NCBI GenBank assembly: GCA_021809805.1
Contig: JAJZKA010000004.1
Span: forward strand, 1 to 52,675
From: Actinomycetes bacterium
GTDB lineage: Bacteria; Actinomycetota; Acidimicrobiia; Acidimicrobiales; Bog-793
Length of the DNA stretch: 52,675 nucleotides
Direction of reading: 5' to 3'
Part shown: piece by piece, positions 1 to 52,675 of the stretch
Layout of the letters: every line of letters begins with the position of its first letter
Position numbering within the stretch: position 1 is the stretch's first letter
Program-made: the position numbers and the translations under genes
Notes under the pieces: generated by a model
Database searches by the model: none
Seen by the model: only the letters and a program-made list of their open reading frames with translations
What the model was told of the DNA's origin: nothing

Positions 1-2
1 CC

Positions 3-1961
3 ATTGGTAGTCAGGGGCGCGGTGCCATGACGGCCCGGTTCCCCATCCCCCTTTCGATCTGTACGTGCGGTTCTCCCGCATACAGCTCACCGACGGTCGT
101 TCTGGACATGGTTACGCTGCCTTCGGATAGCGGATCGTGCCGAGAAGCTTGTGCAGACCCTGGTCGTGGAACCAGGCCTCGGTCCAGCGGTTCGCCTGGC
201 CGGCATGGAGGTTGCGGCCTCGCTTCTTCACGAGCAAGGAACGGAGCCGTCCGACAACATAGCGGTCAAGCTGGCGGAACTTGTTGGACGCATTCCCATT
301 GCGGAAGTAGTTGGCCCAGCCCCGGAGGAACTGGTTGAGGCGGCCGATGACCACCTCCAGCTCCTGTCCGACCTGGCTTCGCTCGGTGAGGGCATGGACC
401 TTGACCCGAGCACGCTTCATCGACCGCAGAGACGGCCAGCGCTGGAGGTAGTAGCGGACGATGCGCCGCTGCTCCCAGAGCCGACCCGACATGCGGGCGT
501 GGAAGTGGCACCCGAGGAAGTCGAAGCCCTCTTTGCCCTCCCGGAGGTCGACCACCTTGGTCTTGTCCGGGTGAAGGACCAGACCAAGCTCGCCGAGGAG
601 CAAAGCTGCCTGCTCCCGGGCACGTTCGGCCTGCTCCTGGGATCCGCACAACACGACGAAGTCGTCCGCGTAGCGGACGACTTCTCCCGTGCCGGACTCG
701 GCCCAGGCCCGATCGAAGGCGTGCAGGAAGATGTTGGCAAGAAGCGGGGAGATCACCCCGCCCTGGGGAGTCCCCGTGACCGTCTCGGAGAGCACCCCGT
801 CTGCCAGCACCCCAGCAGTGAGCCAGCCACGAAGGAGCTTCAGCACCCGGCGGTCCGAGACCCGCTCTTCGACGAGCGACAGCAACCTGTCATGGTCGAT
901 CGAGCCGAAGAAGTCCCTGATGTCGGCCTCGAAGACGAACTGGCTGCCTTCAATGAAGCCGACCCGAATCCTCTCCAGGGCCTGGAGCGCCGAACGCTTC
1001 GGGCGGAACCCATACGAGCAGCTGAGGAAGTCGGCCTCGAACACTGGCTCGAGGACGAGCTTTGCCGCCTGCTGGGCCACCCGGTCCTTCAGCGTGGGAA
1101 TGCCGAGCGGGCGCTTTCGCCCGTCCGGCTTTGGGATCTCCACCCGACGCACGGGCGCCGGGTGGTAGTTGCCTGCACGGAGGTCACGTTGCAACTCGTC
1201 GAGGAGACGAGCCACGCCGTAGTCCTCCACCGCTTTGAGGGTCATTCCATCGACCCCCGCAGCGCCACGGTTGGCACGGACCCGCTCCCACGCCTCTGCG
1301 AGGACGTCATCTCGACAGATGCGGTCATAAAGGGCGTGGAAGCGCCGTTCCTCTGACTGCTTGGCCGCAGCCCATAGCCGGTTCTGGAGGCGTCGAACGT
1401 TGGCGGGGGCCAGATGGCGGCCCTCGGGGTAGTTGTCCGGAGCGGTCCCCGGCATGCCCTTGCGCGTTCCTCTGTCACCGGCGTGACCGAAGTCGGGGCC
1501 CTTCCCTCCTGCCGGGTTGCTCCCGGCGATCAGCAGTACTACGACCCCGTCGGACTCCCGCTTGCCTCCGGACGCTTTCACCACTGGCTTATACGTCCGG
1601 TCTTTGCTGACGAGGCTGGCAAGACGGGCCTCTCCTGTTCCGAACCACCCCGTGCGTACGTGCCGCTCCCCGTACCCCGAGGGGACCCGACCAGAGGCAT
1701 CTCCGGAACTTGCCAGGAGGTCGGACGTGGGCCTTCGCCGTGACATGAGCGGCTCGGCTCCCCTGTTGTAAATGTGACGAGGCTGCAGGACTCGGCCCGG
1801 GTGGACCTACGGCCCGCACGCTTGCTCCCTCCAAAGAGGCTCTCGACGCCCCGCTCGGCCCGCCGCCTCTCGGCGACGAGCTGGGGCCTGCTACCGGGCT
1901 CTCCGGCGATTACCCGGACGGGACTTTCACCCGCAGGGCTGGTCCAGCTTTCAGGACGCAA
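3..1961 (-). mobile_element. Group II intron (ribozyme + intron-encoded RT), apparently full length
   Basis: Minus strand begins TTGCGTCCTGAAAGCTGG at 1961 (GUGYG-like). Domain V GAGCTGTATGCGGGAGAACCGCACGTACAGATC lies at 88-56 with the AGC triad, followed by domain VI ending CTACCAAT at 3. RT ORF inside. Confidence 0.9.
112..1455 (-). CDS. ltrA: Group II intron reverse transcriptase/maturase, no C-terminal endonuclease domain
   Basis: Motifs RPLGIP, SYGFRP, GTPQGGVISPLLANIFL, YADD, GFDFLG and domain X (LRGWANYF). Likely start ATG 1455; the upstream part of ORF 112..1746 is intron RNA. Confidence 0.95.
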   Translation of the reverse strand: MPGTAPDNYPEGRHLAPANVRRLQNRLWAAAKQSEERRFHALYDRICRDDVLAEAWERVRANRGAAGVDGMTLKAVEDYGVARLLDELQRDLRAGNYHPAPVRRVEIPKPDGRKRPLGIPTLKDRVAQQAAKLVLEPVFEADFLSCSYGFRPKRSALQALERIRVGFIEGSQFVFEADIRDFFGSIDHDRLLSLVEERVSDRRVLKLLRGWLTAGVLADGVLSETVTGTPQGGVISPLLANIFLHAFDRAWAESGTGEVVRYADDFVVLCGSQEQAERAREQAALLLGELGLVLHPDKTKVVDLREGKEGFDFLGCHFHARMSGRLWEQRRIVRYYLQRWPSLRSMKRARVKVHALTERSQVGQELEVVIGRLNQFLRGWANYFRNGNASNKFRQLDRYVVGRLRSLLVKKRGRNLHAGQANRWTEAWFHDQGLHKLLGTIRYPKAA

Positions 1962-2125
1962 CATGGCCTCAGCGTACCAACCAGGGCGACAATCTTCCAC
2001 AACCACGGGCCAGAAGCTCCGTGGCCCGAAGCTAGAGAACGACCAGGGCGCAAATCCTCCGCGACCGCGGCAAGTCCGCTGGTGAGCGTTGTGGCGCTGG
2101 TAGTAATGCCGCTGATGTAACTCGG

Positions 2126-2168
2126 AAAAACGAAGAGCGGACCACGCTGGGAACGCGGCCCGCTCTTC
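2126..2168 (-). terminator. Intrinsic terminator on the antisense strand upstream of the putative rep gene
   Basis: Minus strand GAAGAGCGGGCCGCGT-TCCCA-GCGTGGTCCGCTCTTC-GTTTTT. The 16-bp stem's mismatches are G-U pairs only on the minus strand, and a U-tract follows. Confidence 0.75.
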
Positions 2169-2216
2169 CAGAAGTGACCGGCCCGCTACGGGGGCCGACC
2201 AACGTCGTCACGTGCG
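2126..2216 (-). ncRNA. Putative counter-transcribed antisense RNA (about 90 nt) for copy-number control
   Basis: -10-like TAGTGT at 2228-2223 on the minus strand, a small GGCCC/GGGCC hairpin near 2179-2196, then the terminator. Lies in the leader of the rep-like gene. Function is inference. Confidence 0.45.
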
Positions 2217-2284
2217 TCGACGACACTAGGTCAAGCGCGCCCGTAGGTGGTGGACGGTCGATCCATCGCGTCGGGAGGAGCTTG

Positions 2285-3649
2285 ATGTCGGAGGGGTTGG
2301 CTGCGACACCGCAGCCAGGGGCGCTGCGCGGTCTGAGGCGCGCCGAGAGCTGGGCGCTCGAGGTGACCGAGCGCGACGGCGTCCCCCTCTCCGACGGCAG
2401 GGTGCTCGTACCGCTACGCCAGAGCGAGCTGCTGCGCCGCATGGGCCTCGATGCAACGAACGGGCTCGTCAGTCGCTACCTCTCGCAGCTCGGCTCGATC
2501 GTGGAGCGCCGAGGCGGCGGCGGGCTCATCTTCGACGTCGCGCGTCTCCAGAGCGCTGCCGCGGCTCGCCCACGTCTCCAAACGGTGCCTCGGGGATCCG
2601 AACCGCCGGGGGGCAGATGGCGGAGCGGCTCGGGCGGGGGCACTCCTCCAGGGGCGGGCGATCCAGATCTGGTCGAGGAGCTCGAAGCCGCCCGCGACCT
2701 CATCGCTGCCCAAGCGCGGTACATCGCGGTGCTGAACGCGCGCTCGGGCGTAGCTACGCCTTCCCTAGCAACGGGTCCCGCCGCCGCCTCTCTCCCGCTC
2801 GCAGGCGACCCATTCGCCGCGGCGCGCGACCAGAGTTCGCGCGCCGCGGCGCGCGAACTGACTGACGGCCGCGCGATTCCGCGCGAATCGCGCGCGGCTT
2901 TAGAGGAGTTAAAAGAAGCTAGAGCTAGCTTTTACACAAATATGCATGAAGAAGCTCAGCTAGCTTCTTCACTCTCGGTGGACCCGCGCGCGGAAGGGCG
3001 CGCGGCCGAGGTCGCTTTCCGCGCGACACCTCGGCCGCAAGAGGGCTCGGGTGACATCCCGCACGCACCGAGCGGAGGCGCGAGTCTGCCGAGAGCAGAC
3101 TGGAGCGACGACGAAATCGAGGCCCTTGTCAGCTCGCTCAGCGAAGCGTGTAAGACCCGGAGGCTCCAAGGCTTAATCAACCCGACGGGGCTCCTAGCCG
3201 CGCTCCACGCTGCTGAACTGAACCGGGCTGAGATCTACCGAGGCGCCCAGGCGATCGCTGCGCGCGTCCGCTCCGGCGAACAAATCAGCTCTCCATTCGG
3301 GCTGCTCACGAAGGCGGCGCAAGAGGGCTGGCGTCAATACTTCGAGCCTTCCACGGCCCATCTCGAGCGGACGCCCGCCCGACGGCCAGGCCCGTCGCGC
3401 GAGGACGGGATCGAGCTCGGGGACGCGCTCGGCGGTGTCGAGGAAGCGGTCGCCATTCCAAGCGGCGTGCAGGAAGCCGACACCGCCTGCGGCGGGTCGG
3501 TCCCGGTTCTAGAAGACCGAGCAGAGCAGCTCGAGCGGCTAAGAGCGCTCCGTCGCCAGCTTCCCGACTTAGGAGGGGGCGTAGCGCTGACCGATGACAG
3601 CAGTCCCTGTCTCGGTGATCGTGAAGGAGGGAATGTTGAAGGTCCATAG
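2285..3649 (+). CDS. Putative plasmid replication initiator (N-terminal wHTH-like region, internal AT-rich patch, C-terminal helical domain)
   Basis: RBS GGGAGGAG before ATG 2285. HTH-like segment LRQSELLRRMGLDATNGLVSRYLSQL. Internal repeat and AT-rich patch as in lambda-O-type initiators. Antisense terminator upstream. Confidence 0.5.
   Translation: MSEGLAATPQPGALRGLRRAESWALEVTERDGVPLSDGRVLVPLRQSELLRRMGLDATNGLVSRYLSQLGSIVERRGGGGLIFDVARLQSAAAARPRLQTVPRGSEPPGGRWRSGSGGGTPPGAGDPDLVEELEAARDLIAAQARYIAVLNARSGVATPSLATGPAAASLPLAGDPFAAARDQSSRAAARELTDGRAIPRESRAALEELKEARASFYTNMHEEAQLASSLSVDPRAEGRAAEVAFRATPRPQEGSGDIPHAPSGGASLPRADWSDDEIEALVSSLSEACKTRRLQGLINPTGLLAALHAAELNRAEIYRGAQAIAARVRSGEQISSPFGLLTKAAQEGWRQYFEPSTAHLERTPARRPGPSREDGIELGDALGGVEEAVAIPSGVQEADTACGGSVPVLEDRAEQLERLRALRRQLPDLGGGVALTDDSSPCLGDREGGNVEGP
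2821..2975. repeat. Origin-like region: CGCGCG(A) repeats followed by an AT-rich patch with two palindromes
   Basis: About six CGCGCG-containing units at 2821-2897. AAGCTAG-ag-CTAGCTT (2916-2931) and TGAAGAAGCT-cagct-AGCTTCTTCA (2947-2971) are also imperfect direct repeats of each other. Confidence 0.55.
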
Positions 3650-4036
3650 GAACTGATTGCGGACCCACACTGTGGCGGTGCACGCGACGGTTTGCGCGGT
3701 GACGCCCTGGACGACGCAGCTGCCCCCAATCAGCTGGGCATCGCTCTGCTCGGCCTGGGCGATATACGCATCTCCGACGCTGACTGCGTCGCTTCCGTAC
3801 TGAAGCGATCCGGTAGCGCCATTATCGTCGAGATAGGAGGCCGGGAGGTCGTTGGCCGCAGCACGGGCCGCCTGCTCCGCGACGTCGGTGGCATCCCGCG
3901 ACACTGCGAGAGCGTTGCCGCCGTCGTAGACGATTCCGGCGAGAGCGACGAAGACGGGGACGAGGAGGAGACCCATGAAGGCGATTGCCCCTTCCTCGCT
4001 GCGCCGAGACCGAGCGCCAATGCCTCGAAGGTTCAT
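3569..4036 (-). CDS. TadG-like pseudopilin
   Basis: Prepilin-like RRSEEG followed by a hydrophobic helix and AEQAARAAA; last gene of the tad operon. Confidence 0.85.
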   Translation of the reverse strand: MNLRGIGARSRRSEEGAIAFMGLLLVPVFVALAGIVYDGGNALAVSRDATDVAEQAARAAANDLPASYLDDNGATGSLQYGSDAVSVGDAYIAQAEQSDAQLIGGSCVVQGVTAQTVACTATVWVRNQFLWTFNIPSFTITETGTAVIGQRYAPS

Positions 4037-4530
4037 GGGGCTGGGGTCGGCTCGCCGCCGCAGCTAGAGGTGTCGATGCTCGAGGTGAAGAGATCAGAAC
4101 AGGCCTGTACGGGGTCGTAATAGCTGATCGGCGCTGTCGAGGTGTCGCTGACGATTGCGTCGGATGCCTCGCCCGGTACGAGGCCGCCCGTGGCGATCTT
4201 GCAGGTGATCTTCGTGGTCACCGAGCCGTTCGGCGCCCAGTTCGCGTAGCTGATCTCTGTCGGCGGAGGGCGGTCGCAAGTTATGCCCTGGTCGATGCGC
4301 TCTTGGCCGGCAAGCGCGGACGAGGCAACGACTGAGGCCGCGTTGTCGTTCTGCTGCATCACCGAGGACTGCGATCCGAGCGCTGCGAGACCCTGGACGT
4401 CCTGATTACCGAGGGCAATTACACCGGCGGCGACAACGAGAGCGATGAGGGCGAGAAGGAATGGCACGAGGATGACGAACTCGAGTGTCTCGGCTTCACC
4501 GCGTTCGTCGTGGCGTCGACGCTTTAGCAT
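4033..4530 (-). CDS. tadE: TadE-family pseudopilin
   Basis: MLKRRRHDERGEAETLEFVILVPFLL: G then E at +6 and a TM helix. ATG 4530 overlaps the end of the upstream gene. Confidence 0.85.
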   Translation of the reverse strand: MLKRRRHDERGEAETLEFVILVPFLLALIALVVAAGVIALGNQDVQGLAALGSQSSVMQQNDNAASVVASSALAGQERIDQGITCDRPPPTEISYANWAPNGSVTTKITCKIATGGLVPGEASDAIVSDTSTAPISYYDPVQACSDLFTSSIDTSSCGGEPTPAP

Positions 4531-4985
4531 GCGGCTACTCCTGTGCTTGCGGACCCGGGCGTGCCGCCGACGAGGTCTTGGACGGGCGCGATCGCCGAAG
4601 CGCTCACGCCGAGGGGGATGAAGCTGATGCCAAACAGGTTGGTGACCCGACCCGTCACAGTGATCTCGGGGAGAGCCGCCCCCTGGGCGCCGGTCATGCA
4701 GACCGAGCTCGTGACGCTCCCGATGAAGTTGCCGCCCAGTCGGCTTGCATCGACCGCAGCCAGGGTCGTTCCTGCCTCGACGTCGGCCCCGGTCGCGGCG
4801 AATGTTGCTCCGTCCTGAGCCGCCACCCTCACTGCCTCTTGGGCGTAGATCCAGAAAGCGAACTGCACCGCCAGCCCGATGATCAGCAAGAGCAAGGGGA
4901 AGAGCAGCAGGAGAGCGATGGTCGAGGCCTCGCCAGCCTCGCCACGCTCCCCCGCCCTCTTCCTCGCAAACGCCGCCTGACTCCT
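4524..4985 (-). CDS. tadE: TadE-family pseudopilin (start codon uncertain)
   Basis: ERGEAGEASTIALLLLFPLLLLIIGLAVQFAFWIYAQ...AAQDGA is a typical TadE N-terminus. No canonical in-frame start is seen next to the RBS at 4981-4986. Confidence 0.75.
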   Translation of the reverse strand, partial: RSQAAFARKRAGERGEAGEASTIALLLLFPLLLLIIGLAVQFAFWIYAQEAVRVAAQDGATFAATGADVEAGTTLAAVDASRLGGNFIGSVTSSVCMTGAQGAALPEITVTGRVTNLFGISFIPLGVSASAIAPVQDLVGGTPGSASTGVAAC

Positions 4986-5278
4986 TACGGAGCGGATGGC
5001 GTGTTGTAGCAGGAGCTGATGCCGCCGTTGCCCGAGCCGGGGACGCAGCTCGAGATCTGTTTTCCCGCCGACGACACGGCGTTGTAGATGAAGTACGCAC
5101 CTACGCCGACGATGGTGATGGAGAAGAAGATCCACACAACACGCGGAATCATCTCCTCCCCTCGCTCGGACAGTTCCCTGCCTGTCAGCTTCTTGTGCGC
5201 CTTCCTGATGCCGTTCTCGACCCACGCGGCTGTCCCGATCGCCGACGTCTGCACGAGCCTGAAAGTTGCCACGATCAT
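4985..5278 (-). CDS. Flp-like major pilin
   Basis: 97 aa, strong RBS AAGGAGG, leader ending ERG followed by one hydrophobic helix; sits between tadC and the tadE genes. Confidence 0.7.
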   Translation of the reverse strand: MIVATFRLVQTSAIGTAAWVENGIRKAHKKLTGRELSERGEEMIPRVVWIFFSITIVGVGAYFIYNAVSSAGKQISSCVPGSGNGGISSCYNTPSAP

Positions 5279-5443
5279 CTGCTCTTTGCCTCCTTGTGGC
5301 CATAGCGTCCTAGTTCCTTAGGAAATGTCGAGGGTGCTACTGGTCGAAGCGATACTCCGAGCCCTCCCTTCCGCGATCGACGACGGGGATGTCCGATGGC
5401 TCGCCGATCGAGGACGGCGGCGTAAGGCAGAGCAGGGACCAGC

Positions 5444-6328
5444 TCATAGAAGTCCCTTGATGCCGACGACGGCGGGATAGAGGAACATCACCAGGTAGCC
5501 CACGAACATCACCATCGACGGGATGAACATCTTGCTCTGTGCGCTTTCAGCGTGGCTCTGAAGCTCCATGAGCTCCCGATGGCGCATGGTCTGCGCCTTC
5601 GCGAACAACGTCTCTCTGACCTTGCTGCCCGAGGCCTCCGCCTGTCGGAGCGTGTTCGCGATGTCGACGAGGTCCGGCATGCCCCACTCATGGCCCAGGT
5701 CCTCCAGGCCGTCCCAGGGACTCTTGTTGAGCCGCTGACCCTCGGCGCACGCGGACAGGATCAGCCGAAAATCGTTGGACTTGGTCGTCTCTGCTGCGCC
5801 GCGCATGGCCTCGTGGAGGGAACTTCCACCAGCCATCGCTTGAGCAAGGAGGAAGAGGTACACGGACACCGATCGCCGAAAACGCTCCCGTCCGAGCTTC
5901 CCGCCACTCCTGATCGAACTCACGGTGGAGAACGTCGACGCTCCGAGCGCCAGGAGGACCCCGACGAGACCGAGGGGCACGGAACGGCTGACGTCCCGAC
6001 CGATCGCCAGCGATGCCACCACGGCAAGGCCAGCAAGCATTCCTGCCGTCTTGAACCAAAGGCCCACGATCTCGTCGAGCCGTCGGTTGCTAATCTGGAC
6101 ATCGAGGGCAAGACTCCGCCGGTACCAAGGCAGGTCATCGACCCGCTCGGCAATACGGGCGGCGGCGCGCCCGCTTGGGGTGGTGATGTTGAAGGTTCCC
6201 GCCGGGCCGCGGTTGCCGTCCAGTCGCGCCACTGACTGAGCGAGTGACGGTCGCGAACCGATAATGGCTCGGACGATCCCGGTGAGGCCGAGGCCTGCCA
6301 TGATCCCCAGCAAGACGGCGCTGATCAC
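5444..6328 (-). CDS. tadC: TadC-like T2SSF-domain membrane protein
   Basis: TM segments; AGGSSLHEAM, GSKVRETLFAKAQTMR, KMFIP...FLYPA pattern. GTG start overlaps the tadB stop. Confidence 0.85.
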   Translation of the reverse strand: MISAVLLGIMAGLGLTGIVRAIIGSRPSLAQSVARLDGNRGPAGTFNITTPSGRAAARIAERVDDLPWYRRSLALDVQISNRRLDEIVGLWFKTAGMLAGLAVVASLAIGRDVSRSVPLGLVGVLLALGASTFSTVSSIRSGGKLGRERFRRSVSVYLFLLAQAMAGGSSLHEAMRGAAETTKSNDFRLILSACAEGQRLNKSPWDGLEDLGHEWGMPDLVDIANTLRQAEASGSKVRETLFAKAQTMRHRELMELQSHAESAQSKMFIPSMVMFVGYLVMFLYPAVVGIKGLL

Positions 6329-7179
6329 GCCGCACTCCTCTGGTCTTCGATCGGTGTGAAAAGACGCGGCGCCTTCACCGGGCGGGCGATGCGTGCGAAG
6401 AGCGCAATCGCCACGAGGTAGATGCCAAAGATGAAGACGATTGCGATGGCTCCCTCGAGCGTGTGGTAAGGCTTCATCCACTTGCGGCCGACGACCGGCA
6501 TGAGGAACGCGACGAGGGCCGAAATGGCGATCACGCCCTTCAACTCGTTCCGCGACTTGCGCTCAGAGATAGCGACCCGCTGGCGCATGGCGATTTCCTC
6601 GCGAGCAGCAGTTGCCACCTCGCTGAGCATGGAGGCGACACCCGTTCCGTGTCGCGGCTGCATCGCTTGGATGAGCCCGGCCACACACACGTCCGCCAGC
6701 TCATCGTCCATCGCATCGGCGAAGGTCCGCAGAGCGATTTCTGAGTCCTTCCCCGCAGCCAGATCCGCGGCGAGCCGGCGCAGCTCGCTCACGATGGCCG
6801 CTGGCGCGTGTGCAGCAGTCATCTGAATGGCCTCGTTGAGGCCCGTCCCGCCGCTAACGCTGTCCCTCATTGCTTCGAGCCAGAGCGCCAAACCTTCGAG
6901 GCGCGCCACATTACGAGCACTGCGGTTGTCGCCGAAAAACATCGGAGCGATGAAGCCGGCGACTCCCGCCGCCAGACCGAAGGCGATGATCCCGGTGGCG
7001 ATCGACAGCAGAATGGCCCCGACTATGGGGCCGGCGATGCGCACGGGTGTCATCACGATGCCCGTGCCGCTTCGGCGGCCCTTCGTCGACCAGGATGACA
7101 GCGAGGGAGCGAGTGCCCGCGTGAGAGCGACTAACCCCGCGGCGAACGCGCACCCGAGGAGAGCGACGACCGCGGTCAT
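6325..7179 (-). CDS. tadB: TadB-like T2SSF-domain membrane protein
   Basis: LEGLALWLEAMRD...GLNEAI, ALRTFADAMDD, PYHTLEG; follows tadA. Confidence 0.85.
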   Translation of the reverse strand: MTAVVALLGCAFAAGLVALTRALAPSLSSWSTKGRRSGTGIVMTPVRIAGPIVGAILLSIATGIIAFGLAAGVAGFIAPMFFGDNRSARNVARLEGLALWLEAMRDSVSGGTGLNEAIQMTAAHAPAAIVSELRRLAADLAAGKDSEIALRTFADAMDDELADVCVAGLIQAMQPRHGTGVASMLSEVATAAREEIAMRQRVAISERKSRNELKGVIAISALVAFLMPVVGRKWMKPYHTLEGAIAIVFIFGIYLVAIALFARIARPVKAPRLFTPIEDQRSAA

Positions 7180-7330
7180 GCTTCCTCCGCAATCTCAGTT
7201 GTCTCGGGAAGCGACAGTTCCACGGCCTCGGCTACCTCGCCGCGGTCTGGGCTGAGGAAGACGGGATGGTCTACGGCCCCCTTGCGGTGCGCACCGGGAC
7301 GCACGAGCGGTATTGCCGTCACGGTCGCGA

Positions 7331-8629
7331 TCACGTCCACGCCGGTTCCGTCGCGATGAACTCGTAGCCGACGCGCTCGAGGGACGTCCGAAGGTCCTTC
7401 GTTGGCGGAACGCTGGTCTGGACGGCTCGGAAGGACTCTGGATCTGGCCTCCAGAGCTCGCTCGTCATGCGACGACCGTCGATGTAGCCCTCGACCTCTC
7501 TGATCGACGACACCACTCGCCGCATACCGAGGTGCTCGCCGCCTTCGATGATAGGAACCGCATCGATTTGTACAACCAGGTGGATTGTCGAGCAGATGAG
7601 GCGCTCCACCGCCTCCACCGGAAGCTGCTGGTCCTCGAGCGCGTACATCGTGAGGCGCTGGAAGGCGACCTCAGAGTTCTCAGCGTGGATCGTGCACATC
7701 GAGCCACTTCGGCCCTGCGACATCGCCTTCAGCATCGGGACGACCTCCGAGCCGAGCACCTCGCCGACGATCACTCGGTCGGCGTTCATGTGCAGTGTCG
7801 ACTTGACGAGTTCGGCCATCGTCATCTCGCCCTGGCCTTCAGCGTTTGCCTCCCGTGCCTCCATGGCAACACAGTCGGGGTGGCGAGCCTCCTGGGCGTC
7901 GAGGCCGAGTTCGAGAGTCTGCTCTACCGTGATAATTCGCTCGGCCGGTGGGATCTCCGCGCAGAGGGCGCGCAGGAGGGTGGTCTTGCCTCCGTTCATG
8001 GGCCCGGCGACGACGATGTTTTTCTTCGCCTGAACGCAAGCCACGAGGAACTCGGCGAGGTCCGCATCAAGCATCCCGTGCAGCACGAGGTCTCCGAGCG
8101 GCATGTCGCCGAGTCGGTGTCGCCGGATCGAGACAGATGGGTGTGGCGATACGCCCTGGACGGCGCACATGCGTGAGCCGTCGCGCAGGCGAACCTTCAC
8201 AATCGGATGCGCGCGGTCGAAGCGTCGTTCGGTTAGGCCGTGACTAGCAACTGCGGTGCCAATGACTCGGACCACTTCGTCGTCGTTGGGGAACAAGTCC
8301 TCATAGAGGAGTTTGCGACCATCCCCGAAGCGGATGAAGGTCTTTGCAGCACCGACCACGTCGATGTTCTCGACGTTCTGGTCGTCTAGAAACGGCTGCA
8401 GCGGTCCAAGGCCGTAGAGCGCAGCGAAGAGCTCTGTCCCAAGAGCGTGCTCTTCTTCCGGGGACAGCGCGTGCTCGCTCGACGAGTAGTCGCCGACCAC
8501 GCGGCGGATGCAGCGTGTCCGCATCTCGTCCTGGCTCTCGGACGTCTGGGCGCCGCCTGCGACCTCGTCCGCGACGAGCTGGGAACAGCGGTCACGGAGC
8601 TGCACAAATACTTCATGCGGTAGCGGCAC
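7331..8629 (-). CDS. tadA: CpaF/TadA pilus assembly ATPase
   Basis: GLGPLQPFLDD, Walker A GPMNGGKTT, RIITVE, DRVIVGEV, TIHA. Confidence 0.95.
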   Translation of the reverse strand: MPLPHEVFVQLRDRCSQLVADEVAGGAQTSESQDEMRTRCIRRVVGDYSSSEHALSPEEEHALGTELFAALYGLGPLQPFLDDQNVENIDVVGAAKTFIRFGDGRKLLYEDLFPNDDEVVRVIGTAVASHGLTERRFDRAHPIVKVRLRDGSRMCAVQGVSPHPSVSIRRHRLGDMPLGDLVLHGMLDADLAEFLVACVQAKKNIVVAGPMNGGKTTLLRALCAEIPPAERIITVEQTLELGLDAQEARHPDCVAMEAREANAEGQGEMTMAELVKSTLHMNADRVIVGEVLGSEVVPMLKAMSQGRSGSMCTIHAENSEVAFQRLTMYALEDQQLPVEAVERLICSTIHLVVQIDAVPIIEGGEHLGMRRVVSSIREVEGYIDGRRMTSELWRPDPESFRAVQTSVPPTKDLRTSLERVGYEFIATEPAWT

Positions 8630-9431
8630 CGGTCATCTCCTTGTTTTCCACGGGGTGCTCGACGAACTCCGCCTCGAGGGCGACTGCGAGAGCAGCCAGC
8701 GCGCCGAGCACGCGAGACCTGCGTTGCCTTTTGGGTTCGGCGCCGACGACGTGCGGACCCGCCTTATCCGGCTCGAAGGGAATTTGCGCCGCGACAGGGG
8801 TCGGGACCTTGGCGTCGGCGAGGAACCCAGCGAACTCTGAGGGGTGGTACGGCTTCTCGCCGATCACTACCAGTCGGACCGTTGAGGCGTCGTGGCCTCC
8901 CCCGGCTCGAATGCTCGTTAGGAGCGGCAGGCGAGCTCGTGCGTAGCGCGCTTGCTCGATGCTGGGCTGAACGACGACCAGGACCACGGCACTCCGAGCG
9001 ATCAGCTCACGCTGCGTTTGCGCGGCTGGCTGGACGCGCCCGGCGTCGGCGATGACGACGCCGGGGTGGGTCACGATCGCTCGGGCTACCCGGTTCCAGT
9101 TGCCCTCGGGATCGCCACTGACATGGTCCGGGTTGTCGAGGCCAAGAAGGACAGGCAATCCACGTCCCTGCTGAGCGCTCCCCTGCCAGTCGTATACGTC
9201 GACGATGAAATCATTAAGGTCGGGACGGGCTGACGATTGGGCAACGGCTCGAATGAGGGGACCGACGCCCTTTGTTGACTGCGTGGGAACACGGGCCCAG
9301 GAGCCGAGGTCGCCACCGGACGGATCGCACTCAGCGATGAAGCGGTCGTCCCCCGGCCAAGTCAGAGCGAGGCCTGCGGCGACGGTCGTGACGCCCGGCG
9401 ATCCTTTGAGCGAACAGACGGAGATGAGCAT
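8613..9431 (-). CDS. MinD/CpaE(TadZ)-like ATPase
   Basis: SLKGSPGVTT deviant Walker A, ECDPSGGDL, VIADAGR; typical of actinobacterial tad loci. Confidence 0.8.
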   Translation of the reverse strand: MLISVCSLKGSPGVTTVAAGLALTWPGDDRFIAECDPSGGDLGSWARVPTQSTKGVGPLIRAVAQSSARPDLNDFIVDVYDWQGSAQQGRGLPVLLGLDNPDHVSGDPEGNWNRVARAIVTHPGVVIADAGRVQPAAQTQRELIARSAVVLVVVQPSIEQARYARARLPLLTSIRAGGGHDASTVRLVVIGEKPYHPSEFAGFLADAKVPTPVAAQIPFEPDKAGPHVVGAEPKRQRRSRVLGALAALAVALEAEFVEHPVENKEMTGAATA

Positions 9432-10210
9432 CAGCCCGCCTGGTGACTCGTTGAGGCTGGGTCGAGCGCAAGGGCGATTGCGTTCTCCGCCGAGAGCTGA
9501 GCGATAGCCGCCGCGTCGACCGAGGGGACGGAGACATCGATCACTGCTCCCCCGGCGGTAGCGAGCGTTACGTCAGCAACCACCACATGATTGAGCACGG
9601 TGCTGCCCGGAGTGACGGTCGCGATGTCAACGCCTCGGCTGGGGAGGGCCGCCGCCGCCCCGCGAGTGCCGCCCCCAGCGGCCGCTGTTGATCCTCCGCC
9701 GGCGCTTGCCGACCCGGAGGCGTAGATGACAGCGACCCGGTCGCCAGCGACAAGACCGGCTCCGGGGTATTGGCCGACGCGAAGGGCAATGCCGACGAGT
9801 TGGTCGTGCGATGGCGCCGCAGGTGGCTGGAGCATGCTTGGTGCCAGCAGTGTCCCGGGGGCTACGTAGGTCCAGACTTGGTGGCGGAGCACCCCGTCCT
9901 CCGCGCCGACTGCGAGCGCTGCAAAGCCCGTTCCGCGCACGCTTGCAACGGCGAGGTCGCTCGCTTCAAGGGTTGCGCCGGGCGCGAGCGGCTTGGTGAC
10001 GACAAGAACGGAGGTCGTCTTGCTTCCGCGTTGGTAGATGGAGGCGAACACCACGGCGGCGACAACGACTAGAAGCCCGGAGATGGCCGCGAAGAGCATG
10101 CGTCGCGAGGCGCCGGGATTGGCGCGTGAGCGCGGAAGCCGCGCCTGCCATTCTGCGGCGCCGTTCTTGGTGGGCTGGCGACTCGGACGTCGCTGCAGGA
10201 CGGTTGCCAT
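9431..10210 (-). CDS. SAF-domain CpaB/RcpC-like pilus protein
   Basis: TM helix, then VLVVTKPLAPGATLEASDL (SAF) and LVAGDRVAV. Leaderless ATG 10210 lies 6 nt after -10 TACCAT. Confidence 0.8.
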   Translation of the reverse strand: MATVLQRRPSRQPTKNGAAEWQARLPRSRANPGASRRMLFAAISGLLVVVAAVVFASIYQRGSKTTSVLVVTKPLAPGATLEASDLAVASVRGTGFAALAVGAEDGVLRHQVWTYVAPGTLLAPSMLQPPAAPSHDQLVGIALRVGQYPGAGLVAGDRVAVIYASGSASAGGGSTAAAGGGTRGAAAALPSRGVDIATVTPGSTVLNHVVVADVTLATAGGAVIDVSVPSVDAAAIAQLSAENAIALALDPASTSHQAG

Positions 10211-10216
10211 GCGGCG

Positions 10217-10258
10217 ATGGTAACCAGAGAGTGACACGCGGCTAAGGGAGTGTCACTC
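10217..10258 (-). promoter_or_regulatory. Motif promoter of the tad operon: GAGTGACAC-N12-GTGTCACTC palindrome, -10 TACCAT
   Basis: Perfect 9-bp inverted repeat at 10229-10237 and 10250-10258. 27 nt from the distal half to TACCAT, then 6 nt to ATG. Confidence 0.75.
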
Positions 10259-10293
10259 GTTCCTTTCGCTGCATTGCCTACGAAGCGGGGAAT

Positions 10294-10821
10294 TCAGCTA
10301 TGGAAATGCTGCTCCGCAACAGGCGTCGCGTCGTCCTGCGCCAACTGGCTGCGGTCGGCGGTCACTGCACCCGCCCGCACGCGGCGAGCGCGAGCCCGTT
10401 CGTCGCGGCCCGCGGCGAGGTTCGCCGCCCGGGCGGGAGTGACGCCGATCTCACGTCCCACGAGCGTCCATGAGCGGAGCTGGCGATGCAGCTGGGCGGC
10501 TGCTTGCTGGCGGATGTCCTTTGCTTCGGAGCGGACGACGTCCGCGACGATCAGTGCTCGCTTGGCGCGCTCTGCGAGCGGGAGTCGTTCAAGGTAGGCC
10601 CGGAATGCGTCGACGGGCGAGATCGCGCCGGTGACCCGGAGAGCCACACAGCGCTCGCAGAGCATCTCCGAGCGCCCGCTTGCGAGCGGGACAAGTTCTC
10701 GCCACACGTCGGGAGAGGTGCAGCCATCGCACCGGACGTCCCCCCTTGTGCTCGCCGGCACCTCGTCATCGTCGTCGTACTGGAAGCCGCTCCCCCACTC
10801 GTCGGCGTTCGAGAGTTCCAC
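10294..10821 (-). CDS. Hypothetical protein with Zn-finger (CDGC...CERC) and HTH-like segment
   Basis: Two CxxC pairs; SWTLVGREIGVTPARAANL is HTH-like. TAGGAT-N6-GTG leaderless start. Confidence 0.55.
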   Translation of the reverse strand: MELSNADEWGSGFQYDDDDEVPASTRGDVRCDGCTSPDVWRELVPLASGRSEMLCERCVALRVTGAISPVDAFRAYLERLPLAERAKRALIVADVVRSEAKDIRQQAAAQLHRQLRSWTLVGREIGVTPARAANLAAGRDERARARRVRAGAVTADRSQLAQDDATPVAEQHFHS

Positions 10822-10945
10822 GCTTCGATCCTATCGCGCGCCCGATAGGTCAGGCCGGTGGCGGGGTCCTGGTAACGGGAGATCCTCGCCTATCGCCCGT
10901 GCGATACGGCAGAACGATGGGCGCCGTCGCTCCTAGTCCAGACCC

Positions 10946-11192
10946 ATAGTGACACCGTAGTGGCTCCGATGCCACTATGGGCAGCTTGCGCAGCGCGTAT
11001 TCGCCCTGGTAGGTGTTCCGGTGAGCCGGCGCCACCGCGGCGTTGCCTCGTGGTGGGCCCGATGTGGCCCCGTAGTGGCAACAATCCCGCACCGGCGTCA
11101 CGCCGATGGCGTCGCGTACTGACTTGCGGGCGGGCGCGGTGTTGAGGCATAGTCACACCGGGCTGTCATCGGGGCCGACCCGATGTAACAAC
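10946..11192. repeat. Degenerate 11-mer array (about RTAGTGGCACC), candidate centromere (parS/parC)
   Basis: ATAGTGACACC, GTAGTGGCTCC and inverted GATGCCACTAT (10946-10978); GATGTGGCCCC and GTAGTGGCAAC (11061-11082); ATAGTCACACC, GATGTAACAAC. Directly upstream of parA. Confidence 0.6.
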
Positions 11193-11214
11193 GAACGATC
11201 ATCGGGGAGCTCGG

Positions 11215-12090
11215 GTGCCAACCATCATCGCTGTGGCGAACGGAAAGGGCGGCGTCGGCAAGACAAGCCTCGCAGCACATCTCGCCGGGCTGGCCGCGCT
11301 GTCGGGTTGGCGCACGCTCGCCATTGACCTCGACCCGCAAGCGAATCTCGCGCGGGATCTCGGATATTTGGAGCGCGACGAGAACGATGGGGGAGAGGGA
11401 CTCTTCCTCGCTGTCATCGCGAGTCAGACCCCCGCCCCCATCACGGATGTGCGGAAGAACCTTGACGCGATCAGCGGTGGCCCCGGTACCCGGAAGTTGA
11501 GCAACAACCTCGCGATGGGGGCGCACAACCTGCAGAACACGGGGCTCGATGCTCTTCGCGACGCGCTGGCTCCGCTGGTCGCCGAGTATGACCTGGTGGT
11601 CCTCGATTTGCCGCCTGGCGAGGCGTACGTCCAGCAGGCCGCATTCCGAATGGCCGATCACGTCATCATCCCGACCACCGGGGACGACGCGGCTAATGAC
11701 GGCCTGTCCCTCGTTCTCGAGAACTACGAGGCAGCCCGAGCCGCGAACCCCGCGCTCACCGTCCTCGGCATCGTCGTGACCCAGATGCAAGTGGGCGCGA
11801 AGGCAATGCTCCGGGAGACGATTGAGGATCTTGAGAGCATCGTGGAAGGGGAAGTGCGGATCTTCGAGCCGCCGGTTCGCTACGCGAAGAAGGCGGCACG
11901 CGATTGCCGGCACCAAGGCCTGCTGGCGTTCGAGTACGAGGAGGCCATGGCCAGGGCGCCGAAGTGGTGGGAAGCTCGGCGTTCCGGCGCCAAGGCACAG
12001 AGTTTCGCCGACAATGCAGGCGGCCTCGCCGGCGACTACCAGCGACTCACAGAGGCGATTCTGCAGGCCGCTACAGCTGAGGCGGGGTAG
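11215..12090 (+). CDS. parA: ParA family partition ATPase (no N-terminal HTH)
   Basis: NGKGGVGKT, DLDPQANL, YDLVVLDLPP. Confidence 0.95.
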   Translation: MPTIIAVANGKGGVGKTSLAAHLAGLAALSGWRTLAIDLDPQANLARDLGYLERDENDGGEGLFLAVIASQTPAPITDVRKNLDAISGGPGTRKLSNNLAMGAHNLQNTGLDALRDALAPLVAEYDLVVLDLPPGEAYVQQAAFRMADHVIIPTTGDDAANDGLSLVLENYEAARAANPALTVLGIVVTQMQVGAKAMLRETIEDLESIVEGEVRIFEPPVRYAKKAARDCRHQGLLAFEYEEAMARAPKWWEARRSGAKAQSFADNAGGLAGDYQRLTEAILQAATAEAG

Positions 12091-12104
12091 GACAGCAGAC
12101 AGCC

Positions 12105-12839
12105 ATGTCTCCGTTCAACCCCCGAGAGAAGGCAAAGCAGGTGATCAGCGACGGCAAAGCACCAGCCGACGCACCGCCTTCGCGCGCCATTACCGTGCGT
12201 CCGCCCCCGCGGGAAGCGGCCGCGCCTTCCCCCCCGCCATCAGCAGAGGCGACACCCGCCGCGGTACCGCCGCCGCCGCCGACCCCCGTCGTCACAACGC
12301 CGAGGCCGGCCGCGGCGGACGCCGCGGCGCCACAGGCGGGGGGGGAGTTGCCTTCCCGTCCACGGCCGACGTCGCGTACAGAACTTGTTAGCCCGAGGAC
12401 AAGCGATCCGTCTCCATCGCTTCCGGGTTTTCGCCAGTATCGGCGACAGCTGGTTACGGCGCACCTGGGAGCCCCGGTGCGCGCGCTGATCGACGAGGCG
12501 GTGTCGGCATCGAGGAGTAAGCCGCCGCCCTCGCGAGGAGTCGTCGTCATGGAGGCGGTCCGCGCAACGCGCGAGGAACTCGAGCGTGAATTTGCACTTC
12601 CGCCGAGCGATCCCGTCTTCGGCCCTCCGGCCGTTCCTCGTCGCCAAGCGCCGCTCGAGGGAGGGCAGCGCATGACGCTGCGCGTCTCGATTCCTGAAGC
12701 CGCCGGCCTTGGCCAACTGAGAGATCGGACGACACTGTCGATCTCCGGTCTGGTGAGCGAAGCAGTCGAGCGTTACTGGAGGCCGCGCCTTACGGCCGGA
12801 CGCCGAAGCTCGGGCTGGGGAGAGCACCTCAGGGCTTAG
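12105..12839 (+). CDS. Putative centromere-binding partner of ParA (Pro-rich N-terminus, RHH-like C-terminus)
   Basis: Immediately after parA; C-terminal RMTLRVSIPEAAGLGQL...SISGLVSEAVERY resembles a ribbon-helix-helix. Confidence 0.55.
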   Translation: MSPFNPREKAKQVISDGKAPADAPPSRAITVRPPPREAAAPSPPPSAEATPAAVPPPPPTPVVTTPRPAAADAAAPQAGGELPSRPRPTSRTELVSPRTSDPSPSLPGFRQYRRQLVTAHLGAPVRALIDEAVSASRSKPPPSRGVVVMEAVRATREELEREFALPPSDPVFGPPAVPRRQAPLEGGQRMTLRVSIPEAAGLGQLRDRTTLSISGLVSEAVERYWRPRLTAGRRSSGWGEHLRA

Positions 12840-13435
12840 AGAGCGATCTCGCTGACCGGCGCGCTCAGGAGCGGGCCCGGGGGAGTCAACGGCTCGAGGA
12901 GATTCACGCCTTCCGCCAGAACAGCGTGCGCGTAGTCCTCCTCGCTCATTCCCAATGGCGCGGTCCAGGCCGCCCAGTGGATGACGGGCAGCGACCGCCC
13001 GAGACGGGTAGCTAGCTTCACCATTGTCTGGCTGGACGCGTTGCGGGATGCGTCGATCATGAGGCGTTTTGCGGCCTCCGTGACTTGGAGAAGGGGCACA
13101 GCGGCCGCGCCTTCAGGCAGGCGAGCCCCACGGTCGCCTCGGATGATGAACGCGTCGTCGGAGTCGCCCCAGTAGCTCCACTGTGAGTGATCGAATCGCA
13201 CCCCGGGAGCGACGCGCGCCACCCGCGCCGAGACGAACATCGCCGTCGAGCCGATAGCATTGATGCGACACGAGACGCCAAGGAGCGGCCGGCTGACCGC
13301 CGACAGTCGGTCCTCGATCTGACTGACGAGCTCGTCTCGAGCGCCGCGGTTCAATCCGAGGAGCACGCCGAGGTGGGGCGCTGGAAGAGCGACACGTAGC
13401 GACTTGGCGGTCGTGTTGTCAATCGCAGGAGCCAT
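12836..13435 (-). CDS. Hypothetical protein
   Basis: 199-aa ORF with globular composition; overlaps the end of the upstream gene. Confidence 0.5.
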   Translation of the reverse strand: MAPAIDNTTAKSLRVALPAPHLGVLLGLNRGARDELVSQIEDRLSAVSRPLLGVSCRINAIGSTAMFVSARVARVAPGVRFDHSQWSYWGDSDDAFIIRGDRGARLPEGAAAVPLLQVTEAAKRLMIDASRNASSQTMVKLATRLGRSLPVIHWAAWTAPLGMSEEDYAHAVLAEGVNLLEPLTPPGPLLSAPVSEIAL

Positions 13436-14321
13436 AGTCGAAACCTAGGTACGCGAGGACCCGGCAGGACAGGGGGTGCCCGGCAAGAATGTCCGTGAAG
13501 GTCCGGTCGCTGATGTACAGCGAGCGACGTGGTCTCCGGGCGCAACGGTCGCAGACCTCCGCCCAGCTCCCAGCCCGGTCGATGACGGGGGTCCATAAGC
13601 CCGTGCGTCGCCGGTGGCACGCGGGGCATCGCGCTGTCCGGCTCGACTGGAGCCCGGGCTCAGCGTCGGGTTCGGTCGGAACCGGAGTCTCGGTGCTTGG
13701 CTGTTTCGTCGCCGGTGCGAAAAGCGGCTCGCTCCCGGCGTCAGCCCCTTGCTGACTTCCGTGATGGTCACCCGGAGACGCGTAGGTCAACGGAAGGGTT
13801 GGGACAACCGCCGGTGGGGGAGTGGCGACCGTCGGGCTCGCCGGCTCCGCGTCCGCTAGCTCCTCCTGGGAGAACAGCGTGGGCTCCTCCCAGGACACAG
13901 GTCCGCGAGGTGTGCGTGTCACGTGGCGCCGACGAGGAGCTCGCGCCGCCTGCTGGATAGCAGCGACGGTTAGTTCCACCTGAGGGGCCAGCGGGCGCTG
14001 GCTATCTTGCTCCTTGCGGAGACGTTCGCCGATGACGCCGTAGAAACCTCGAATCACGGGATCGCCATTGGCGTAGCGCTCCGGCCCCTCGGTGACGGCG
14101 ACGATCTCCTTTTCACCGCTGACCACTCGCGGGTCGTCGGGATCCGCGAACGTCACCCTCCCGAGGCGGACTGTCGCGCGCGTGCCCCGGATGACCCAGC
14201 GCCCGCCCGCGACGCCTGGCTGCACTCCGGCGCCGATGTGTTCACGAACAGCGAGCTCGTCCGGAGACGGCGTCGGTAGGACCTTGATCACACCCTCCGG
14301 GAGGCACTCGCCGAGCGACAT
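13419..14321 (-). CDS. Hypothetical protein with C-terminal Zn-finger (CPAC...CDRC)
   Basis: TACCCT-N7-ATG leaderless start; Pro-rich linker and two CxxC pairs. Confidence 0.55.
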   Translation of the reverse strand: MSLGECLPEGVIKVLPTPSPDELAVREHIGAGVQPGVAGGRWVIRGTRATVRLGRVTFADPDDPRVVSGEKEIVAVTEGPERYANGDPVIRGFYGVIGERLRKEQDSQRPLAPQVELTVAAIQQAARAPRRRHVTRTPRGPVSWEEPTLFSQEELADAEPASPTVATPPPAVVPTLPLTYASPGDHHGSQQGADAGSEPLFAPATKQPSTETPVPTEPDAEPGLQSSRTARCPACHRRRTGLWTPVIDRAGSWAEVCDRCARRPRRSLYISDRTFTDILAGHPLSCRVLAYLGFDYGSCD

Positions 14322-14368
14322 AGGCCGCAGGGTAGTGACCCGCCCGCCCCCCGGGGCAGGGGGTGGCT

Positions 14369-14393
14369 CATGGCGAGGGACATCCTCGCCATG
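14369..14393. promoter_or_regulatory. Perfect 10-bp inverted repeat between divergent genes
   Basis: CATGGCGAGG-gacat-CCTCGCCATG; contains CGAGGGACAT, an 8/10 match to the element motif CGAGTGACAC. Confidence 0.45.
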
Positions 14394-14448
14394 CCGCGGG
14401 CAGTACCGTCAACGACTGCCCGGAGCCGATCGACAAAGGAGCGACTGA

Positions 14449-15141
14449 ATGTCGGATGCGCTGCTGGTCTGGTTGCCCGCAATCGTCGCCGGTGGCGGAG
14501 GCCCCCCGCTGGCCGTTGCTGTGGCTGGTCGACTCGGCAGCGCCGAAGTCCCTGCTCGCCGACTGAGTCCGGCAACGGCTGCATGTTTTGGTGCTGTCGT
14601 CGCCGTGGCTGTCGCGACTCTCGCCGTCCTCGCGCGCCCCGTCGGGGTCGTGCCGATGGAGGTTGTCGTGACGGTGGGTCTATGCGTCCTGGGGGTCGAC
14701 GATCTCCGGCGCCACCGGTTGCCAGTTGTGGTCGTCTATCCCGTGATGGCAGCGGCCCTTCCTCTCCTGCTGCTCGCCGGCGCGGTGACTGGTGCATGGC
14801 AGCGGGTCGACTTCGCGGCGCTTGGCGCGGTGGGGGAGTGGCTGTTGCTTGTCCTGGTGCACCTGGTGCATCGCCCCGGGCGTCCCGCCCCGATCGCGTA
14901 CGGGGACGTCCGCCTCGGCCTACTCCTCGGGCTGGTGACCGGTTGGTATGGCGGAGATGTCGTGATGATCGGCATCGTGCTTGCCTGGGCTGTTCACTCG
15001 TTCGTCGTGGTGGGCGATCTCCTGATTCGTCGAAAGGCCCGAGCTCGGGTCCTTCCCTTCGGCGCGTCGCTCATCGCCGGTGCGTACCTGGCGCTGCTGC
15101 TCGGCTCGCACCTCCAGGCTTTCGTCTCGCGAGCGGCCTGA
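14449..15141 (+). CDS. Prepilin peptidase (A24, TadV/CpaA-like)
   Basis: Polytopic; DDLRRHRLP and AYGDVRL aspartate motifs; C-terminal LPFG; RBS AAAGGAG. Confidence 0.88.
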   Translation: MSDALLVWLPAIVAGGGGPPLAVAVAGRLGSAEVPARRLSPATAACFGAVVAVAVATLAVLARPVGVVPMEVVVTVGLCVLGVDDLRRHRLPVVVVYPVMAAALPLLLLAGAVTGAWQRVDFAALGAVGEWLLLVLVHLVHRPGRPAPIAYGDVRLGLLLGLVTGWYGGDVVMIGIVLAWAVHSFVVVGDLLIRRKARARVLPFGASLIAGAYLALLLGSHLQAFVSRAA

Positions 15142-17395
15142 CCGGCCCGCGAGCATTTGGGACTGGGTCCACCACGACTCCACGCCGGCGGCAGTAGCTA
15201 CGCAAGACCCCCTGCACGCTGCTGCCCTCGGCCTCGGGATTGACGATCCCGTCGACCAAGGCGTCGACCGCTGCCGCTTTCGCCGCTACCGCCTCGACGA
15301 GGTCGACGTCGATCGTGTCCTCGGCAATAAGATGCCAGCACGTGACCGTGTGCGGGTCAGAAAGGCGTCCATAGCAGCGGGCCGTGGCTTGCGCAATCGT
15401 CGCTGGCGTCCACGCCTCCTCGACGAGCACGACGTCGTGGGCGGCGGTGAGGGTGTGCCCCTCGGTGGCAGCTTGCAGGGAGCAGACGATGACCTTGCAG
15501 TCCGGGTCGTTCTGGAACCGGCGCTTTGCTGCTTCGATGTCCTTCTCGCTCTCTGAGCCGAAGATGTGGGCTGCCTCGAGCTCGTCGGCGAGCCGCTCCT
15601 GGATCTCCCGGTGCCAGGCGAAGACAACGACCTTGCCGACCTCGTCAGCCTTAGCGCGTAGCCACTCGATCGCTGCAGGGAGCTTGGCTTCGGCTGCGAG
15701 GCGCCTGAGGGCGTTGAGTCGCACCAGCGCCTCTGCCTTCCGAGCCGACTTGACCCTGGCCTCGGCATTCTGTCCCCTCGATGCGGCCCTGCGCCGCACG
15801 TAGTCGAGGATGTCCGCCTCAGCTCTTCGGTACTCCGCGAGCCCGGAAGGTGTCAGAGGAAGCGGGACGGACTCCACTCGCGGCGGAGGCAGGTCCAGCA
15901 CGTCGCTCTTTCTCCGGCGTAGGTAGCAGCGTTCGCGGAGCCGCTCGTGCAGCTCGGGGAGTCGCTCAAGGTTGGCGCCGTCCTTAACCCATCCGAAGTC
16001 GCCGCGATAGCCGTCGCAGTAGTAGCGGACGAAGTGCTCGAAGCCACCGAACTCCTTGAGCCGGCCGACGATTTCGAGTGGCTTGATGAGCTCGGCCGGC
16101 CTGTTGAGTGAGATCGTCCCCGAAATGAGAAGCACCAGGCCCGTGTGCGGAATGGCGTCGGCGAGGCGCTGGACCGCCTGAGTGCGATCGGCGCCGCCGT
16201 CCTTGCAATAGTGAGCCTCGTCAACGATGAGAGCACGGGGTGCGCAGCGAAGGAGGTCCACCGTTCGGTCGTCCACCACGTCAAAGTCGACGATCGTGAT
16301 ATCGCGGGCGACGATCTCAGTCGCTCTTCGGCCGTCGACGATGGTGACCGCGCGGTGGGGGAGCCACTTTGTGATCTCGTCCGCCCAGACGGTGCGGAGC
16401 TTCGCCTTGCAGACGACGACGGCCGGGTATGCCTGCGCCGCCTCGAGGGTGGCGAGGGCCGTGAGCGTCTTGCCGAGTCCGGGTTCGTCGGCGACGATGG
16501 TGCGCCGCGTCTCCAAGTTGTACGCGACCCCAGCGGCCTGGAAGCTCCACGCCTCGCGTGCGAGCCCCTTCGTGACGAAGTCACTCGCAATCGCGCGGGA
16601 TGCTTCAGCCCGCCGCCGCGCGTCGCCGAGCTCTTCATCGAGTCGGGCGTAGACGGGCAACCCGTGCCGCTCTGCGAAGGCCCCTATCTCGCGCGCCCTG
16701 GATAGCGGGAAGCGGCGACACTTCGGTGACGACTTGCCGTCGTAGCGGCCGCCCAGTTGTTTCGCCTCGTCGACGAGCTCGGGGTCGTAGGGATGTGCGA
16801 GCACGAGCTGGTCGCCCTCTTGCCATACCCCGACCTGGGGCGAGACCGGAGGCACGACGGGAGCGAGGATCCCCGCGGCGTCAGGCAGCACCCCGAGCTC
16901 CACGAGAGCGGCTTCGGCGCCCCACGGGACCCGCCACACACCCTTGTCATCGACGCACCGGACTTCTTCGATCGCCCGGATGTGTTCGCGAGCTGCGCGG
17001 TCCTCGAATGCCAGGTGCAGCAGGAACCCGTCTTCACTGAAGCTGAGGAGTCGCGGGATCTCGGGCACCTTGGTGGCGGGTGCGGGACGGTCAAGAGGCA
17101 GCAGGCTGGTGTTGAGTCCAAGTGGTTCTGAGGGCGCCGGGACTTCGTCAAAGTCGTATCCGGCGGCCAGAAGCTGTCGTCGGTAGGCCGTCAGCAGCGC
17201 CCAGGCGACGTCACAGACCTTGCCCTCCCACTGGCGCGTGTCGAGGGAGCGCAATGCTCCAGCTATCGGGGCGTCAACGGGCGAGAACGTGTCAGCCGCC
17301 AGTGCCAGCATGCAGCGGCGAAGCGCTTCCTCCCGGGTGGGAGTCGTCGACGGGGGACAAGCCACTTCTTCCAGCCTGGACGAAGGCTGCGACAT
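15071..17395 (-). CDS. SNF2-family helicase/ATPase with HARP-like N-terminal domains
   Basis: ADEPGLGKT, DEAH, SGT, LRRRKSDVL, KVVVFA, EGHTLT, QATARCYGR; PYDPELVDEAKQLGGRYD is HARP-like. Confidence 0.9.
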   Translation of the reverse strand: MSQPSSRLEEVACPPSTTPTREEALRRCMLALAADTFSPVDAPIAGALRSLDTRQWEGKVCDVAWALLTAYRRQLLAAGYDFDEVPAPSEPLGLNTSLLPLDRPAPATKVPEIPRLLSFSEDGFLLHLAFEDRAAREHIRAIEEVRCVDDKGVWRVPWGAEAALVELGVLPDAAGILAPVVPPVSPQVGVWQEGDQLVLAHPYDPELVDEAKQLGGRYDGKSSPKCRRFPLSRAREIGAFAERHGLPVYARLDEELGDARRRAEASRAIASDFVTKGLAREAWSFQAAGVAYNLETRRTIVADEPGLGKTLTALATLEAAQAYPAVVVCKAKLRTVWADEITKWLPHRAVTIVDGRRATEIVARDITIVDFDVVDDRTVDLLRCAPRALIVDEAHYCKDGGADRTQAVQRLADAIPHTGLVLLISGTISLNRPAELIKPLEIVGRLKEFGGFEHFVRYYCDGYRGDFGWVKDGANLERLPELHERLRERCYLRRRKSDVLDLPPPRVESVPLPLTPSGLAEYRRAEADILDYVRRRAASRGQNAEARVKSARKAEALVRLNALRRLAAEAKLPAAIEWLRAKADEVGKVVVFAWHREIQERLADELEAAHIFGSESEKDIEAAKRRFQNDPDCKVIVCSLQAATEGHTLTAAHDVVLVEEAWTPATIAQATARCYGRLSDPHTVTCWHLIAEDTIDVDLVEAVAAKAAAVDALVDGIVNPEAEGSSVQGVLRSYCRRRGVVVDPVPNARGPVRPLARRKPGGASRAAAPGTHRR

Positions 17396-17401
17396 TCCGG
17401 A

Positions 17402-18253
17402 GTGACACTCACTGCCGCGAGTGCCATGCCCCTAACTACTCTCGCCATTGAGTCGCACTGTGCGCCGCCTATTCGGGAGAGTCACCATGCCGGAGCTAGA
17501 GAGAAGGAAGCGAGCGATGGTGAGCGGGACAATTCAACTCGTTCGGACCGCTGGCTGACGGCCGAACGCTGGACGGCTATGCGAGCGCTCTTCTGGCTAG
17601 GCGTGCCGATGCTCGCTGCTGCCGCCCTCGTGATCGCTTGGCGTGGTCATTCAGCAGTCTCCACCGCCGAGATGCGCTGGGTGGTGTACCGGCGCACCCT
17701 CCTTGTGCAGGCGACTACTACGGCGGCCGCGGTCCTGGTCGTTGGTAACGGCATCCTCGGCGCGCCGGCCCTTGGGATCACTCAATGGGATAGCTTCTCT
17801 TATTGTTGGATGGGCGCCTTTTTGACCGTGTGCACAGTGGTGTCGCTTGGCGCGCTCCGCGGACACCAGTCATCGGAGACACGCTTTGCTCCCCGAACGG
17901 ACGCCGAGATTTGGTTACTGCTCGTCGTCGGAGCTGGAGCCGCCGTCAGCGAAGAGGTGGTGTTCCGCGGCTACGTCATGAGATGGTTGGCCGAGCTCGG
18001 CGACCGTGGCTGGACGGTGATTGTCATCGCAGCGGTTCTCTTCGCAGTCCCGCATGCGAACCAGGGGGCGAGCGCGGCCCTTGTCGCGCTTGCGCTCGGC
18101 GTTCTCTTCGGGGGCGCTTACGTTGCAGCGGGGGTGCTCTGGGCACCGATCGGGCTACACCTCGCCCTCAACCTTGGGCTCGGCGCTTCGCGAGCCGCCA
18201 ACCGAAGGCGTCAGCGCCACATAGCAGAGAGCCCTCTTGCTACCTGGCGATAG
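17402..18253 (+). CDS. CPBP (CAAX/Abi) intramembrane metalloprotease; start uncertain
   Basis: EEVVFRG, FAVPH and HLALN motifs in a multi-TM protein. Confidence 0.9.
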   Translation: MTLTAASAMPLTTLAIESHCAPPIRESHHAGAREKEASDGERDNSTRSDRWLTAERWTAMRALFWLGVPMLAAAALVIAWRGHSAVSTAEMRWVVYRRTLLVQATTTAAAVLVVGNGILGAPALGITQWDSFSYCWMGAFLTVCTVVSLGALRGHQSSETRFAPRTDAEIWLLLVVGAGAAVSEEVVFRGYVMRWLAELGDRGWTVIVIAAVLFAVPHANQGASAALVALALGVLFGGAYVAAGVLWAPIGLHLALNLGLGASRAANRRRQRHIAESPLATWR

Positions 18254-18338
18254 TTTCCGGTGCTATGGCCTGCTTCCGCCTTGGGGCCTCGACGGCGATC
18301 GATCTCCGTCCCGTCGTGAAGCGCACGCCCCCCGGCAG

Positions 18339-19379
18339 CTAACGCAGTAGGCCAGCGTCAGAGAGCTCGCCGGCGAGCTCCGCTCCAGCCCAGTCGGTGT
18401 AGATGGCCGCGGTCCGCGGATCGGCATGGCCCAGCAGCCGCTGGATCGCCGTCACGGCGACACCGTGACGCGCAAGCTCGAGGCCGAGCGAGTGTCGGAA
18501 GGCGTGAGCGGCGGCTCCGGGTGGCAACGTCACGTGAGCGCGCCGAGCGAGGGCGCGCACCAGGCGGTCGAGAGTCTGGGTTGAAAGCTGCGACCCATCC
18601 TTGCGCACGAAGAGGTACCGGTCGGCGAGCCCCCGCCGATTCGCAGGCGGTGGGAGGACGCGCGCGCGTTCATCGAGCCACGCCTCCAGCAGGGCCGCCG
18701 TACCAGGCCCGAAGGGGATCTCACGGTGCTTTCCCCCTTTGGCGTGCCGGACGTGCCACATACACGGGTCAGTGTCGAGATCAAGCTCGTCGATCCGAGC
18801 GTTGCAGATCTCGTCTGCGCGTGCACCGGTGCGAGCCATGAAGGTGAAGAGCGCGACATCACGTATCGGCCAGTACATCGTCGAGCGTCCCGGCGCCGGG
18901 GTTGCCGCTGCAGCGAGCATTGCGTCGACCTTTGCCGGAGCGATGCTTCGCTGGGGTGGCGAGAGGGTCTCCTCGTAGCTCGCCGGCGCCAACGGACCGG
19001 CGAAGGGATCAACCAGCAGCTCCTCCGTGAACTGCAGCCATCGGCACCAGCTCCGGAGAGTGGAGACCATGCGCCGGACGGTCGGCGGCGCCCAGAGTCG
19101 GCCGGCGAGTGCGATCGCAGCCGCCACGTGCTCGTGGGTGAGCTCCTCGACTATGGGTGCGGTCGCTTCGCAGGCGGGCCGATCGATGACCTCATCGAGG
19201 ACCCGGGCCCAACGCTCGAGATCACCACGCCGAGCCCTGGTCGAGTTACCCTTCGCCCGCTGGGCGGGCGTGGAGAGGGCGTGCGTAGCTGCGAGCCACT
19301 CGTCGGCAAGAGCAGCTGATCGCAGCTCACGAGGTACCCGGGCCGCCTCCGCGCAGTCGCTGTCGTGCTGGTCCGTCAC
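18339..19379 (-). CDS. Tyrosine recombinase (XerC/D-like resolvase)
   Basis: TGARADE, AKGGK, HAFRH, LGH, IY catalytic set; TAGGCT-N6-GTG leaderless start. Confidence 0.95.
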   Translation of the reverse strand: MTDQHDSDCAEAARVPRELRSAALADEWLAATHALSTPAQRAKGNSTRARRGDLERWARVLDEVIDRPACEATAPIVEELTHEHVAAAIALAGRLWAPPTVRRMVSTLRSWCRWLQFTEELLVDPFAGPLAPASYEETLSPPQRSIAPAKVDAMLAAAATPAPGRSTMYWPIRDVALFTFMARTGARADEICNARIDELDLDTDPCMWHVRHAKGGKHREIPFGPGTAALLEAWLDERARVLPPPANRRGLADRYLFVRKDGSQLSTQTLDRLVRALARRAHVTLPPGAAAHAFRHSLGLELARHGVAVTAIQRLLGHADPRTAAIYTDWAGAELAGELSDAGLLR

Positions 19380-19397
19380 GCGCGCAGCCTACGCGAT

Positions 19398-19425
19398 ATC
19401 GGTGATAACTACCGTTATCCCCGAT
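19398..19425. other. dif-like 11-6-11 recombination site upstream of the recombinase
   Basis: ATCGGTGATAA-CTACCG-TTATCCCCGAT; arms are inverted repeats (10/11) with the ATAA-N6-TTAT core of dif-type sites. Confidence 0.8.
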
Positions 19426-19438
19426 CTGCGGACTTCGC

Positions 19439-19765
19439 TCAGAGGGAGACGATCCGCCGGGCCCTGCTGGAGATGCGAGCTCGTTCCTCGTCTGTCGTGC
19501 CGCCCCAGACTCCCGTCAGATCACGGTGCTTCATCGCGTATTCGAGGCAGTGTTCTCGCACGCAGCAGCCCGCGCAGTGCTGCTTCGCCGCTGCGGGCCA
19601 CACCGAAGCATCCTCGACCTCGTCCGGCCGCTGGAAGATCTCCGGGTCCATGCCGGCGCAGCTCGCTTTGCCCATCCACGGTTGCCGCCCGCTTCGCAAG
19701 AACGCGACGGCCGACGGCGGCAGACTCTGGAGCTTGGCTTCCGAGTCCTTGGTCGTATTGCTCAC
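19439..19765 (-). CDS. WhiB-family Fe-S transcription regulator
   Basis: WMGKASC...CAGCCVREHC...GVWGG; GTG overlaps the upstream stop. Confidence 0.92.
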   Translation of the reverse strand: MSNTTKDSEAKLQSLPPSAVAFLRSGRQPWMGKASCAGMDPEIFQRPDEVEDASVWPAAAKQHCAGCCVREHCLEYAMKHRDLTGVWGGTTDEERARISSRARRIVSL

Positions 19766-20247
19766 TGTCTCGCCCCCATCTGCGCCGCCGCCTCCAGGGG
19801 GTCGGTTACACCACGAGCGATAAGGGAGCGTGCCGCCTGTGGGGAGAACCCTGCGGCCGACCAGGCCCTGGCGGCGGTGACAGCGGACCCAAGGCCGGCA
19901 GCGAACCAGGGCGCCGCCAGCTCGGGGCTGTACCCGAGGGCGTCCCACTGAGCGGCGATTTCAGGCGTCCGCGCTCCTGCCGAGCGCCAGGCCATTGCCC
20001 GGGGCAATCCGTAGCCGCTCATCGTGAACCGAGACACCTCCGCTGGACTTTCGAAGCCAGCGTCGAGGTATTGCAGAGCAGATGCTGAGGCGAAGCCGGC
20101 TGACCGCCAACGCAGCGCCAAGCTCAACGAATGCGACGGGCGATGGCTCTTCCACACGAGGCGTTCAGCAGGGTCGATGCCGTGCGCTAACCAGCGCTCG
20201 ACCGAATCGAGCTCCTCAACGGCCTCGTTTACCACGTCGGCGAACAT
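19762..20247 (-). CDS. Small helical-repeat protein (W-x-x-x-G-[FY]-S-P-x-x-A repeats)
   Basis: WRSAGFAS, YLDAGFESP, WDALGYSP, WFAAGLGS, WSAAGFSP at about 13-14 aa period. Confidence 0.7.
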   Translation of the reverse strand: MFADVVNEAVEELDSVERWLAHGIDPAERLVWKSHRPSHSLSLALRWRSAGFASASALQYLDAGFESPAEVSRFTMSGYGLPRAMAWRSAGARTPEIAAQWDALGYSPELAAPWFAAGLGSAVTAARAWSAAGFSPQAARSLIARGVTDPLEAAAQMGARQ

Positions 20248-20255
20248 CGACAACT

Positions 20256-20298
20256 AGCCTAGAAGACGAGTGACACGCGCTCGTTACAGTGTCACTCG
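20256..20298 (-). promoter_or_regulatory. Motif promoter: CGAGTGACAC-N12-GTGTCACTCG, -10 TAGGCT
   Basis: Perfect 10-bp IR at 20267-20276 and 20289-20298; N27 to TAGGCT; ATG 20247 8 nt later. Confidence 0.75.
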
Positions 20299-21167
20299 TG
20301 CAAGAAGCGATCGCCGGAGACGCGGACCCGTCGAGCTGGATGTCGGGACGCGGAGCGCCCGCCCTCGCTGACGTTGTCATCACTTGTGAGCATGTTGCCA
20401 AGGCGCTTGACGCGGCTCACCCGGCCCGCGCTGAACGCGACGGTCCGCCAACGCCAGCACGGCTCTCATGCGCTGCGCTCGCGAGTGCTCTGCGCCTCGG
20501 TGTTCAGCAGCTACGTGTTGCCGTGCTCGAGCAAAGCTCGGCGAAAATCCAGCGGATCGTCGGTGTGATGCACCGGCGTCTCGCACGAGCCGACGTCGGA
20601 GATCTAGCTGTCGGGGGATCCACCGCTCGACGGCTGCAGACGGCCATTGCAAAGGCGCTGTGGCGGACGAACCACGTCGTCAACGAAATGCGCGAGGTGG
20701 AGACACGCGACGCGCTTGTGGCCAGCCTGACCGCGGCTCTGCGGCGGATCGACTGGATAGGTCTTGGACCCGCTGAGGTCGAGACATGGATCGCTTCGGC
20801 GGCAACCGGCGTCAACCGACTGTTAGAGCACCCGAGCGATATCTCGCTCGTCCCCGAGCTGCGCGAGCAATTCGCTGAGCTCACGGCGGCCGCCGCGTTG
20901 CTGCTTCCCGGTTGCCGGTGCACAGACGTCGAGCGCGTCCGCGATCTGCTCTCGGGCGCTCTCGTCTGTTGCCCCAGTTGGCCGAGCTCGGAGACGTCGC
21001 GTCTCGTAGCCGAGCGCACCCTCCAGCTACTAGAGCACATCCACGCCGAACTCGCCACGACGGACGCTGAGGCCGACGCCATTCGCGAGGTCGTCGAGCC
21101 CCTACAGGAGTATTGGCTCACTCGCCAGCGAGACAAGAACCGGACGCGCCGGAAGGCGGCCGTCTGA
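20289..21167 (+). CDS. Hypothetical alpha-helical protein (true start probably downstream)
   Basis: Long ORF filling the gap; the annotated GTG lies inside the operator palindrome. Confidence 0.5.
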   Translation: MSLVQEAIAGDADPSSWMSGRGAPALADVVITCEHVAKALDAAHPARAERDGPPTPARLSCAALASALRLGVQQLRVAVLEQSSAKIQRIVGVMHRRLARADVGDLAVGGSTARRLQTAIAKALWRTNHVVNEMREVETRDALVASLTAALRRIDWIGLGPAEVETWIASAATGVNRLLEHPSDISLVPELREQFAELTAAAALLLPGCRCTDVERVRDLLSGALVCCPSWPSSETSRLVAERTLQLLEHIHAELATTDAEADAIREVVEPLQEYWLTRQRDKNRTRRKAAV

Positions 21168-21171
21168 TCCG

Positions 21172-22047
21172 CTAGACGCTGGCACGCACCCGCTCGTAAG
21201 CGGACAGGTGGGCCAAGACCTGAGCGTTCCAGGAGAAGGCGAGCGGGCCAGAGGCCGCCGCCGGGCGGACGATCAGGATCGCGTAGGACCGTCGGACGCC
21301 GTCACGTGCAGTCCCGGCGTAGCCGACCCCAGCCACGCAGTCGGAGCAAGTGGTCCCGGTGTCACGACCAAGGAGCTCGTCGCGGTGCGCCCAGCATCCC
21401 GATGCAGCCGACGACGTGCATGCGAGATTGGACGTCTTTCCTGGACCGCCCCATCCGTCCTGGTACAGCCAGCCGAAGATGGCAGCAACGGGATTCAGCG
21501 AGCCTCCGGCCCATGCGCCGTCGAATGCGTACGTGCCGCCGCTGTCTGTGGCGACTTCGATGGCGCCGTACCTCTTCGCGAAGATCGGGTCGCCGCCCCG
21601 CTCGGCAGCGCTGTTCGCAGCCGGACTCAGCGCCTCCGCCACACCTACGAGAGGCGGGACACCTCGCGCGATCCGCTCAAGGTTCACGAGCACGAACAGC
21701 TGATCGCCGGCGCCGAGCGAGGCAAAGTTCGTCGGCAGCGCTAGCGGCCGAAGGTGCTCAGCGCGCCTTTCGCGATCGATCCCTTGGACGACGAGAGCGG
21801 GGCACCGGGGCGAGTCGTTGTAGACGACGACCGGGCGAGGAAGGCACGGCGACGCGCAGCGGAGGTCAGCGAGACTCGTGGCCCCAGGGGGCAGCGTGCA
21901 CGTCGCAGGGCTGACGAGCAGAGTCGGTGAGGGGATGTTCGCGGGCGGGTTGATAGTTACGTTGCTCGCGGCAACCGAGCTGCTTCCCGCTAGCGCGCTG
22001 ACGGCGAGGGATGCCACTGATATGCCGATCGGCCAACGCCACCTCAT
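21172..22047 (-). CDS. Secreted CAP/SCP-like domain protein
   Basis: Signal peptide; LVNLERIARGVPPL, GWLYQDG...CWAHRDELL resemble a CAP fold. Confidence 0.65.
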   Translation of the reverse strand: MRWRWPIGISVASLAVSALAGSSSVAASNVTINPPANIPSPTLLVSPATCTLPPGATSLADLRCASPCLPRPVVVYNDSPRCPALVVQGIDRERRAEHLRPLALPTNFASLGAGDQLFVLVNLERIARGVPPLVGVAEALSPAANSAAERGGDPIFAKRYGAIEVATDSGGTYAFDGAWAGGSLNPVAAIFGWLYQDGWGGPGKTSNLACTSSAASGCWAHRDELLGRDTGTTCSDCVAGVGYAGTARDGVRRSYAILIVRPAAASGPLAFSWNAQVLAHLSAYERVRASV

Positions 22048-22085
22048 CGGTCCAGTATCCCGGGCGAGCGGGACACTCCGCGGCC

Positions 22086-24452
22086 TCAGGCCGGCTGGGC
22101 GCTCTCCGCTTCCGGAGCCTCCGCCGCTTCTACGGCGACGAGACCGGGAACGGCTGCGATCGCCCGGCGGAGCACCTGGGCAACGGCATCGCGATCAATG
22201 TGTCGGAGGTCCTCTTCGCAGCCGTGCTGAAGCACGCAGCGAGGGCAGCCGAGGCCTTCGCACGGGCAACCGTGGAGCAGGTGGAGAGCCATCTCAAGGA
22301 CGTTTCCGCACGCCTCCAGGATCTGCTCTGCTATCCCCGAGCCACCTTCGTTGGCGTCGATGACCCACATTGAGTCGCCACCGGTCGTCGTCTCAACGTC
22401 TCGCGACCCGCAGCCGACGACGACCGGGGCCACCTTTGCGACCAGGTGCTCGATCACGTGAACGAGCTCCTTGTCGCATCCGGGGAAGCGGATCTCCGTG
22501 CCAATAGTCCGGAACGCATACGTGAGAGGCGACAAACTGACGTTGGAGACGAGGGGCGAATTGCCGGCGGTGCGGTCGCGAGTGGTCAGCCGGTAGCCCA
22601 CGGTCATCACCATCATGGAAACGGCGCTCCTACGCAGCCGAAGCCCGGCTGCAGCGAAGTCGTCGTAGTCGTCACCGGCCTCGAGGTGTTTCACGATCAT
22701 CGGCTCCGTGGACGCGTACTGATCGGGGTGAGAGGAGACCCGCGCAGTCTTCGACTTGAGGTCGAGGCTCGACACCCGGTATTGCCTCCCCTGGAAGCGA
22801 TAGATGGCGCCTGGGTAGACCTCTTTCAAGGCCCGCGAGTATTCCAGGTCTTCGAGGAGCCGAGGCTGGCCGTGCCCGCCTGCGTCAGGTGCCGCAAGTA
22901 CCCGGACCTGCTCTTCGGAGCGTCCGATCACGCGAAAGCTCCGGGCAAACCCTCCGCGTGTCTTCACCTCGGTCGCCAACGCGCGATCGGGGCGGAGTTT
23001 CAGCACCTCATCGCGCGCCGCTTGCTGGGCTACCGGGATGGCCACCGGAGAAAACTGCTGGAGCTCGTCGACAGGGAGTGGGATCTCCTCTGCAGTGCAG
23101 CGGAGGTGCTTCCGGGCGATGCCTGGGTTCTCGAGTGCCACCGTCGCGTGTTCCACCTCGCCCTCGAAGAGCAGCGATGGGCACGCCGCGAGGTAACGGG
23201 ACACCGGATCGTCGCCGAGGACGACCACGATGGTGCCTGAGCGACCAGCTCGCCCGACTCGGCCCGCCTGCTGACGGAGCGAGGAGAGGCTGCCTGGGTA
23301 GCCAGCGATGATGACCGCATCTAGGCCGCCGATGTCGATGCCCACTTCCAACGCGTTTGTGCTGATGACGAATTGCAGCTTGCCGGTGCGCAGGTCGTGC
23401 TCGAGGAGCCGTCGATCCTTCGCGTCATAGCCCGAGCGGTATGCGGCGACTGACTTCCCGAACTCGGAGATCGCCTCGTGCGAGAGATACTCGACCATGT
23501 GTCGGGAGCTCCCGAAGGCGATGCCTTGCGCGCCCACGCTGCGGAGTACGCGAAGCGGTTCGAGGCAGAACTTGGTGAAGCTCGTGGACCCCTGAGTCGC
23601 GTCAAGCACGACGACGTGGCGGACAGGCGACGGAGCGCCGGAGTTAGTCACCGCAACGACTTCTTTGCCGCAGAGGGCTGAGGCGTGCTCCGCGGGATTG
23701 GCGATCGTCGCACTCGCGAACACGAAGAGCGGGTCGGCCCCGTAAAACCTCGCTACGCGTTGAATCCTGCGCAGGACGTAGGCCGCGTGTGCACCTGCGA
23801 TTCCTGAGTGCAAATGCGCCTCATCGACCACAACGACCTGCAACTTCGAGAAAAAGCGCCTCCACTTCTCGTGCCAAGGCAACACGAGATGAAGCATGGC
23901 GACGTTCGACAAGACCACGCGTGAGCGCGCCCTGATGTCTTCGCGTAGCGAGCGGTCTACGTCTCCGTCGTAACAGGCGACTCCGAGATCGAGGCCGAGT
24001 GTCCGCTCAAGGTCGCGAAATGAGGCGAGCTGGTCGTGCTCGAGTGCCTTCATTGGGTAGATGCAAAGCGCCGTCCCGCCTCTGACTCGGCTAATGCGTT
24101 CCAAGACCGCGAGCTGGAACGAGAGCGTCTTACCGGAGGCTGTGGGCGTGGCGAGCACGAACGACTTGCCCTCTGCGGCAAGTGCAAGCGCCTGCGCCTG
24201 GTGAGAGTACGGCCGTTGGCCCGACAACGCCACGAGGGCGTCACAAAGGGGTGAGACGCCCGTGGGTAGCAATGCATGAACCGGCGGGCGACCCGGTAGG
24301 TCGAAATGGGCGATCGCCGCCGGATGTTCGCGGAGCATTGCATACGCCCGGTCTGCAGCATCGCCAGCAACGCCCGCGGTCCCCACCTCCGGCGCATCCT
24401 CGACCTGGAAGAGCCCTGCGAGTGCGTCAGCCGGAGAAGAAGACGCGGTCAC
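22086..24452 (-). CDS. DEAD/DEAH-box SF2 helicase with C-terminal DUF1998 (MrfA/SftH-like)
   Basis: YSHQ, PTASGKT, DEAH, SATIAN, ALEVGIDIGGLD, QQAGRVGR, CPCEGLGCPRC. Leaderless GTG 24452 lies 6 nt after TACCAT. Confidence 0.93.
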   Translation of the reverse strand: MTASSSPADALAGLFQVEDAPEVGTAGVAGDAADRAYAMLREHPAAIAHFDLPGRPPVHALLPTGVSPLCDALVALSGQRPYSHQAQALALAAEGKSFVLATPTASGKTLSFQLAVLERISRVRGGTALCIYPMKALEHDQLASFRDLERTLGLDLGVACYDGDVDRSLREDIRARSRVVLSNVAMLHLVLPWHEKWRRFFSKLQVVVVDEAHLHSGIAGAHAAYVLRRIQRVARFYGADPLFVFASATIANPAEHASALCGKEVVAVTNSGAPSPVRHVVVLDATQGSTSFTKFCLEPLRVLRSVGAQGIAFGSSRHMVEYLSHEAISEFGKSVAAYRSGYDAKDRRLLEHDLRTGKLQFVISTNALEVGIDIGGLDAVIIAGYPGSLSSLRQQAGRVGRAGRSGTIVVVLGDDPVSRYLAACPSLLFEGEVEHATVALENPGIARKHLRCTAEEIPLPVDELQQFSPVAIPVAQQAARDEVLKLRPDRALATEVKTRGGFARSFRVIGRSEEQVRVLAAPDAGGHGQPRLLEDLEYSRALKEVYPGAIYRFQGRQYRVSSLDLKSKTARVSSHPDQYASTEPMIVKHLEAGDDYDDFAAAGLRLRRSAVSMMVMTVGYRLTTRDRTAGNSPLVSNVSLSPLTYAFRTIGTEIRFPGCDKELVHVIEHLVAKVAPVVVGCGSRDVETTTGGDSMWVIDANEGGSGIAEQILEACGNVLEMALHLLHGCPCEGLGCPRCVLQHGCEEDLRHIDRDAVAQVLRRAIAAVPGLVAVEAAEAPEAESAQPA

Positions 24453-24458
24453 GACGGC

Positions 24459-24567
24459 ATGGTACATAGAGACTTTCCCGGAATCACAGTGGTGTCACTC
24501 GCCCAGGGACCACGGCAAATACTGGCGTGGCACCCACCTACGGCGTCGCGAGCCGCGGTGCGACACT
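24459..24567. promoter_or_regulatory. Divergent pair of motif promoters
   Basis: Minus: GAGTGACAC(24500-24492)-N27-TACCAT-N6-GTG. Plus: GCGTGGCAC(24525-24533)-N28-GACACT-N7-ATG 24575. Confidence 0.7.
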
Positions 24568-24574
24568 GCCCCGC

Positions 24575-24829
24575 ATGGTCCACCCGAGCCAGCGGCACGC
24601 AGACAGTGAGCGGGACGTCCACCTCGACGTTGAGGAAGCACGCGGGCTCGTCACGTGCGCACTGGGCGATGGGCGGAACGCTTACCTGCTCGCGGCACTC
24701 TCACCGCGAGAGTCAGCGCTTGTGGCGTTGCTTGCTCAGTTCGTCATTCACGTGGCGCAGCAGTCGCGCCGGCCCGGCACGGAGGAGGAGATATGGGCGA
24801 GGTTCTGTCTCTCGCAAGAGACCCACTAG
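24575..24829 (+). CDS. Small hypothetical protein
   Basis: 84 aa; leaderless-type start behind a motif promoter; overlaps the Prim-Pol start. Confidence 0.5.
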   Translation: MVHPSQRHADSERDVHLDVEEARGLVTCALGDGRNAYLLAALSPRESALVALLAQFVIHVAQQSRRPGTEEEIWARFCLSQETH

Positions 24830-26271
24830 CCCCCCCTGGTCGTCGCTCAGCGCGCAGCCGGCGCGGCGTCGCATCTCCGCTCGCTGCTGCCGCGCATAGC
24901 TATGCGCGGCACGGAATCCCCGTGTTTCCCCTGCGAGGTAAGGACAAGATCCCGCTGTTCCCGCGCTCCGAGGGGGGTCAGGGTTACAAGGACGCGACCA
25001 CCGACACGCGCAAGGTGCTCGAGTGGTGGCGCCGTTACCCAACGGCGAACATCGGGATGCCGACCGGCACCGCGTCGGGCCTCCTTGTGGTCGACATCGA
25101 CCCGCGACACGGTGGCGATGTTTCCCTCGCGTCCTTCCTTGACGAGCATGGCCTGCGGACAGCGTTTGAGCGGACCCGTCAAATCAGCACGCCCACGGGC
25201 GGCCGGCACTACTACTTCGCCATTGACCCCGCCGCTCCCGCTGCATCGACGGCCAGTCGTTTGGGTGATGGTATCGATACCCGAGGCGAGGGCGGTTACG
25301 TGGTGGTGCCGCCCTCCCTGCGCCGGGACGGCGTCTACGAAGTCATCAACGACGTTCGACCCTTCGAGATCCCTGACGTCCTCCTCGACATGCTGCGTCC
25401 CAAGCCGCGCGTCTACGAGGCCCCTGTCGAGATCTCGGATCGCCCCGAGCACGTGGGCACGTGGCTCGGAGACATGGCGAGTCGCGTCGCGACGTGCCCG
25501 CCTGGTGCCCGGAACGAGCGAGCGAACGCGATCTCGTACTACGTCGGCATGCGCGTCGGTTGGGGCTGGCTCGATGAAGCGACGGCCCACTCGGCAATGG
25601 TGAGCGCGGCCATGCAAGCTGGCCTCTCGGCTCGCGAAGCCGACACGGTGGTGAGCCATAGTCTGGCATCTGGAATCTCCCAGGGCGGCGCCGAGCCGCC
25701 GCAGCGCACCGGACGAGGTGGCTACGCGGTTTCGTACGACACCGGCTCGCAGAGACCGCGGACGTCGCGGAGCACGCCACGGAGCCGAACGGCCCCCGAC
25801 GCGCCGCGTGCGGTCAGCGCAGAGGTCGCCGGCGGGACGGACCGAGCGCTGCCACCGGATAACGCTCGCCCGGTCGTGGCGCCACAGCAGCGGCACCCCA
25901 CGCGAGAGAAGGAGGGCCCAGCTATGTCATCGCCGATGCCCTGGGTGGTTTGGGGCACGATCACTGACGAGCCGGTCGCGAGCCGGACGAAGCAGAATGA
26001 CGTGACTGTTCGCTTCTCGCTTCAGGCCGACGACGACAGGCTGCCCGTGATGGAGATCCGCGCCTTCCGCGAGCTCGCCGAGCACGTGAAGGCGTCGCTC
26101 CCCCCTGGGACTCGTGTCCAGGTGCGAGGACGCCCGCAGGCGCGTGCCTACAAGGATCGCTCAGGAGAGGCGCGAGCAACGCTTGGGATCATCGCCGATG
26201 AGATCGCTGCGTCACTTCTCGAGACGCAGGTGGACATCGTTGCTCGTCCGAAGCCCGAGGCGAGTCTGTGA
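24793..26271 (+). CDS. Bifunctional DNA primase/polymerase (Prim-Pol) fused in frame to a C-terminal SSB-like OB fold
   Basis: GIPVFPL, ANIG, VVDID, TPTGGRHYYF, GIDTRGEGGYVVVPPS, PGARNE; RBS GGAGGAGG before ATG 24793. Confidence 0.9.
   Translation: MGEVLSLARDPLAPPGRRSARSRRGVASPLAAAAHSYARHGIPVFPLRGKDKIPLFPRSEGGQGYKDATTDTRKVLEWWRRYPTANIGMPTGTASGLLVVDIDPRHGGDVSLASFLDEHGLRTAFERTRQISTPTGGRHYYFAIDPAAPAASTASRLGDGIDTRGEGGYVVVPPSLRRDGVYEVINDVRPFEIPDVLLDMLRPKPRVYEAPVEISDRPEHVGTWLGDMASRVATCPPGARNERANAISYYVGMRVGWGWLDEATAHSAMVSAAMQAGLSAREADTVVSHSLASGISQGGAEPPQRTGRGGYAVSYDTGSQRPRTSRSTPRSRTAPDAPRAVSAEVAGGTDRALPPDNARPVVAPQQRHPTREKEGPAMSSPMPWVVWGTITDEPVASRTKQNDVTVRFSLQADDDRLPVMEIRAFRELAEHVKASLPPGTRVQVRGRPQARAYKDRSGEARATLGIIADEIAASLLETQVDIVARPKPEASL
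25924..26271 (+). CDS. ssb: SSB-like protein from an internal in-frame start
   Basis: RBS AAGGAGG then ATG 25924; GTITDEP, AFRELAEHVKASLPPGTRVQVRGR, YKDRSGEAR, ADEIAASL. No acidic tail. Confidence 0.7.
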   Translation: MSSPMPWVVWGTITDEPVASRTKQNDVTVRFSLQADDDRLPVMEIRAFRELAEHVKASLPPGTRVQVRGRPQARAYKDRSGEARATLGIIADEIAASLLETQVDIVARPKPEASL

Positions 26272-26279
26272 GGGCGAGC

Positions 26280-26321
26280 GAGTGACACTCGAATGACCTC
26301 CCGTGTCACGCCTGGCAAAAT
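26280..26321 (+). promoter_or_regulatory. Motif promoter GAGTGACAC-N14-GTGTCACGC, extended -10 tggCAAAAT
   Basis: N27 from the left half to CAAAAT (26316-26321). Confidence 0.65.
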
Positions 26322-26369
26322 GACCCCCGAGAGGCACGACACCACATTGAGCTCGGGAGGAACGAGGCG

Positions 26370-26855
26370 ATGGTGATGACTGACGCGGCGGACGCACCGG
26401 AGGACCTGGATCCGGAGGTCGCACTGCATTCGGTCGCTGGCGATTCGGCAGGAGCAGCCGCCACCGGAGAGGCCGAGAGCCCCCCAACAGAGCGGAAGCG
26501 GTCGCGGCGTCGCCAGCAGCCATCGACGGTAGAGACGTACCTTGCATGGCTGTTCGAGTGCGAGTCCGCAGGCTTCGACCTCATTCGCGAGCAACTGGAG
26601 GAGCGCATCGGCAAGCTCCGGGAGGAGCTCAAGGGCACGAACGTCGCTCGTCGCCTCCGGGTCGCGGACGAGCTTGCCGAGCTTGAACGGCGCCGGCGGT
26701 CCTGCGTGACCACGGACGAGCTGAAGGCCCTCGAGCGTGGCTTCGTGGCGGAGGCGGCAACCTACGCGGAGGCTAACGGCCACACGCGCCGCACCTTCGA
26801 GATCAACGGTGTCCCCGCCGCCCTGATTCGTGAGGCAGGCATCACCGGCGGTTAG
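26370..26855 (+). CDS. Conserved-looking coiled-coil protein, possible nucleoid-associated protein
   Basis: VETYLAWL...coiled coil...LERGFVAEAATYAEANG...GVPAALIREAGI. Resembles, from memory, a small conserved Acidimicrobiia protein. Confidence 0.65.
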   Translation: MVMTDAADAPEDLDPEVALHSVAGDSAGAAATGEAESPPTERKRSRRRQQPSTVETYLAWLFECESAGFDLIREQLEERIGKLREELKGTNVARRLRVADELAELERRRRSCVTTDELKALERGFVAEAATYAEANGHTRRTFEINGVPAALIREAGITGG

Positions 26856-27559
26856 CCGGTGGCCGCTCGGATCGGAACAGGCTTGCCGCTCCCCTCAGCG
26901 GATGCTGCGGGGCTGCGCCGGCGCGTGGTGGCGGCGCCGCGCTGCATGGCGAGCAGCTGGGCGGTGAGGCTGTCTAGCAGGAGCGCTTCGCCGGGGCTAA
27001 GTGCAGAGCGGTTCGTGGTGATCTCGGCAGTGATGACCGTATGACGCCCGATATTGATTCGGAACGCCTGGCGGTTCACGGCGTCGTCTAGATCGAGCTC
27101 GAGGAAGCCGACGTAGCGACATAGGGCCGTGAACGTGAAGATCATCCGGTGCCGCTGGGAGCGAGGTTCGGCGCTAGAGAAGGCAGCCAGCAGCTGTGAG
27201 CGTGATGCCACGACGGGGGGCGGCCCGATCTTCTCGAAGACCGGCGCATACACGTCGAGGATGATGGCCTTCAGTAAGGCGGTGCGCTGGGCCGGCGACG
27301 CCTTCCGGAGCCGCTCGAACAGCGGTGTCCAGGTCGAATCCTCGGACAGCAGACCGAGGACGACGAACGCTCGGTGTACCTGGCGCGCGACGTGGACGGT
27401 CATTCCAAGAGCGGTGAAGCCCTCGATCCCGACCGGCTGCTCGAGCAGGGCGTCGAGGGTCTGCGAGATCGAGGAGATCAGGCTCCGACCGGAGGTGTAG
27501 GGGGCATCCCAGGGCTCTTGGCGCTTGGGCACGGGGGTTCCTCTGGCTCTCTGTCGCAT
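26852..27559 (-). CDS. DUF5343-like protein
   Basis: APY start, FVVLGLL..D..WTPLFERL, LKAIILDVYAPVF, TFTALCRYVG pattern. Confidence 0.65.
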   Translation of the reverse strand: MRQRARGTPVPKRQEPWDAPYTSGRSLISSISQTLDALLEQPVGIEGFTALGMTVHVARQVHRAFVVLGLLSEDSTWTPLFERLRKASPAQRTALLKAIILDVYAPVFEKIGPPPVVASRSQLLAAFSSAEPRSQRHRMIFTFTALCRYVGFLELDLDDAVNRQAFRINIGRHTVITAEITTNRSALSPGEALLLDSLTAQLLAMQRGAATTRRRSPAASAEGSGKPVPIRAATG

Positions 27560-27745
27560 GCGAAATGCCGGTTGTCATGCAAAGTGTAGCGGCGGCACGT
27601 CCGACAAGCGAGGTCCGCAGTGTCACCTCGCACGCGGTACCCACGGTGTCACGCTGAGTCACATCTGACAGTCAAGCCGCCCGACTCACGAATCCCCGTG
27701 GCACCCCCTGCCGCATTGAAGAGCTCGGTTTCTAGGGTCCCCTCC

Positions 27746-29272
27746 ATGGCGTTTGTCCAGGAAGTAGAGCGGCCGGCGGCCGAAGCCGGCGGGCTCAAGA
27801 GGCAGCAGTTTCCGTACGCGTCAGAGGACGGTTTCCGGCACACGATGGTGGCGCACGGTGCTGAACTTGACTGCGCGGATCACCCGATTGACCGGACGAT
27901 GGGTTTCGATAGCCCCTGCCACGACCTGATCGGCCGGTGGGCGGAGGCGGTCCGAACTGAAAGCCCGTCCGTACTCCCGTATCCGCTTCGCCCGATCGCC
28001 GACGAGGCGATCCGGTCGCGCTTGCTCGTCGGCTTAGCGCGGCTCGAGGCAGGCGAGGACCTCGACGGTGTGAGCTTCGGGCGACGGGGCCTCGCCGCGA
28101 CGACCGAGCTCGATGCCGCAATGCTGAGGGCGGCCACCTGGGCCCGTCGCCTCGGCGGCATCGAGCGCGCTCGCTCGGTGCTCATGCGCGGCGATGTCCC
28201 CCATCTCGAAGCCGCCGTGCTGTCGGAGCCCGTGCTGCCGTGGGAGCGGTCCGCCGTCAGTCGTCTATCAGCCGGTGAGTCGCTGACGAGCTTTGCTGGC
28301 GCTGCCGGCTTCGACTTCGAGGTGTCACTCGGCCGGACCTTCTATGAGGACAACTGGGACCCCGAGATCGCCGAGCACGTCGCAGATCCCGACGCGTACA
28401 TCGTGCGTCGGCGTCACCCAGAGACCGGACAGCCCTACAAGCTGGGCAACGTCGGGAAGGACTACAAGCCTTTCCAGGCGACGGACCTGCTCGACATGGG
28501 GCTCCAGCTTGCAGCCTCGCTGGATGACAACGGGCGAATGGTTCGGAACGTGCGAGCGGCGGTCGAAGACCTCGGCGCGTTCATGTGCGTGTCGATCGAC
28601 CTTCAGGCCGAGTCGCTTGTTGCCGGTCGATACGAGGTCGGCACCCAGGTCGTCCTCACGGCCCGCCATGACGGCGGCGGCAGCGTGAAGATCCGTGCAA
28701 ACCCCTACGTCACCAATGTGACCACCGACCGGCGGGTGCCTCTCGGGCAGACGGCGCTTCACGGCGAGCGAGTGCTCGCCGCGCGGCACACGAAGAGTGT
28801 TGAGGAGCGGGCCAAGGGTCTGGCGGACTCGGTCCACGAGATGATCGCCCTCGTCGATGCGTTCTACGTCGATGCAGGGCGGCTTGCGCACACAGAGTGC
28901 ACGCGACCGGCCGTCGAGGAGATGGTCTCGACCGTGTGGGCCGGGATCAAAAGCGAGACGCGAAAGGAGCGACAGGAGCAAGTCGAGTTGCGGCTTGCTG
29001 AGCTGGCTGGCAGCGGCCACGCGAACCTGTTCGACCTCTACATCGCGACCGCGATGGTGGCGACGGCAACGCAACGAGGAACACACCGGACCCTGCGCGG
29101 GGAACTGGAGGGCACAGTCGCCCGACGCCGCACCGCGGCGTTCGCGAAGGCTCGCGATCTTCGGGTGCACCCGGCGTCGCCGCTGCGCCCGTTGCCGGGC
29201 CCTGAGCACGACTTCGAGATGGCCAACACTTACGACCCGGTCGCCGAGACGCTGTTCGGCCCGTCGCTCTAA
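27746..29272 (+). CDS. DUF932-family (phage/plasmid TIGR03299-like) protein with N-terminal extension
   Basis: AGFDFEV, LGNVGKDYKPFQ, HDGGGS, RHTKS; TAGGGT-N7-ATG with CCGTGGCAC N28 upstream. Confidence 0.75.
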   Translation: MAFVQEVERPAAEAGGLKRQQFPYASEDGFRHTMVAHGAELDCADHPIDRTMGFDSPCHDLIGRWAEAVRTESPSVLPYPLRPIADEAIRSRLLVGLARLEAGEDLDGVSFGRRGLAATTELDAAMLRAATWARRLGGIERARSVLMRGDVPHLEAAVLSEPVLPWERSAVSRLSAGESLTSFAGAAGFDFEVSLGRTFYEDNWDPEIAEHVADPDAYIVRRRHPETGQPYKLGNVGKDYKPFQATDLLDMGLQLAASLDDNGRMVRNVRAAVEDLGAFMCVSIDLQAESLVAGRYEVGTQVVLTARHDGGGSVKIRANPYVTNVTTDRRVPLGQTALHGERVLAARHTKSVEERAKGLADSVHEMIALVDAFYVDAGRLAHTECTRPAVEEMVSTVWAGIKSETRKERQEQVELRLAELAGSGHANLFDLYIATAMVATATQRGTHRTLRGELEGTVARRRTAAFAKARDLRVHPASPLRPLPGPEHDFEMANTYDPVAETLFGPSL

Positions 29273-29280
29273 GGAAGGAC

Positions 29281-30813
29281 GTGATGACGAACGACGCAGG
29301 CCAGCTGGCCTTTCTCGAGACGGCGTCCGGCGAGGACGGGAAGGCGAGGGTACAGGCACTTGCCCGCCCCGGCGACCCCCGTCCACCTCGGCTGCTCCCA
29401 AGCGAGCGCTTCGTCGGCGACGGTCCGCTGACCGACGGCGGGGAGCTACTTGATGGCGTTCGCGAGCAGTATCGAAAGCGCTCCGATGCCACGCGTGGCT
29501 CGTTCCGAGAGAGCGAGATCGCCTTCAAGCGAGCGCTCGGCGCCGCCCTCGCCCTCGACATTGTGCCAATGATCTGGAGCGTCCCCGGGACCGGTAAGTC
29601 GTCGATGATCGAGGCAGTCGGGCGGGAGCTCGGCGTCCCTGTCAAGGTGATCCTTCTGAATCAGATCGACGCCATCGATCTCGGCGGAACACCGGTCGGC
29701 GTGGAGGCGACGAGCGAGGACGTTGACCTCGATGCACCGAACAACATCTTCCAGCGTGTCCCCGGCGCCCGGGACCGCCAGGTGGCCGTTCCCCACGTTG
29801 CACCATCGTGGGCGCTGGATCTTGTAAATGCCAACTGCGGGATCTTGCTGGTTGACGAGCTCACCACTGCGCGCCCCGAGACACAGGGAAACATCCTCAA
29901 CATCATCACGTCGCGCCGCATCGGCGACCTCCAGATCCCGAGCTCAGTGCGTCTCGTGTTCGCCGGGAACCCGCCCGGGGTCGGGACGTACGGACTCACG
30001 CCCGCGCTGTCGAGCCGCCTCTGTCATCTCGACATGCCGACGAACGACGTCAACGCGTTTGCGCTGGGCCTGCTGGGCGAGCACGCTCCGGTGCCGATCC
30101 CCGAGATCCCCGAGGGGCTGCTGCACCCCCAGAGCACGGCTCGGTTCGAGGCCGCGGCGACGATCGCCGGTTTCCTCCAGGTCAACTCCGACAAGATGTC
30201 GACCCCGCCGTCAGCGAGCGAAGAGGACCCCCGAGGCTGGGGGAACAAGCGCACCTGGGGCGAGACGATGTTCATGAGGGTCGAGGCGGCCCGCGTCGCC
30301 GGCGTCATAGAGGACGACGTCGCGTTCGTGCTTGCAGCGGGAATTCTCGGCGAGGGCCTCGCCTCCGAGTACGAGCAGTTTGCTCGGAAGCGAGATCTAC
30401 CGCGCATCGAAGACATCCTCGAGCAGCCGAGGCTGGTGAAGCGCTACCCCCGGGCCGACCAAGTGCTCAGCATCCTGGCATCAATCAGCACGATGCTGAA
30501 GGCTGCGGCCGGCGATCTGTCACAGCCCCCCGAACAGCGGCAACAGCTGTGGCTCAAGGCCGCGTACGTGGTCGCTCAGGTGGCCGTGACCGAGGACATC
30601 GATGTCACGACGGACGATCTTGCTCGGCTCGTTAGCGAGCGCGGGCTGACGATCCTTTCTCCCCACGCGGACCCGGCGGCAATGGCGCTGATTCCCCTGC
30701 GCAACACCAAACCCGCGGACCTCTCGATGCCGCCCGGGCTGGCGACATTTCTCAGCGACGGACTGGCGGCGCCTGTGCTCCAGCAGCCCGTCTTTTCTGA
30801 GCGGGGTCGCTGA
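29281..30813 (+). CDS. MoxR/dynein-related AAA+ ATPase
   Basis: Walker A PGTGKSS, DLGGTP, Walker B LLVDE, AGNP, PALSSR, KRTW. Confidence 0.92.
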   Translation: MMTNDAGQLAFLETASGEDGKARVQALARPGDPRPPRLLPSERFVGDGPLTDGGELLDGVREQYRKRSDATRGSFRESEIAFKRALGAALALDIVPMIWSVPGTGKSSMIEAVGRELGVPVKVILLNQIDAIDLGGTPVGVEATSEDVDLDAPNNIFQRVPGARDRQVAVPHVAPSWALDLVNANCGILLVDELTTARPETQGNILNIITSRRIGDLQIPSSVRLVFAGNPPGVGTYGLTPALSSRLCHLDMPTNDVNAFALGLLGEHAPVPIPEIPEGLLHPQSTARFEAAATIAGFLQVNSDKMSTPPSASEEDPRGWGNKRTWGETMFMRVEAARVAGVIEDDVAFVLAAGILGEGLASEYEQFARKRDLPRIEDILEQPRLVKRYPRADQVLSILASISTMLKAAAGDLSQPPEQRQQLWLKAAYVVAQVAVTEDIDVTTDDLARLVSERGLTILSPHADPAAMALIPLRNTKPADLSMPPGLATFLSDGLAAPVLQQPVFSERGR

Positions 30814-30814
30814 C

Positions 30815-31576
30815 ATGACAACCCCCGAGCAGCGGGCGTTTTGGCAGGCGTTGACGTGCGCCGTCGCTGTCCGCGAGCCGATCGCTCTGTGGTGCAACGA
30901 GGAGGACACAGGCTTTGCAATGGTCGACTTCGTGGCACAGGCTCTTGGCGCGAAGTCGACCCGGTATGCGATTCCCGACGACTCGATCAGCGTCGAGTTG
31001 TACTTCGATCTCTGCGGGGTCCCAGATCCGGACGAGGAACACGCAGCCGTCGCCGTCCTGTGCGGGCTGGCGACGAGCAGCATGATCGACCAACAGTCGC
31101 TTGCTGCCTTGATGCTCGCCACGCGGCCGACTCGCCGCAGTCCGACCTCCGACGGCCAGGTCATCGCAGTGGTAGCCGGTGCGACGGAGGAGACATTCCT
31201 GCCGGTCGCTCTCGGGACTCACTTCCTCCACCTGGATGTTCCCGTGGGCGCTGCCGATCGTGGGGCTTTGACATGGAGCGCCGGCGTCACTCTCGGCCTG
31301 GTCCGTGCCGCGCTTCCTGCGATCGAGGAGGAAGCAGACGCCGCGAAGGGGACTGAAGGGTGGCCCTACTCACTCGAGGACGCCGCTCGAGGCATCGTCG
31401 CCACAGCCGATGCGGTCGCCCGAGCGAAGCGCCTTGAGCGGGTCGCGGACCTCATGGGCGCGTCTAATCTTGCGCTCGCAGAGTTGCTCGCTGGTGTCCT
31501 CGGTGAGCGCGTTCGCAGCCACGTCCCTAAGCGCACTCCCCCGCGCTCCCGTCGGCGCGCGTCCGTCCGAACATGA
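30815..31576 (+). CDS. Degenerate AAA+ paralog lacking Walker motifs
   Basis: PIALW(CNEEDTG) aligns with PMIW(SVPGTGKS); DLCGVP with DLGGTP; ALGTHFLHLDVP with ALSSRLCHLDMP. Confidence 0.65.
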   Translation: MTTPEQRAFWQALTCAVAVREPIALWCNEEDTGFAMVDFVAQALGAKSTRYAIPDDSISVELYFDLCGVPDPDEEHAAVAVLCGLATSSMIDQQSLAALMLATRPTRRSPTSDGQVIAVVAGATEETFLPVALGTHFLHLDVPVGAADRGALTWSAGVTLGLVRAALPAIEEEADAAKGTEGWPYSLEDAARGIVATADAVARAKRLERVADLMGASNLALAELLAGVLGERVRSHVPKRTPPRSRRRASVRT

Positions 31577-33378
31577 AGAGCTCCGAGGAGCGCCTCATCC
31601 GCGGCGTCGAGCCCGGGGCGCGAGCCGAGGCGCTCGCAGAGTTCGGTCGGGCGCGCGTCCGCGCTATCCGTATGCGCCCGTACTTCGCGACGGCGCTCTA
31701 CGCGCTCACTCCGATCATCACGAAGGAGCCGGGGCTCAAGACTGCTGCGGTTGATGACCACTGGCGGGTCTATATCAATCCGGACTACTTCCTCACGACG
31801 TTGCGTCAGCTGGCGGCCGACGAGGCGCGTCGCGGCGGGGAGATCGAGTCCCAGGCAGCGCTCGACGAACTGGCCGACGACCTCTACACGAAGGTGACGG
31901 CGGCTTTACTGCTCCACGAGCTCGAGCACGCGCTCTGCGATGATTCGGGCCGCCGGCTGCGGAACGGCATCGGCTCATCGAAGGGCGAGCTGAGCACCTG
32001 GAATCGCGCCTGCGACGCCCGAATCAACGATGGGCTGCTCGAGGATGGGCTGACCTGGGAAGCCACGAACTGGGTGTTCCCCGCTTCATTCGGCGCGCCC
32101 AACAACCTGAGCCCCGAGTTCTACTACGACCTGCTCGCGAGGAGACGGGAGACACAGCAGCAGGACCAGGAAACGCCGCAGGATGAAGGCGACCCGAGCG
32201 CCGGCTCAGGAGTCAGCGGACAGAGCGAGGAGGCCTCGGCGGAGGTCCCGACACAGAGCGGCTCCCGGCCCGGCCGGGGCGGGCAGTCGGCTTCGAGGGA
32301 GCCGAGCAGCGAACGGCACGCTCGGGACGGCTCTGGCGGGGACCAGAGTTCGGAGACTCCCGCTCGCCCCGCCAGCGGCAGAGGGAACGAGGGCACGCGA
32401 GGCGTCGAAGACTCAAGCCATGTCCCTGACGATGAGGCGCCATCCGAGGCGCTGGCCTCGCAGCCTGAATCCCGGGATGAGCCCGCCCAGCCGGCCGCTG
32501 CAGCGGGAAACGGCTCGGCGCAACAGCCTGATAGCAGCGCCGGAGCAGCGTCGCCCCAGCCTGGCAATGGCCCCTCGGCACCCAGTTGGACGAGTTGCTC
32601 GGGCGGCAGTGGCGTTACCGGCGAAAGCGAAGAGTGGGAGGAGACGAGCGCTGGCGAGACGTCGGGCCCCGACGGCTTCGGCCCTGGGGTTGACAGCATC
32701 GAGAAAGATGCCATCCGCCGTCGGACCGCCTCCGACGTGAAGTCCCACGAGAGCAGGCACGGGCGCGGCTCCGTCCCAGGCCGTTACACGCGATGGGCGG
32801 ATGCCGTTCTGCCGGCGGTAGACGGACAACAGCTGCTCCGTTCGATGGTCCGCACCGGTCTTCGAAAGCGCCAGGGCGCCCAACTCAGCTACGCGCGCCC
32901 CCACAGACGGAGCACCGCACACCTTCCTCGCCCAGGCCAGTTCCACCGAGAGACGGTTGTGGCGCTCGTTGTCGACTCATCCGCTTCGGTCGACGACGAC
33001 GAGCTCGCCCTCGAGCTCGGGCTGGTGCACAAGGTGGTCCGCTCTGCCGCCAATGAGCTCGGCGTGCGGGTCACCGGCATTGCCTGTAACGCCGAAGTGA
33101 CCTCGGTGGTCGAAGACATGCGGAACGAGGCACAGCTGAACCTCGAAGGCGGCGGGACGGACATGCGCCTGGGCATCGACGCGGCCCTGAAGATGCGGGA
33201 GCCCCCCGAGGTAATCGTCGTCGCCACCGATGGCGAGACGCCCTGGCCCGAAGCGCCAATCCCTGGGGTGGACCTGATCGCGGCGCTCTGCCGCCCGACG
33301 AAGGTCGGCCTACCGGACTGGCTCGCCACCGTTGACCTGACGGCGAGCGACGGCCGCCCGGGTCTCGGGCTCGAATGA
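31573..33378 (+). CDS. DUF2201-type metallopeptidase-like (HEXXH) + vWA protein
   Basis: TAAVD, HELEH, WNRACDARIN, acidic linker, MIDAS VDSSAS, GGGTDM, TDG.TPWP. Confidence 0.9.
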   Translation: MKSSEERLIRGVEPGARAEALAEFGRARVRAIRMRPYFATALYALTPIITKEPGLKTAAVDDHWRVYINPDYFLTTLRQLAADEARRGGEIESQAALDELADDLYTKVTAALLLHELEHALCDDSGRRLRNGIGSSKGELSTWNRACDARINDGLLEDGLTWEATNWVFPASFGAPNNLSPEFYYDLLARRRETQQQDQETPQDEGDPSAGSGVSGQSEEASAEVPTQSGSRPGRGGQSASREPSSERHARDGSGGDQSSETPARPASGRGNEGTRGVEDSSHVPDDEAPSEALASQPESRDEPAQPAAAAGNGSAQQPDSSAGAASPQPGNGPSAPSWTSCSGGSGVTGESEEWEETSAGETSGPDGFGPGVDSIEKDAIRRRTASDVKSHESRHGRGSVPGRYTRWADAVLPAVDGQQLLRSMVRTGLRKRQGAQLSYARPHRRSTAHLPRPGQFHRETVVALVVDSSASVDDDELALELGLVHKVVRSAANELGVRVTGIACNAEVTSVVEDMRNEAQLNLEGGGTDMRLGIDAALKMREPPEVIVVATDGETPWPEAPIPGVDLIAALCRPTKVGLPDWLATVDLTASDGRPGLGLE

Positions 33379-33466
33379 CGCAGGTCGGAAGAAGACTTCC
33401 CGATATGAAATCGAGTCGGGCTCCTACCGCCGCCGCAAACTCCAGTCGACGAGGCGTGACGTTCTC

Positions 33467-34318
33467 ATGATGGGCCGAACACATGCAGCGACGGGCGCCG
33501 CAGTCTGGCTCGGCGGCCTGGCAATTGCCGAGGTCCTCGGTACGCATGTCGGCATTCCGGTCGACGGAGCATCGACGCTTGCAGCGGTCGCCGGCTCGAT
33601 CGCCCCCGACCTGGATCACCCGGACTCGACCATCGCTAACGCCCCGGGGATGATGCCGGTGTGTGCCGCCGTCGGCCACGTTGCGGGCGGCCACCGCTGG
33701 GCGCTCCACTCGTGGCCCGTCGCCGTTGCTTTCGGCGGTGTCGCGCTGCTTGCCGTCGTGGGCGGCCCTGTCAGCTGGGGCGTGGCCGAGGGTATCTGCG
33801 CCTTTCTCGCGGCGCGGTCGCTGGCGCTGCTCGACATGCGGCGAAGCCTTCGTTCCTATGTGTTCGGTGCGGTCGCGGGACTCTTGGCCGCCATGTTCGT
33901 GCATCCAGGCCTGTGGTTCGGCCTAGCGATCACGGTCGGGATGCTCTGTCACGATCTCGAGGACATCGTGACCGGTGGTTGTGCGTTCGGCTGGCCCTTC
34001 GTCCGGCACATTGTCGGCGGCAAGATTGTCGGCGGCATGCGGGAGGAGGACGAGCGGAAGCGAGAACAGCGCCGCGAGCGGCGCATTCGTGGAGTCCTCT
34101 ATCCGGCGATCATCGTGCTCTTCTACGTGGTCGTCATCGGGTTCCGCCCCCCGGCGGCTCCGGCTTTCAGCCACCACCTGCGCCTTCCCAGCATCCCGGT
34201 CCACGACGTGCCTGCCCTGCTGACGCGGCAGGTCCGGGGCGTTGCCGCTTCGGTGCGCGCCCGAGCCGATCACGTCGCCCGGGTCGCGCAACGTCTTGCG
34301 CGGCACCCACTGCCATAA
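33467..34318 (+). CDS. YdjM/DUF457-like membrane metal-dependent hydrolase
   Basis: MMGRTH, PDLDHPDS, GHR..LHS, H...D motifs with TM helices. Confidence 0.88.
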   Translation: MMGRTHAATGAAVWLGGLAIAEVLGTHVGIPVDGASTLAAVAGSIAPDLDHPDSTIANAPGMMPVCAAVGHVAGGHRWALHSWPVAVAFGGVALLAVVGGPVSWGVAEGICAFLAARSLALLDMRRSLRSYVFGAVAGLLAAMFVHPGLWFGLAITVGMLCHDLEDIVTGGCAFGWPFVRHIVGGKIVGGMREEDERKREQRRERRIRGVLYPAIIVLFYVVVIGFRPPAAPAFSHHLRLPSIPVHDVPALLTRQVRGVAASVRARADHVARVAQRLARHPLP

Positions 34319-34376
34319 CGCTCTCGGTCCCAGCGATGCTCATGCTCAATACGGGAGCACAGAGGGGAGGCCGACA

Positions 34377-34781
34377 GTGGAGTTTACGAACGAAGCGCAG
34401 GCGATTCTTGTAGGTGAATTGCTGCTCGAGGCAATCGACGAGGCCCACGCTCAGGGTGACCTCGACGGTGCCGCAGTCCTTGAGAATGCTGTCTCCGCGC
34501 TCCTCATCGACCCCGACGGGCTGGCGCTGCCGGAGACGTGCTCAACGGCAGCGCGACTCCTATCGACGGCCGACATGCTCGAGGCCCAGCGAGGCGACGC
34601 CATCTTCAAGTCGGCGGGAATGGTTCTCCGTCGACTCGCCGACGGGCTTCAGGCCGAGGGCGACGTGGTTAGCCCTTTCGCCGAATTCAGCTGGGGTCCA
34701 CTTCCGACCGGCACATCTTCCGGGCCGGCGCTGCACGAGGCTCCGGCGCTGCACGAGGCTCCGGCTCGCCTCGCGGTGTAG
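34377..34781 (+). CDS. Hypothetical protein
   Basis: RBS GGGGAGG before GTG 34377; helical acidic protein. Confidence 0.6.
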   Translation: MEFTNEAQAILVGELLLEAIDEAHAQGDLDGAAVLENAVSALLIDPDGLALPETCSTAARLLSTADMLEAQRGDAIFKSAGMVLRRLADGLQAEGDVVSPFAEFSWGPLPTGTSSGPALHEAPALHEAPARLAV

Positions 34782-34819
34782 TTCCATGCCGGCAGCGACC
34801 CCCGCCGGGCGGCGGAGAC

Positions 34820-34854
34820 GAGTGACAGTCGGACGAACGGGTGTCACCTACGAT
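34820..34854 (+). promoter_or_regulatory. Motif palindrome GAGTGACAG-N12-GTGTCACCT overlapping -10 TACGAT
   Basis: Upstream of the LysM-BTAD gene; the -10 is only N20 from the left half, unlike the other copies. Confidence 0.6.
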
Positions 34855-34895
34855 TCGAGGAGGTCTGACGGTTGACGAGCACGCGAGGCGCGGTG

Positions 34896-37817
34896 ATGGC
34901 TAGTACGAGACGCACGGCGGGGAGCGCTGCTGTCGCGCTCGCGAGTCTGCTCACGATCCTGGGGATCGCATTCGCTGCTCCGGTAGCGCTGCTCCACTTT
35001 GGCGGCAACCCGATCCCCCGCTCGCTGCCTGGTGGCCACCACCTGGAGACGCTCATCACCACGCACATCCCCAACGGTGACTGGCCTCACTTCCTGGCCG
35101 AGATTGGGTGGCTCTTCTGGTTGTGGCTCATCGCTGGGATGGCTGTCCAGGCTGTTCTGATGGTCGCCGGTCGGGAGGGACGGAGAATCCCGCTCCTCGG
35201 CCCGACGCAGTTCCTCGGCGCTCTGATCTTCGTTCCCCTCCTCAGCTTCGCCAGCCACGGGGCGAGCTATGCATCGACCGTGCCTGCGTCGGCGATGCAC
35301 CGGCCTGCGGCAACCGCCAGCGCCTTAGTGCGACACGTTGCACCGCAAGCCAGTGTGGACTACGTCGTGAAGCCAGGGGACACGCTATGGAGCATCGCCG
35401 AAGCGCACTTCGGGGATCCGGAGGCGTGGCACTCGATCTGGCGGGCGAACGCCTATGACTGGATGGAGGAGGGGGAGCAGTTCTCCAACCCGTCCCTCAT
35501 CGAGGTCGGCTGGACGTTGAAGATCCCCGCAGTCGCTGCGACGAGCGCGCCGATCCCCGTCCCGGCCGTCATGGCAGCTCCGCGGGCGGCCTCGGTCCAG
35601 AGCCCACCTGAGGAGACGCCAGTCGAGTTGCCCGCCTGGCTCCTCACTCCGATAGACGGGTCAGTGCCTGCAGCGGCGACCCCCCGTGCGGGCCGACCGT
35701 CCGATGAGCTGCCTAGTGACCTCGCCCCTGCCGCGGCCGCGCCCGAAACTGCGAGTGCCCGCGTTGCGGCGCCGTCCGGCGCGCCGCTGCTGCCGTCTGA
35801 GTTGACGCCAGCGATAGGCGGCGCTTCTCCGGAGACGGCCCTCCCGGACGCGCTGCTCCCGAGCCCAGCGCTTCCGCACGTTGACGTTGCCCCGGCCGCG
35901 CCTTCGGTAGCTCGCGCCCCGGCGTTGCCGCAGGAGCTCGCGCCCAAGCTCAACTTGCCCGAGCCATCGACGCCGGCGATCCCGCCGAAGCCGCCCACCA
36001 CGGTCGCGAAGCCCTCGCCCGCCCCGATGAGCTCCTCCAGCCGTGGTTCAGACCTGGCGGACTTCGCCAGCGTGCTGGGTACGGGCGCGCTCCTAGCCGG
36101 AGGGCTACTCGTTGCACTGGATAGGCGCCGGCGCCGGCGGCGTGCGGAGCTGCTCCCTGGTGAGATAGGGGTGTCCACCTCGGACGATCTCGCGAGGGCA
36201 GAGAAGGACCTTCGCCGCGGACACCCCGAGGCCCTTGTGCGCGATATCGAGGCGCTGATCGGACATCTCGACCTGGTGGGCAGCCCGCCACTGCTGGCAG
36301 TGCGCGCGGTCGAGCGCGGGATCGAGCTCGTCGTGGCTCCAGGCACGGAACTGGCCAAGCCGTTCTTCCGCACAAGCGCTGGCTTCGGAATCCAGCGGCC
36401 CGTAGACGCTCCTCAGCGCCGCTCGACCCTCCCGACACTCCCTGCTCTCGTCTCCATCGGCGAGGATCAGCGCGGCAGTGTCCTCGTCAACCTCGAGGAG
36501 CAGGGCGCGGTCGCCGTCGAGGGTCCGCGTGAACAGGTAAGGGACATCGCTCGCGCGATCGTCACCGAGCTCACCTGGATGCCGTGGTCGACCTTGACCT
36601 CGGTCTACGTCTTCGGTGATCTCGATGTTGTTGCGACGGACGATCGAGTCCAGAGTGTCGAAGACGCCGGCGACCTCCTGGTTCTGGCAGAGCATGAGCG
36701 CTCACGGGCTGACGAGGCCATCAGCACGAGTCGCGGGACAACCGCGCAGGCAGCCCGCGCTGCGGGCACGCTGGACGGGTGCACGGTCGTGGTGTGCGCT
36801 GACCCCGTTGGTGGCCTTCTCTCCGCCGAGCTGTGCCATGCAGCTCGTGCTGGGCGTGGGATCGTGGTCATCTTCTTGGCGGACGCGCCCGATGGAGCGC
36901 AGCGGTGGGCGCTGGGCCGTGAGTGGCTCGACGTCCCTGGCATTGGCTCGATACGGCCCACTGCGCTCCCGGAGCGCCACGTCGAACTGGTGCGCGAGAC
37001 CATCGCTCAGGCCGAGATCCGCGAGACCTTCCCGCTCGACGATCTCGCCACCGAGATCGTGCCCGCTGTCCCGCAGCGGGTCGAGGACGGGACGACGGAG
37101 GGCAACCGGATCAAGGTGCGCGTGGAGCTGCTCGGGCCGTTCACGGTGAAGGTCGACGGCGAATCCGTCACGATGTCCCCTCTCGAGCGGCGCTGCATGG
37201 CGTTTCTGGCATTGCACGGCTCGGGCATCGACAACGACATTCTCGCGGACGTCCTGTGGCCTGGCAGGACGTGGAGTGACTTCGGGCGCCTCGACAAGCT
37301 CATGTGGCGCCTTCGGTCGTTGCTCGGCGGCGGCGAGGGCGCAGATCTATTCTTGCGCGGGTCCGGGCGAACGAGCTTCAACGATGCGGTCGTCCGAACC
37401 GATTTTGCCGAGTTCAAAAGCCTGTCTATTTCGGGCGCCGCCGACGACGTCGTCGCTGCCGTCGACCTAGTCCGTGGCGTTCCACTGGCAGACGCGGGGC
37501 TCGACGAATGGGACCTCCTGTACGACCAGGTCGGGCAGTTCGATGCAGCGATCACTGCCGTCTTCGATCGCTCCATCAAGGCGCTGTTGGATCGAGGCGA
37601 CCTCGTCGCAGCCCGGCGCGTGACCAGGCGAGGCCGCGGCCTCTATCCGGAGATGCAGTGGTTCCTTGCGCGAGACATCGAACTGACATCCAAGATCGAC
37701 GACATGCCGACCGCCCGCCGCCTCGTTGAGGAGTACCGGCACCAGATTCCCGACGTCCCGGTCGGACCGGAGGTCGAAGCACTCCTCGAGGAGTCCGCCG
37801 CGGCTGCCGCTGGCTAA
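34896..37817 (+). CDS. Membrane protein: TMs-LysM-Pro-rich linker-TM-degenerate P-loop-like region-wHTH-BTAD (SARP-like)
   Basis: YVVKPGDTLWSIAEAHFG...IEVGWTLKIP (LysM); TM followed by RRRRRRR; RVELLGPFTV...LADVLWP...RLRSLL (SARP wHTH); VDLVRGVPL (BTAD). Confidence 0.88.
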   Translation: MASTRRTAGSAAVALASLLTILGIAFAAPVALLHFGGNPIPRSLPGGHHLETLITTHIPNGDWPHFLAEIGWLFWLWLIAGMAVQAVLMVAGREGRRIPLLGPTQFLGALIFVPLLSFASHGASYASTVPASAMHRPAATASALVRHVAPQASVDYVVKPGDTLWSIAEAHFGDPEAWHSIWRANAYDWMEEGEQFSNPSLIEVGWTLKIPAVAATSAPIPVPAVMAAPRAASVQSPPEETPVELPAWLLTPIDGSVPAAATPRAGRPSDELPSDLAPAAAAPETASARVAAPSGAPLLPSELTPAIGGASPETALPDALLPSPALPHVDVAPAAPSVARAPALPQELAPKLNLPEPSTPAIPPKPPTTVAKPSPAPMSSSSRGSDLADFASVLGTGALLAGGLLVALDRRRRRRRAELLPGEIGVSTSDDLARAEKDLRRGHPEALVRDIEALIGHLDLVGSPPLLAVRAVERGIELVVAPGTELAKPFFRTSAGFGIQRPVDAPQRRSTLPTLPALVSIGEDQRGSVLVNLEEQGAVAVEGPREQVRDIARAIVTELTWMPWSTLTSVYVFGDLDVVATDDRVQSVEDAGDLLVLAEHERSRADEAISTSRGTTAQAARAAGTLDGCTVVVCADPVGGLLSAELCHAARAGRGIVVIFLADAPDGAQRWALGREWLDVPGIGSIRPTALPERHVELVRETIAQAEIRETFPLDDLATEIVPAVPQRVEDGTTEGNRIKVRVELLGPFTVKVDGESVTMSPLERRCMAFLALHGSGIDNDILADVLWPGRTWSDFGRLDKLMWRLRSLLGGGEGADLFLRGSGRTSFNDAVVRTDFAEFKSLSISGAADDVVAAVDLVRGVPLADAGLDEWDLLYDQVGQFDAAITAVFDRSIKALLDRGDLVAARRVTRRGRGLYPEMQWFLARDIELTSKIDDMPTARRLVEEYRHQIPDVPVGPEVEALLEESAAAAAG

Positions 37818-37819
37818 GC

Positions 37820-37861
37820 GAGTGACACGCCATGGGCGGCGTAGTGTCACAGGGTTAGCCT
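37820..37861 (+). promoter_or_regulatory. Motif promoter GAGTGACAC-N15-GTGTCACAG, -10 TAGCCT
   Basis: N27 to TAGCCT (37856-37861), N6 to ATG 37868. Confidence 0.75.
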
Positions 37862-37867
37862 CCAGGT

Positions 37868-38881
37868 ATGAGCGTCAATGGAGAGCCGCCAGAAGGGCGT
37901 CCCACGCGCAGCAGCGTGCATCTGCTTCTGACGGGCGGAACCATCTGCCTCGCACTTGCGCTCGTCGGGATCATCGGCGCCGGAGAAGTCCGCTCACTCC
38001 CCACGTCATCGGCTAGCTCTCGCCGGCCCACTCCGGCCGCAACCACCGCAATCCCCTCAACGTCCACCTCCACAGCCACAACGACAACCGTCACGCCCAC
38101 AACGACGCAGCCAAGAGCGAAGAGCCGTCGCCGTCCTCCCCCACGCGCTGCTGCAACGACCACTACCGCACCGATTGCCCGCGGTCACCGAGTGACGCCT
38201 GGGGAGCGCCACCGGCGCGGCCTTGACTCCGCGTCGACACAGCCGCCGCCGCCGCCGACCACGACGACCACGACCGCACCGATCACCACGACCGAGCCTC
38301 TCTCGCGTCGCCCGGTTCCATCGACGACGACTACACCGTCCACCACGACGACCACGACTACACCGTCCACCACGACGACCACGACCGCACCGATCACCAC
38401 GACCGAGCCGCGTCCGAGGCCCTCGACGACAACGACGGTGCCCCGCCGTCGTCCGGCGCCGACCACTACCACTCCGCGGAAGCCTCCAACGACAACAGTC
38501 CCTCCGTCCCACCCCTCAACGACGACGACTGCGCCACCCGCCCGAAACACCACGACCACCAGCACCCAGGCGCCTGGACCCGCGAGCTCCGCCGTACAGA
38601 GCGTCGACGACGGATCCCTGTCGGGGCCGCTGTACTCCGCCAATATGTCGCTCGACCCAGCACCGGGTGCGCTATCGATAACGGCCACGTGGGGCGGGAC
38701 CGCCAATCTGTCGATCTCCGTCGACTGCGGCGGAGCGTCCGCTACACAGGCCGGCGAGTCGGGCCTCTATGTGACCGTGAACTCGCCGGGCGGAGCGTGC
38801 TCGGTAACGGTGGACGAGCCCGGAGCAACGCCGAGCAACGTCTCGTATCAACTGGTCATCGACTACCAGAAAGCGGCGTGA
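37868..38881 (+). CDS. Membrane-anchored/secreted Thr/Pro-rich protein with C-terminal beta domain
   Basis: N-terminal hydrophobic helix, poly-Thr repeats, about 95-aa beta-rich C-terminus with two Cys. Confidence 0.75.
   Translation: MSVNGEPPEGRPTRSSVHLLLTGGTICLALALVGIIGAGEVRSLPTSSASSRRPTPAATTAIPSTSTSTATTTTVTPTTTQPRAKSRRRPPPRAAATTTTAPIARGHRVTPGERHRRGLDSASTQPPPPPTTTTTTAPITTTEPLSRRPVPSTTTTPSTTTTTTTPSTTTTTTAPITTTEPRPRPSTTTTVPRRRPAPTTTTPRKPPTTTVPPSHPSTTTTAPPARNTTTTSTQAPGPASSAVQSVDDGSLSGPLYSANMSLDPAPGALSITATWGGTANLSISVDCGGASATQAGESGLYVTVNSPGGACSVTVDEPGATPSNVSYQLVIDYQKAA
38258..38409 (+). repeat. Coding repeats in the Thr-rich linker
   Basis: ACCACGACGACCACGACCGCACCGATCACCACGACCGAGCC occurs twice, plus a 27-bp tandem unit. 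Confidence 0.8.
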
Positions 38882-39936
38882 TGCAGAGACTCATTCGTCT
38901 GCGGCGCTTCGCATTCGTGCTCTGGCTCGTCGCCGTACCGGGCTTAGCGGTCGGCGCCTGGCTCGCTCTCGGTCACCTCCTCAGCGCAGGACGAGAGTCA
39001 CCGGCCGTAGTCGCTCTCGGCCGCGGCGTCGACGTGGGGATGGTGATTCTGTGGGCGCTAGCGAACATGGCGGCGGTGAATGCGACGATCGCCCCGTCGC
39101 TTCAGCGCCTGAGCGAGCACCGTTGGGTCCGACCTCGCAGGCCCTCGCTGTCTCCCGTTCTAGTCGACGAGAGCAAGGAACTCCTCGCCGATCTGCATGC
39201 CTTCCTCAGTGCTGCGTCGAGTCCGCGGTTGCCCGTCTCGGCAATCCATGTCTCGCCCACTGCCTTGGAAGTCGCGGCCGCTCCAGATACTGCCCACCCG
39301 CGTGGTCGGCGCTCTGTCGTCTCGCGACCAGTCGTTCTGACGACCGGCGACCTTCTGACAACCATCGCCCTCGTGTGCGCCGGCCGGGATCGCGACGGGC
39401 TGGTGTTCGTCGATCTTGCATCGCGTGAAGCCATTGCGTTCGAGGGATCTGTGGAAGATCGGACCGTGGTCGCCATCGAGTGGCTCCGCCAGCTTCAGGC
39501 GGCCCCTTGGTGTCAGGACGTAGAGCTCGCTGTGTACGGTTCCTTCAGCGGGGTAAGCGCCGGCGAGCTGCGTCGACCTCTTCGTAACGTCGGCGAGCTG
39601 ATCACCTACATCGAGGACACACGTACGGGCGCCGGCGGTTCGGCCGATGGGACTCGTCCTCTCACGGTTCTGCTCGTCGCGGAGGAGATTGGTGGTCTTG
39701 CGGCCGATGAGGTTGTGGTTGCGGCCCGTGCCAAGGAGGGGCTCGTCACGCTGTTCATGGTCGACAACCCGCCGGCGGCGCAGACATGGAAGGTCGGGGC
39801 CAGGAGTCTCGAGATCCCCGACATTGGGCAGGTACGCCGGGTCGCGTGGGCAGCAACCCTCCCGTCTCTCGAGAGCAGTCGTGCCACGCACTCGGCAGCT
39901 GCTCACGCGACTGTGTCGCCCCTCCGCACCGCGTAG
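38881..39936 (+). CDS. Truncated paralog of the LysM-BTAD protein (2 TM + middle domain only)
   Basis: ALVCAGRDRDGLVFVDLASREAIAFEG...LQAAPW matches ALVSIGEDQRGSVLVNLEEQGAVAVEG...LTWMPW. ATG overlaps the previous stop. Confidence 0.75.
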   Translation: MQRLIRLRRFAFVLWLVAVPGLAVGAWLALGHLLSAGRESPAVVALGRGVDVGMVILWALANMAAVNATIAPSLQRLSEHRWVRPRRPSLSPVLVDESKELLADLHAFLSAASSPRLPVSAIHVSPTALEVAAAPDTAHPRGRRSVVSRPVVLTTGDLLTTIALVCAGRDRDGLVFVDLASREAIAFEGSVEDRTVVAIEWLRQLQAAPWCQDVELAVYGSFSGVSAGELRRPLRNVGELITYIEDTRTGAGGSADGTRPLTVLLVAEEIGGLAADEVVVAARAKEGLVTLFMVDNPPAAQTWKVGARSLEIPDIGQVRRVAWAATLPSLESSRATHSAAAHATVSPLRTA

Positions 39937-39959
39937 TGGCCCCGGACGGACGGACGGGG

Positions 39960-40643
39960 CTACGAGCGAGACCAGGCTCGCTCGGCGGCTCGCTGCTCGG
40001 CCGACGGCTGCGCTGACCACCACCGGGGCTCCCTGTAGCGAAGCCATACAGAGCGGATGTGGGTCACGTACAACGTCCCTACCATGGCAGCGACGGCCAC
40101 GAGCCCGACGAAGCCATGCAGGCCGGCGTCGTGCGGGTAGCGGTGCGCGAGCTCCTGCGCTAGGGCGAGTCCGAACGACTGGCCGAGCACTCCCACGAGG
40201 AAGGCGAGCCCAAGCGTCCGAAGGAAACGTCCGATCCCGCCGCGATGGGGCGTGAGCAGCCAAGTAACCGGGCCGAGGACCGCGGCAACCGCGATCATGG
40301 CGCGCCGGCGAGCGAAGCTCCACACGAGAGCATGGCACTCGGGGCAGCGTGCCCGGTCGCAGGCGATCGGCGCATAGCAGCTGTGGCAGTAGCGGCCGCC
40401 GAGAGGGAGCTCAGTCCGCGGTTCGGCTACGTACGCCGGAGCTGCCGGGGCCTGCGCCGGCGGGGCCAGGAGCGAGATAGCTGCGGCCGCCGCCCGCTCT
40501 GTAACGGCATCGGACGCCGGATTGGAGATTGCTTGGCGCTCGCCGGACTCGCTAGCCCCGACGGGACGAGGCGACAGCAGGAGATACCTGGTGTCCCCCA
40601 CGCCTGTGTTCGAGTCGCTCGTTGCGGGAGTTCGGCTCAGCAT
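39960..40643 (-). CDS. Membrane protein with Zn-ribbon
   Basis: CHSC...CPEC followed by three hydrophobic helices. Confidence 0.65.
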   Translation of the reverse strand: MLSRTPATSDSNTGVGDTRYLLLSPRPVGASESGERQAISNPASDAVTERAAAAAISLLAPPAQAPAAPAYVAEPRTELPLGGRYCHSCYAPIACDRARCPECHALVWSFARRRAMIAVAAVLGPVTWLLTPHRGGIGRFLRTLGLAFLVGVLGQSFGLALAQELAHRYPHDAGLHGFVGLVAVAAMVGTLYVTHIRSVWLRYREPRWWSAQPSAEQRAAERAWSRS

Positions 40644-41881
40644 GACACCCCCTGTTGGCAGTTCACGGCTTCGGCTCCTCCCACGTAGGCAGGCTCTGCA
40701 GCGCTCCAGGCACTGACGACCGGGTCCCCCGCGGCTTGGCTGACGTTGAGGCTTGCGCCCTCATCTGGCACCACGGTGCCGTTGATCGTCACCGTCGTGA
40801 CGGCGCTGCCGTTCCATATGGTGCGAACCTCGAGCGGCCAACCTCCGGCCGGGCTGATCCCGTAGAAGGTGATGAGGCACGCCTGAGACGGCGTGAGGGT
40901 GCGGTCATCAGCACCGGGAAGCAACACGTTCTGAGAGGTCGAGCACTCCAACACGCCGTTCTCGGCGCTCGAGGGATCCGTCCCGTTGCAGGCACCCGTT
41001 CCGGCGGCGGAGCCTGCGCACCACTGGTAGCCATCTAGGGTCAACGTGATCACAGTCTGCACGTCAACGGTTTCATCGCCAATCGTCTGTCCACCGCCGT
41101 AGGTGTTCGTGATTGTCGGTTGGACCGAAGCGGCCTCCAACTGCGTCGGATAGTTGGCGTAGGTGTAACACGGCCCCGTCCCCTGCCCAGGGCAGCTCAG
41201 TCCGAAGTCTTCGATCTTGGGGATCGAGCCGCCGAGCGTCGTGGGCGCCGCTGCCTGCTCAAGGTAACTGGGGTCATTGAGCGTGTAAGGCTGGCCGCTG
41301 CCACTGCTCGGCGGTTGGGGCGGAGTGACTTGGATTGTGTACGTGACGAGGTATTGGCAGACGCTCATATTGTCGTTTGCGCCGTCCGCGCCGCAGTCCG
41401 CCGTGCTCGTCGTCGTGTCGACGCCGTAGTAGGCGAGGCACTGTGCGATCTCATCTTGGCCTTCGGTTCCGGAGACGCCACCTGGCGTGTCGTACACGAC
41501 GTGCACCATGAAGCTGATCTGAAGACCGGGGACGCTCCCTGGCAGCGTCGTCGGCGTGCTTGTCCACTCGTCTGCGGAGCAGTTTGTAGGCGGCGGAGTG
41601 CCGCCGCCACCGGTCGTCGATCCGCCGGGGTTCCCGGATGTCCCGGACGTGCCCGGGGCGCTCGACTCCGTGATGGAGCTCGAGCAGCTGAGGCCGCTAG
41701 CGCTCTCGGTGCACGAGCTCGAGCCACCTCCCCCGCTGGACCCCCCGGTTCCGCCGTCAGCGAATGCGTTGGCTGGGGATAGGGCGGCGAACAGCAGAAC
41801 GGAGAGGACTGCGACAACGACGCACCGTGCGCGGATCAACACGGCCCCTGCTGCGTTGAGTGGAAACCAGCGATCTTCCAT
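40637..41881 (-). CDS. Secreted Cys/Gly/Thr-rich surface protein (candidate pilus adhesin)
   Basis: Signal peptide ending ANAFA; many Cys; beta-rich C-terminal domain. Confidence 0.7.
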   Translation of the reverse strand: MEDRWFPLNAAGAVLIRARCVVVAVLSVLLFAALSPANAFADGGTGGSSGGGGSSSCTESASGLSCSSSITESSAPGTSGTSGNPGGSTTGGGGTPPPTNCSADEWTSTPTTLPGSVPGLQISFMVHVVYDTPGGVSGTEGQDEIAQCLAYYGVDTTTSTADCGADGANDNMSVCQYLVTYTIQVTPPQPPSSGSGQPYTLNDPSYLEQAAAPTTLGGSIPKIEDFGLSCPGQGTGPCYTYANYPTQLEAASVQPTITNTYGGGQTIGDETVDVQTVITLTLDGYQWCAGSAAGTGACNGTDPSSAENGVLECSTSQNVLLPGADDRTLTPSQACLITFYGISPAGGWPLEVRTIWNGSAVTTVTINGTVVPDEGASLNVSQAAGDPVVSAWSAAEPAYVGGAEAVNCQQGVSC

Positions 41882-42831
41882 CCGCTCGGGATGCCGTTAG
41901 CCGCTGGCGGAGCGTCGACCGTGAGCGTGACCTGCTCCCAGTCGTGCGCGGCCGCCGAGGCGCTGACAGGCTTGCCGGTCGACGTTGACACAATGCTGCC
42001 GGTGTCACAGGCGCGGAACTCGACGGCGCCCTGAAACGCCGTTGCCATGGGCTTGCCGTTCTGCATGACGGCGTAGGGGTTGTAGTTGGCGAAGGCCACA
42101 CTCGCCGGGAGGATGCCTGTTGTCTTCACGGTCTCAACGTCCCGCTCGCCCTTACTCGCCCAAGAAGACTTCAGCTTTTGGTAGTAGGAGACGAGCCGCG
42201 ACGTCGCCGAGTCCTCCACAGCGGAGAGCGACGAGCCGGGGTCGCCTGCCAGCCACTCCGTGATCGCGATGTCGTCCTCTTTCGCGTCGTAGACCATCTG
42301 ACGCAGCTCCAGCTGACCTGTCTTGGCGAGTTGGCTGCCGGGGATGCCGAGACTCGAGCCGACGTACACGCCCCGGTTGTCGGGAGACGCCCCGTCGCCT
42401 GCCCCGTCGGGCGTGGTGTTGACCGGCACGGGGGTCACCTTGACCCGGGGCACGGTTGTCTCGGGCGGGGACGTCCGCTTCTCTGTCGCGCCGCTCTTTG
42501 ACGGCGCACTCGTCCCGCCAGTCGGTGAGGTCTTATCTGGGGTGCCACCGCTCGAGCGTCCGTGGTGTCCCGATCGCGGCGCCGTCGTGGGAGGCGATGC
42601 GGCGGTCCCCGGAGTCGCGACGGTGGTAGTCGGGTGCCCCGTGGTCGGGGACGCAGCATGTCCGGTCTTCGTCGTTTCGGCGTGCGGTGCGGAGCTTGGT
42701 GTCGAGCTACAGGCTGCGGCGCCAAGCGCCACCGCTCCGATGGCAATACCGGTGGCGACTCGGCTGAGCACGTGGCGGTGGCGGTCGCGCGTCTCCTTGA
42801 CGAAGGATGCGACTACCGGCGTATCTGACAT
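41836..42831 (-). CDS. Putative lipoprotein
   Basis: Lipobox-like LGAAAC-SS, Thr/Pro linker, C-terminal domain ending WKI. Alternative start at 42873. Confidence 0.7.
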   Translation of the reverse strand: MSDTPVVASFVKETRDRHRHVLSRVATGIAIGAVALGAAACSSTPSSAPHAETTKTGHAASPTTGHPTTTVATPGTAASPPTTAPRSGHHGRSSGGTPDKTSPTGGTSAPSKSGATEKRTSPPETTVPRVKVTPVPVNTTPDGAGDGASPDNRGVYVGSSLGIPGSQLAKTGQLELRQMVYDAKEDDIAITEWLAGDPGSSLSAVEDSATSRLVSYYQKLKSSWASKGERDVETVKTTGILPASVAFANYNPYAVMQNGKPMATAFQGAVEFRACDTGSIVSTSTGKPVSASAAAHDWEQVTLTVDAPPAANGIPSGWKIAGFHSTQQGPC

Positions 42832-42869
42832 GGACGTGTCCTGTCGTTCTCGAGTGCGGGGGCTGGGAG

Positions 42870-43799
42870 TCATCGTGCAACTGTCCCGTTCCAAGCGAAC
42901 GCGCACCCGGGGTTCGCCGGGTGCGCGTTCAGGCAGACGTGGACCATGCCCGCGTTCGTGGTCGTGAAGGTGACCGTGAAGCGCCCAGGGCGGAGAGGCT
43001 CAACCCGGAATGCTGCGGTGCCCCGTGCGCCACCCTGACGAAGATGTGTCGCGCTGACGATGCGGACCACCGACTTGCCAGACGTCACCCGCGCGATCAC
43101 CAATGCGCCTACGGCCCCGCCTTCGCCGCCGTCTGCGTCGGGACCTGTGCCGACCGCGAGGGTGGGCGTGCAGTTGTACGCGATGGTGGCGATCCCGTCT
43201 CGCTTCGGTGGGCCCAGGACCGGGGAGACAAGGGCGGGGTCGTTGATCACGCCCCCGTAGGGCGCACACTGTGTCGGCAGCTTGCTCCCGGCCGACTTCG
43301 GCGCCCCGCCGGGGTCGACGGCAGCGCCGCGCACGACCACCGCACAGTCGACCACCCCGCAAACAGCATCGGCCCGGGGGTAGTGGGTCGAGAGTGTCAC
43401 TGCCCACGCTCCGTCCCCTGAAGTCAGGAGGTGGAAGGTGGCGAGGCCGGTCGCTCCCTGCGTCTTCGTGGTGGCCCCGACAAGGTGGACGAAGCGCTCG
43501 CCCTCGGTGATCCGAGCCGTCACCGGCAACCCGATCGTCGGTTCGCCCTCCAGGCCCTCGGGAGCGCAGCCAAACGCTGTCGTGACGGTGAAGGGCTCGG
43601 CTGCGTGCCCTGGGGAGTAGGCAATGGACCCTGGGCCGTTCGACCAGGCTTGGCCCTGCGCGACCACCTGGTTACCGGCGCATGCGGACAGCGGCTGTGG
43701 CCTGGTCGACGCCCCCACCGTCGCCGGCGTGGAGAAGGTGACGCCAGCGACCGTAGCTACTAGCGCTGCCGCTGTGATGAGGTGTTCAACCTTCGTCAC
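42870..43799 (-). CDS. Secreted protein with two Ig-like repeats
   Basis: RBS GGAGGAGG, signal peptide; VTARITEGERFVHLV...GLATFHL versus VIARVTSGKSVVRIV...GTAAFRV. Confidence 0.7.
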   Translation of the reverse strand: MTKVEHLITAAALVATVAGVTFSTPATVGASTRPQPLSACAGNQVVAQGQAWSNGPGSIAYSPGHAAEPFTVTTAFGCAPEGLEGEPTIGLPVTARITEGERFVHLVGATTKTQGATGLATFHLLTSGDGAWAVTLSTHYPRADAVCGVVDCAVVVRGAAVDPGGAPKSAGSKLPTQCAPYGGVINDPALVSPVLGPPKRDGIATIAYNCTPTLAVGTGPDADGGEGGAVGALVIARVTSGKSVVRIVSATHLRQGGARGTAAFRVEPLRPGRFTVTFTTTNAGMVHVCLNAHPANPGCAFAWNGTVAR

Positions 43800-43826
43800 C
43801 GTTCCTCCTCCCACCGTCACGAATAG

Positions 43827-45248
43827 CTACTTGCAGGCGTGCCCGGCCCAGTGGCCGAGGGTGACCGCCGCCTTGGTGAGCACCTGCGCGTCGGCGATGA
43901 GTTCGGTGCGCTGCGCCCCTACCGTGCGCGCCGGGTCGTCGCCGACACGGCCGAGAATCGTTCGGGCGTTGGTAGCGGCCTCGGACGCGTTGCGCGCTGT
44001 CGGGTCCAGCTGGTTGATGCGAGCGAGGTACGCAAGCACCGCTATGTCGTGACCGAGGGGCGCTGTGACCGCTCCTCCCGTTGCCCCCCGGAGAGGAATC
44101 GCCTCGATGCTGTGGAGGTCTGTGCACACGCTCGCGACCGAGACCGTCTTCACCGACGTTGTGGCACCGGTGGCCGCGGATGCCGGCGCCCGACGGTGGC
44201 TTGCCATGGCGAGCCCGCCGACGACGATGAGTAGCACAACCACCGCTGCTGCACCGATGACGATGCCGCGCCGCCGGCGCCCTCTCGGTCGCGGGAGCTT
44301 CAGTCCAAGACCGAGCCGCCTCGGCTCCGACTCCTCAAAGTCGAACGCGTTGTCGTCGTCTTCGTAGTCGATCTCGTCGAAGGCGGGGTCGTCGTCGAAA
44401 GCGAAGTCATCCTCCCCGTCGGTCGTCTGCGACAGTGCGGAGTCCGCGGCGCCGCCGGCGTCAGCCGTTGCGAGAGGGGTGTTCGGCTCGTCCACTGGTG
44501 CCTCCGTCAGCTCAGGCCTGCTGGCTTCGTCGTCATCGCAGCTCACCGCCACTGTCACACCCTGTTCGTAGTCTACCTTCTGATTGGCCGCGGTGTCGGT
44601 GTCGACAGTGACACTAGAGAGGGTCTGCGACACTTCCGTGTCACTGGCCTGCGCCGCCTGCGACGGCCAAGACGTCGACGCCATTTCGCTGCTGTGGAAG
44701 CGCTCCATCGCTCGAGCGATTCGCTCATCTGTGACGGTGATTCCGAGGACCGAGAGATCAAGCGACCAGGTGGCCTCAGATCGCGTTGACCACAGGCGTA
44801 CGGCGTCGACGAGATGCTGCCGAGTGTCGCCGAGCGACCACCCGTTCACAGTTGCGAGGTGGCGCAGAGCCGCCTCTCCTCGGGCCGCGTCGACCTCGGC
44901 ACTGATCGTCTTTACGCCGTAGCACGGCGCGCAGAGCGAGACGACCCGCAAGAGGGTCTGCGTCAGCGCGATGTCGTTGTACTCCCACACCTCCAGAGCG
45001 TGGAGCTTGCCGTCCCCAAAGCCGCATATCTCGCAACGGCGCTGCGCTGCTTCATGGCTCGCGACCCGGACCGCATCCCATTCGCTTGGCTCGAGGAACA
45101 CGCGCAGGGAGGCGAACCAGGACGTGCGCGGGACGAGCTCGACAGTAAGAGGCAATCCCATCGGCGTAGCGGCGCGGGCGGCGCGCACGGCCTCTCGGAG
45201 AGCGGGGGCGGTCGGACGCTCGTTGGAAACGAGGTTGTGCTCAGTCAC
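43827..45248 (-). CDS. HNH-like (probably inactive) domain + acidic linker + TM + extracytoplasmic helical domain
   Basis: LTVELVP.TSW, CEICG, EVWEY, LCAPC; RRRR then a TM helix; GTG overlaps the end of dnaB. Confidence 0.7.
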   Translation of the reverse strand: MTEHNLVSNERPTAPALREAVRAARAATPMGLPLTVELVPRTSWFASLRVFLEPSEWDAVRVASHEAAQRRCEICGFGDGKLHALEVWEYNDIALTQTLLRVVSLCAPCYGVKTISAEVDAARGEAALRHLATVNGWSLGDTRQHLVDAVRLWSTRSEATWSLDLSVLGITVTDERIARAMERFHSSEMASTSWPSQAAQASDTEVSQTLSSVTVDTDTAANQKVDYEQGVTVAVSCDDDEASRPELTEAPVDEPNTPLATADAGGAADSALSQTTDGEDDFAFDDDPAFDEIDYEDDDNAFDFEESEPRRLGLGLKLPRPRGRRRRGIVIGAAAVVVLLIVVGGLAMASHRRAPASAATGATTSVKTVSVASVCTDLHSIEAIPLRGATGGAVTAPLGHDIAVLAYLARINQLDPTARNASEAATNARTILGRVGDDPARTVGAQRTELIADAQVLTKAAVTLGHWAGHACK

Positions 45249-46560
45249 TGGAAACCTCTTGAGGGTCAATGGCGTCGGTGAAGTCGCCTCGCCAGCCAAA
45301 TCTCACGACCGCTCCAGGCTGCGAGTTGCGCGCCTTGGCGACTTCGACCTCGAGCACGTCTGGACCTGGAGTGGGGTTGTACGCGCCCTCGCGGTAAGCG
45401 AGCAGGACGACATCAGCGCTCTCCTCGATGGCCCCCGTGTCCTTCAGGTCCTCAAGTCGCGGATGTTTGTCGGATCGGCTCTCAACATTCCGGCTGATTT
45501 GTGACAGAGCGAGAACCGGCGTCTCGATGCGCTTGGGCATCACCTTCAGACGCCGCATCTCCGCGGACAGCTCGGCTGTGCGGTTGTCTCCTCGCTGCTC
45601 GAACAGCTGCACGTAGTCGATCACTGCCAGTCCGAGCGGCCGACCAATACGCTGGCGGAGCCTTGAAGCCGTGAGTTCGACGTAGGCGGCACTGAGTGGG
45701 GTGCGGTCGTCGATGTAGAGGGGAAGGCCGACGAGCTCCTCGCCGGCTCGACGAATCCGGTCCATCTCGGCAGCGTGGACCTTGCCGTGAAGCAGCTTCG
45801 CGTAGGGGACGTGCGCCAGCATCGAGAGGAGGCGCCAGATCAGCTCGGTCTCGCTCATCTCGCTCGAGAAGAAGAGCGCCGGGGCGCCGCTGCGAGCGAC
45901 GCGAAGCGCGCACCCGAGAGCGAGCGACGTCTTCCCCATCGAAGGTCGGCCGCCGAGAACGACGAGGCTGGTGCGAAGCGTGAGGACAGCGTCGTCGAGC
46001 GACGGGTATCCGAGCGACGCGATCGGTGAACTTATGCCGTGCGCGGCGACGGCATTGTCCATCGCTTCCGACGCGAGAACCGGCCCGCGCCGGCGCGAGT
46101 CATCGACTCCAAGGAGGAGCGACAAGGCTGACTCCAGGCGGCGCTCCACCGAGACGAGATCTCTGCCCTCCACCAGCCGGCCGCAGGCCTCGAGCAGCTG
46201 CCCACGCGCGTCACGGCGAACCGCGTGATCCGCGACGACGGCTGCCCACGAGCGGATGTCATCGAGCGTCGCCTCTTGCGGAAGGCTACGTAGCCGAGAG
46301 ATGACGTCGCCCTCTACCCCCGCTACGGCGAGCTGGTCTGCCAGTGCCACCACTTCGACCGGTCGGCCGGCGCACTCGAGGTCTCTGATCGCACCCCAGG
46401 TCGTGGAGAGGACCGCGTTGGTGAACTGCGTTGGCTCGACGAGACCCAGGGCCTCAAGCCGCAGCGTTCTGTCGGAGATCGCTGCGCCGACGAGTCGCCG
46501 TTCGGCCTCGTGGCTCGGGGAGCGAGATCCTTCCGTCCGTGGCGCCTCGACGAGGGTCAC
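45241..46560 (-). CDS. dnaB: Replicative DNA helicase, DnaB-like
   Basis: EAERRLVGA N-terminal domain, GRPSMGKT, SSEM, IDYVQL, LSQISR, GAIEESAD, KARN. Confidence 0.93.
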   Translation of the reverse strand: MTLVEAPRTEGSRSPSHEAERRLVGAAISDRTLRLEALGLVEPTQFTNAVLSTTWGAIRDLECAGRPVEVVALADQLAVAGVEGDVISRLRSLPQEATLDDIRSWAAVVADHAVRRDARGQLLEACGRLVEGRDLVSVERRLESALSLLLGVDDSRRRGPVLASEAMDNAVAAHGISSPIASLGYPSLDDAVLTLRTSLVVLGGRPSMGKTSLALGCALRVARSGAPALFFSSEMSETELIWRLLSMLAHVPYAKLLHGKVHAAEMDRIRRAGEELVGLPLYIDDRTPLSAAYVELTASRLRQRIGRPLGLAVIDYVQLFEQRGDNRTAELSAEMRRLKVMPKRIETPVLALSQISRNVESRSDKHPRLEDLKDTGAIEESADVVLLAYREGAYNPTPGPDVLEVEVAKARNSQPGAVVRFGWRGDFTDAIDPQEVSSD

Positions 46561-47180
46561 TTCGCCGTCCTCCGAGACGCGCCGACAAGTTGAAGCTCGA
46601 TGCAGTCGTCACAGAGCCGCTCGATGATCCTGCGGTCGCCAGGCGGGGATGGCGCCAGTCGTCGCTCGAGCTCAGCGCGATCCGCGTTCATCGTGACGAT
46701 CGTGGGCCGTCGGTTGGCCCATCGCTCGTTCAACAGGCGGTAGAGGCGGGAAAGCTCGCGCGCCGAGAGATCGCCGTCCACGAGGTACAAGAGGTCGTCG
46801 AGCACCAACAGGGAAGCCCGCTCGAGCAACGTGAAGTCCGCTTCGCCGGTCGCGTACGGATTGAGCACCTTGACCGTCGAAGCGAAGTGAGCGTCCACGG
46901 GCCGAGCGGCGACGTAACGCCGCAACAAAGCGGCAGCGAGGGTCGTCTTACCGAAGCCCACAGGACCTTCAAGGAAGAGCGTCCCCGACGGGGCATCTAC
47001 CCACCGCACCGCATCGTCCAGGAGCGCCATCTCGGCACGCCCGAAGCCGGCACGCAAGGCGGCGACATCCGCATCGGCGAACCGCGTGGGTAGCCCGACG
47101 ACGCGCCCGCAGGGCTCGGGGTTGGGAGCGTCACCGACTTGGAGTGTGGCAAGCAAGTCGCTCACCGTCTGGCGGCTCAT
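46557..47180 (-). CDS. DnaC/IstB-like ATPase (helicase loader)
   Basis: LPTRFADA, GPVGFGKT, LLVLDDL, LLNERW..RRPTIVTMN, RIIERL; ATG 47180 overlaps the upstream stop. Confidence 0.88.
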   Translation of the reverse strand: MSRQTVSDLLATLQVGDAPNPEPCGRVVGLPTRFADADVAALRAGFGRAEMALLDDAVRWVDAPSGTLFLEGPVGFGKTTLAAALLRRYVAARPVDAHFASTVKVLNPYATGEADFTLLERASLLVLDDLLYLVDGDLSARELSRLYRLLNERWANRRPTIVTMNADRAELERRLAPSPPGDRRIIERLCDDCIELQLVGASRRTAK

Positions 47181-48193
47181 GCGCGCCTCGATCCTGCCGC
47201 CCACGCCTCCGCGGACGAGGGGCTCGCCGTCGCTATCCCGGTGTCCTGCCGCGCCAGGAAGAGGAAGTGTTCGATCCGACGCGCGTCGCGCAGGATGAGC
47301 TCGATGTCGTTGTAGACCGTGCGTCGGTCGTTGCGCCCCGCGTAGAAGGCGTCGCGTTTCCACGCGCCGACAGCGTCGATGAGGTCGCGCTCGCTGTAGT
47401 CGCGAAGGGCCCTCGCGATCGCCCGCCGGCGGGAGTCGGTGAGCTTCGCCTGTGTGCGTCCCGTGGCCGCGACCCACGCGTCGAAGACGCGTCGAATGGC
47501 GCCCGTGTCAGGAGCGGCAACGAGCCGACGCCCCTCCGCGGGCGAGCTGGCGCCGCCCCGCTCGGCCGCGAGTTGTGGCACAAGGACCTCGAGTGCACAG
47601 CCTCGGCAGACCGCTGCGGCTGGAGGCATCTCCTCCGCGTCGGGTGGGAGCCATCCGAGTCGGCTAACCAAAGCCGCGTCCCAGAGCTCCAGCCCTCTCC
47701 CGACGACGTAGCCCATGCCGGCATCGTCAGGAGCCGCGATCCACTCGACGGAGTGGCCGCTCAGGCAGACGCAGCACCGAACGCGCTGACGCTCGCCAGG
47801 TATGAGGTCAATGGCGTCGGCATAGGCGGTCCGCTCGGCCCCCGATAGCCGACCGTCGTTGTACTCAGCCGGCGGAGCATCGTCATCCGGCACCAGTCCA
47901 GGGACCGCCGCACAGACGAGCTGACGAGACGACCCGGCGACCACCGAGCGCACGAGTCCGGAGGCCACGAGCACCTCGATTGAGTCCGCCATGGCCTCGG
48001 CCGTGGTCGTCTCCGGCGCGCCCCGGGATAGCAGCGCGCAGAGATCGTCGCCGACGACAATCCCCGGCCAGGCGAGCAAGCGGATCGCGAGGAGACTCCG
48101 CAGCGCCCCCGCCGGCAAGGCGGCAGTCGCCGGATCGGTCAGAGTGGCCGAGAGAAGCCCGGCGAGCTCGTCCGCGCGGTGGGTCTTCTTCAT
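47177..48193 (-). CDS. Phage-type replication initiator (replisome organiser-like)
   Basis: C-terminal VFDAW...LTDSRRRAIARAL...FYAGRNDRRTVYNDIELILRD; precedes loader and DnaB. Leaderless ATG 48193 lies 6 nt after TACCTT. Confidence 0.7.
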   Translation of the reverse strand: MKKTHRADELAGLLSATLTDPATAALPAGALRSLLAIRLLAWPGIVVGDDLCALLSRGAPETTTAEAMADSIEVLVASGLVRSVVAGSSRQLVCAAVPGLVPDDDAPPAEYNDGRLSGAERTAYADAIDLIPGERQRVRCCVCLSGHSVEWIAAPDDAGMGYVVGRGLELWDAALVSRLGWLPPDAEEMPPAAAVCRGCALEVLVPQLAAERGGASSPAEGRRLVAAPDTGAIRRVFDAWVAATGRTQAKLTDSRRRAIARALRDYSERDLIDAVGAWKRDAFYAGRNDRRTVYNDIELILRDARRIEHFLFLARQDTGIATASPSSAEAWAAGSRRA

Positions 48194-48199
48194 GGCCCG

Positions 48200-48242
48200 A
48201 AGGTATCCCGCGAGTGACATGGCGGCCGTCTGTGTCACTCGC
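48200..48242 (-). promoter_or_regulatory. Motif promoter GCGAGTGACAC-N11-ATGTCACTCGC, -10 TACCTT
   Basis: IR at 48210-48219 and 48233-48242; N26 to TACCTT; N6 to ATG. Confidence 0.75.
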
Positions 48243-49236
48243 CGCGACGCTGCTCTGCGACGCTGCCAAGAGGTGTGATCGGGGCGAGTTCATGTCCGCC
48301 CGGTGCCGATTCCCAAAACCGATGGCTATCGCCCGTGCTGCCGATGAGCGCGAGACCGCGTTCATGGCGCGGGCGGGCCTCCTCAACCGTGGCGGGAGCA
48401 TCAAGGCCCGCCGGCGGGCCACCACGGGTAAGCGCGAGCTCGGCGCCGGCGTGGACGGTCCGGGTGAGATCCAGGTCGTGGATGTACGCGGCGACGAAGT
48501 CCGGGCGACGAAGGTCGGCCCAGCGAGCGGACACGTCGGCAAAGGCGACGCCGCTGAAGTCGGAACCGGCGAGCAAGGAGGCGTCAAGGCGAACGCCGAT
48601 GAGGCATCCCCCCGGAGCAATGCCCGCTCCCGAGCGGGGTGGGCTCGACGGGTGCAGCGGCTCCATTCCCGATCGAGCGAACCTGAGGTCAACGTCCTCC
48701 CAGCGAGCCGCAGGGAATGACACGCCGCCGTGTTCTCGGTCGTGGAGTACGGCGCCACGGAAGTCGCAACCAGAGACCAGCGGAGCCGTCCCGACGGCGC
48801 CAGCCACGGTGACGCCGAACCCATGGCAATCGACGAGCCTCATGCCGGCGACCACGGCGCCGGCGAGCGTGGCGTAGTGCAGCCTGCAGGACGAGAATTG
48901 CGTGCGAGCGACAGTGGCGTGCCGGAGCGTGGCCCCGTCGAAGTCGCTCCCCCCGAAGACCGCGTCGGACAGGTCGGCATCGTCGAACGAGGCCCGTGTC
49001 ATCGTGCTCCGGAGGACCGTCGCGGAGACGAGCCGAGCACGTGCGAACGACGCGCCGACCGCAGACGCGCGCGCGAGGGCTGCACCCCGCAGATCCGCTC
49101 CGTCGAGAAGGGCTCCGTCGAGGCGAGCGCCGGTCAGGTCGGCCCCGCGGAGAGCGGCGCCGCGGAGATCCTGGCCTCGCAGTTGCACGCTCTGGGCCCA
49201 TGAAGACTGCGACTCGAAGGTCGCGACGACGCTCAT
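48235..49236 (-). CDS. Pentapeptide repeat protein
   Basis: ADLTG ARLDG ALLDG ADLRG AALAR repeats; TGATG coupling to whiB. Confidence 0.9.
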   Translation of the reverse strand: MSVVATFESQSSWAQSVQLRGQDLRGAALRGADLTGARLDGALLDGADLRGAALARASAVGASFARARLVSATVLRSTMTRASFDDADLSDAVFGGSDFDGATLRHATVARTQFSSCRLHYATLAGAVVAGMRLVDCHGFGVTVAGAVGTAPLVSGCDFRGAVLHDREHGGVSFPAARWEDVDLRFARSGMEPLHPSSPPRSGAGIAPGGCLIGVRLDASLLAGSDFSGVAFADVSARWADLRRPDFVAAYIHDLDLTRTVHAGAELALTRGGPPAGLDAPATVEEARPRHERGLALIGSTGDSHRFWESAPGGHELAPITPLGSVAEQRRGE

Positions 49237-49652
49237 CAGGAGGCGCTCTGGTGACGCTGGGGCGTGCGGATGAGACCGTCCTCGACCAGCGCGTCGCACA
49301 GCGACATAGCGAGGTCAGAGGCGCTTCTTCCTCGCGCCAAGGCGTCACGCGCACCCGGGAGAGTCCCGGCCCAGAACCCGGCTCTGCAGCCCGCCAGAGT
49401 CGCCTCGTTGCACAGGGCGTAGGCGAGGCACGTGTTGTGCACCGGGCACGCCTCGCAGGCCTCGCGGAGGCGCTTCGTCGGGCGCCCGTTGAACCACGCG
49501 TCGTTGCCGAGATTCGCGCAGCTGGCGTACTCGGCCCACCGCGCACGGTCGGCTCTCGCCATTGCACCGGTGAGTATGGTCACGTTTGAGAGAGGGGCGT
49601 CCGGGAGGCTCTCGACCTCCACGTCGTCGCCTGCCGGGGTCGTCGTTTGCAT
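49236..49652 (-). CDS. WhiB-family regulator (second copy)
   Basis: WAEYASC...CEACPVHNTC...GFWAG. Confidence 0.9.
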   Translation of the reverse strand: MQTTTPAGDDVEVESLPDAPLSNVTILTGAMARADRARWAEYASCANLGNDAWFNGRPTKRLREACEACPVHNTCLAYALCNEATLAGCRAGFWAGTLPGARDALARGRSASDLAMSLCDALVEDGLIRTPQRHQSAS

Positions 49653-50171
49653 GACGATGAAGGTCGCGGGTTGACCTCTCCCCGATCTGACATTCCCTGG
49701 TCAAAGGGGATTTCCAAGGGCGGGACCCCACCCCTTTGCGGACCTCTCCGCCGTGCCATGACGACCTCTCAGCGGGCAGGGAAGGTGGCTGACCTGGACT
49801 TCCCTCGCCAGACCCGGAGGCCACGACGACCTGCGAGGCGCCCCGAGAGGCACCGTTGGACGTCGGGGGCGGTGCGAGTGGAATAGTTCGGAAGCCCTTT
49901 CCGGCCGCCTGTCGGCCGACTCGCCCATTTCGGGCGACTCCGGCGGGCTGTGGGAAGCCCACCAGCCGCCGTCTGCGGTTCTTCCGTGCGCTCTACGAGG
50001 CCTCCGGCGCGGCGGAGAGGTCCTGGCCGCGCGCCTTCCCTGCGGCCTCTCGCGCACCTCTCGACGCTCCCGAAATGCGCTGCGACCTGGCGATGGAAGA
50101 TCCGTGAGAGGTCACGTCGTCACTCTTCCTGCGCCGACGAGGAGAGCCCTCGCCAGGCAGGGAGGTGACAG

Positions 50172-50639
50172 ATGAAGACCGGACTGCTCGAGGCGGTGCG
50201 GACGGGGCTCTTGGAGCCGGCTCGCGCGACCGTCATCCACACGGGGACGCTCGTGCACAGCGCGTACCTCACGGCCTTCGTTCAGGCCACGACCGCCACC
50301 ACGCCCACCACGCCGGCGGCGGGCGGCGGGCTCACGATCGGTACCGGCACGGGCGCCTCGCAGACCATCAACACGCCGGTCGGGAACGCCACCGGCATCC
50401 CGGGTGTGTCGACCCTCCTCTCGCTCATCTCGAGCCTGCAGGGGATCGGCTTCGTCCTCGCCGCCGGCGCCGTTGTCCTCGGTGCCGTGCTGTGGTCCTT
50501 CGGGGCGGCCAAGGAGAACTCCCGCGGAAGCCACATCGGCAAGCAGCTCGTCCTCGGTGGGCTCGTCACTGCGCTGCTCGACGGCGTCGCCATCGGTCTC
50601 GTCAACTGGGTCGGCACGACCGCTGCCACGAACGGGTGA
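50172..50639 (+). CDS. VirB2/TrbC-like conjugative pilin-type membrane protein
   Basis: RBS GGAGGTG; GIPG...two hydrophobic helices separated by N....HIGK; precedes a VirB6-like gene. Confidence 0.7.
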   Translation: MKTGLLEAVRTGLLEPARATVIHTGTLVHSAYLTAFVQATTATTPTTPAAGGGLTIGTGTGASQTINTPVGNATGIPGVSTLLSLISSLQGIGFVLAAGAVVLGAVLWSFGAAKENSRGSHIGKQLVLGGLVTALLDGVAIGLVNWVGTTAATNG

Positions 50640-50731
50640 GCAGCGTCGTCCCCACGGCGGCGGCGCGGCTGTCTCGTGCAGTCGCGCCGCCGGCGGACCA
50701 CCCCTCTGCCCATCGTTAGGAGCACCCCTCG

Positions 50732-52675
50732 ATGCACCCTTCGTCCCTCGCTGTGCGCGCGCTTTCGGCGACGCCTCTGCGCAGCGTTCTCCCCCCGGTG
50801 CGCGCGCACTTCACAGCGCCGGTGCGCGCGCACCTGACGGCATTCGTTCACCCGCTCGCCGCCACGCTCCCCGGTCTCGGCAGCGTGACGGGTGACATCG
50901 GCCAGTCGATCGTCACCGCCATCACGAACTGGATCGTGGTTGGCGAGTCCTCTGCGGTCGCCGGTCTCTTCACCGCCGGGATGAACGCCATCACGACCGG
51001 GACGCTCCCGGTCGTCACCCAGACCGCCTACACCGCCGCGCAGGGTGCCTCGGTGCGCAGCTGGTTCGCTGGGCCGTGGCACGGGATGGAGAACCTCGCC
51101 ATCCTCATCGGCCTCATCATCTTCTTCGTCGGCCTGATCGCCAACGTGGTGCGCGGCAACACCTCGGCGATGGCCAAGCAGGTCGCTGGTGGCGTGGTCG
51201 CCACCGTCGCCCTCTTCGCCGGTGTCCCGCTCTACATCGCGCAAAGCGTCATCGACGTCATCAACGTCGCCTCGCACTACATCGTGACCATCTCCGGGAG
51301 CTCGATCCCGACGGTCACCTCGGCGACGGTGCAGAACATCACCGGCACGTGGACGCTCGGTCCGCTGTTCACCGTGATCGGCCTCTTCCTCGCGGCGATC
51401 GCGCTCATCGGCGTCGTCATCGAGATGGCGATCCGAGAGGCCCTGATCTTCCTCGTGATCCTTTTCTTCCCCCTCGGGATCGCGGGCCTCTTCTACCAGG
51501 GCACGTGGGGCTGGCTGAAGCGCATGTGGGAGATCTTCCTCTCGATCGCCGTCAGCCAGCTGATCCTCGCCGTCGTACTCGTGGCGTCGATCGCCTCCTT
51601 CGAGAGCTTCATCGGCGGCGGCTCGCTCACCGACTTCTTCGAGTGGCTGGCCTTCCTCTACATCGGTGCCTTCTCCCTCCCGATGGCGCTCCGCCTCGTC
51701 CCGATGGCGATGGAACACGGCGCCGCTCACGCCCTTGGTGGACACCTCCGCCAGAGCGTCTCGGGCGCCATCCGTGGCGGCCACGCCGGCGGTCAGCAGC
51801 ACGCCAAGATGGCCGACGCCGCGGCAGCGACGGGCTCGTCGGGTCCGAGCTTCGGAAAGGCCTCGACGTCCGGCTTCGCCGCCGGCGGGATGGCGGGTGC
51901 CGCGGTCGCCGGCGCCAAGGTCGTGCGTGCTCGCATGGGCGCTCAGGCAGCCTCGGCGAGCGGCAACGGCGCGGCGCCGGCCGCCCCCCCGAATGGCAAG
52001 GGTGGCGCTACCAAGGGTGCCTCCGGTGTCGACCCGAAGCGCGCGGCGGCTACCGACCGCGCGACAGCCGGTGGTGCGGCGGCCTCTGGGGCAGCGAGCG
52101 CCGCCGGTTGCGCTGCGACCGCTGGGGCGAGCACCGTGGCGGACGCTGCCAAGAACGGTGCCGCGCACGTCGCCGGCGAGATGGACGGCCAGTCAGCCGC
52201 GGCTGCCGGCACGAGTGGCACCGAGGGCGGCGAAGCGGCCGCCGTCCCGAACTCCCCCGCCGCGGCGTCTGCTGGGGCTCCGGTCGGCGACGCTCCCCCG
52301 CCCACTGACGACGGCGGCTACGACGACTCGGACCGCTTCGACGACGACCCACGTGCTGCCTCCGCCGCCCCGATGGGCGCGGGGTCTCCCGGCGCTCCGT
52401 CAGGGATGAGCTCGCCGACGCGGCGCTCGGCCGCCACCTCTGCAGAGGACTCTGCGAGCGACGCGAGCGACACTGCCGCTGCGGCCGGTGCCGCCGCTGC
52501 GGACCGCCGCGGCGCCGGCGTTGCTTCTCCCGCCGCACCGGCGGGCGGCGGTGCGAAGGGCGCTGCGAACGGTGCTGGGGGCACCGGACGGCGCGGGTCT
52601 TCTGCTGCAGGTGCGCCAGCCGGCCCAGGTGCCAGCTCGCAGGGTCGCCCGACGTCGTTGCCGCCGAGCGGTGCG
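50732..52675 (+). CDS. VirB6/TrbL-like conjugative membrane protein (runs off the window, absent from the ORF track)
   Basis: RBS AGGAG, ATG 50732. My translation gives multiple TMs including EMAIREALIFLVILFFPLGIAG...WLKRMWE, then a long Ala/Gly-rich tail. Confidence 0.8.
   Translation, partial: MHPSSLAVRALSATPLRSVLPPVRAHFTAPVRAHLTAFVHPLAATLPGLGSVTGDIGQSIVTAITNWIVVGESSAVAGLFTAGMNAITTGTLPVVTQTAYTAAQGASVRSWFAGPWHGMENLAILIGLIIFFVGLIANVVRGNTSAMAKQVAGGVVATVALFAGVPLYIAQSVIDVINVASHYIVTISGSSIPTVTSATVQNITGTWTLGPLFTVIGLFLAAIALIGVVIEMAIREALIFLVILFFPLGIAGLFYQGTWGWLKRMWEIFLSIAVSQLILAVVLVASIASFESFIGGGSLTDFFEWLAFLYIGAFSLPMALRLVPMAMEHGAAHALGGHLRQSVSGAIRGGHAGGQQHAKMADAAAATGSSGPSFGKASTSGFAAGGMAGAAVAGAKVVRARMGAQAASASGNGAAPAAPPNGKGGATKGASGVDPKRAAATDRATAGGAAASGAASAAGCAATAGASTVADAAKNGAAHVAGEMDGQSAAAAGTSGTEGGEAAAVPNSPAAASAGAPVGDAPPPTDDGGYDDSDRFDDDPRAASAAPMGAGSPGAPSGMSSPTRRSAATSAEDSASDASDTAAAAGAAAADRRGAGVASPAAPAGGGAKGAANGAGGTGRRGSSAAGAPAGPGASSQGRPTSLPPSGA

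What the first reader, a model, noticed from the sequence alone, without database searches (positions are those of the whole stretch)
10210..48242. Element-wide regulon: fixed-geometry GAGTGACAC-N26-28-(-10) promoters, mostly leaderless, ahead of about nine operons
Seen: the 9-mer (core GTGRCAC, often with a second inverted half 11-15 nt away) lies 26-28 nt upstream of a [T/C/G]ANNNT hexamer at 10258- (tad operon, N27), 17400+ (CPBP, N28), 20297- (repeat protein-whiB, N27), 24500- (DUF1998 helicase, N27), 24525+ (small ORF-PrimPol-SSB, N28), 26280+ (coiled-coil protein, N27), 27696+ (DUF932-AAA-vWA, N28, degenerate), 37820+ (Thr-rich protein, N27) and 48240- (initiator-loader-DnaB, N26). In seven of these an in-frame start follows 6-8 nt after the hexamer. 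Distance to the -10 is conserved while palindrome spacing varies. Inference: this fits an activator site near -43 that co-controls pilus, replication and DNA-processing genes, analogous to AcaCD/SetCD master activators. I do not recognise the motif as a described one.
Basis: partly seen in the sequence, partly recalled or inferred. Interest (0 to 1): 0.9.

Follow-up and report, generated by a model that had tools for sequence, protein, structure and literature searches.

The report
Shared promoter box of a conjugative element
A mobile DNA element in an uncultured actinobacterium carries the same 9-10 base box at one fixed distance upstream of about a dozen of its promoters, which looks like a private switch that turns its transfer, replication and DNA-handling genes on or off together.

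Summary
All nine claimed sites exist. Each has (C)GAGTGACAC, core GTGRCAC, 26-28 nt upstream of a [T/C/G]ANNNT hexamer. In seven of the nine a long ORF starts 6-8 nt after the hexamer.

The exact 9-mer occurs 10 times in the window, against 0.6 expected. That is 190 per Mb, against 4.5 per Mb in the rest of the genome. Eight of the 10 copies are intergenic. Three more sites of the same build lie on contigs C122 and C207. One directly precedes a leaderless TrwC relaxase gene, so the element is conjugative and spans several contigs.

My best reading is a binding site, centred near -44, for an element-specific transcription factor that activates promoters without a -35 element. The box contains GACAC, the WhiA motif, but WhiA was not found in this genome or in the relatives searched. 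The only recognisable transcription factors on the three contigs are three WhiB-like proteins. The factor itself is not identified, and a repressor operator is not excluded.

A new detail is that the inverted second copy is present where an upstream gene runs into the promoter (6 of 6) and mostly absent in divergent regions (1 of 6). This suggests an added insulator or terminator role.

No related element with this box was found in public genomes, metagenomes or viral contigs. I rate it a new variant of a known kind, of moderate interest.

The parts
10208..10258 (-). Promoter module ahead of the tad-like pilus operon. Box 10258-10250, inverted second copy 10237-10229, -10 TACCAT 10222-10217, leaderless ATG 10210. 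The first gene has a SAF/FlgA-like domain and is followed by TadA/TadB/TadC-type genes.
17400..17442 (+). Promoter module ahead of the CPBP (Rce1-like) gene. Box 17400-17408, degenerate second half GTGCCAT, -10 TACTCT 17437-17442. It is not leaderless: a short TTG ORF or a leader of about 130 nt precedes ATG 17579.
20245..20297 (-). Promoter module ahead of the operon of repeat protein P0006 and a WhiB-like gene. Box 20297-20289, perfect inverted copy 20276-20268, -10 TAGGCT 20261-20256, ATG 20247.
24450..24500 (-). Promoter module ahead of the DEAD/MZB (MrfA-like) helicase gene. Box 24500-24492, no second half, -10 TACCAT 24464-24459, GTG 24452.
24525..24577 (+). Divergent partner module ahead of a small ORF and the PrimPol-SSB gene. 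Variant box GCGTGGCAC 24525-24533, -10 GACACT 24562-24567, ATG 24575.
26280..26321 (+). Promoter module ahead of the 161-aa protein gene at 26370-26855. Box 26280-26288, inverted copy GTGTCACGC 26303-26311, -10 CAAAAT 26316-26321. It has a leader and a Shine-Dalgarno-like stretch.
27696..27748 (+). Promoter module ahead of the DUF932 / AAA_5 / DUF2201-VWA operon. Variant box CCGTGGCAC 27696-27704, -10 TAGGGT 27733-27738, ATG 27746.
37820..37870 (+). Promoter module ahead of the Thr/Pro-rich protein gene. Box 37820-37828, inverted copy with core at 37844-37850, -10 TAGCCT 37856-37861, ATG 37868.
48191..48240 (-). Promoter module ahead of an unknown 338-aa protein, an IstB-like loader and DnaB. 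Box 48240-48232 overlaps the end of the upstream pentapeptide-repeat gene. Inverted copy ATGTCACTC, -10 TACCTT 48205-48200, ATG 48193.
34820..34847 (+). Further inverted pair GAGTGACAG-N12-GTGTCAC between gene 34377-34781 and the LysM protein gene. The geometry differs: a -10-like TACGAT lies only 20 nt after the box, and the TTG start at 34872 follows a Shine-Dalgarno-like stretch.
44606..44646 (.). Inverted pair CAGTGACAC-N23-GTGTCACTG inside the long ORF 43827-45299. Its role is unknown.
27620..27654 (-). Two box-like copies (GCGTGACAC and GTGACAC) upstream of the DUF5343 gene, at a non-standard distance (31 nt to TACACT).
10947..11079 (+). Box variant TAGTGACAC plus three TAGTGGC/GCCACTA repeats upstream of the ParA gene. 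This may be a partition or operator site of related sequence.
19439..19765 (-). WhiB-like gene, second gene of the operon under the perfect inverted pair at 20297. It is a candidate part of the factor.
49236..49652 (-). Second WhiB-like gene of the window, with a 40-aa C-terminal extension.
10294..10821 (-). Orphan 175-aa protein P0001 (a CxxC...CxxC stretch followed by helices). It has its own box-free leaderless promoter, TAGGAT-6-GTG, overlapped by the palindrome CCTATCG-N6-CGATAGG. It is a candidate regulator only.
28322..28330 (-). Exact 9-mer inside the DUF932 gene with no hexamer at N26-28. It is probably a chance copy.

Best explanation
The box (C)GAGTGACAC is the recognition site of a transcription factor specific to a conjugative element that is spread over at least contigs C178 (this window) and C122, and probably C207.

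If the -10 hexamer sits at -12 to -7, the box lies at about -48 to -40, centred near -44. That is just upstream of where a -35 element would be, and always with GAGTGACAC on the non-template strand. From there the factor most likely helps the housekeeping sigma-A RNA polymerase onto promoters that have a usable -10 but no -35, in the manner of a class II activator. Most of these promoters would produce leaderless mRNAs.

The genes under these promoters are:
- the tad-like pilus operon;
- the TrwC relaxase;
- the DnaB, loader and putative initiator genes;
- PrimPol-SSB;
- an MrfA-like helicase;
- the DUF932 / AAA / VWA operon;
- a WhiB-like operon;
- several genes of unknown function.

Where an upstream gene runs into the promoter, a second inverted copy 11-15 nt downstream makes a 9-bp-stem hairpin or double site. 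I infer that this also insulates the promoter from read-through.

The factor is not identified. The only recognisable transcription factors on the three contigs are three WhiB-like proteins, which in other actinobacteria sit on region 4 of sigma-A. My working model is therefore a WhiB-like protein tethered at the -35 position. Sequence reading would come from its own C-terminal extension or from an orphan partner.

Shown: the sites, their geometry, their statistics and their gene context. Inferred: the transcription start sites, the direction of regulation and the identity of the factor.
For: Twelve sites share one build: the 9 claimed sites plus C122:993-, C122:14601- and C207:2769-. Each has the box, 26-28 nt, and [T/C/G]ANNNT. 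In 8 of the 12, an ATG or GTG opening a long ORF follows 6-8 nt after the hexamer.

Only the 9 box positions carry information. The positions scored around the box, 6 nt before it and 15 nt after it, are not conserved, so these are not copies of one repeat.

The exact 9-mer occurs 10 times against 0.6 expected. Density is 190 against 4.5 per Mb. 7 of 8 loci carry the hexamer, against 0 of 13 chromosomal 9-mers. This genome has 7 hits, against 0-1 in each of 91 family genomes.

Orientation and distance are fixed to +/-1 nt. The upstream copy has the core in 12 of 12 sites, while the downstream copy is absent in 4 of 12 and imperfect in 3. This fits contact with RNA polymerase better than plain occlusion.

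There is no sigma-70-type -35/-10 consensus promoter in 10000-29999 (0 found, 1.5 expected). Three hexamers are weak (GACACT twice, CAAAAT once).

The relaxase gene on C122 starts at ATG 14553, 6 nt after GACACT and 27 nt from a perfect box.

Transcription-factor families found on C178, C122 and C207: WhiB in 3 places. There were no hits there for Sigma70 r2, r4 or r4_2, HTH_WhiA, FlhC, BTAD, HTH_17, HTH_3, HTH_23 or RHH_1.

The WhiB-like protein at 19439-19765 is closest, among solved structures, to Streptomyces WhiB of the WhiA/WhiB/RNAP complex (8dy7_H, E 4e-11). Its operon carries one of the two perfect inverted pairs.

[quoted passage not shown] A partner reads GACAC further upstream at the leaderless sepX promoter. 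WhiB7 reads DNA there with its own AT-hook.

Insulator idea: the inverted copy is present at 6 of 6 sites whose upstream gene is co-directional and at 1 of 6 divergent sites (Fisher p 0.015). The inverted sites would fold at -16 to -23 kcal/mol (z -1.6 to -2.7), while the three single-box sites folded score z -0.1 to 0.4.
Against: There are no expression data, no transcription start sites and no binding data.

Actinobacterial promoters commonly work without a -35. In 413 leaderless-like candidates of this host I also saw no -35 signal. A missing -35 therefore does not prove that an activator is needed.

In 7 of the 12 sites (8 counting the degenerate copy at 17400) a second copy lies between -27 and -16. 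This is where a bound protein would be expected to hinder the polymerase, and it suits a repressor.

Inverted pairs also occur without promoter geometry: C122:16840-16871 at the end of the Gp3-like gene, 44606-44646 inside an ORF, and 34820 with different spacing. The box therefore has at least one role that does not need the fixed distance.

No DNA-reading domain could be assigned to any element protein. P0001 and P0006 are near-orphans. P0006 folds as a helical repeat with no match to a solved structure.

No second, diverged element with the same box was found, so there is no comparative support.

The co-directional against divergent split was noticed after the fact, on 12 sites and with my own gene calls.
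Confidence: 0.5

Rival explanations
1. The box is the operator of a master repressor of the element. The repressor binds the inverted pair that spans about -48 to -19 and keeps the transfer, replication and DNA-processing operons silent until induction. Single boxes would be weaker operators.
For: Seven of the 12 sites (8 counting the degenerate copy at 17400) have an inverted second copy ending 3-7 nt before the -10, which would cover the -35 and spacer region. The -10 hexamers look usable on their own in a host whose candidate promoters show no -35 signal. Element-wide operators near promoters are known from temperate actinophages; this is recalled and not checked here. The perfect pairs lie before the pilus operon and the WhiB operon.
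Against: A spacing of box to -10 fixed to +/-1 nt, in one orientation, is not needed for occlusion. The upstream copy, which lies outside the core promoter, is the conserved one. The copy inside the promoter is missing at 4 sites and degenerate at others. Half-site spacing varies from 11 to 15 nt, which is unusual for a rigid dimer. No HTH_3, HTH_17, HTH_23 or RHH_1 protein was found on the three contigs.
Confidence: 0.25
2. The promoters are read by the host's own WhiA/WhiB pair. WhiA binds the GACAC at the 3' end of the box and WhiB bridges to sigma-A, as at Streptomyces sepX.
For: Ten of the 12 boxes end in GACAC on the non-template strand, upstream of the -35 position of mostly leaderless genes. 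WhiA binds GACAC, or GACACGCC in M. tuberculosis, and co-activates with WhiB at the leaderless sepX promoter (PMC10243135, PMC13473873 and PMC3781837, passages read). The host has WhiB-like genes: 10 matches, 3 of them on the element contigs.
Against: The HTH_WhiA family was not found in this genome, in 20 relatives, or in the 8 genomes of the same order or class in a phylum sample where 74 of 121 genomes have it. LAGLIDADG_WhiA was also not found in this genome. The conserved part of the box extends 4-5 nt beyond GACAC. The 9-mer is not enriched on the chromosome: 13 copies, none with promoter geometry. GACAC shows no positional peak in 413 host leaderless-like candidates. Published WhiA sites vary in orientation and spacing (PMC10243135, discussion passage), unlike these.
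Confidence: 0.05
3. The box is read by RNA polymerase itself, as an UP-like element or a displaced -35-like element (GTGACA resembles TTGACA), or it is a promoter cassette that spread within the element. No dedicated factor is involved.
For: GTGACA differs from the -35 consensus TTGACA by one base. WhiA's DNA-binding domain and sigma region 4 read related sequences in a similar way (PMC10243135, section 14 passage). No DNA-binding factor could be identified on the element.
Against: A gap of 28 nt between GTGACA and the -10 is far outside sigma-70-type spacing. No sigma-factor gene lies on the three contigs. The host's own candidate promoters do not use the box. The sequence scored around the box is not conserved, so a recent spread of a cassette is unlikely.
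Confidence: 0.1
4. The inverted pairs are only RNA or DNA hairpins, acting as terminators or processing sites between operons. Their nearness to promoters is incidental.
For: Inverted pairs follow co-directional genes at 6 of 6 such sites, and one lies at a gene end with no promoter. Predicted stems are -16 to -23 kcal/mol. Only one canonical terminator-like site was found in 10000-29999 (1 found, 8.2 expected), so some other signal is needed.
Against: Four sites have a single box and no hairpin, yet the same distance to a -10 and a leaderless start. A terminator stem need not keep one sequence across a dozen sites. There is no T-run after the stems.
Confidence: 0.05

Closest known systems
WhiA/WhiB co-activation in Streptomyces and mycobacteria (GACAC motif; the sepX promoter complex, PDB 8DY7/8DY9)
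   Same: In both, an asymmetric short motif containing GACAC lies on the non-template strand upstream of the -35 position of a leaderless gene. WhiB-like proteins are present. The element's WhiB-like protein is closest to Streptomyces WhiB among solved structures (PMC10243135, passages read).
   Different: WhiA was not found in this genome or in the relatives searched. The conserved box here is 9-10 nt rather than 5-8. Its orientation and distance are fixed, whereas WhiA sites vary. The box is confined to a mobile element. I could not compare the exact distance at sepX, because it is given only in a figure or supplement that I could not see.
AcaCD / SetCD master activators of IncA/C plasmids and SXT/R391 elements
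   Same: One motif lies ahead of many transfer-related operons of a conjugative element, placed as for a class 2 activator (PMC4207636, passages read).
   Different: Those activators are FlhDC-family proteins of Gammaproteobacteria with a longer motif. No FlhC-family protein is present here. Their transcription start sites and binding were measured, whereas nothing has been measured here.
[quoted passage not shown]
   Same: It is a WhiB-like protein tethered to sigma-A region 4 that reads a short sequence immediately upstream of the -35 (PMC10243135, section 12). Two of the element's WhiB-like proteins have C-terminal extensions of about 40 and 105 aa.
   Different: WhiB7 reads an AT-rich minor groove, whereas this box is GC-mixed and specific. 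WhiB7 is the weakest of the solved WhiB-like matches (E 4e-4). No DNA-binding motif was recognised in the extensions.
Genome-wide operator sets of temperate actinophages (phiC31 conserved inverted repeats, mycobacteriophage stoperators).
   Same: Both have many copies of one short site in the intergenic regions of a mobile genome, tied to one regulator.
   Different: Those are repressor sites without a fixed distance to a -10. This element is conjugative rather than a phage, and no phage-type repressor family was found.

Membership tests
WhiA/WhiB regulon | GACAC motif near the promoter, bound by the WhiA C-terminal HTH | tested here: met
   Ten of the 12 boxes end in GACAC on the non-template strand, and two have GGCAC. 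Binding itself was not tested.
WhiA/WhiB regulon | The organism encodes WhiA | tested here: not met
   PF02650 was found in 0 of 1 (this genome), 0 of 21 (this genome plus 20 relatives) and 0 of 8 genomes of the same order or class, against 74 of 121 genomes in the phylum sample. PF14527 was found in 0 of 1 (this genome). The genome is 95% complete.
WhiA/WhiB regulon | A WhiB-type WhiB-like protein is present | tested here: met
   PF02467 gives 10 matches in the genome, 3 of them on C178 and C122. The best solved relative of the 19439-19765 protein is Streptomyces WhiB, 8dy7_H.
WhiA/WhiB regulon | The motif is used at the host's chromosomal promoters | tested here: not met
   None of the 13 chromosomal 9-mers has promoter geometry. 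GACAC shows no positional peak in 413 candidates.
AcaCD/SetCD-type master activator regulon | FlhC/FlhD-family activator encoded by the element | tested here: not met
   PF05280 gives no match in the genome. FlhD was not searched.
AcaCD/SetCD-type master activator regulon | One motif upstream of several transfer operons at a class 2 position | tested here: inconclusive
   The motif lies ahead of the pilus, relaxase and replication operons, centred near -44 relative to predicted starts. The starts are predicted, not mapped.
Actinobacterial leaderless sigma-A promoters | TANNNT-type -10 with the start codon 6-8 nt downstream | tested here: met
   This holds at 8 of the 12 sites. The rule itself is recalled from mycobacterial start-site maps.
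Intrinsic terminators | GC-rich stem followed by a T-run | tested here: not met
   No box site is among the terminator-like hits in 10000-29999 (1 hit, elsewhere). Stems exist but no T-run follows.
Phage-type repressor/operator sets | An HTH (Xre or MerR-like) or RHH repressor encoded by the element | tested here: not met
   HTH_3, HTH_17, HTH_23 and RHH_1 give no match on C178, C122 or C207 at E up to 0.1. Orphan proteins could still be repressors.
Conjugative element (MOBF type) | TrwC-family relaxase linked to the same sites | tested here: met
   C122:11293-14553 matches the TrwC and AAA_30 families (E 6e-49 and 1e-51) and sits directly under a box promoter.

The most novel reading that the evidence does not exclude
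In a class of actinobacteria in which WhiA was not found in any genome searched, a conjugative element carries its own promoter code. A WhiB-like protein docked on sigma-A region 4 brings a so far unrecognised DNA-reading module, either its own C-terminal extension or an orphan partner, onto the 10-nt box at -44. This switches on every transfer, replication and DNA-processing operon from -35-less, leaderless promoters. The same box, set as an inverted pair, ends transcription coming from the operon upstream. It would be a second, independent solution to the WhiA/WhiB problem, invented by a mobile element.
Probability: 0.2. Interest if true: 0.8.

Novelty: new variant of a known kind. Interest (0 to 1): 0.55.

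Why it matters
Regulation of conjugative elements in actinobacteria is poorly known, above all in uncultured lineages. My searches for papers on this box, and on conjugation in Acidimicrobiia, found nothing relevant.

This element gives an unusually clean case. There are a dozen promoters with one box at one distance, and most run straight into a start codon. The prediction of which genes are co-controlled is therefore sharp and easy to test with reporters.

If the factor turns out to be built around a WhiB-like protein, it would show how these proteins gain sequence specificity without WhiA. It would also give a compact, orthogonal promoter/activator pair for high-GC Gram-positive hosts.

If it is a repressor, it is an ordinary but well-defined silencing system.

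Tried and rejected
**Related elements**
- Megablast of 10000-34000 against plasmids and phages found no match.
- PrimPol-SSB against 401 genomes of the order matched 26 genomes, all at 51% identity or less, and none with the box build.
- PrimPol-SSB against metagenome contigs gave no confirmed relative.
- The relaxase against 401 genomes of the order matched 85 genomes, at 41% identity or less apart from this genome's own copy. In 8 such loci I fetched (12 regions) I saw no repeated upstream k-mer before leaderless-like starts. A plain 9-mer count was dominated by coding bias and told nothing.
- The perfect inverted pair GAGTGACAC-N11-15-GTGTCACTC gave 56 loci in genome contigs (I had estimated about 40 by chance) and 62 in metagenome contigs. 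GAGTGACAC-N11-15-GTGTCAC gave 46 loci in viral contigs. No locus combined several promoter-type copies with any protein similar to the element's. The only protein hits were a group II intron reverse transcriptase, an integrase and a short helicase stretch.

**Candidate binders**
- P0001: no Pfam family even at E up to 5. Only itself and one 79%-identical protein were found among 5.8 billion. Atlas leads (zinc ribbon, small HTH families) were all under 0.9. The single-sequence fold had pLDDT 60, so I did not search with it.
- P0006: only one near-identical protein by the word search, but 447 representatives by HMMER, mostly long repeat proteins. Pfam on 10 of them gave only sub-threshold Decapeptide hits, TPR and weak hits. 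The fold was confident (pLDDT 88) and is a helical repeat with no PDB match at E up to 0.001. It is therefore not a recognisable DNA binder.
- The complex prediction of the WhiB-like protein with P0006 returned 'no answer'. It is neither support nor evidence against.
- The C-terminal extension of the C122 WhiB-like protein gave 5 hits, none named.

**Expression and variation**
- Expression: no RNA holder was listed.
- I laid contigs of 4 DNA runs on 10000-29999. The variants are about 1-3% different and fragmentary. Among the 40 of 362 differences shown, none falls inside a box. The nearest is 26302, one base before the second half-site. This is too little to count as conservation evidence.

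- The sepX distance could not be read from PMC10243135.
- The pattern hit in the congeneric genome (L004) is a chance match before an MFS-type gene.

**Unpublished genomes.** G342, G132, G257 and G232 were among the genomes counted. The tallies '26 of 401' and '85 of 401' include them, and no other claim rests on them.

Full report
**What is there**

The window is a whole 52,675-base contig (C178) of a 3.57-Mb assembly in 210 contigs, with 68.6% G+C. The organism carries ten WhiB-family matches. This family is specific to Actinobacteria according to the abstract of PMC6282962, which I saw only in the search listing.

Pfam scans of my ORF calls give a mobile-element gene set:
- a group II intron reverse transcriptase (112-1746);
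- a tad-like pilus operon (TadA, TadB and TadC types, and a SAF-domain first gene, 4033-10210);
- ParA, an SNF2 helicase, a CPBP protease and a tyrosine integrase;
- two WhiB-like genes;
- an MrfA-like DEAD/MZB helicase, a PrimPol-SSB fusion, and DUF932 with AAA_5 and DUF2201/VWA;
- a LysM protein, and DnaB with an IstB-like loader.

**The observation**

Every one of the nine sites is as described. The coordinates are in the observation check.

The numbers are well beyond chance:
- The exact 9-mer occurs 10 times, against 0.6 expected (largest 3 in 200 simulations).
- The composite of core, N26-28 and hexamer occurs 11 times, against 1.1 +/- 1.0.
- 8 of the 10 copies lie in the 12% of the window that is non-coding by my gene map.
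- 7 of 8 independent loci carry the hexamer at N26-28 (p 4e-8). None of the 13 copies elsewhere in the genome does.
- Density is 190 per Mb here, against 4.5 per Mb in the rest.
- In 92 genomes of the same family the strict pattern occurs 7 times in this genome and 0-1 times in each of the others, like the reversed control.

A position matrix built on twelve sites shows information only in the nine box positions, plus a preference for C just before them (8 of 12). The flanks scored, 6 nt before the box and 15 nt after it, are not conserved. The sites are therefore not copies of one repeat.

**Extension beyond the window**

Three of the 16 copies outside the window lie on the 21-kb contig C122. 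Two have the full build.

C122:14601 is a perfect box, N27, GACACT and 6 nt, then the ATG (14553) of a 1,086-aa TrwC/AAA_30 relaxase. C122 also holds a PLD nuclease, a 1,760-aa helicase-like protein, a Gp3-like recombination directionality factor, a DNA methylase and a third WhiB-like gene. The element is therefore conjugative and is split over contigs.

A further site with a perfect core, an inverted copy and TACCGT at N28 lies on C207. It sits divergent from an RNase-H-like gene and a second MrfA-like helicase. The GTG that follows it does not open a long ORF, so that promoter would have a leader.

In all, 8 of 12 sites look leaderless. The P0001 protein cluster occurs on 8 contigs in the public collection, the longest 83 kb. 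A more complete copy therefore exists, but I could not fetch it.

**Anatomy**

With the hexamer at -12 to -7, the box covers about -48 to -40. A second, inverted copy lies 11-15 nt downstream and ends 3-7 nt before the hexamer. Its core is:
- perfect at five sites (10258, 20297, 26280, 37820, C207);
- a 6-of-7 match at two sites (48240, C122:993);
- a 5-of-7 match at 17400;
- absent at four sites (24500, 24525, 27696, C122:14601).

These four, and 17400, lie in divergent intergenic regions. The sites with an inverted copy follow a gene that runs in the same direction. Counting the extra pair at 34820, and leaving out 20297 because its upstream gene call is ambiguous, the split is 6 of 6 against 1 of 6 (Fisher p 0.015). 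This was noticed after the fact on few sites.

The inverted sites would fold as RNA at -16 to -23 kcal/mol (z -1.6 to -2.7), while the three single-box sites folded score z -0.1 to 0.4. The 20-kb stretch scanned has no sigma-70-type consensus promoter (0 found, 1.5 expected) and only one terminator-like site (8.2 expected).

Inverted pairs also occur without promoter geometry:
- at the very end of the Gp3-like gene on C122 (16840-16871);
- inside ORF 43827-45299 (44606-44646);
- with other spacing before the LysM gene (34820).

**What reads the box**

The GACAC at the end of the box is the published WhiA motif. WhiA binds GACAC as a monomer (PMC3781837, passages). In M. tuberculosis the motif is GACACGCC (PMC13473873, passages).

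[quoted passage not shown] The sigma-4-like domain of WhiA reads GACAC further upstream on the non-template strand (PMC10243135, passages and sections 12-13). That geometry is close to the one here.

The host, however, appears to lack WhiA:
- HTH_WhiA was not found in this genome or in 20 relatives.
- It was not found in the 8 genomes of the same order or class within a phylum sample where 74 of 121 genomes have it.
- The LAGLIDADG_WhiA family was also not found in this genome.

In addition, the box is longer than GACAC, is not enriched on the chromosome, and has no positional signal in 413 host leaderless-like candidates.

On the three element contigs I found no match to Sigma70 r2, r4 or r4_2, FlhC, BTAD, HTH_17, HTH_3, HTH_23 or RHH_1. 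The only recognisable transcription factors are the three WhiB-like proteins.

- The one at 19439-19765 is the second gene of the operon under a perfect inverted pair. Its closest solved relative is Streptomyces WhiB of that complex (E 4e-11).
- The other two have C-terminal extensions of about 40 and 105 residues, with no recognised family.

The orphans P0001 and P0006 could not be assigned a DNA-binding fold.

**Activator or repressor**

Four points favour activation:
- a single oriented site at a distance fixed to +/-1 nt, while the scored flanks of the box drift;
- the upstream copy being the conserved one;
- four sites with no copy inside the promoter;
- weak hexamers at the relaxase and PrimPol promoters.

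Three points favour repression:
- the second copy sits in the spacer at seven of the 12 sites (eight counting the degenerate copy at 17400);
- the hexamers may suffice alone in this host;
- box pairs occur away from promoters.

I put activation at about 0.5 and repression at about 0.25, and I consider a factor that does both possible.

**Comparison and novelty**

Element-wide regulons under one master regulator are known. [quoted passage not shown] This case is not a member of that family, because no FlhC was found.

It resembles WhiA/WhiB and WhiB7 in geometry but fails the WhiA test. A full-text search for the 9-mer returned 197 papers. The 15 listed all looked like primer or unrelated uses. 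Three further searches on actinobacterial conjugative regulation found nothing on such a box.

I found no second element with the box (see Tried and rejected). It is therefore a new variant of a known kind. It rests on one element, and on near-identical copies of that element in mine-drainage and related metagenomes from several studies.

**Verdict**

The factor is unknown. Interest is moderate, at 0.55.

Noticed in passing
G000:C122:1-21052 (loci L088, L089): A second contig of the same element. It carries a TrwC relaxase (11293-14553), a 1,760-aa helicase-like protein, a PLD nuclease, a Gp3-like directionality factor, an N6/N4 methylase, and a WhiB-like protein with a 105-aa C-terminal extension containing a CGT...C..C stretch. 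Boxes lie at 993, 14601 and 16871.
   Followed up: partly
window 10828-10895: The orphan gene 10294-10821 has its own box-free leaderless-type promoter (TAGGAT, 6 nt, GTG 10821). It is overlapped by the perfect palindrome CCTATCG-N6-CGATAGG (10830-10849), and a third CCTATCG lies at 10889. This looks like the operator of a different regulator.
   Followed up: partly
window 10947-11079: Upstream of ParA there are TAGTGACAC plus TAGTGGC (10958, 11073) and GCCACTA (10971). These repeats resemble the box core and may be a partition site or the ParA operator.
   Followed up: no
window 19762-20247 (P0006): P0006 is a 161-aa protein made of roughly 17-residue repeats (W-x3-G-F-x-P-x2-A-x2-W). It folds confidently as a helical solenoid with no solved relative. 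The repeat occurs in 447 representative proteins, many of them 400-1,600 aa long.
   Followed up: partly
whole genome and relatives: The WhiA HTH family was not found in this genome, in 20 relatives, or in any of the 8 same-order or same-class genomes of a phylum sample. It is present in 74 of 121 genomes of the phylum. WhiB-like genes are nevertheless plentiful.
   Followed up: partly
L140 (IMG/VR contig) 10300-10620: An unrelated phage contig has five or six copies of (G)AGTGACAC(T), direct and inverted, in the gap between an HNH endonuclease gene and the large terminase gene. It looks like a packaging (cos-type) region. No proteins are shared with the element.
   Followed up: partly
window 22086-24452 and G000:C207:3907-6165: There are two MrfA-like DEAD/MZB helicase genes in the genome. 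Each is next to a box site, and the C207 copy is preceded by an RNase-H-like exonuclease gene.
   Followed up: no
window 112-1746: A group II intron reverse transcriptase/maturase gene lies at the left end of the contig.
   Followed up: no
G000:C46:38 and G000:C156:100: Two contig ends share an identical stretch that contains the exact 9-mer. It is probably a repeat that broke the assembly. No promoter geometry is present.
   Followed up: no
window 20289-21167: The gene call here is ambiguous. A 292-aa plus-strand ORF begins with the GTG of the half-site at 20289, and competing minus-strand ORFs exist. No family was found for either.
   Followed up: no
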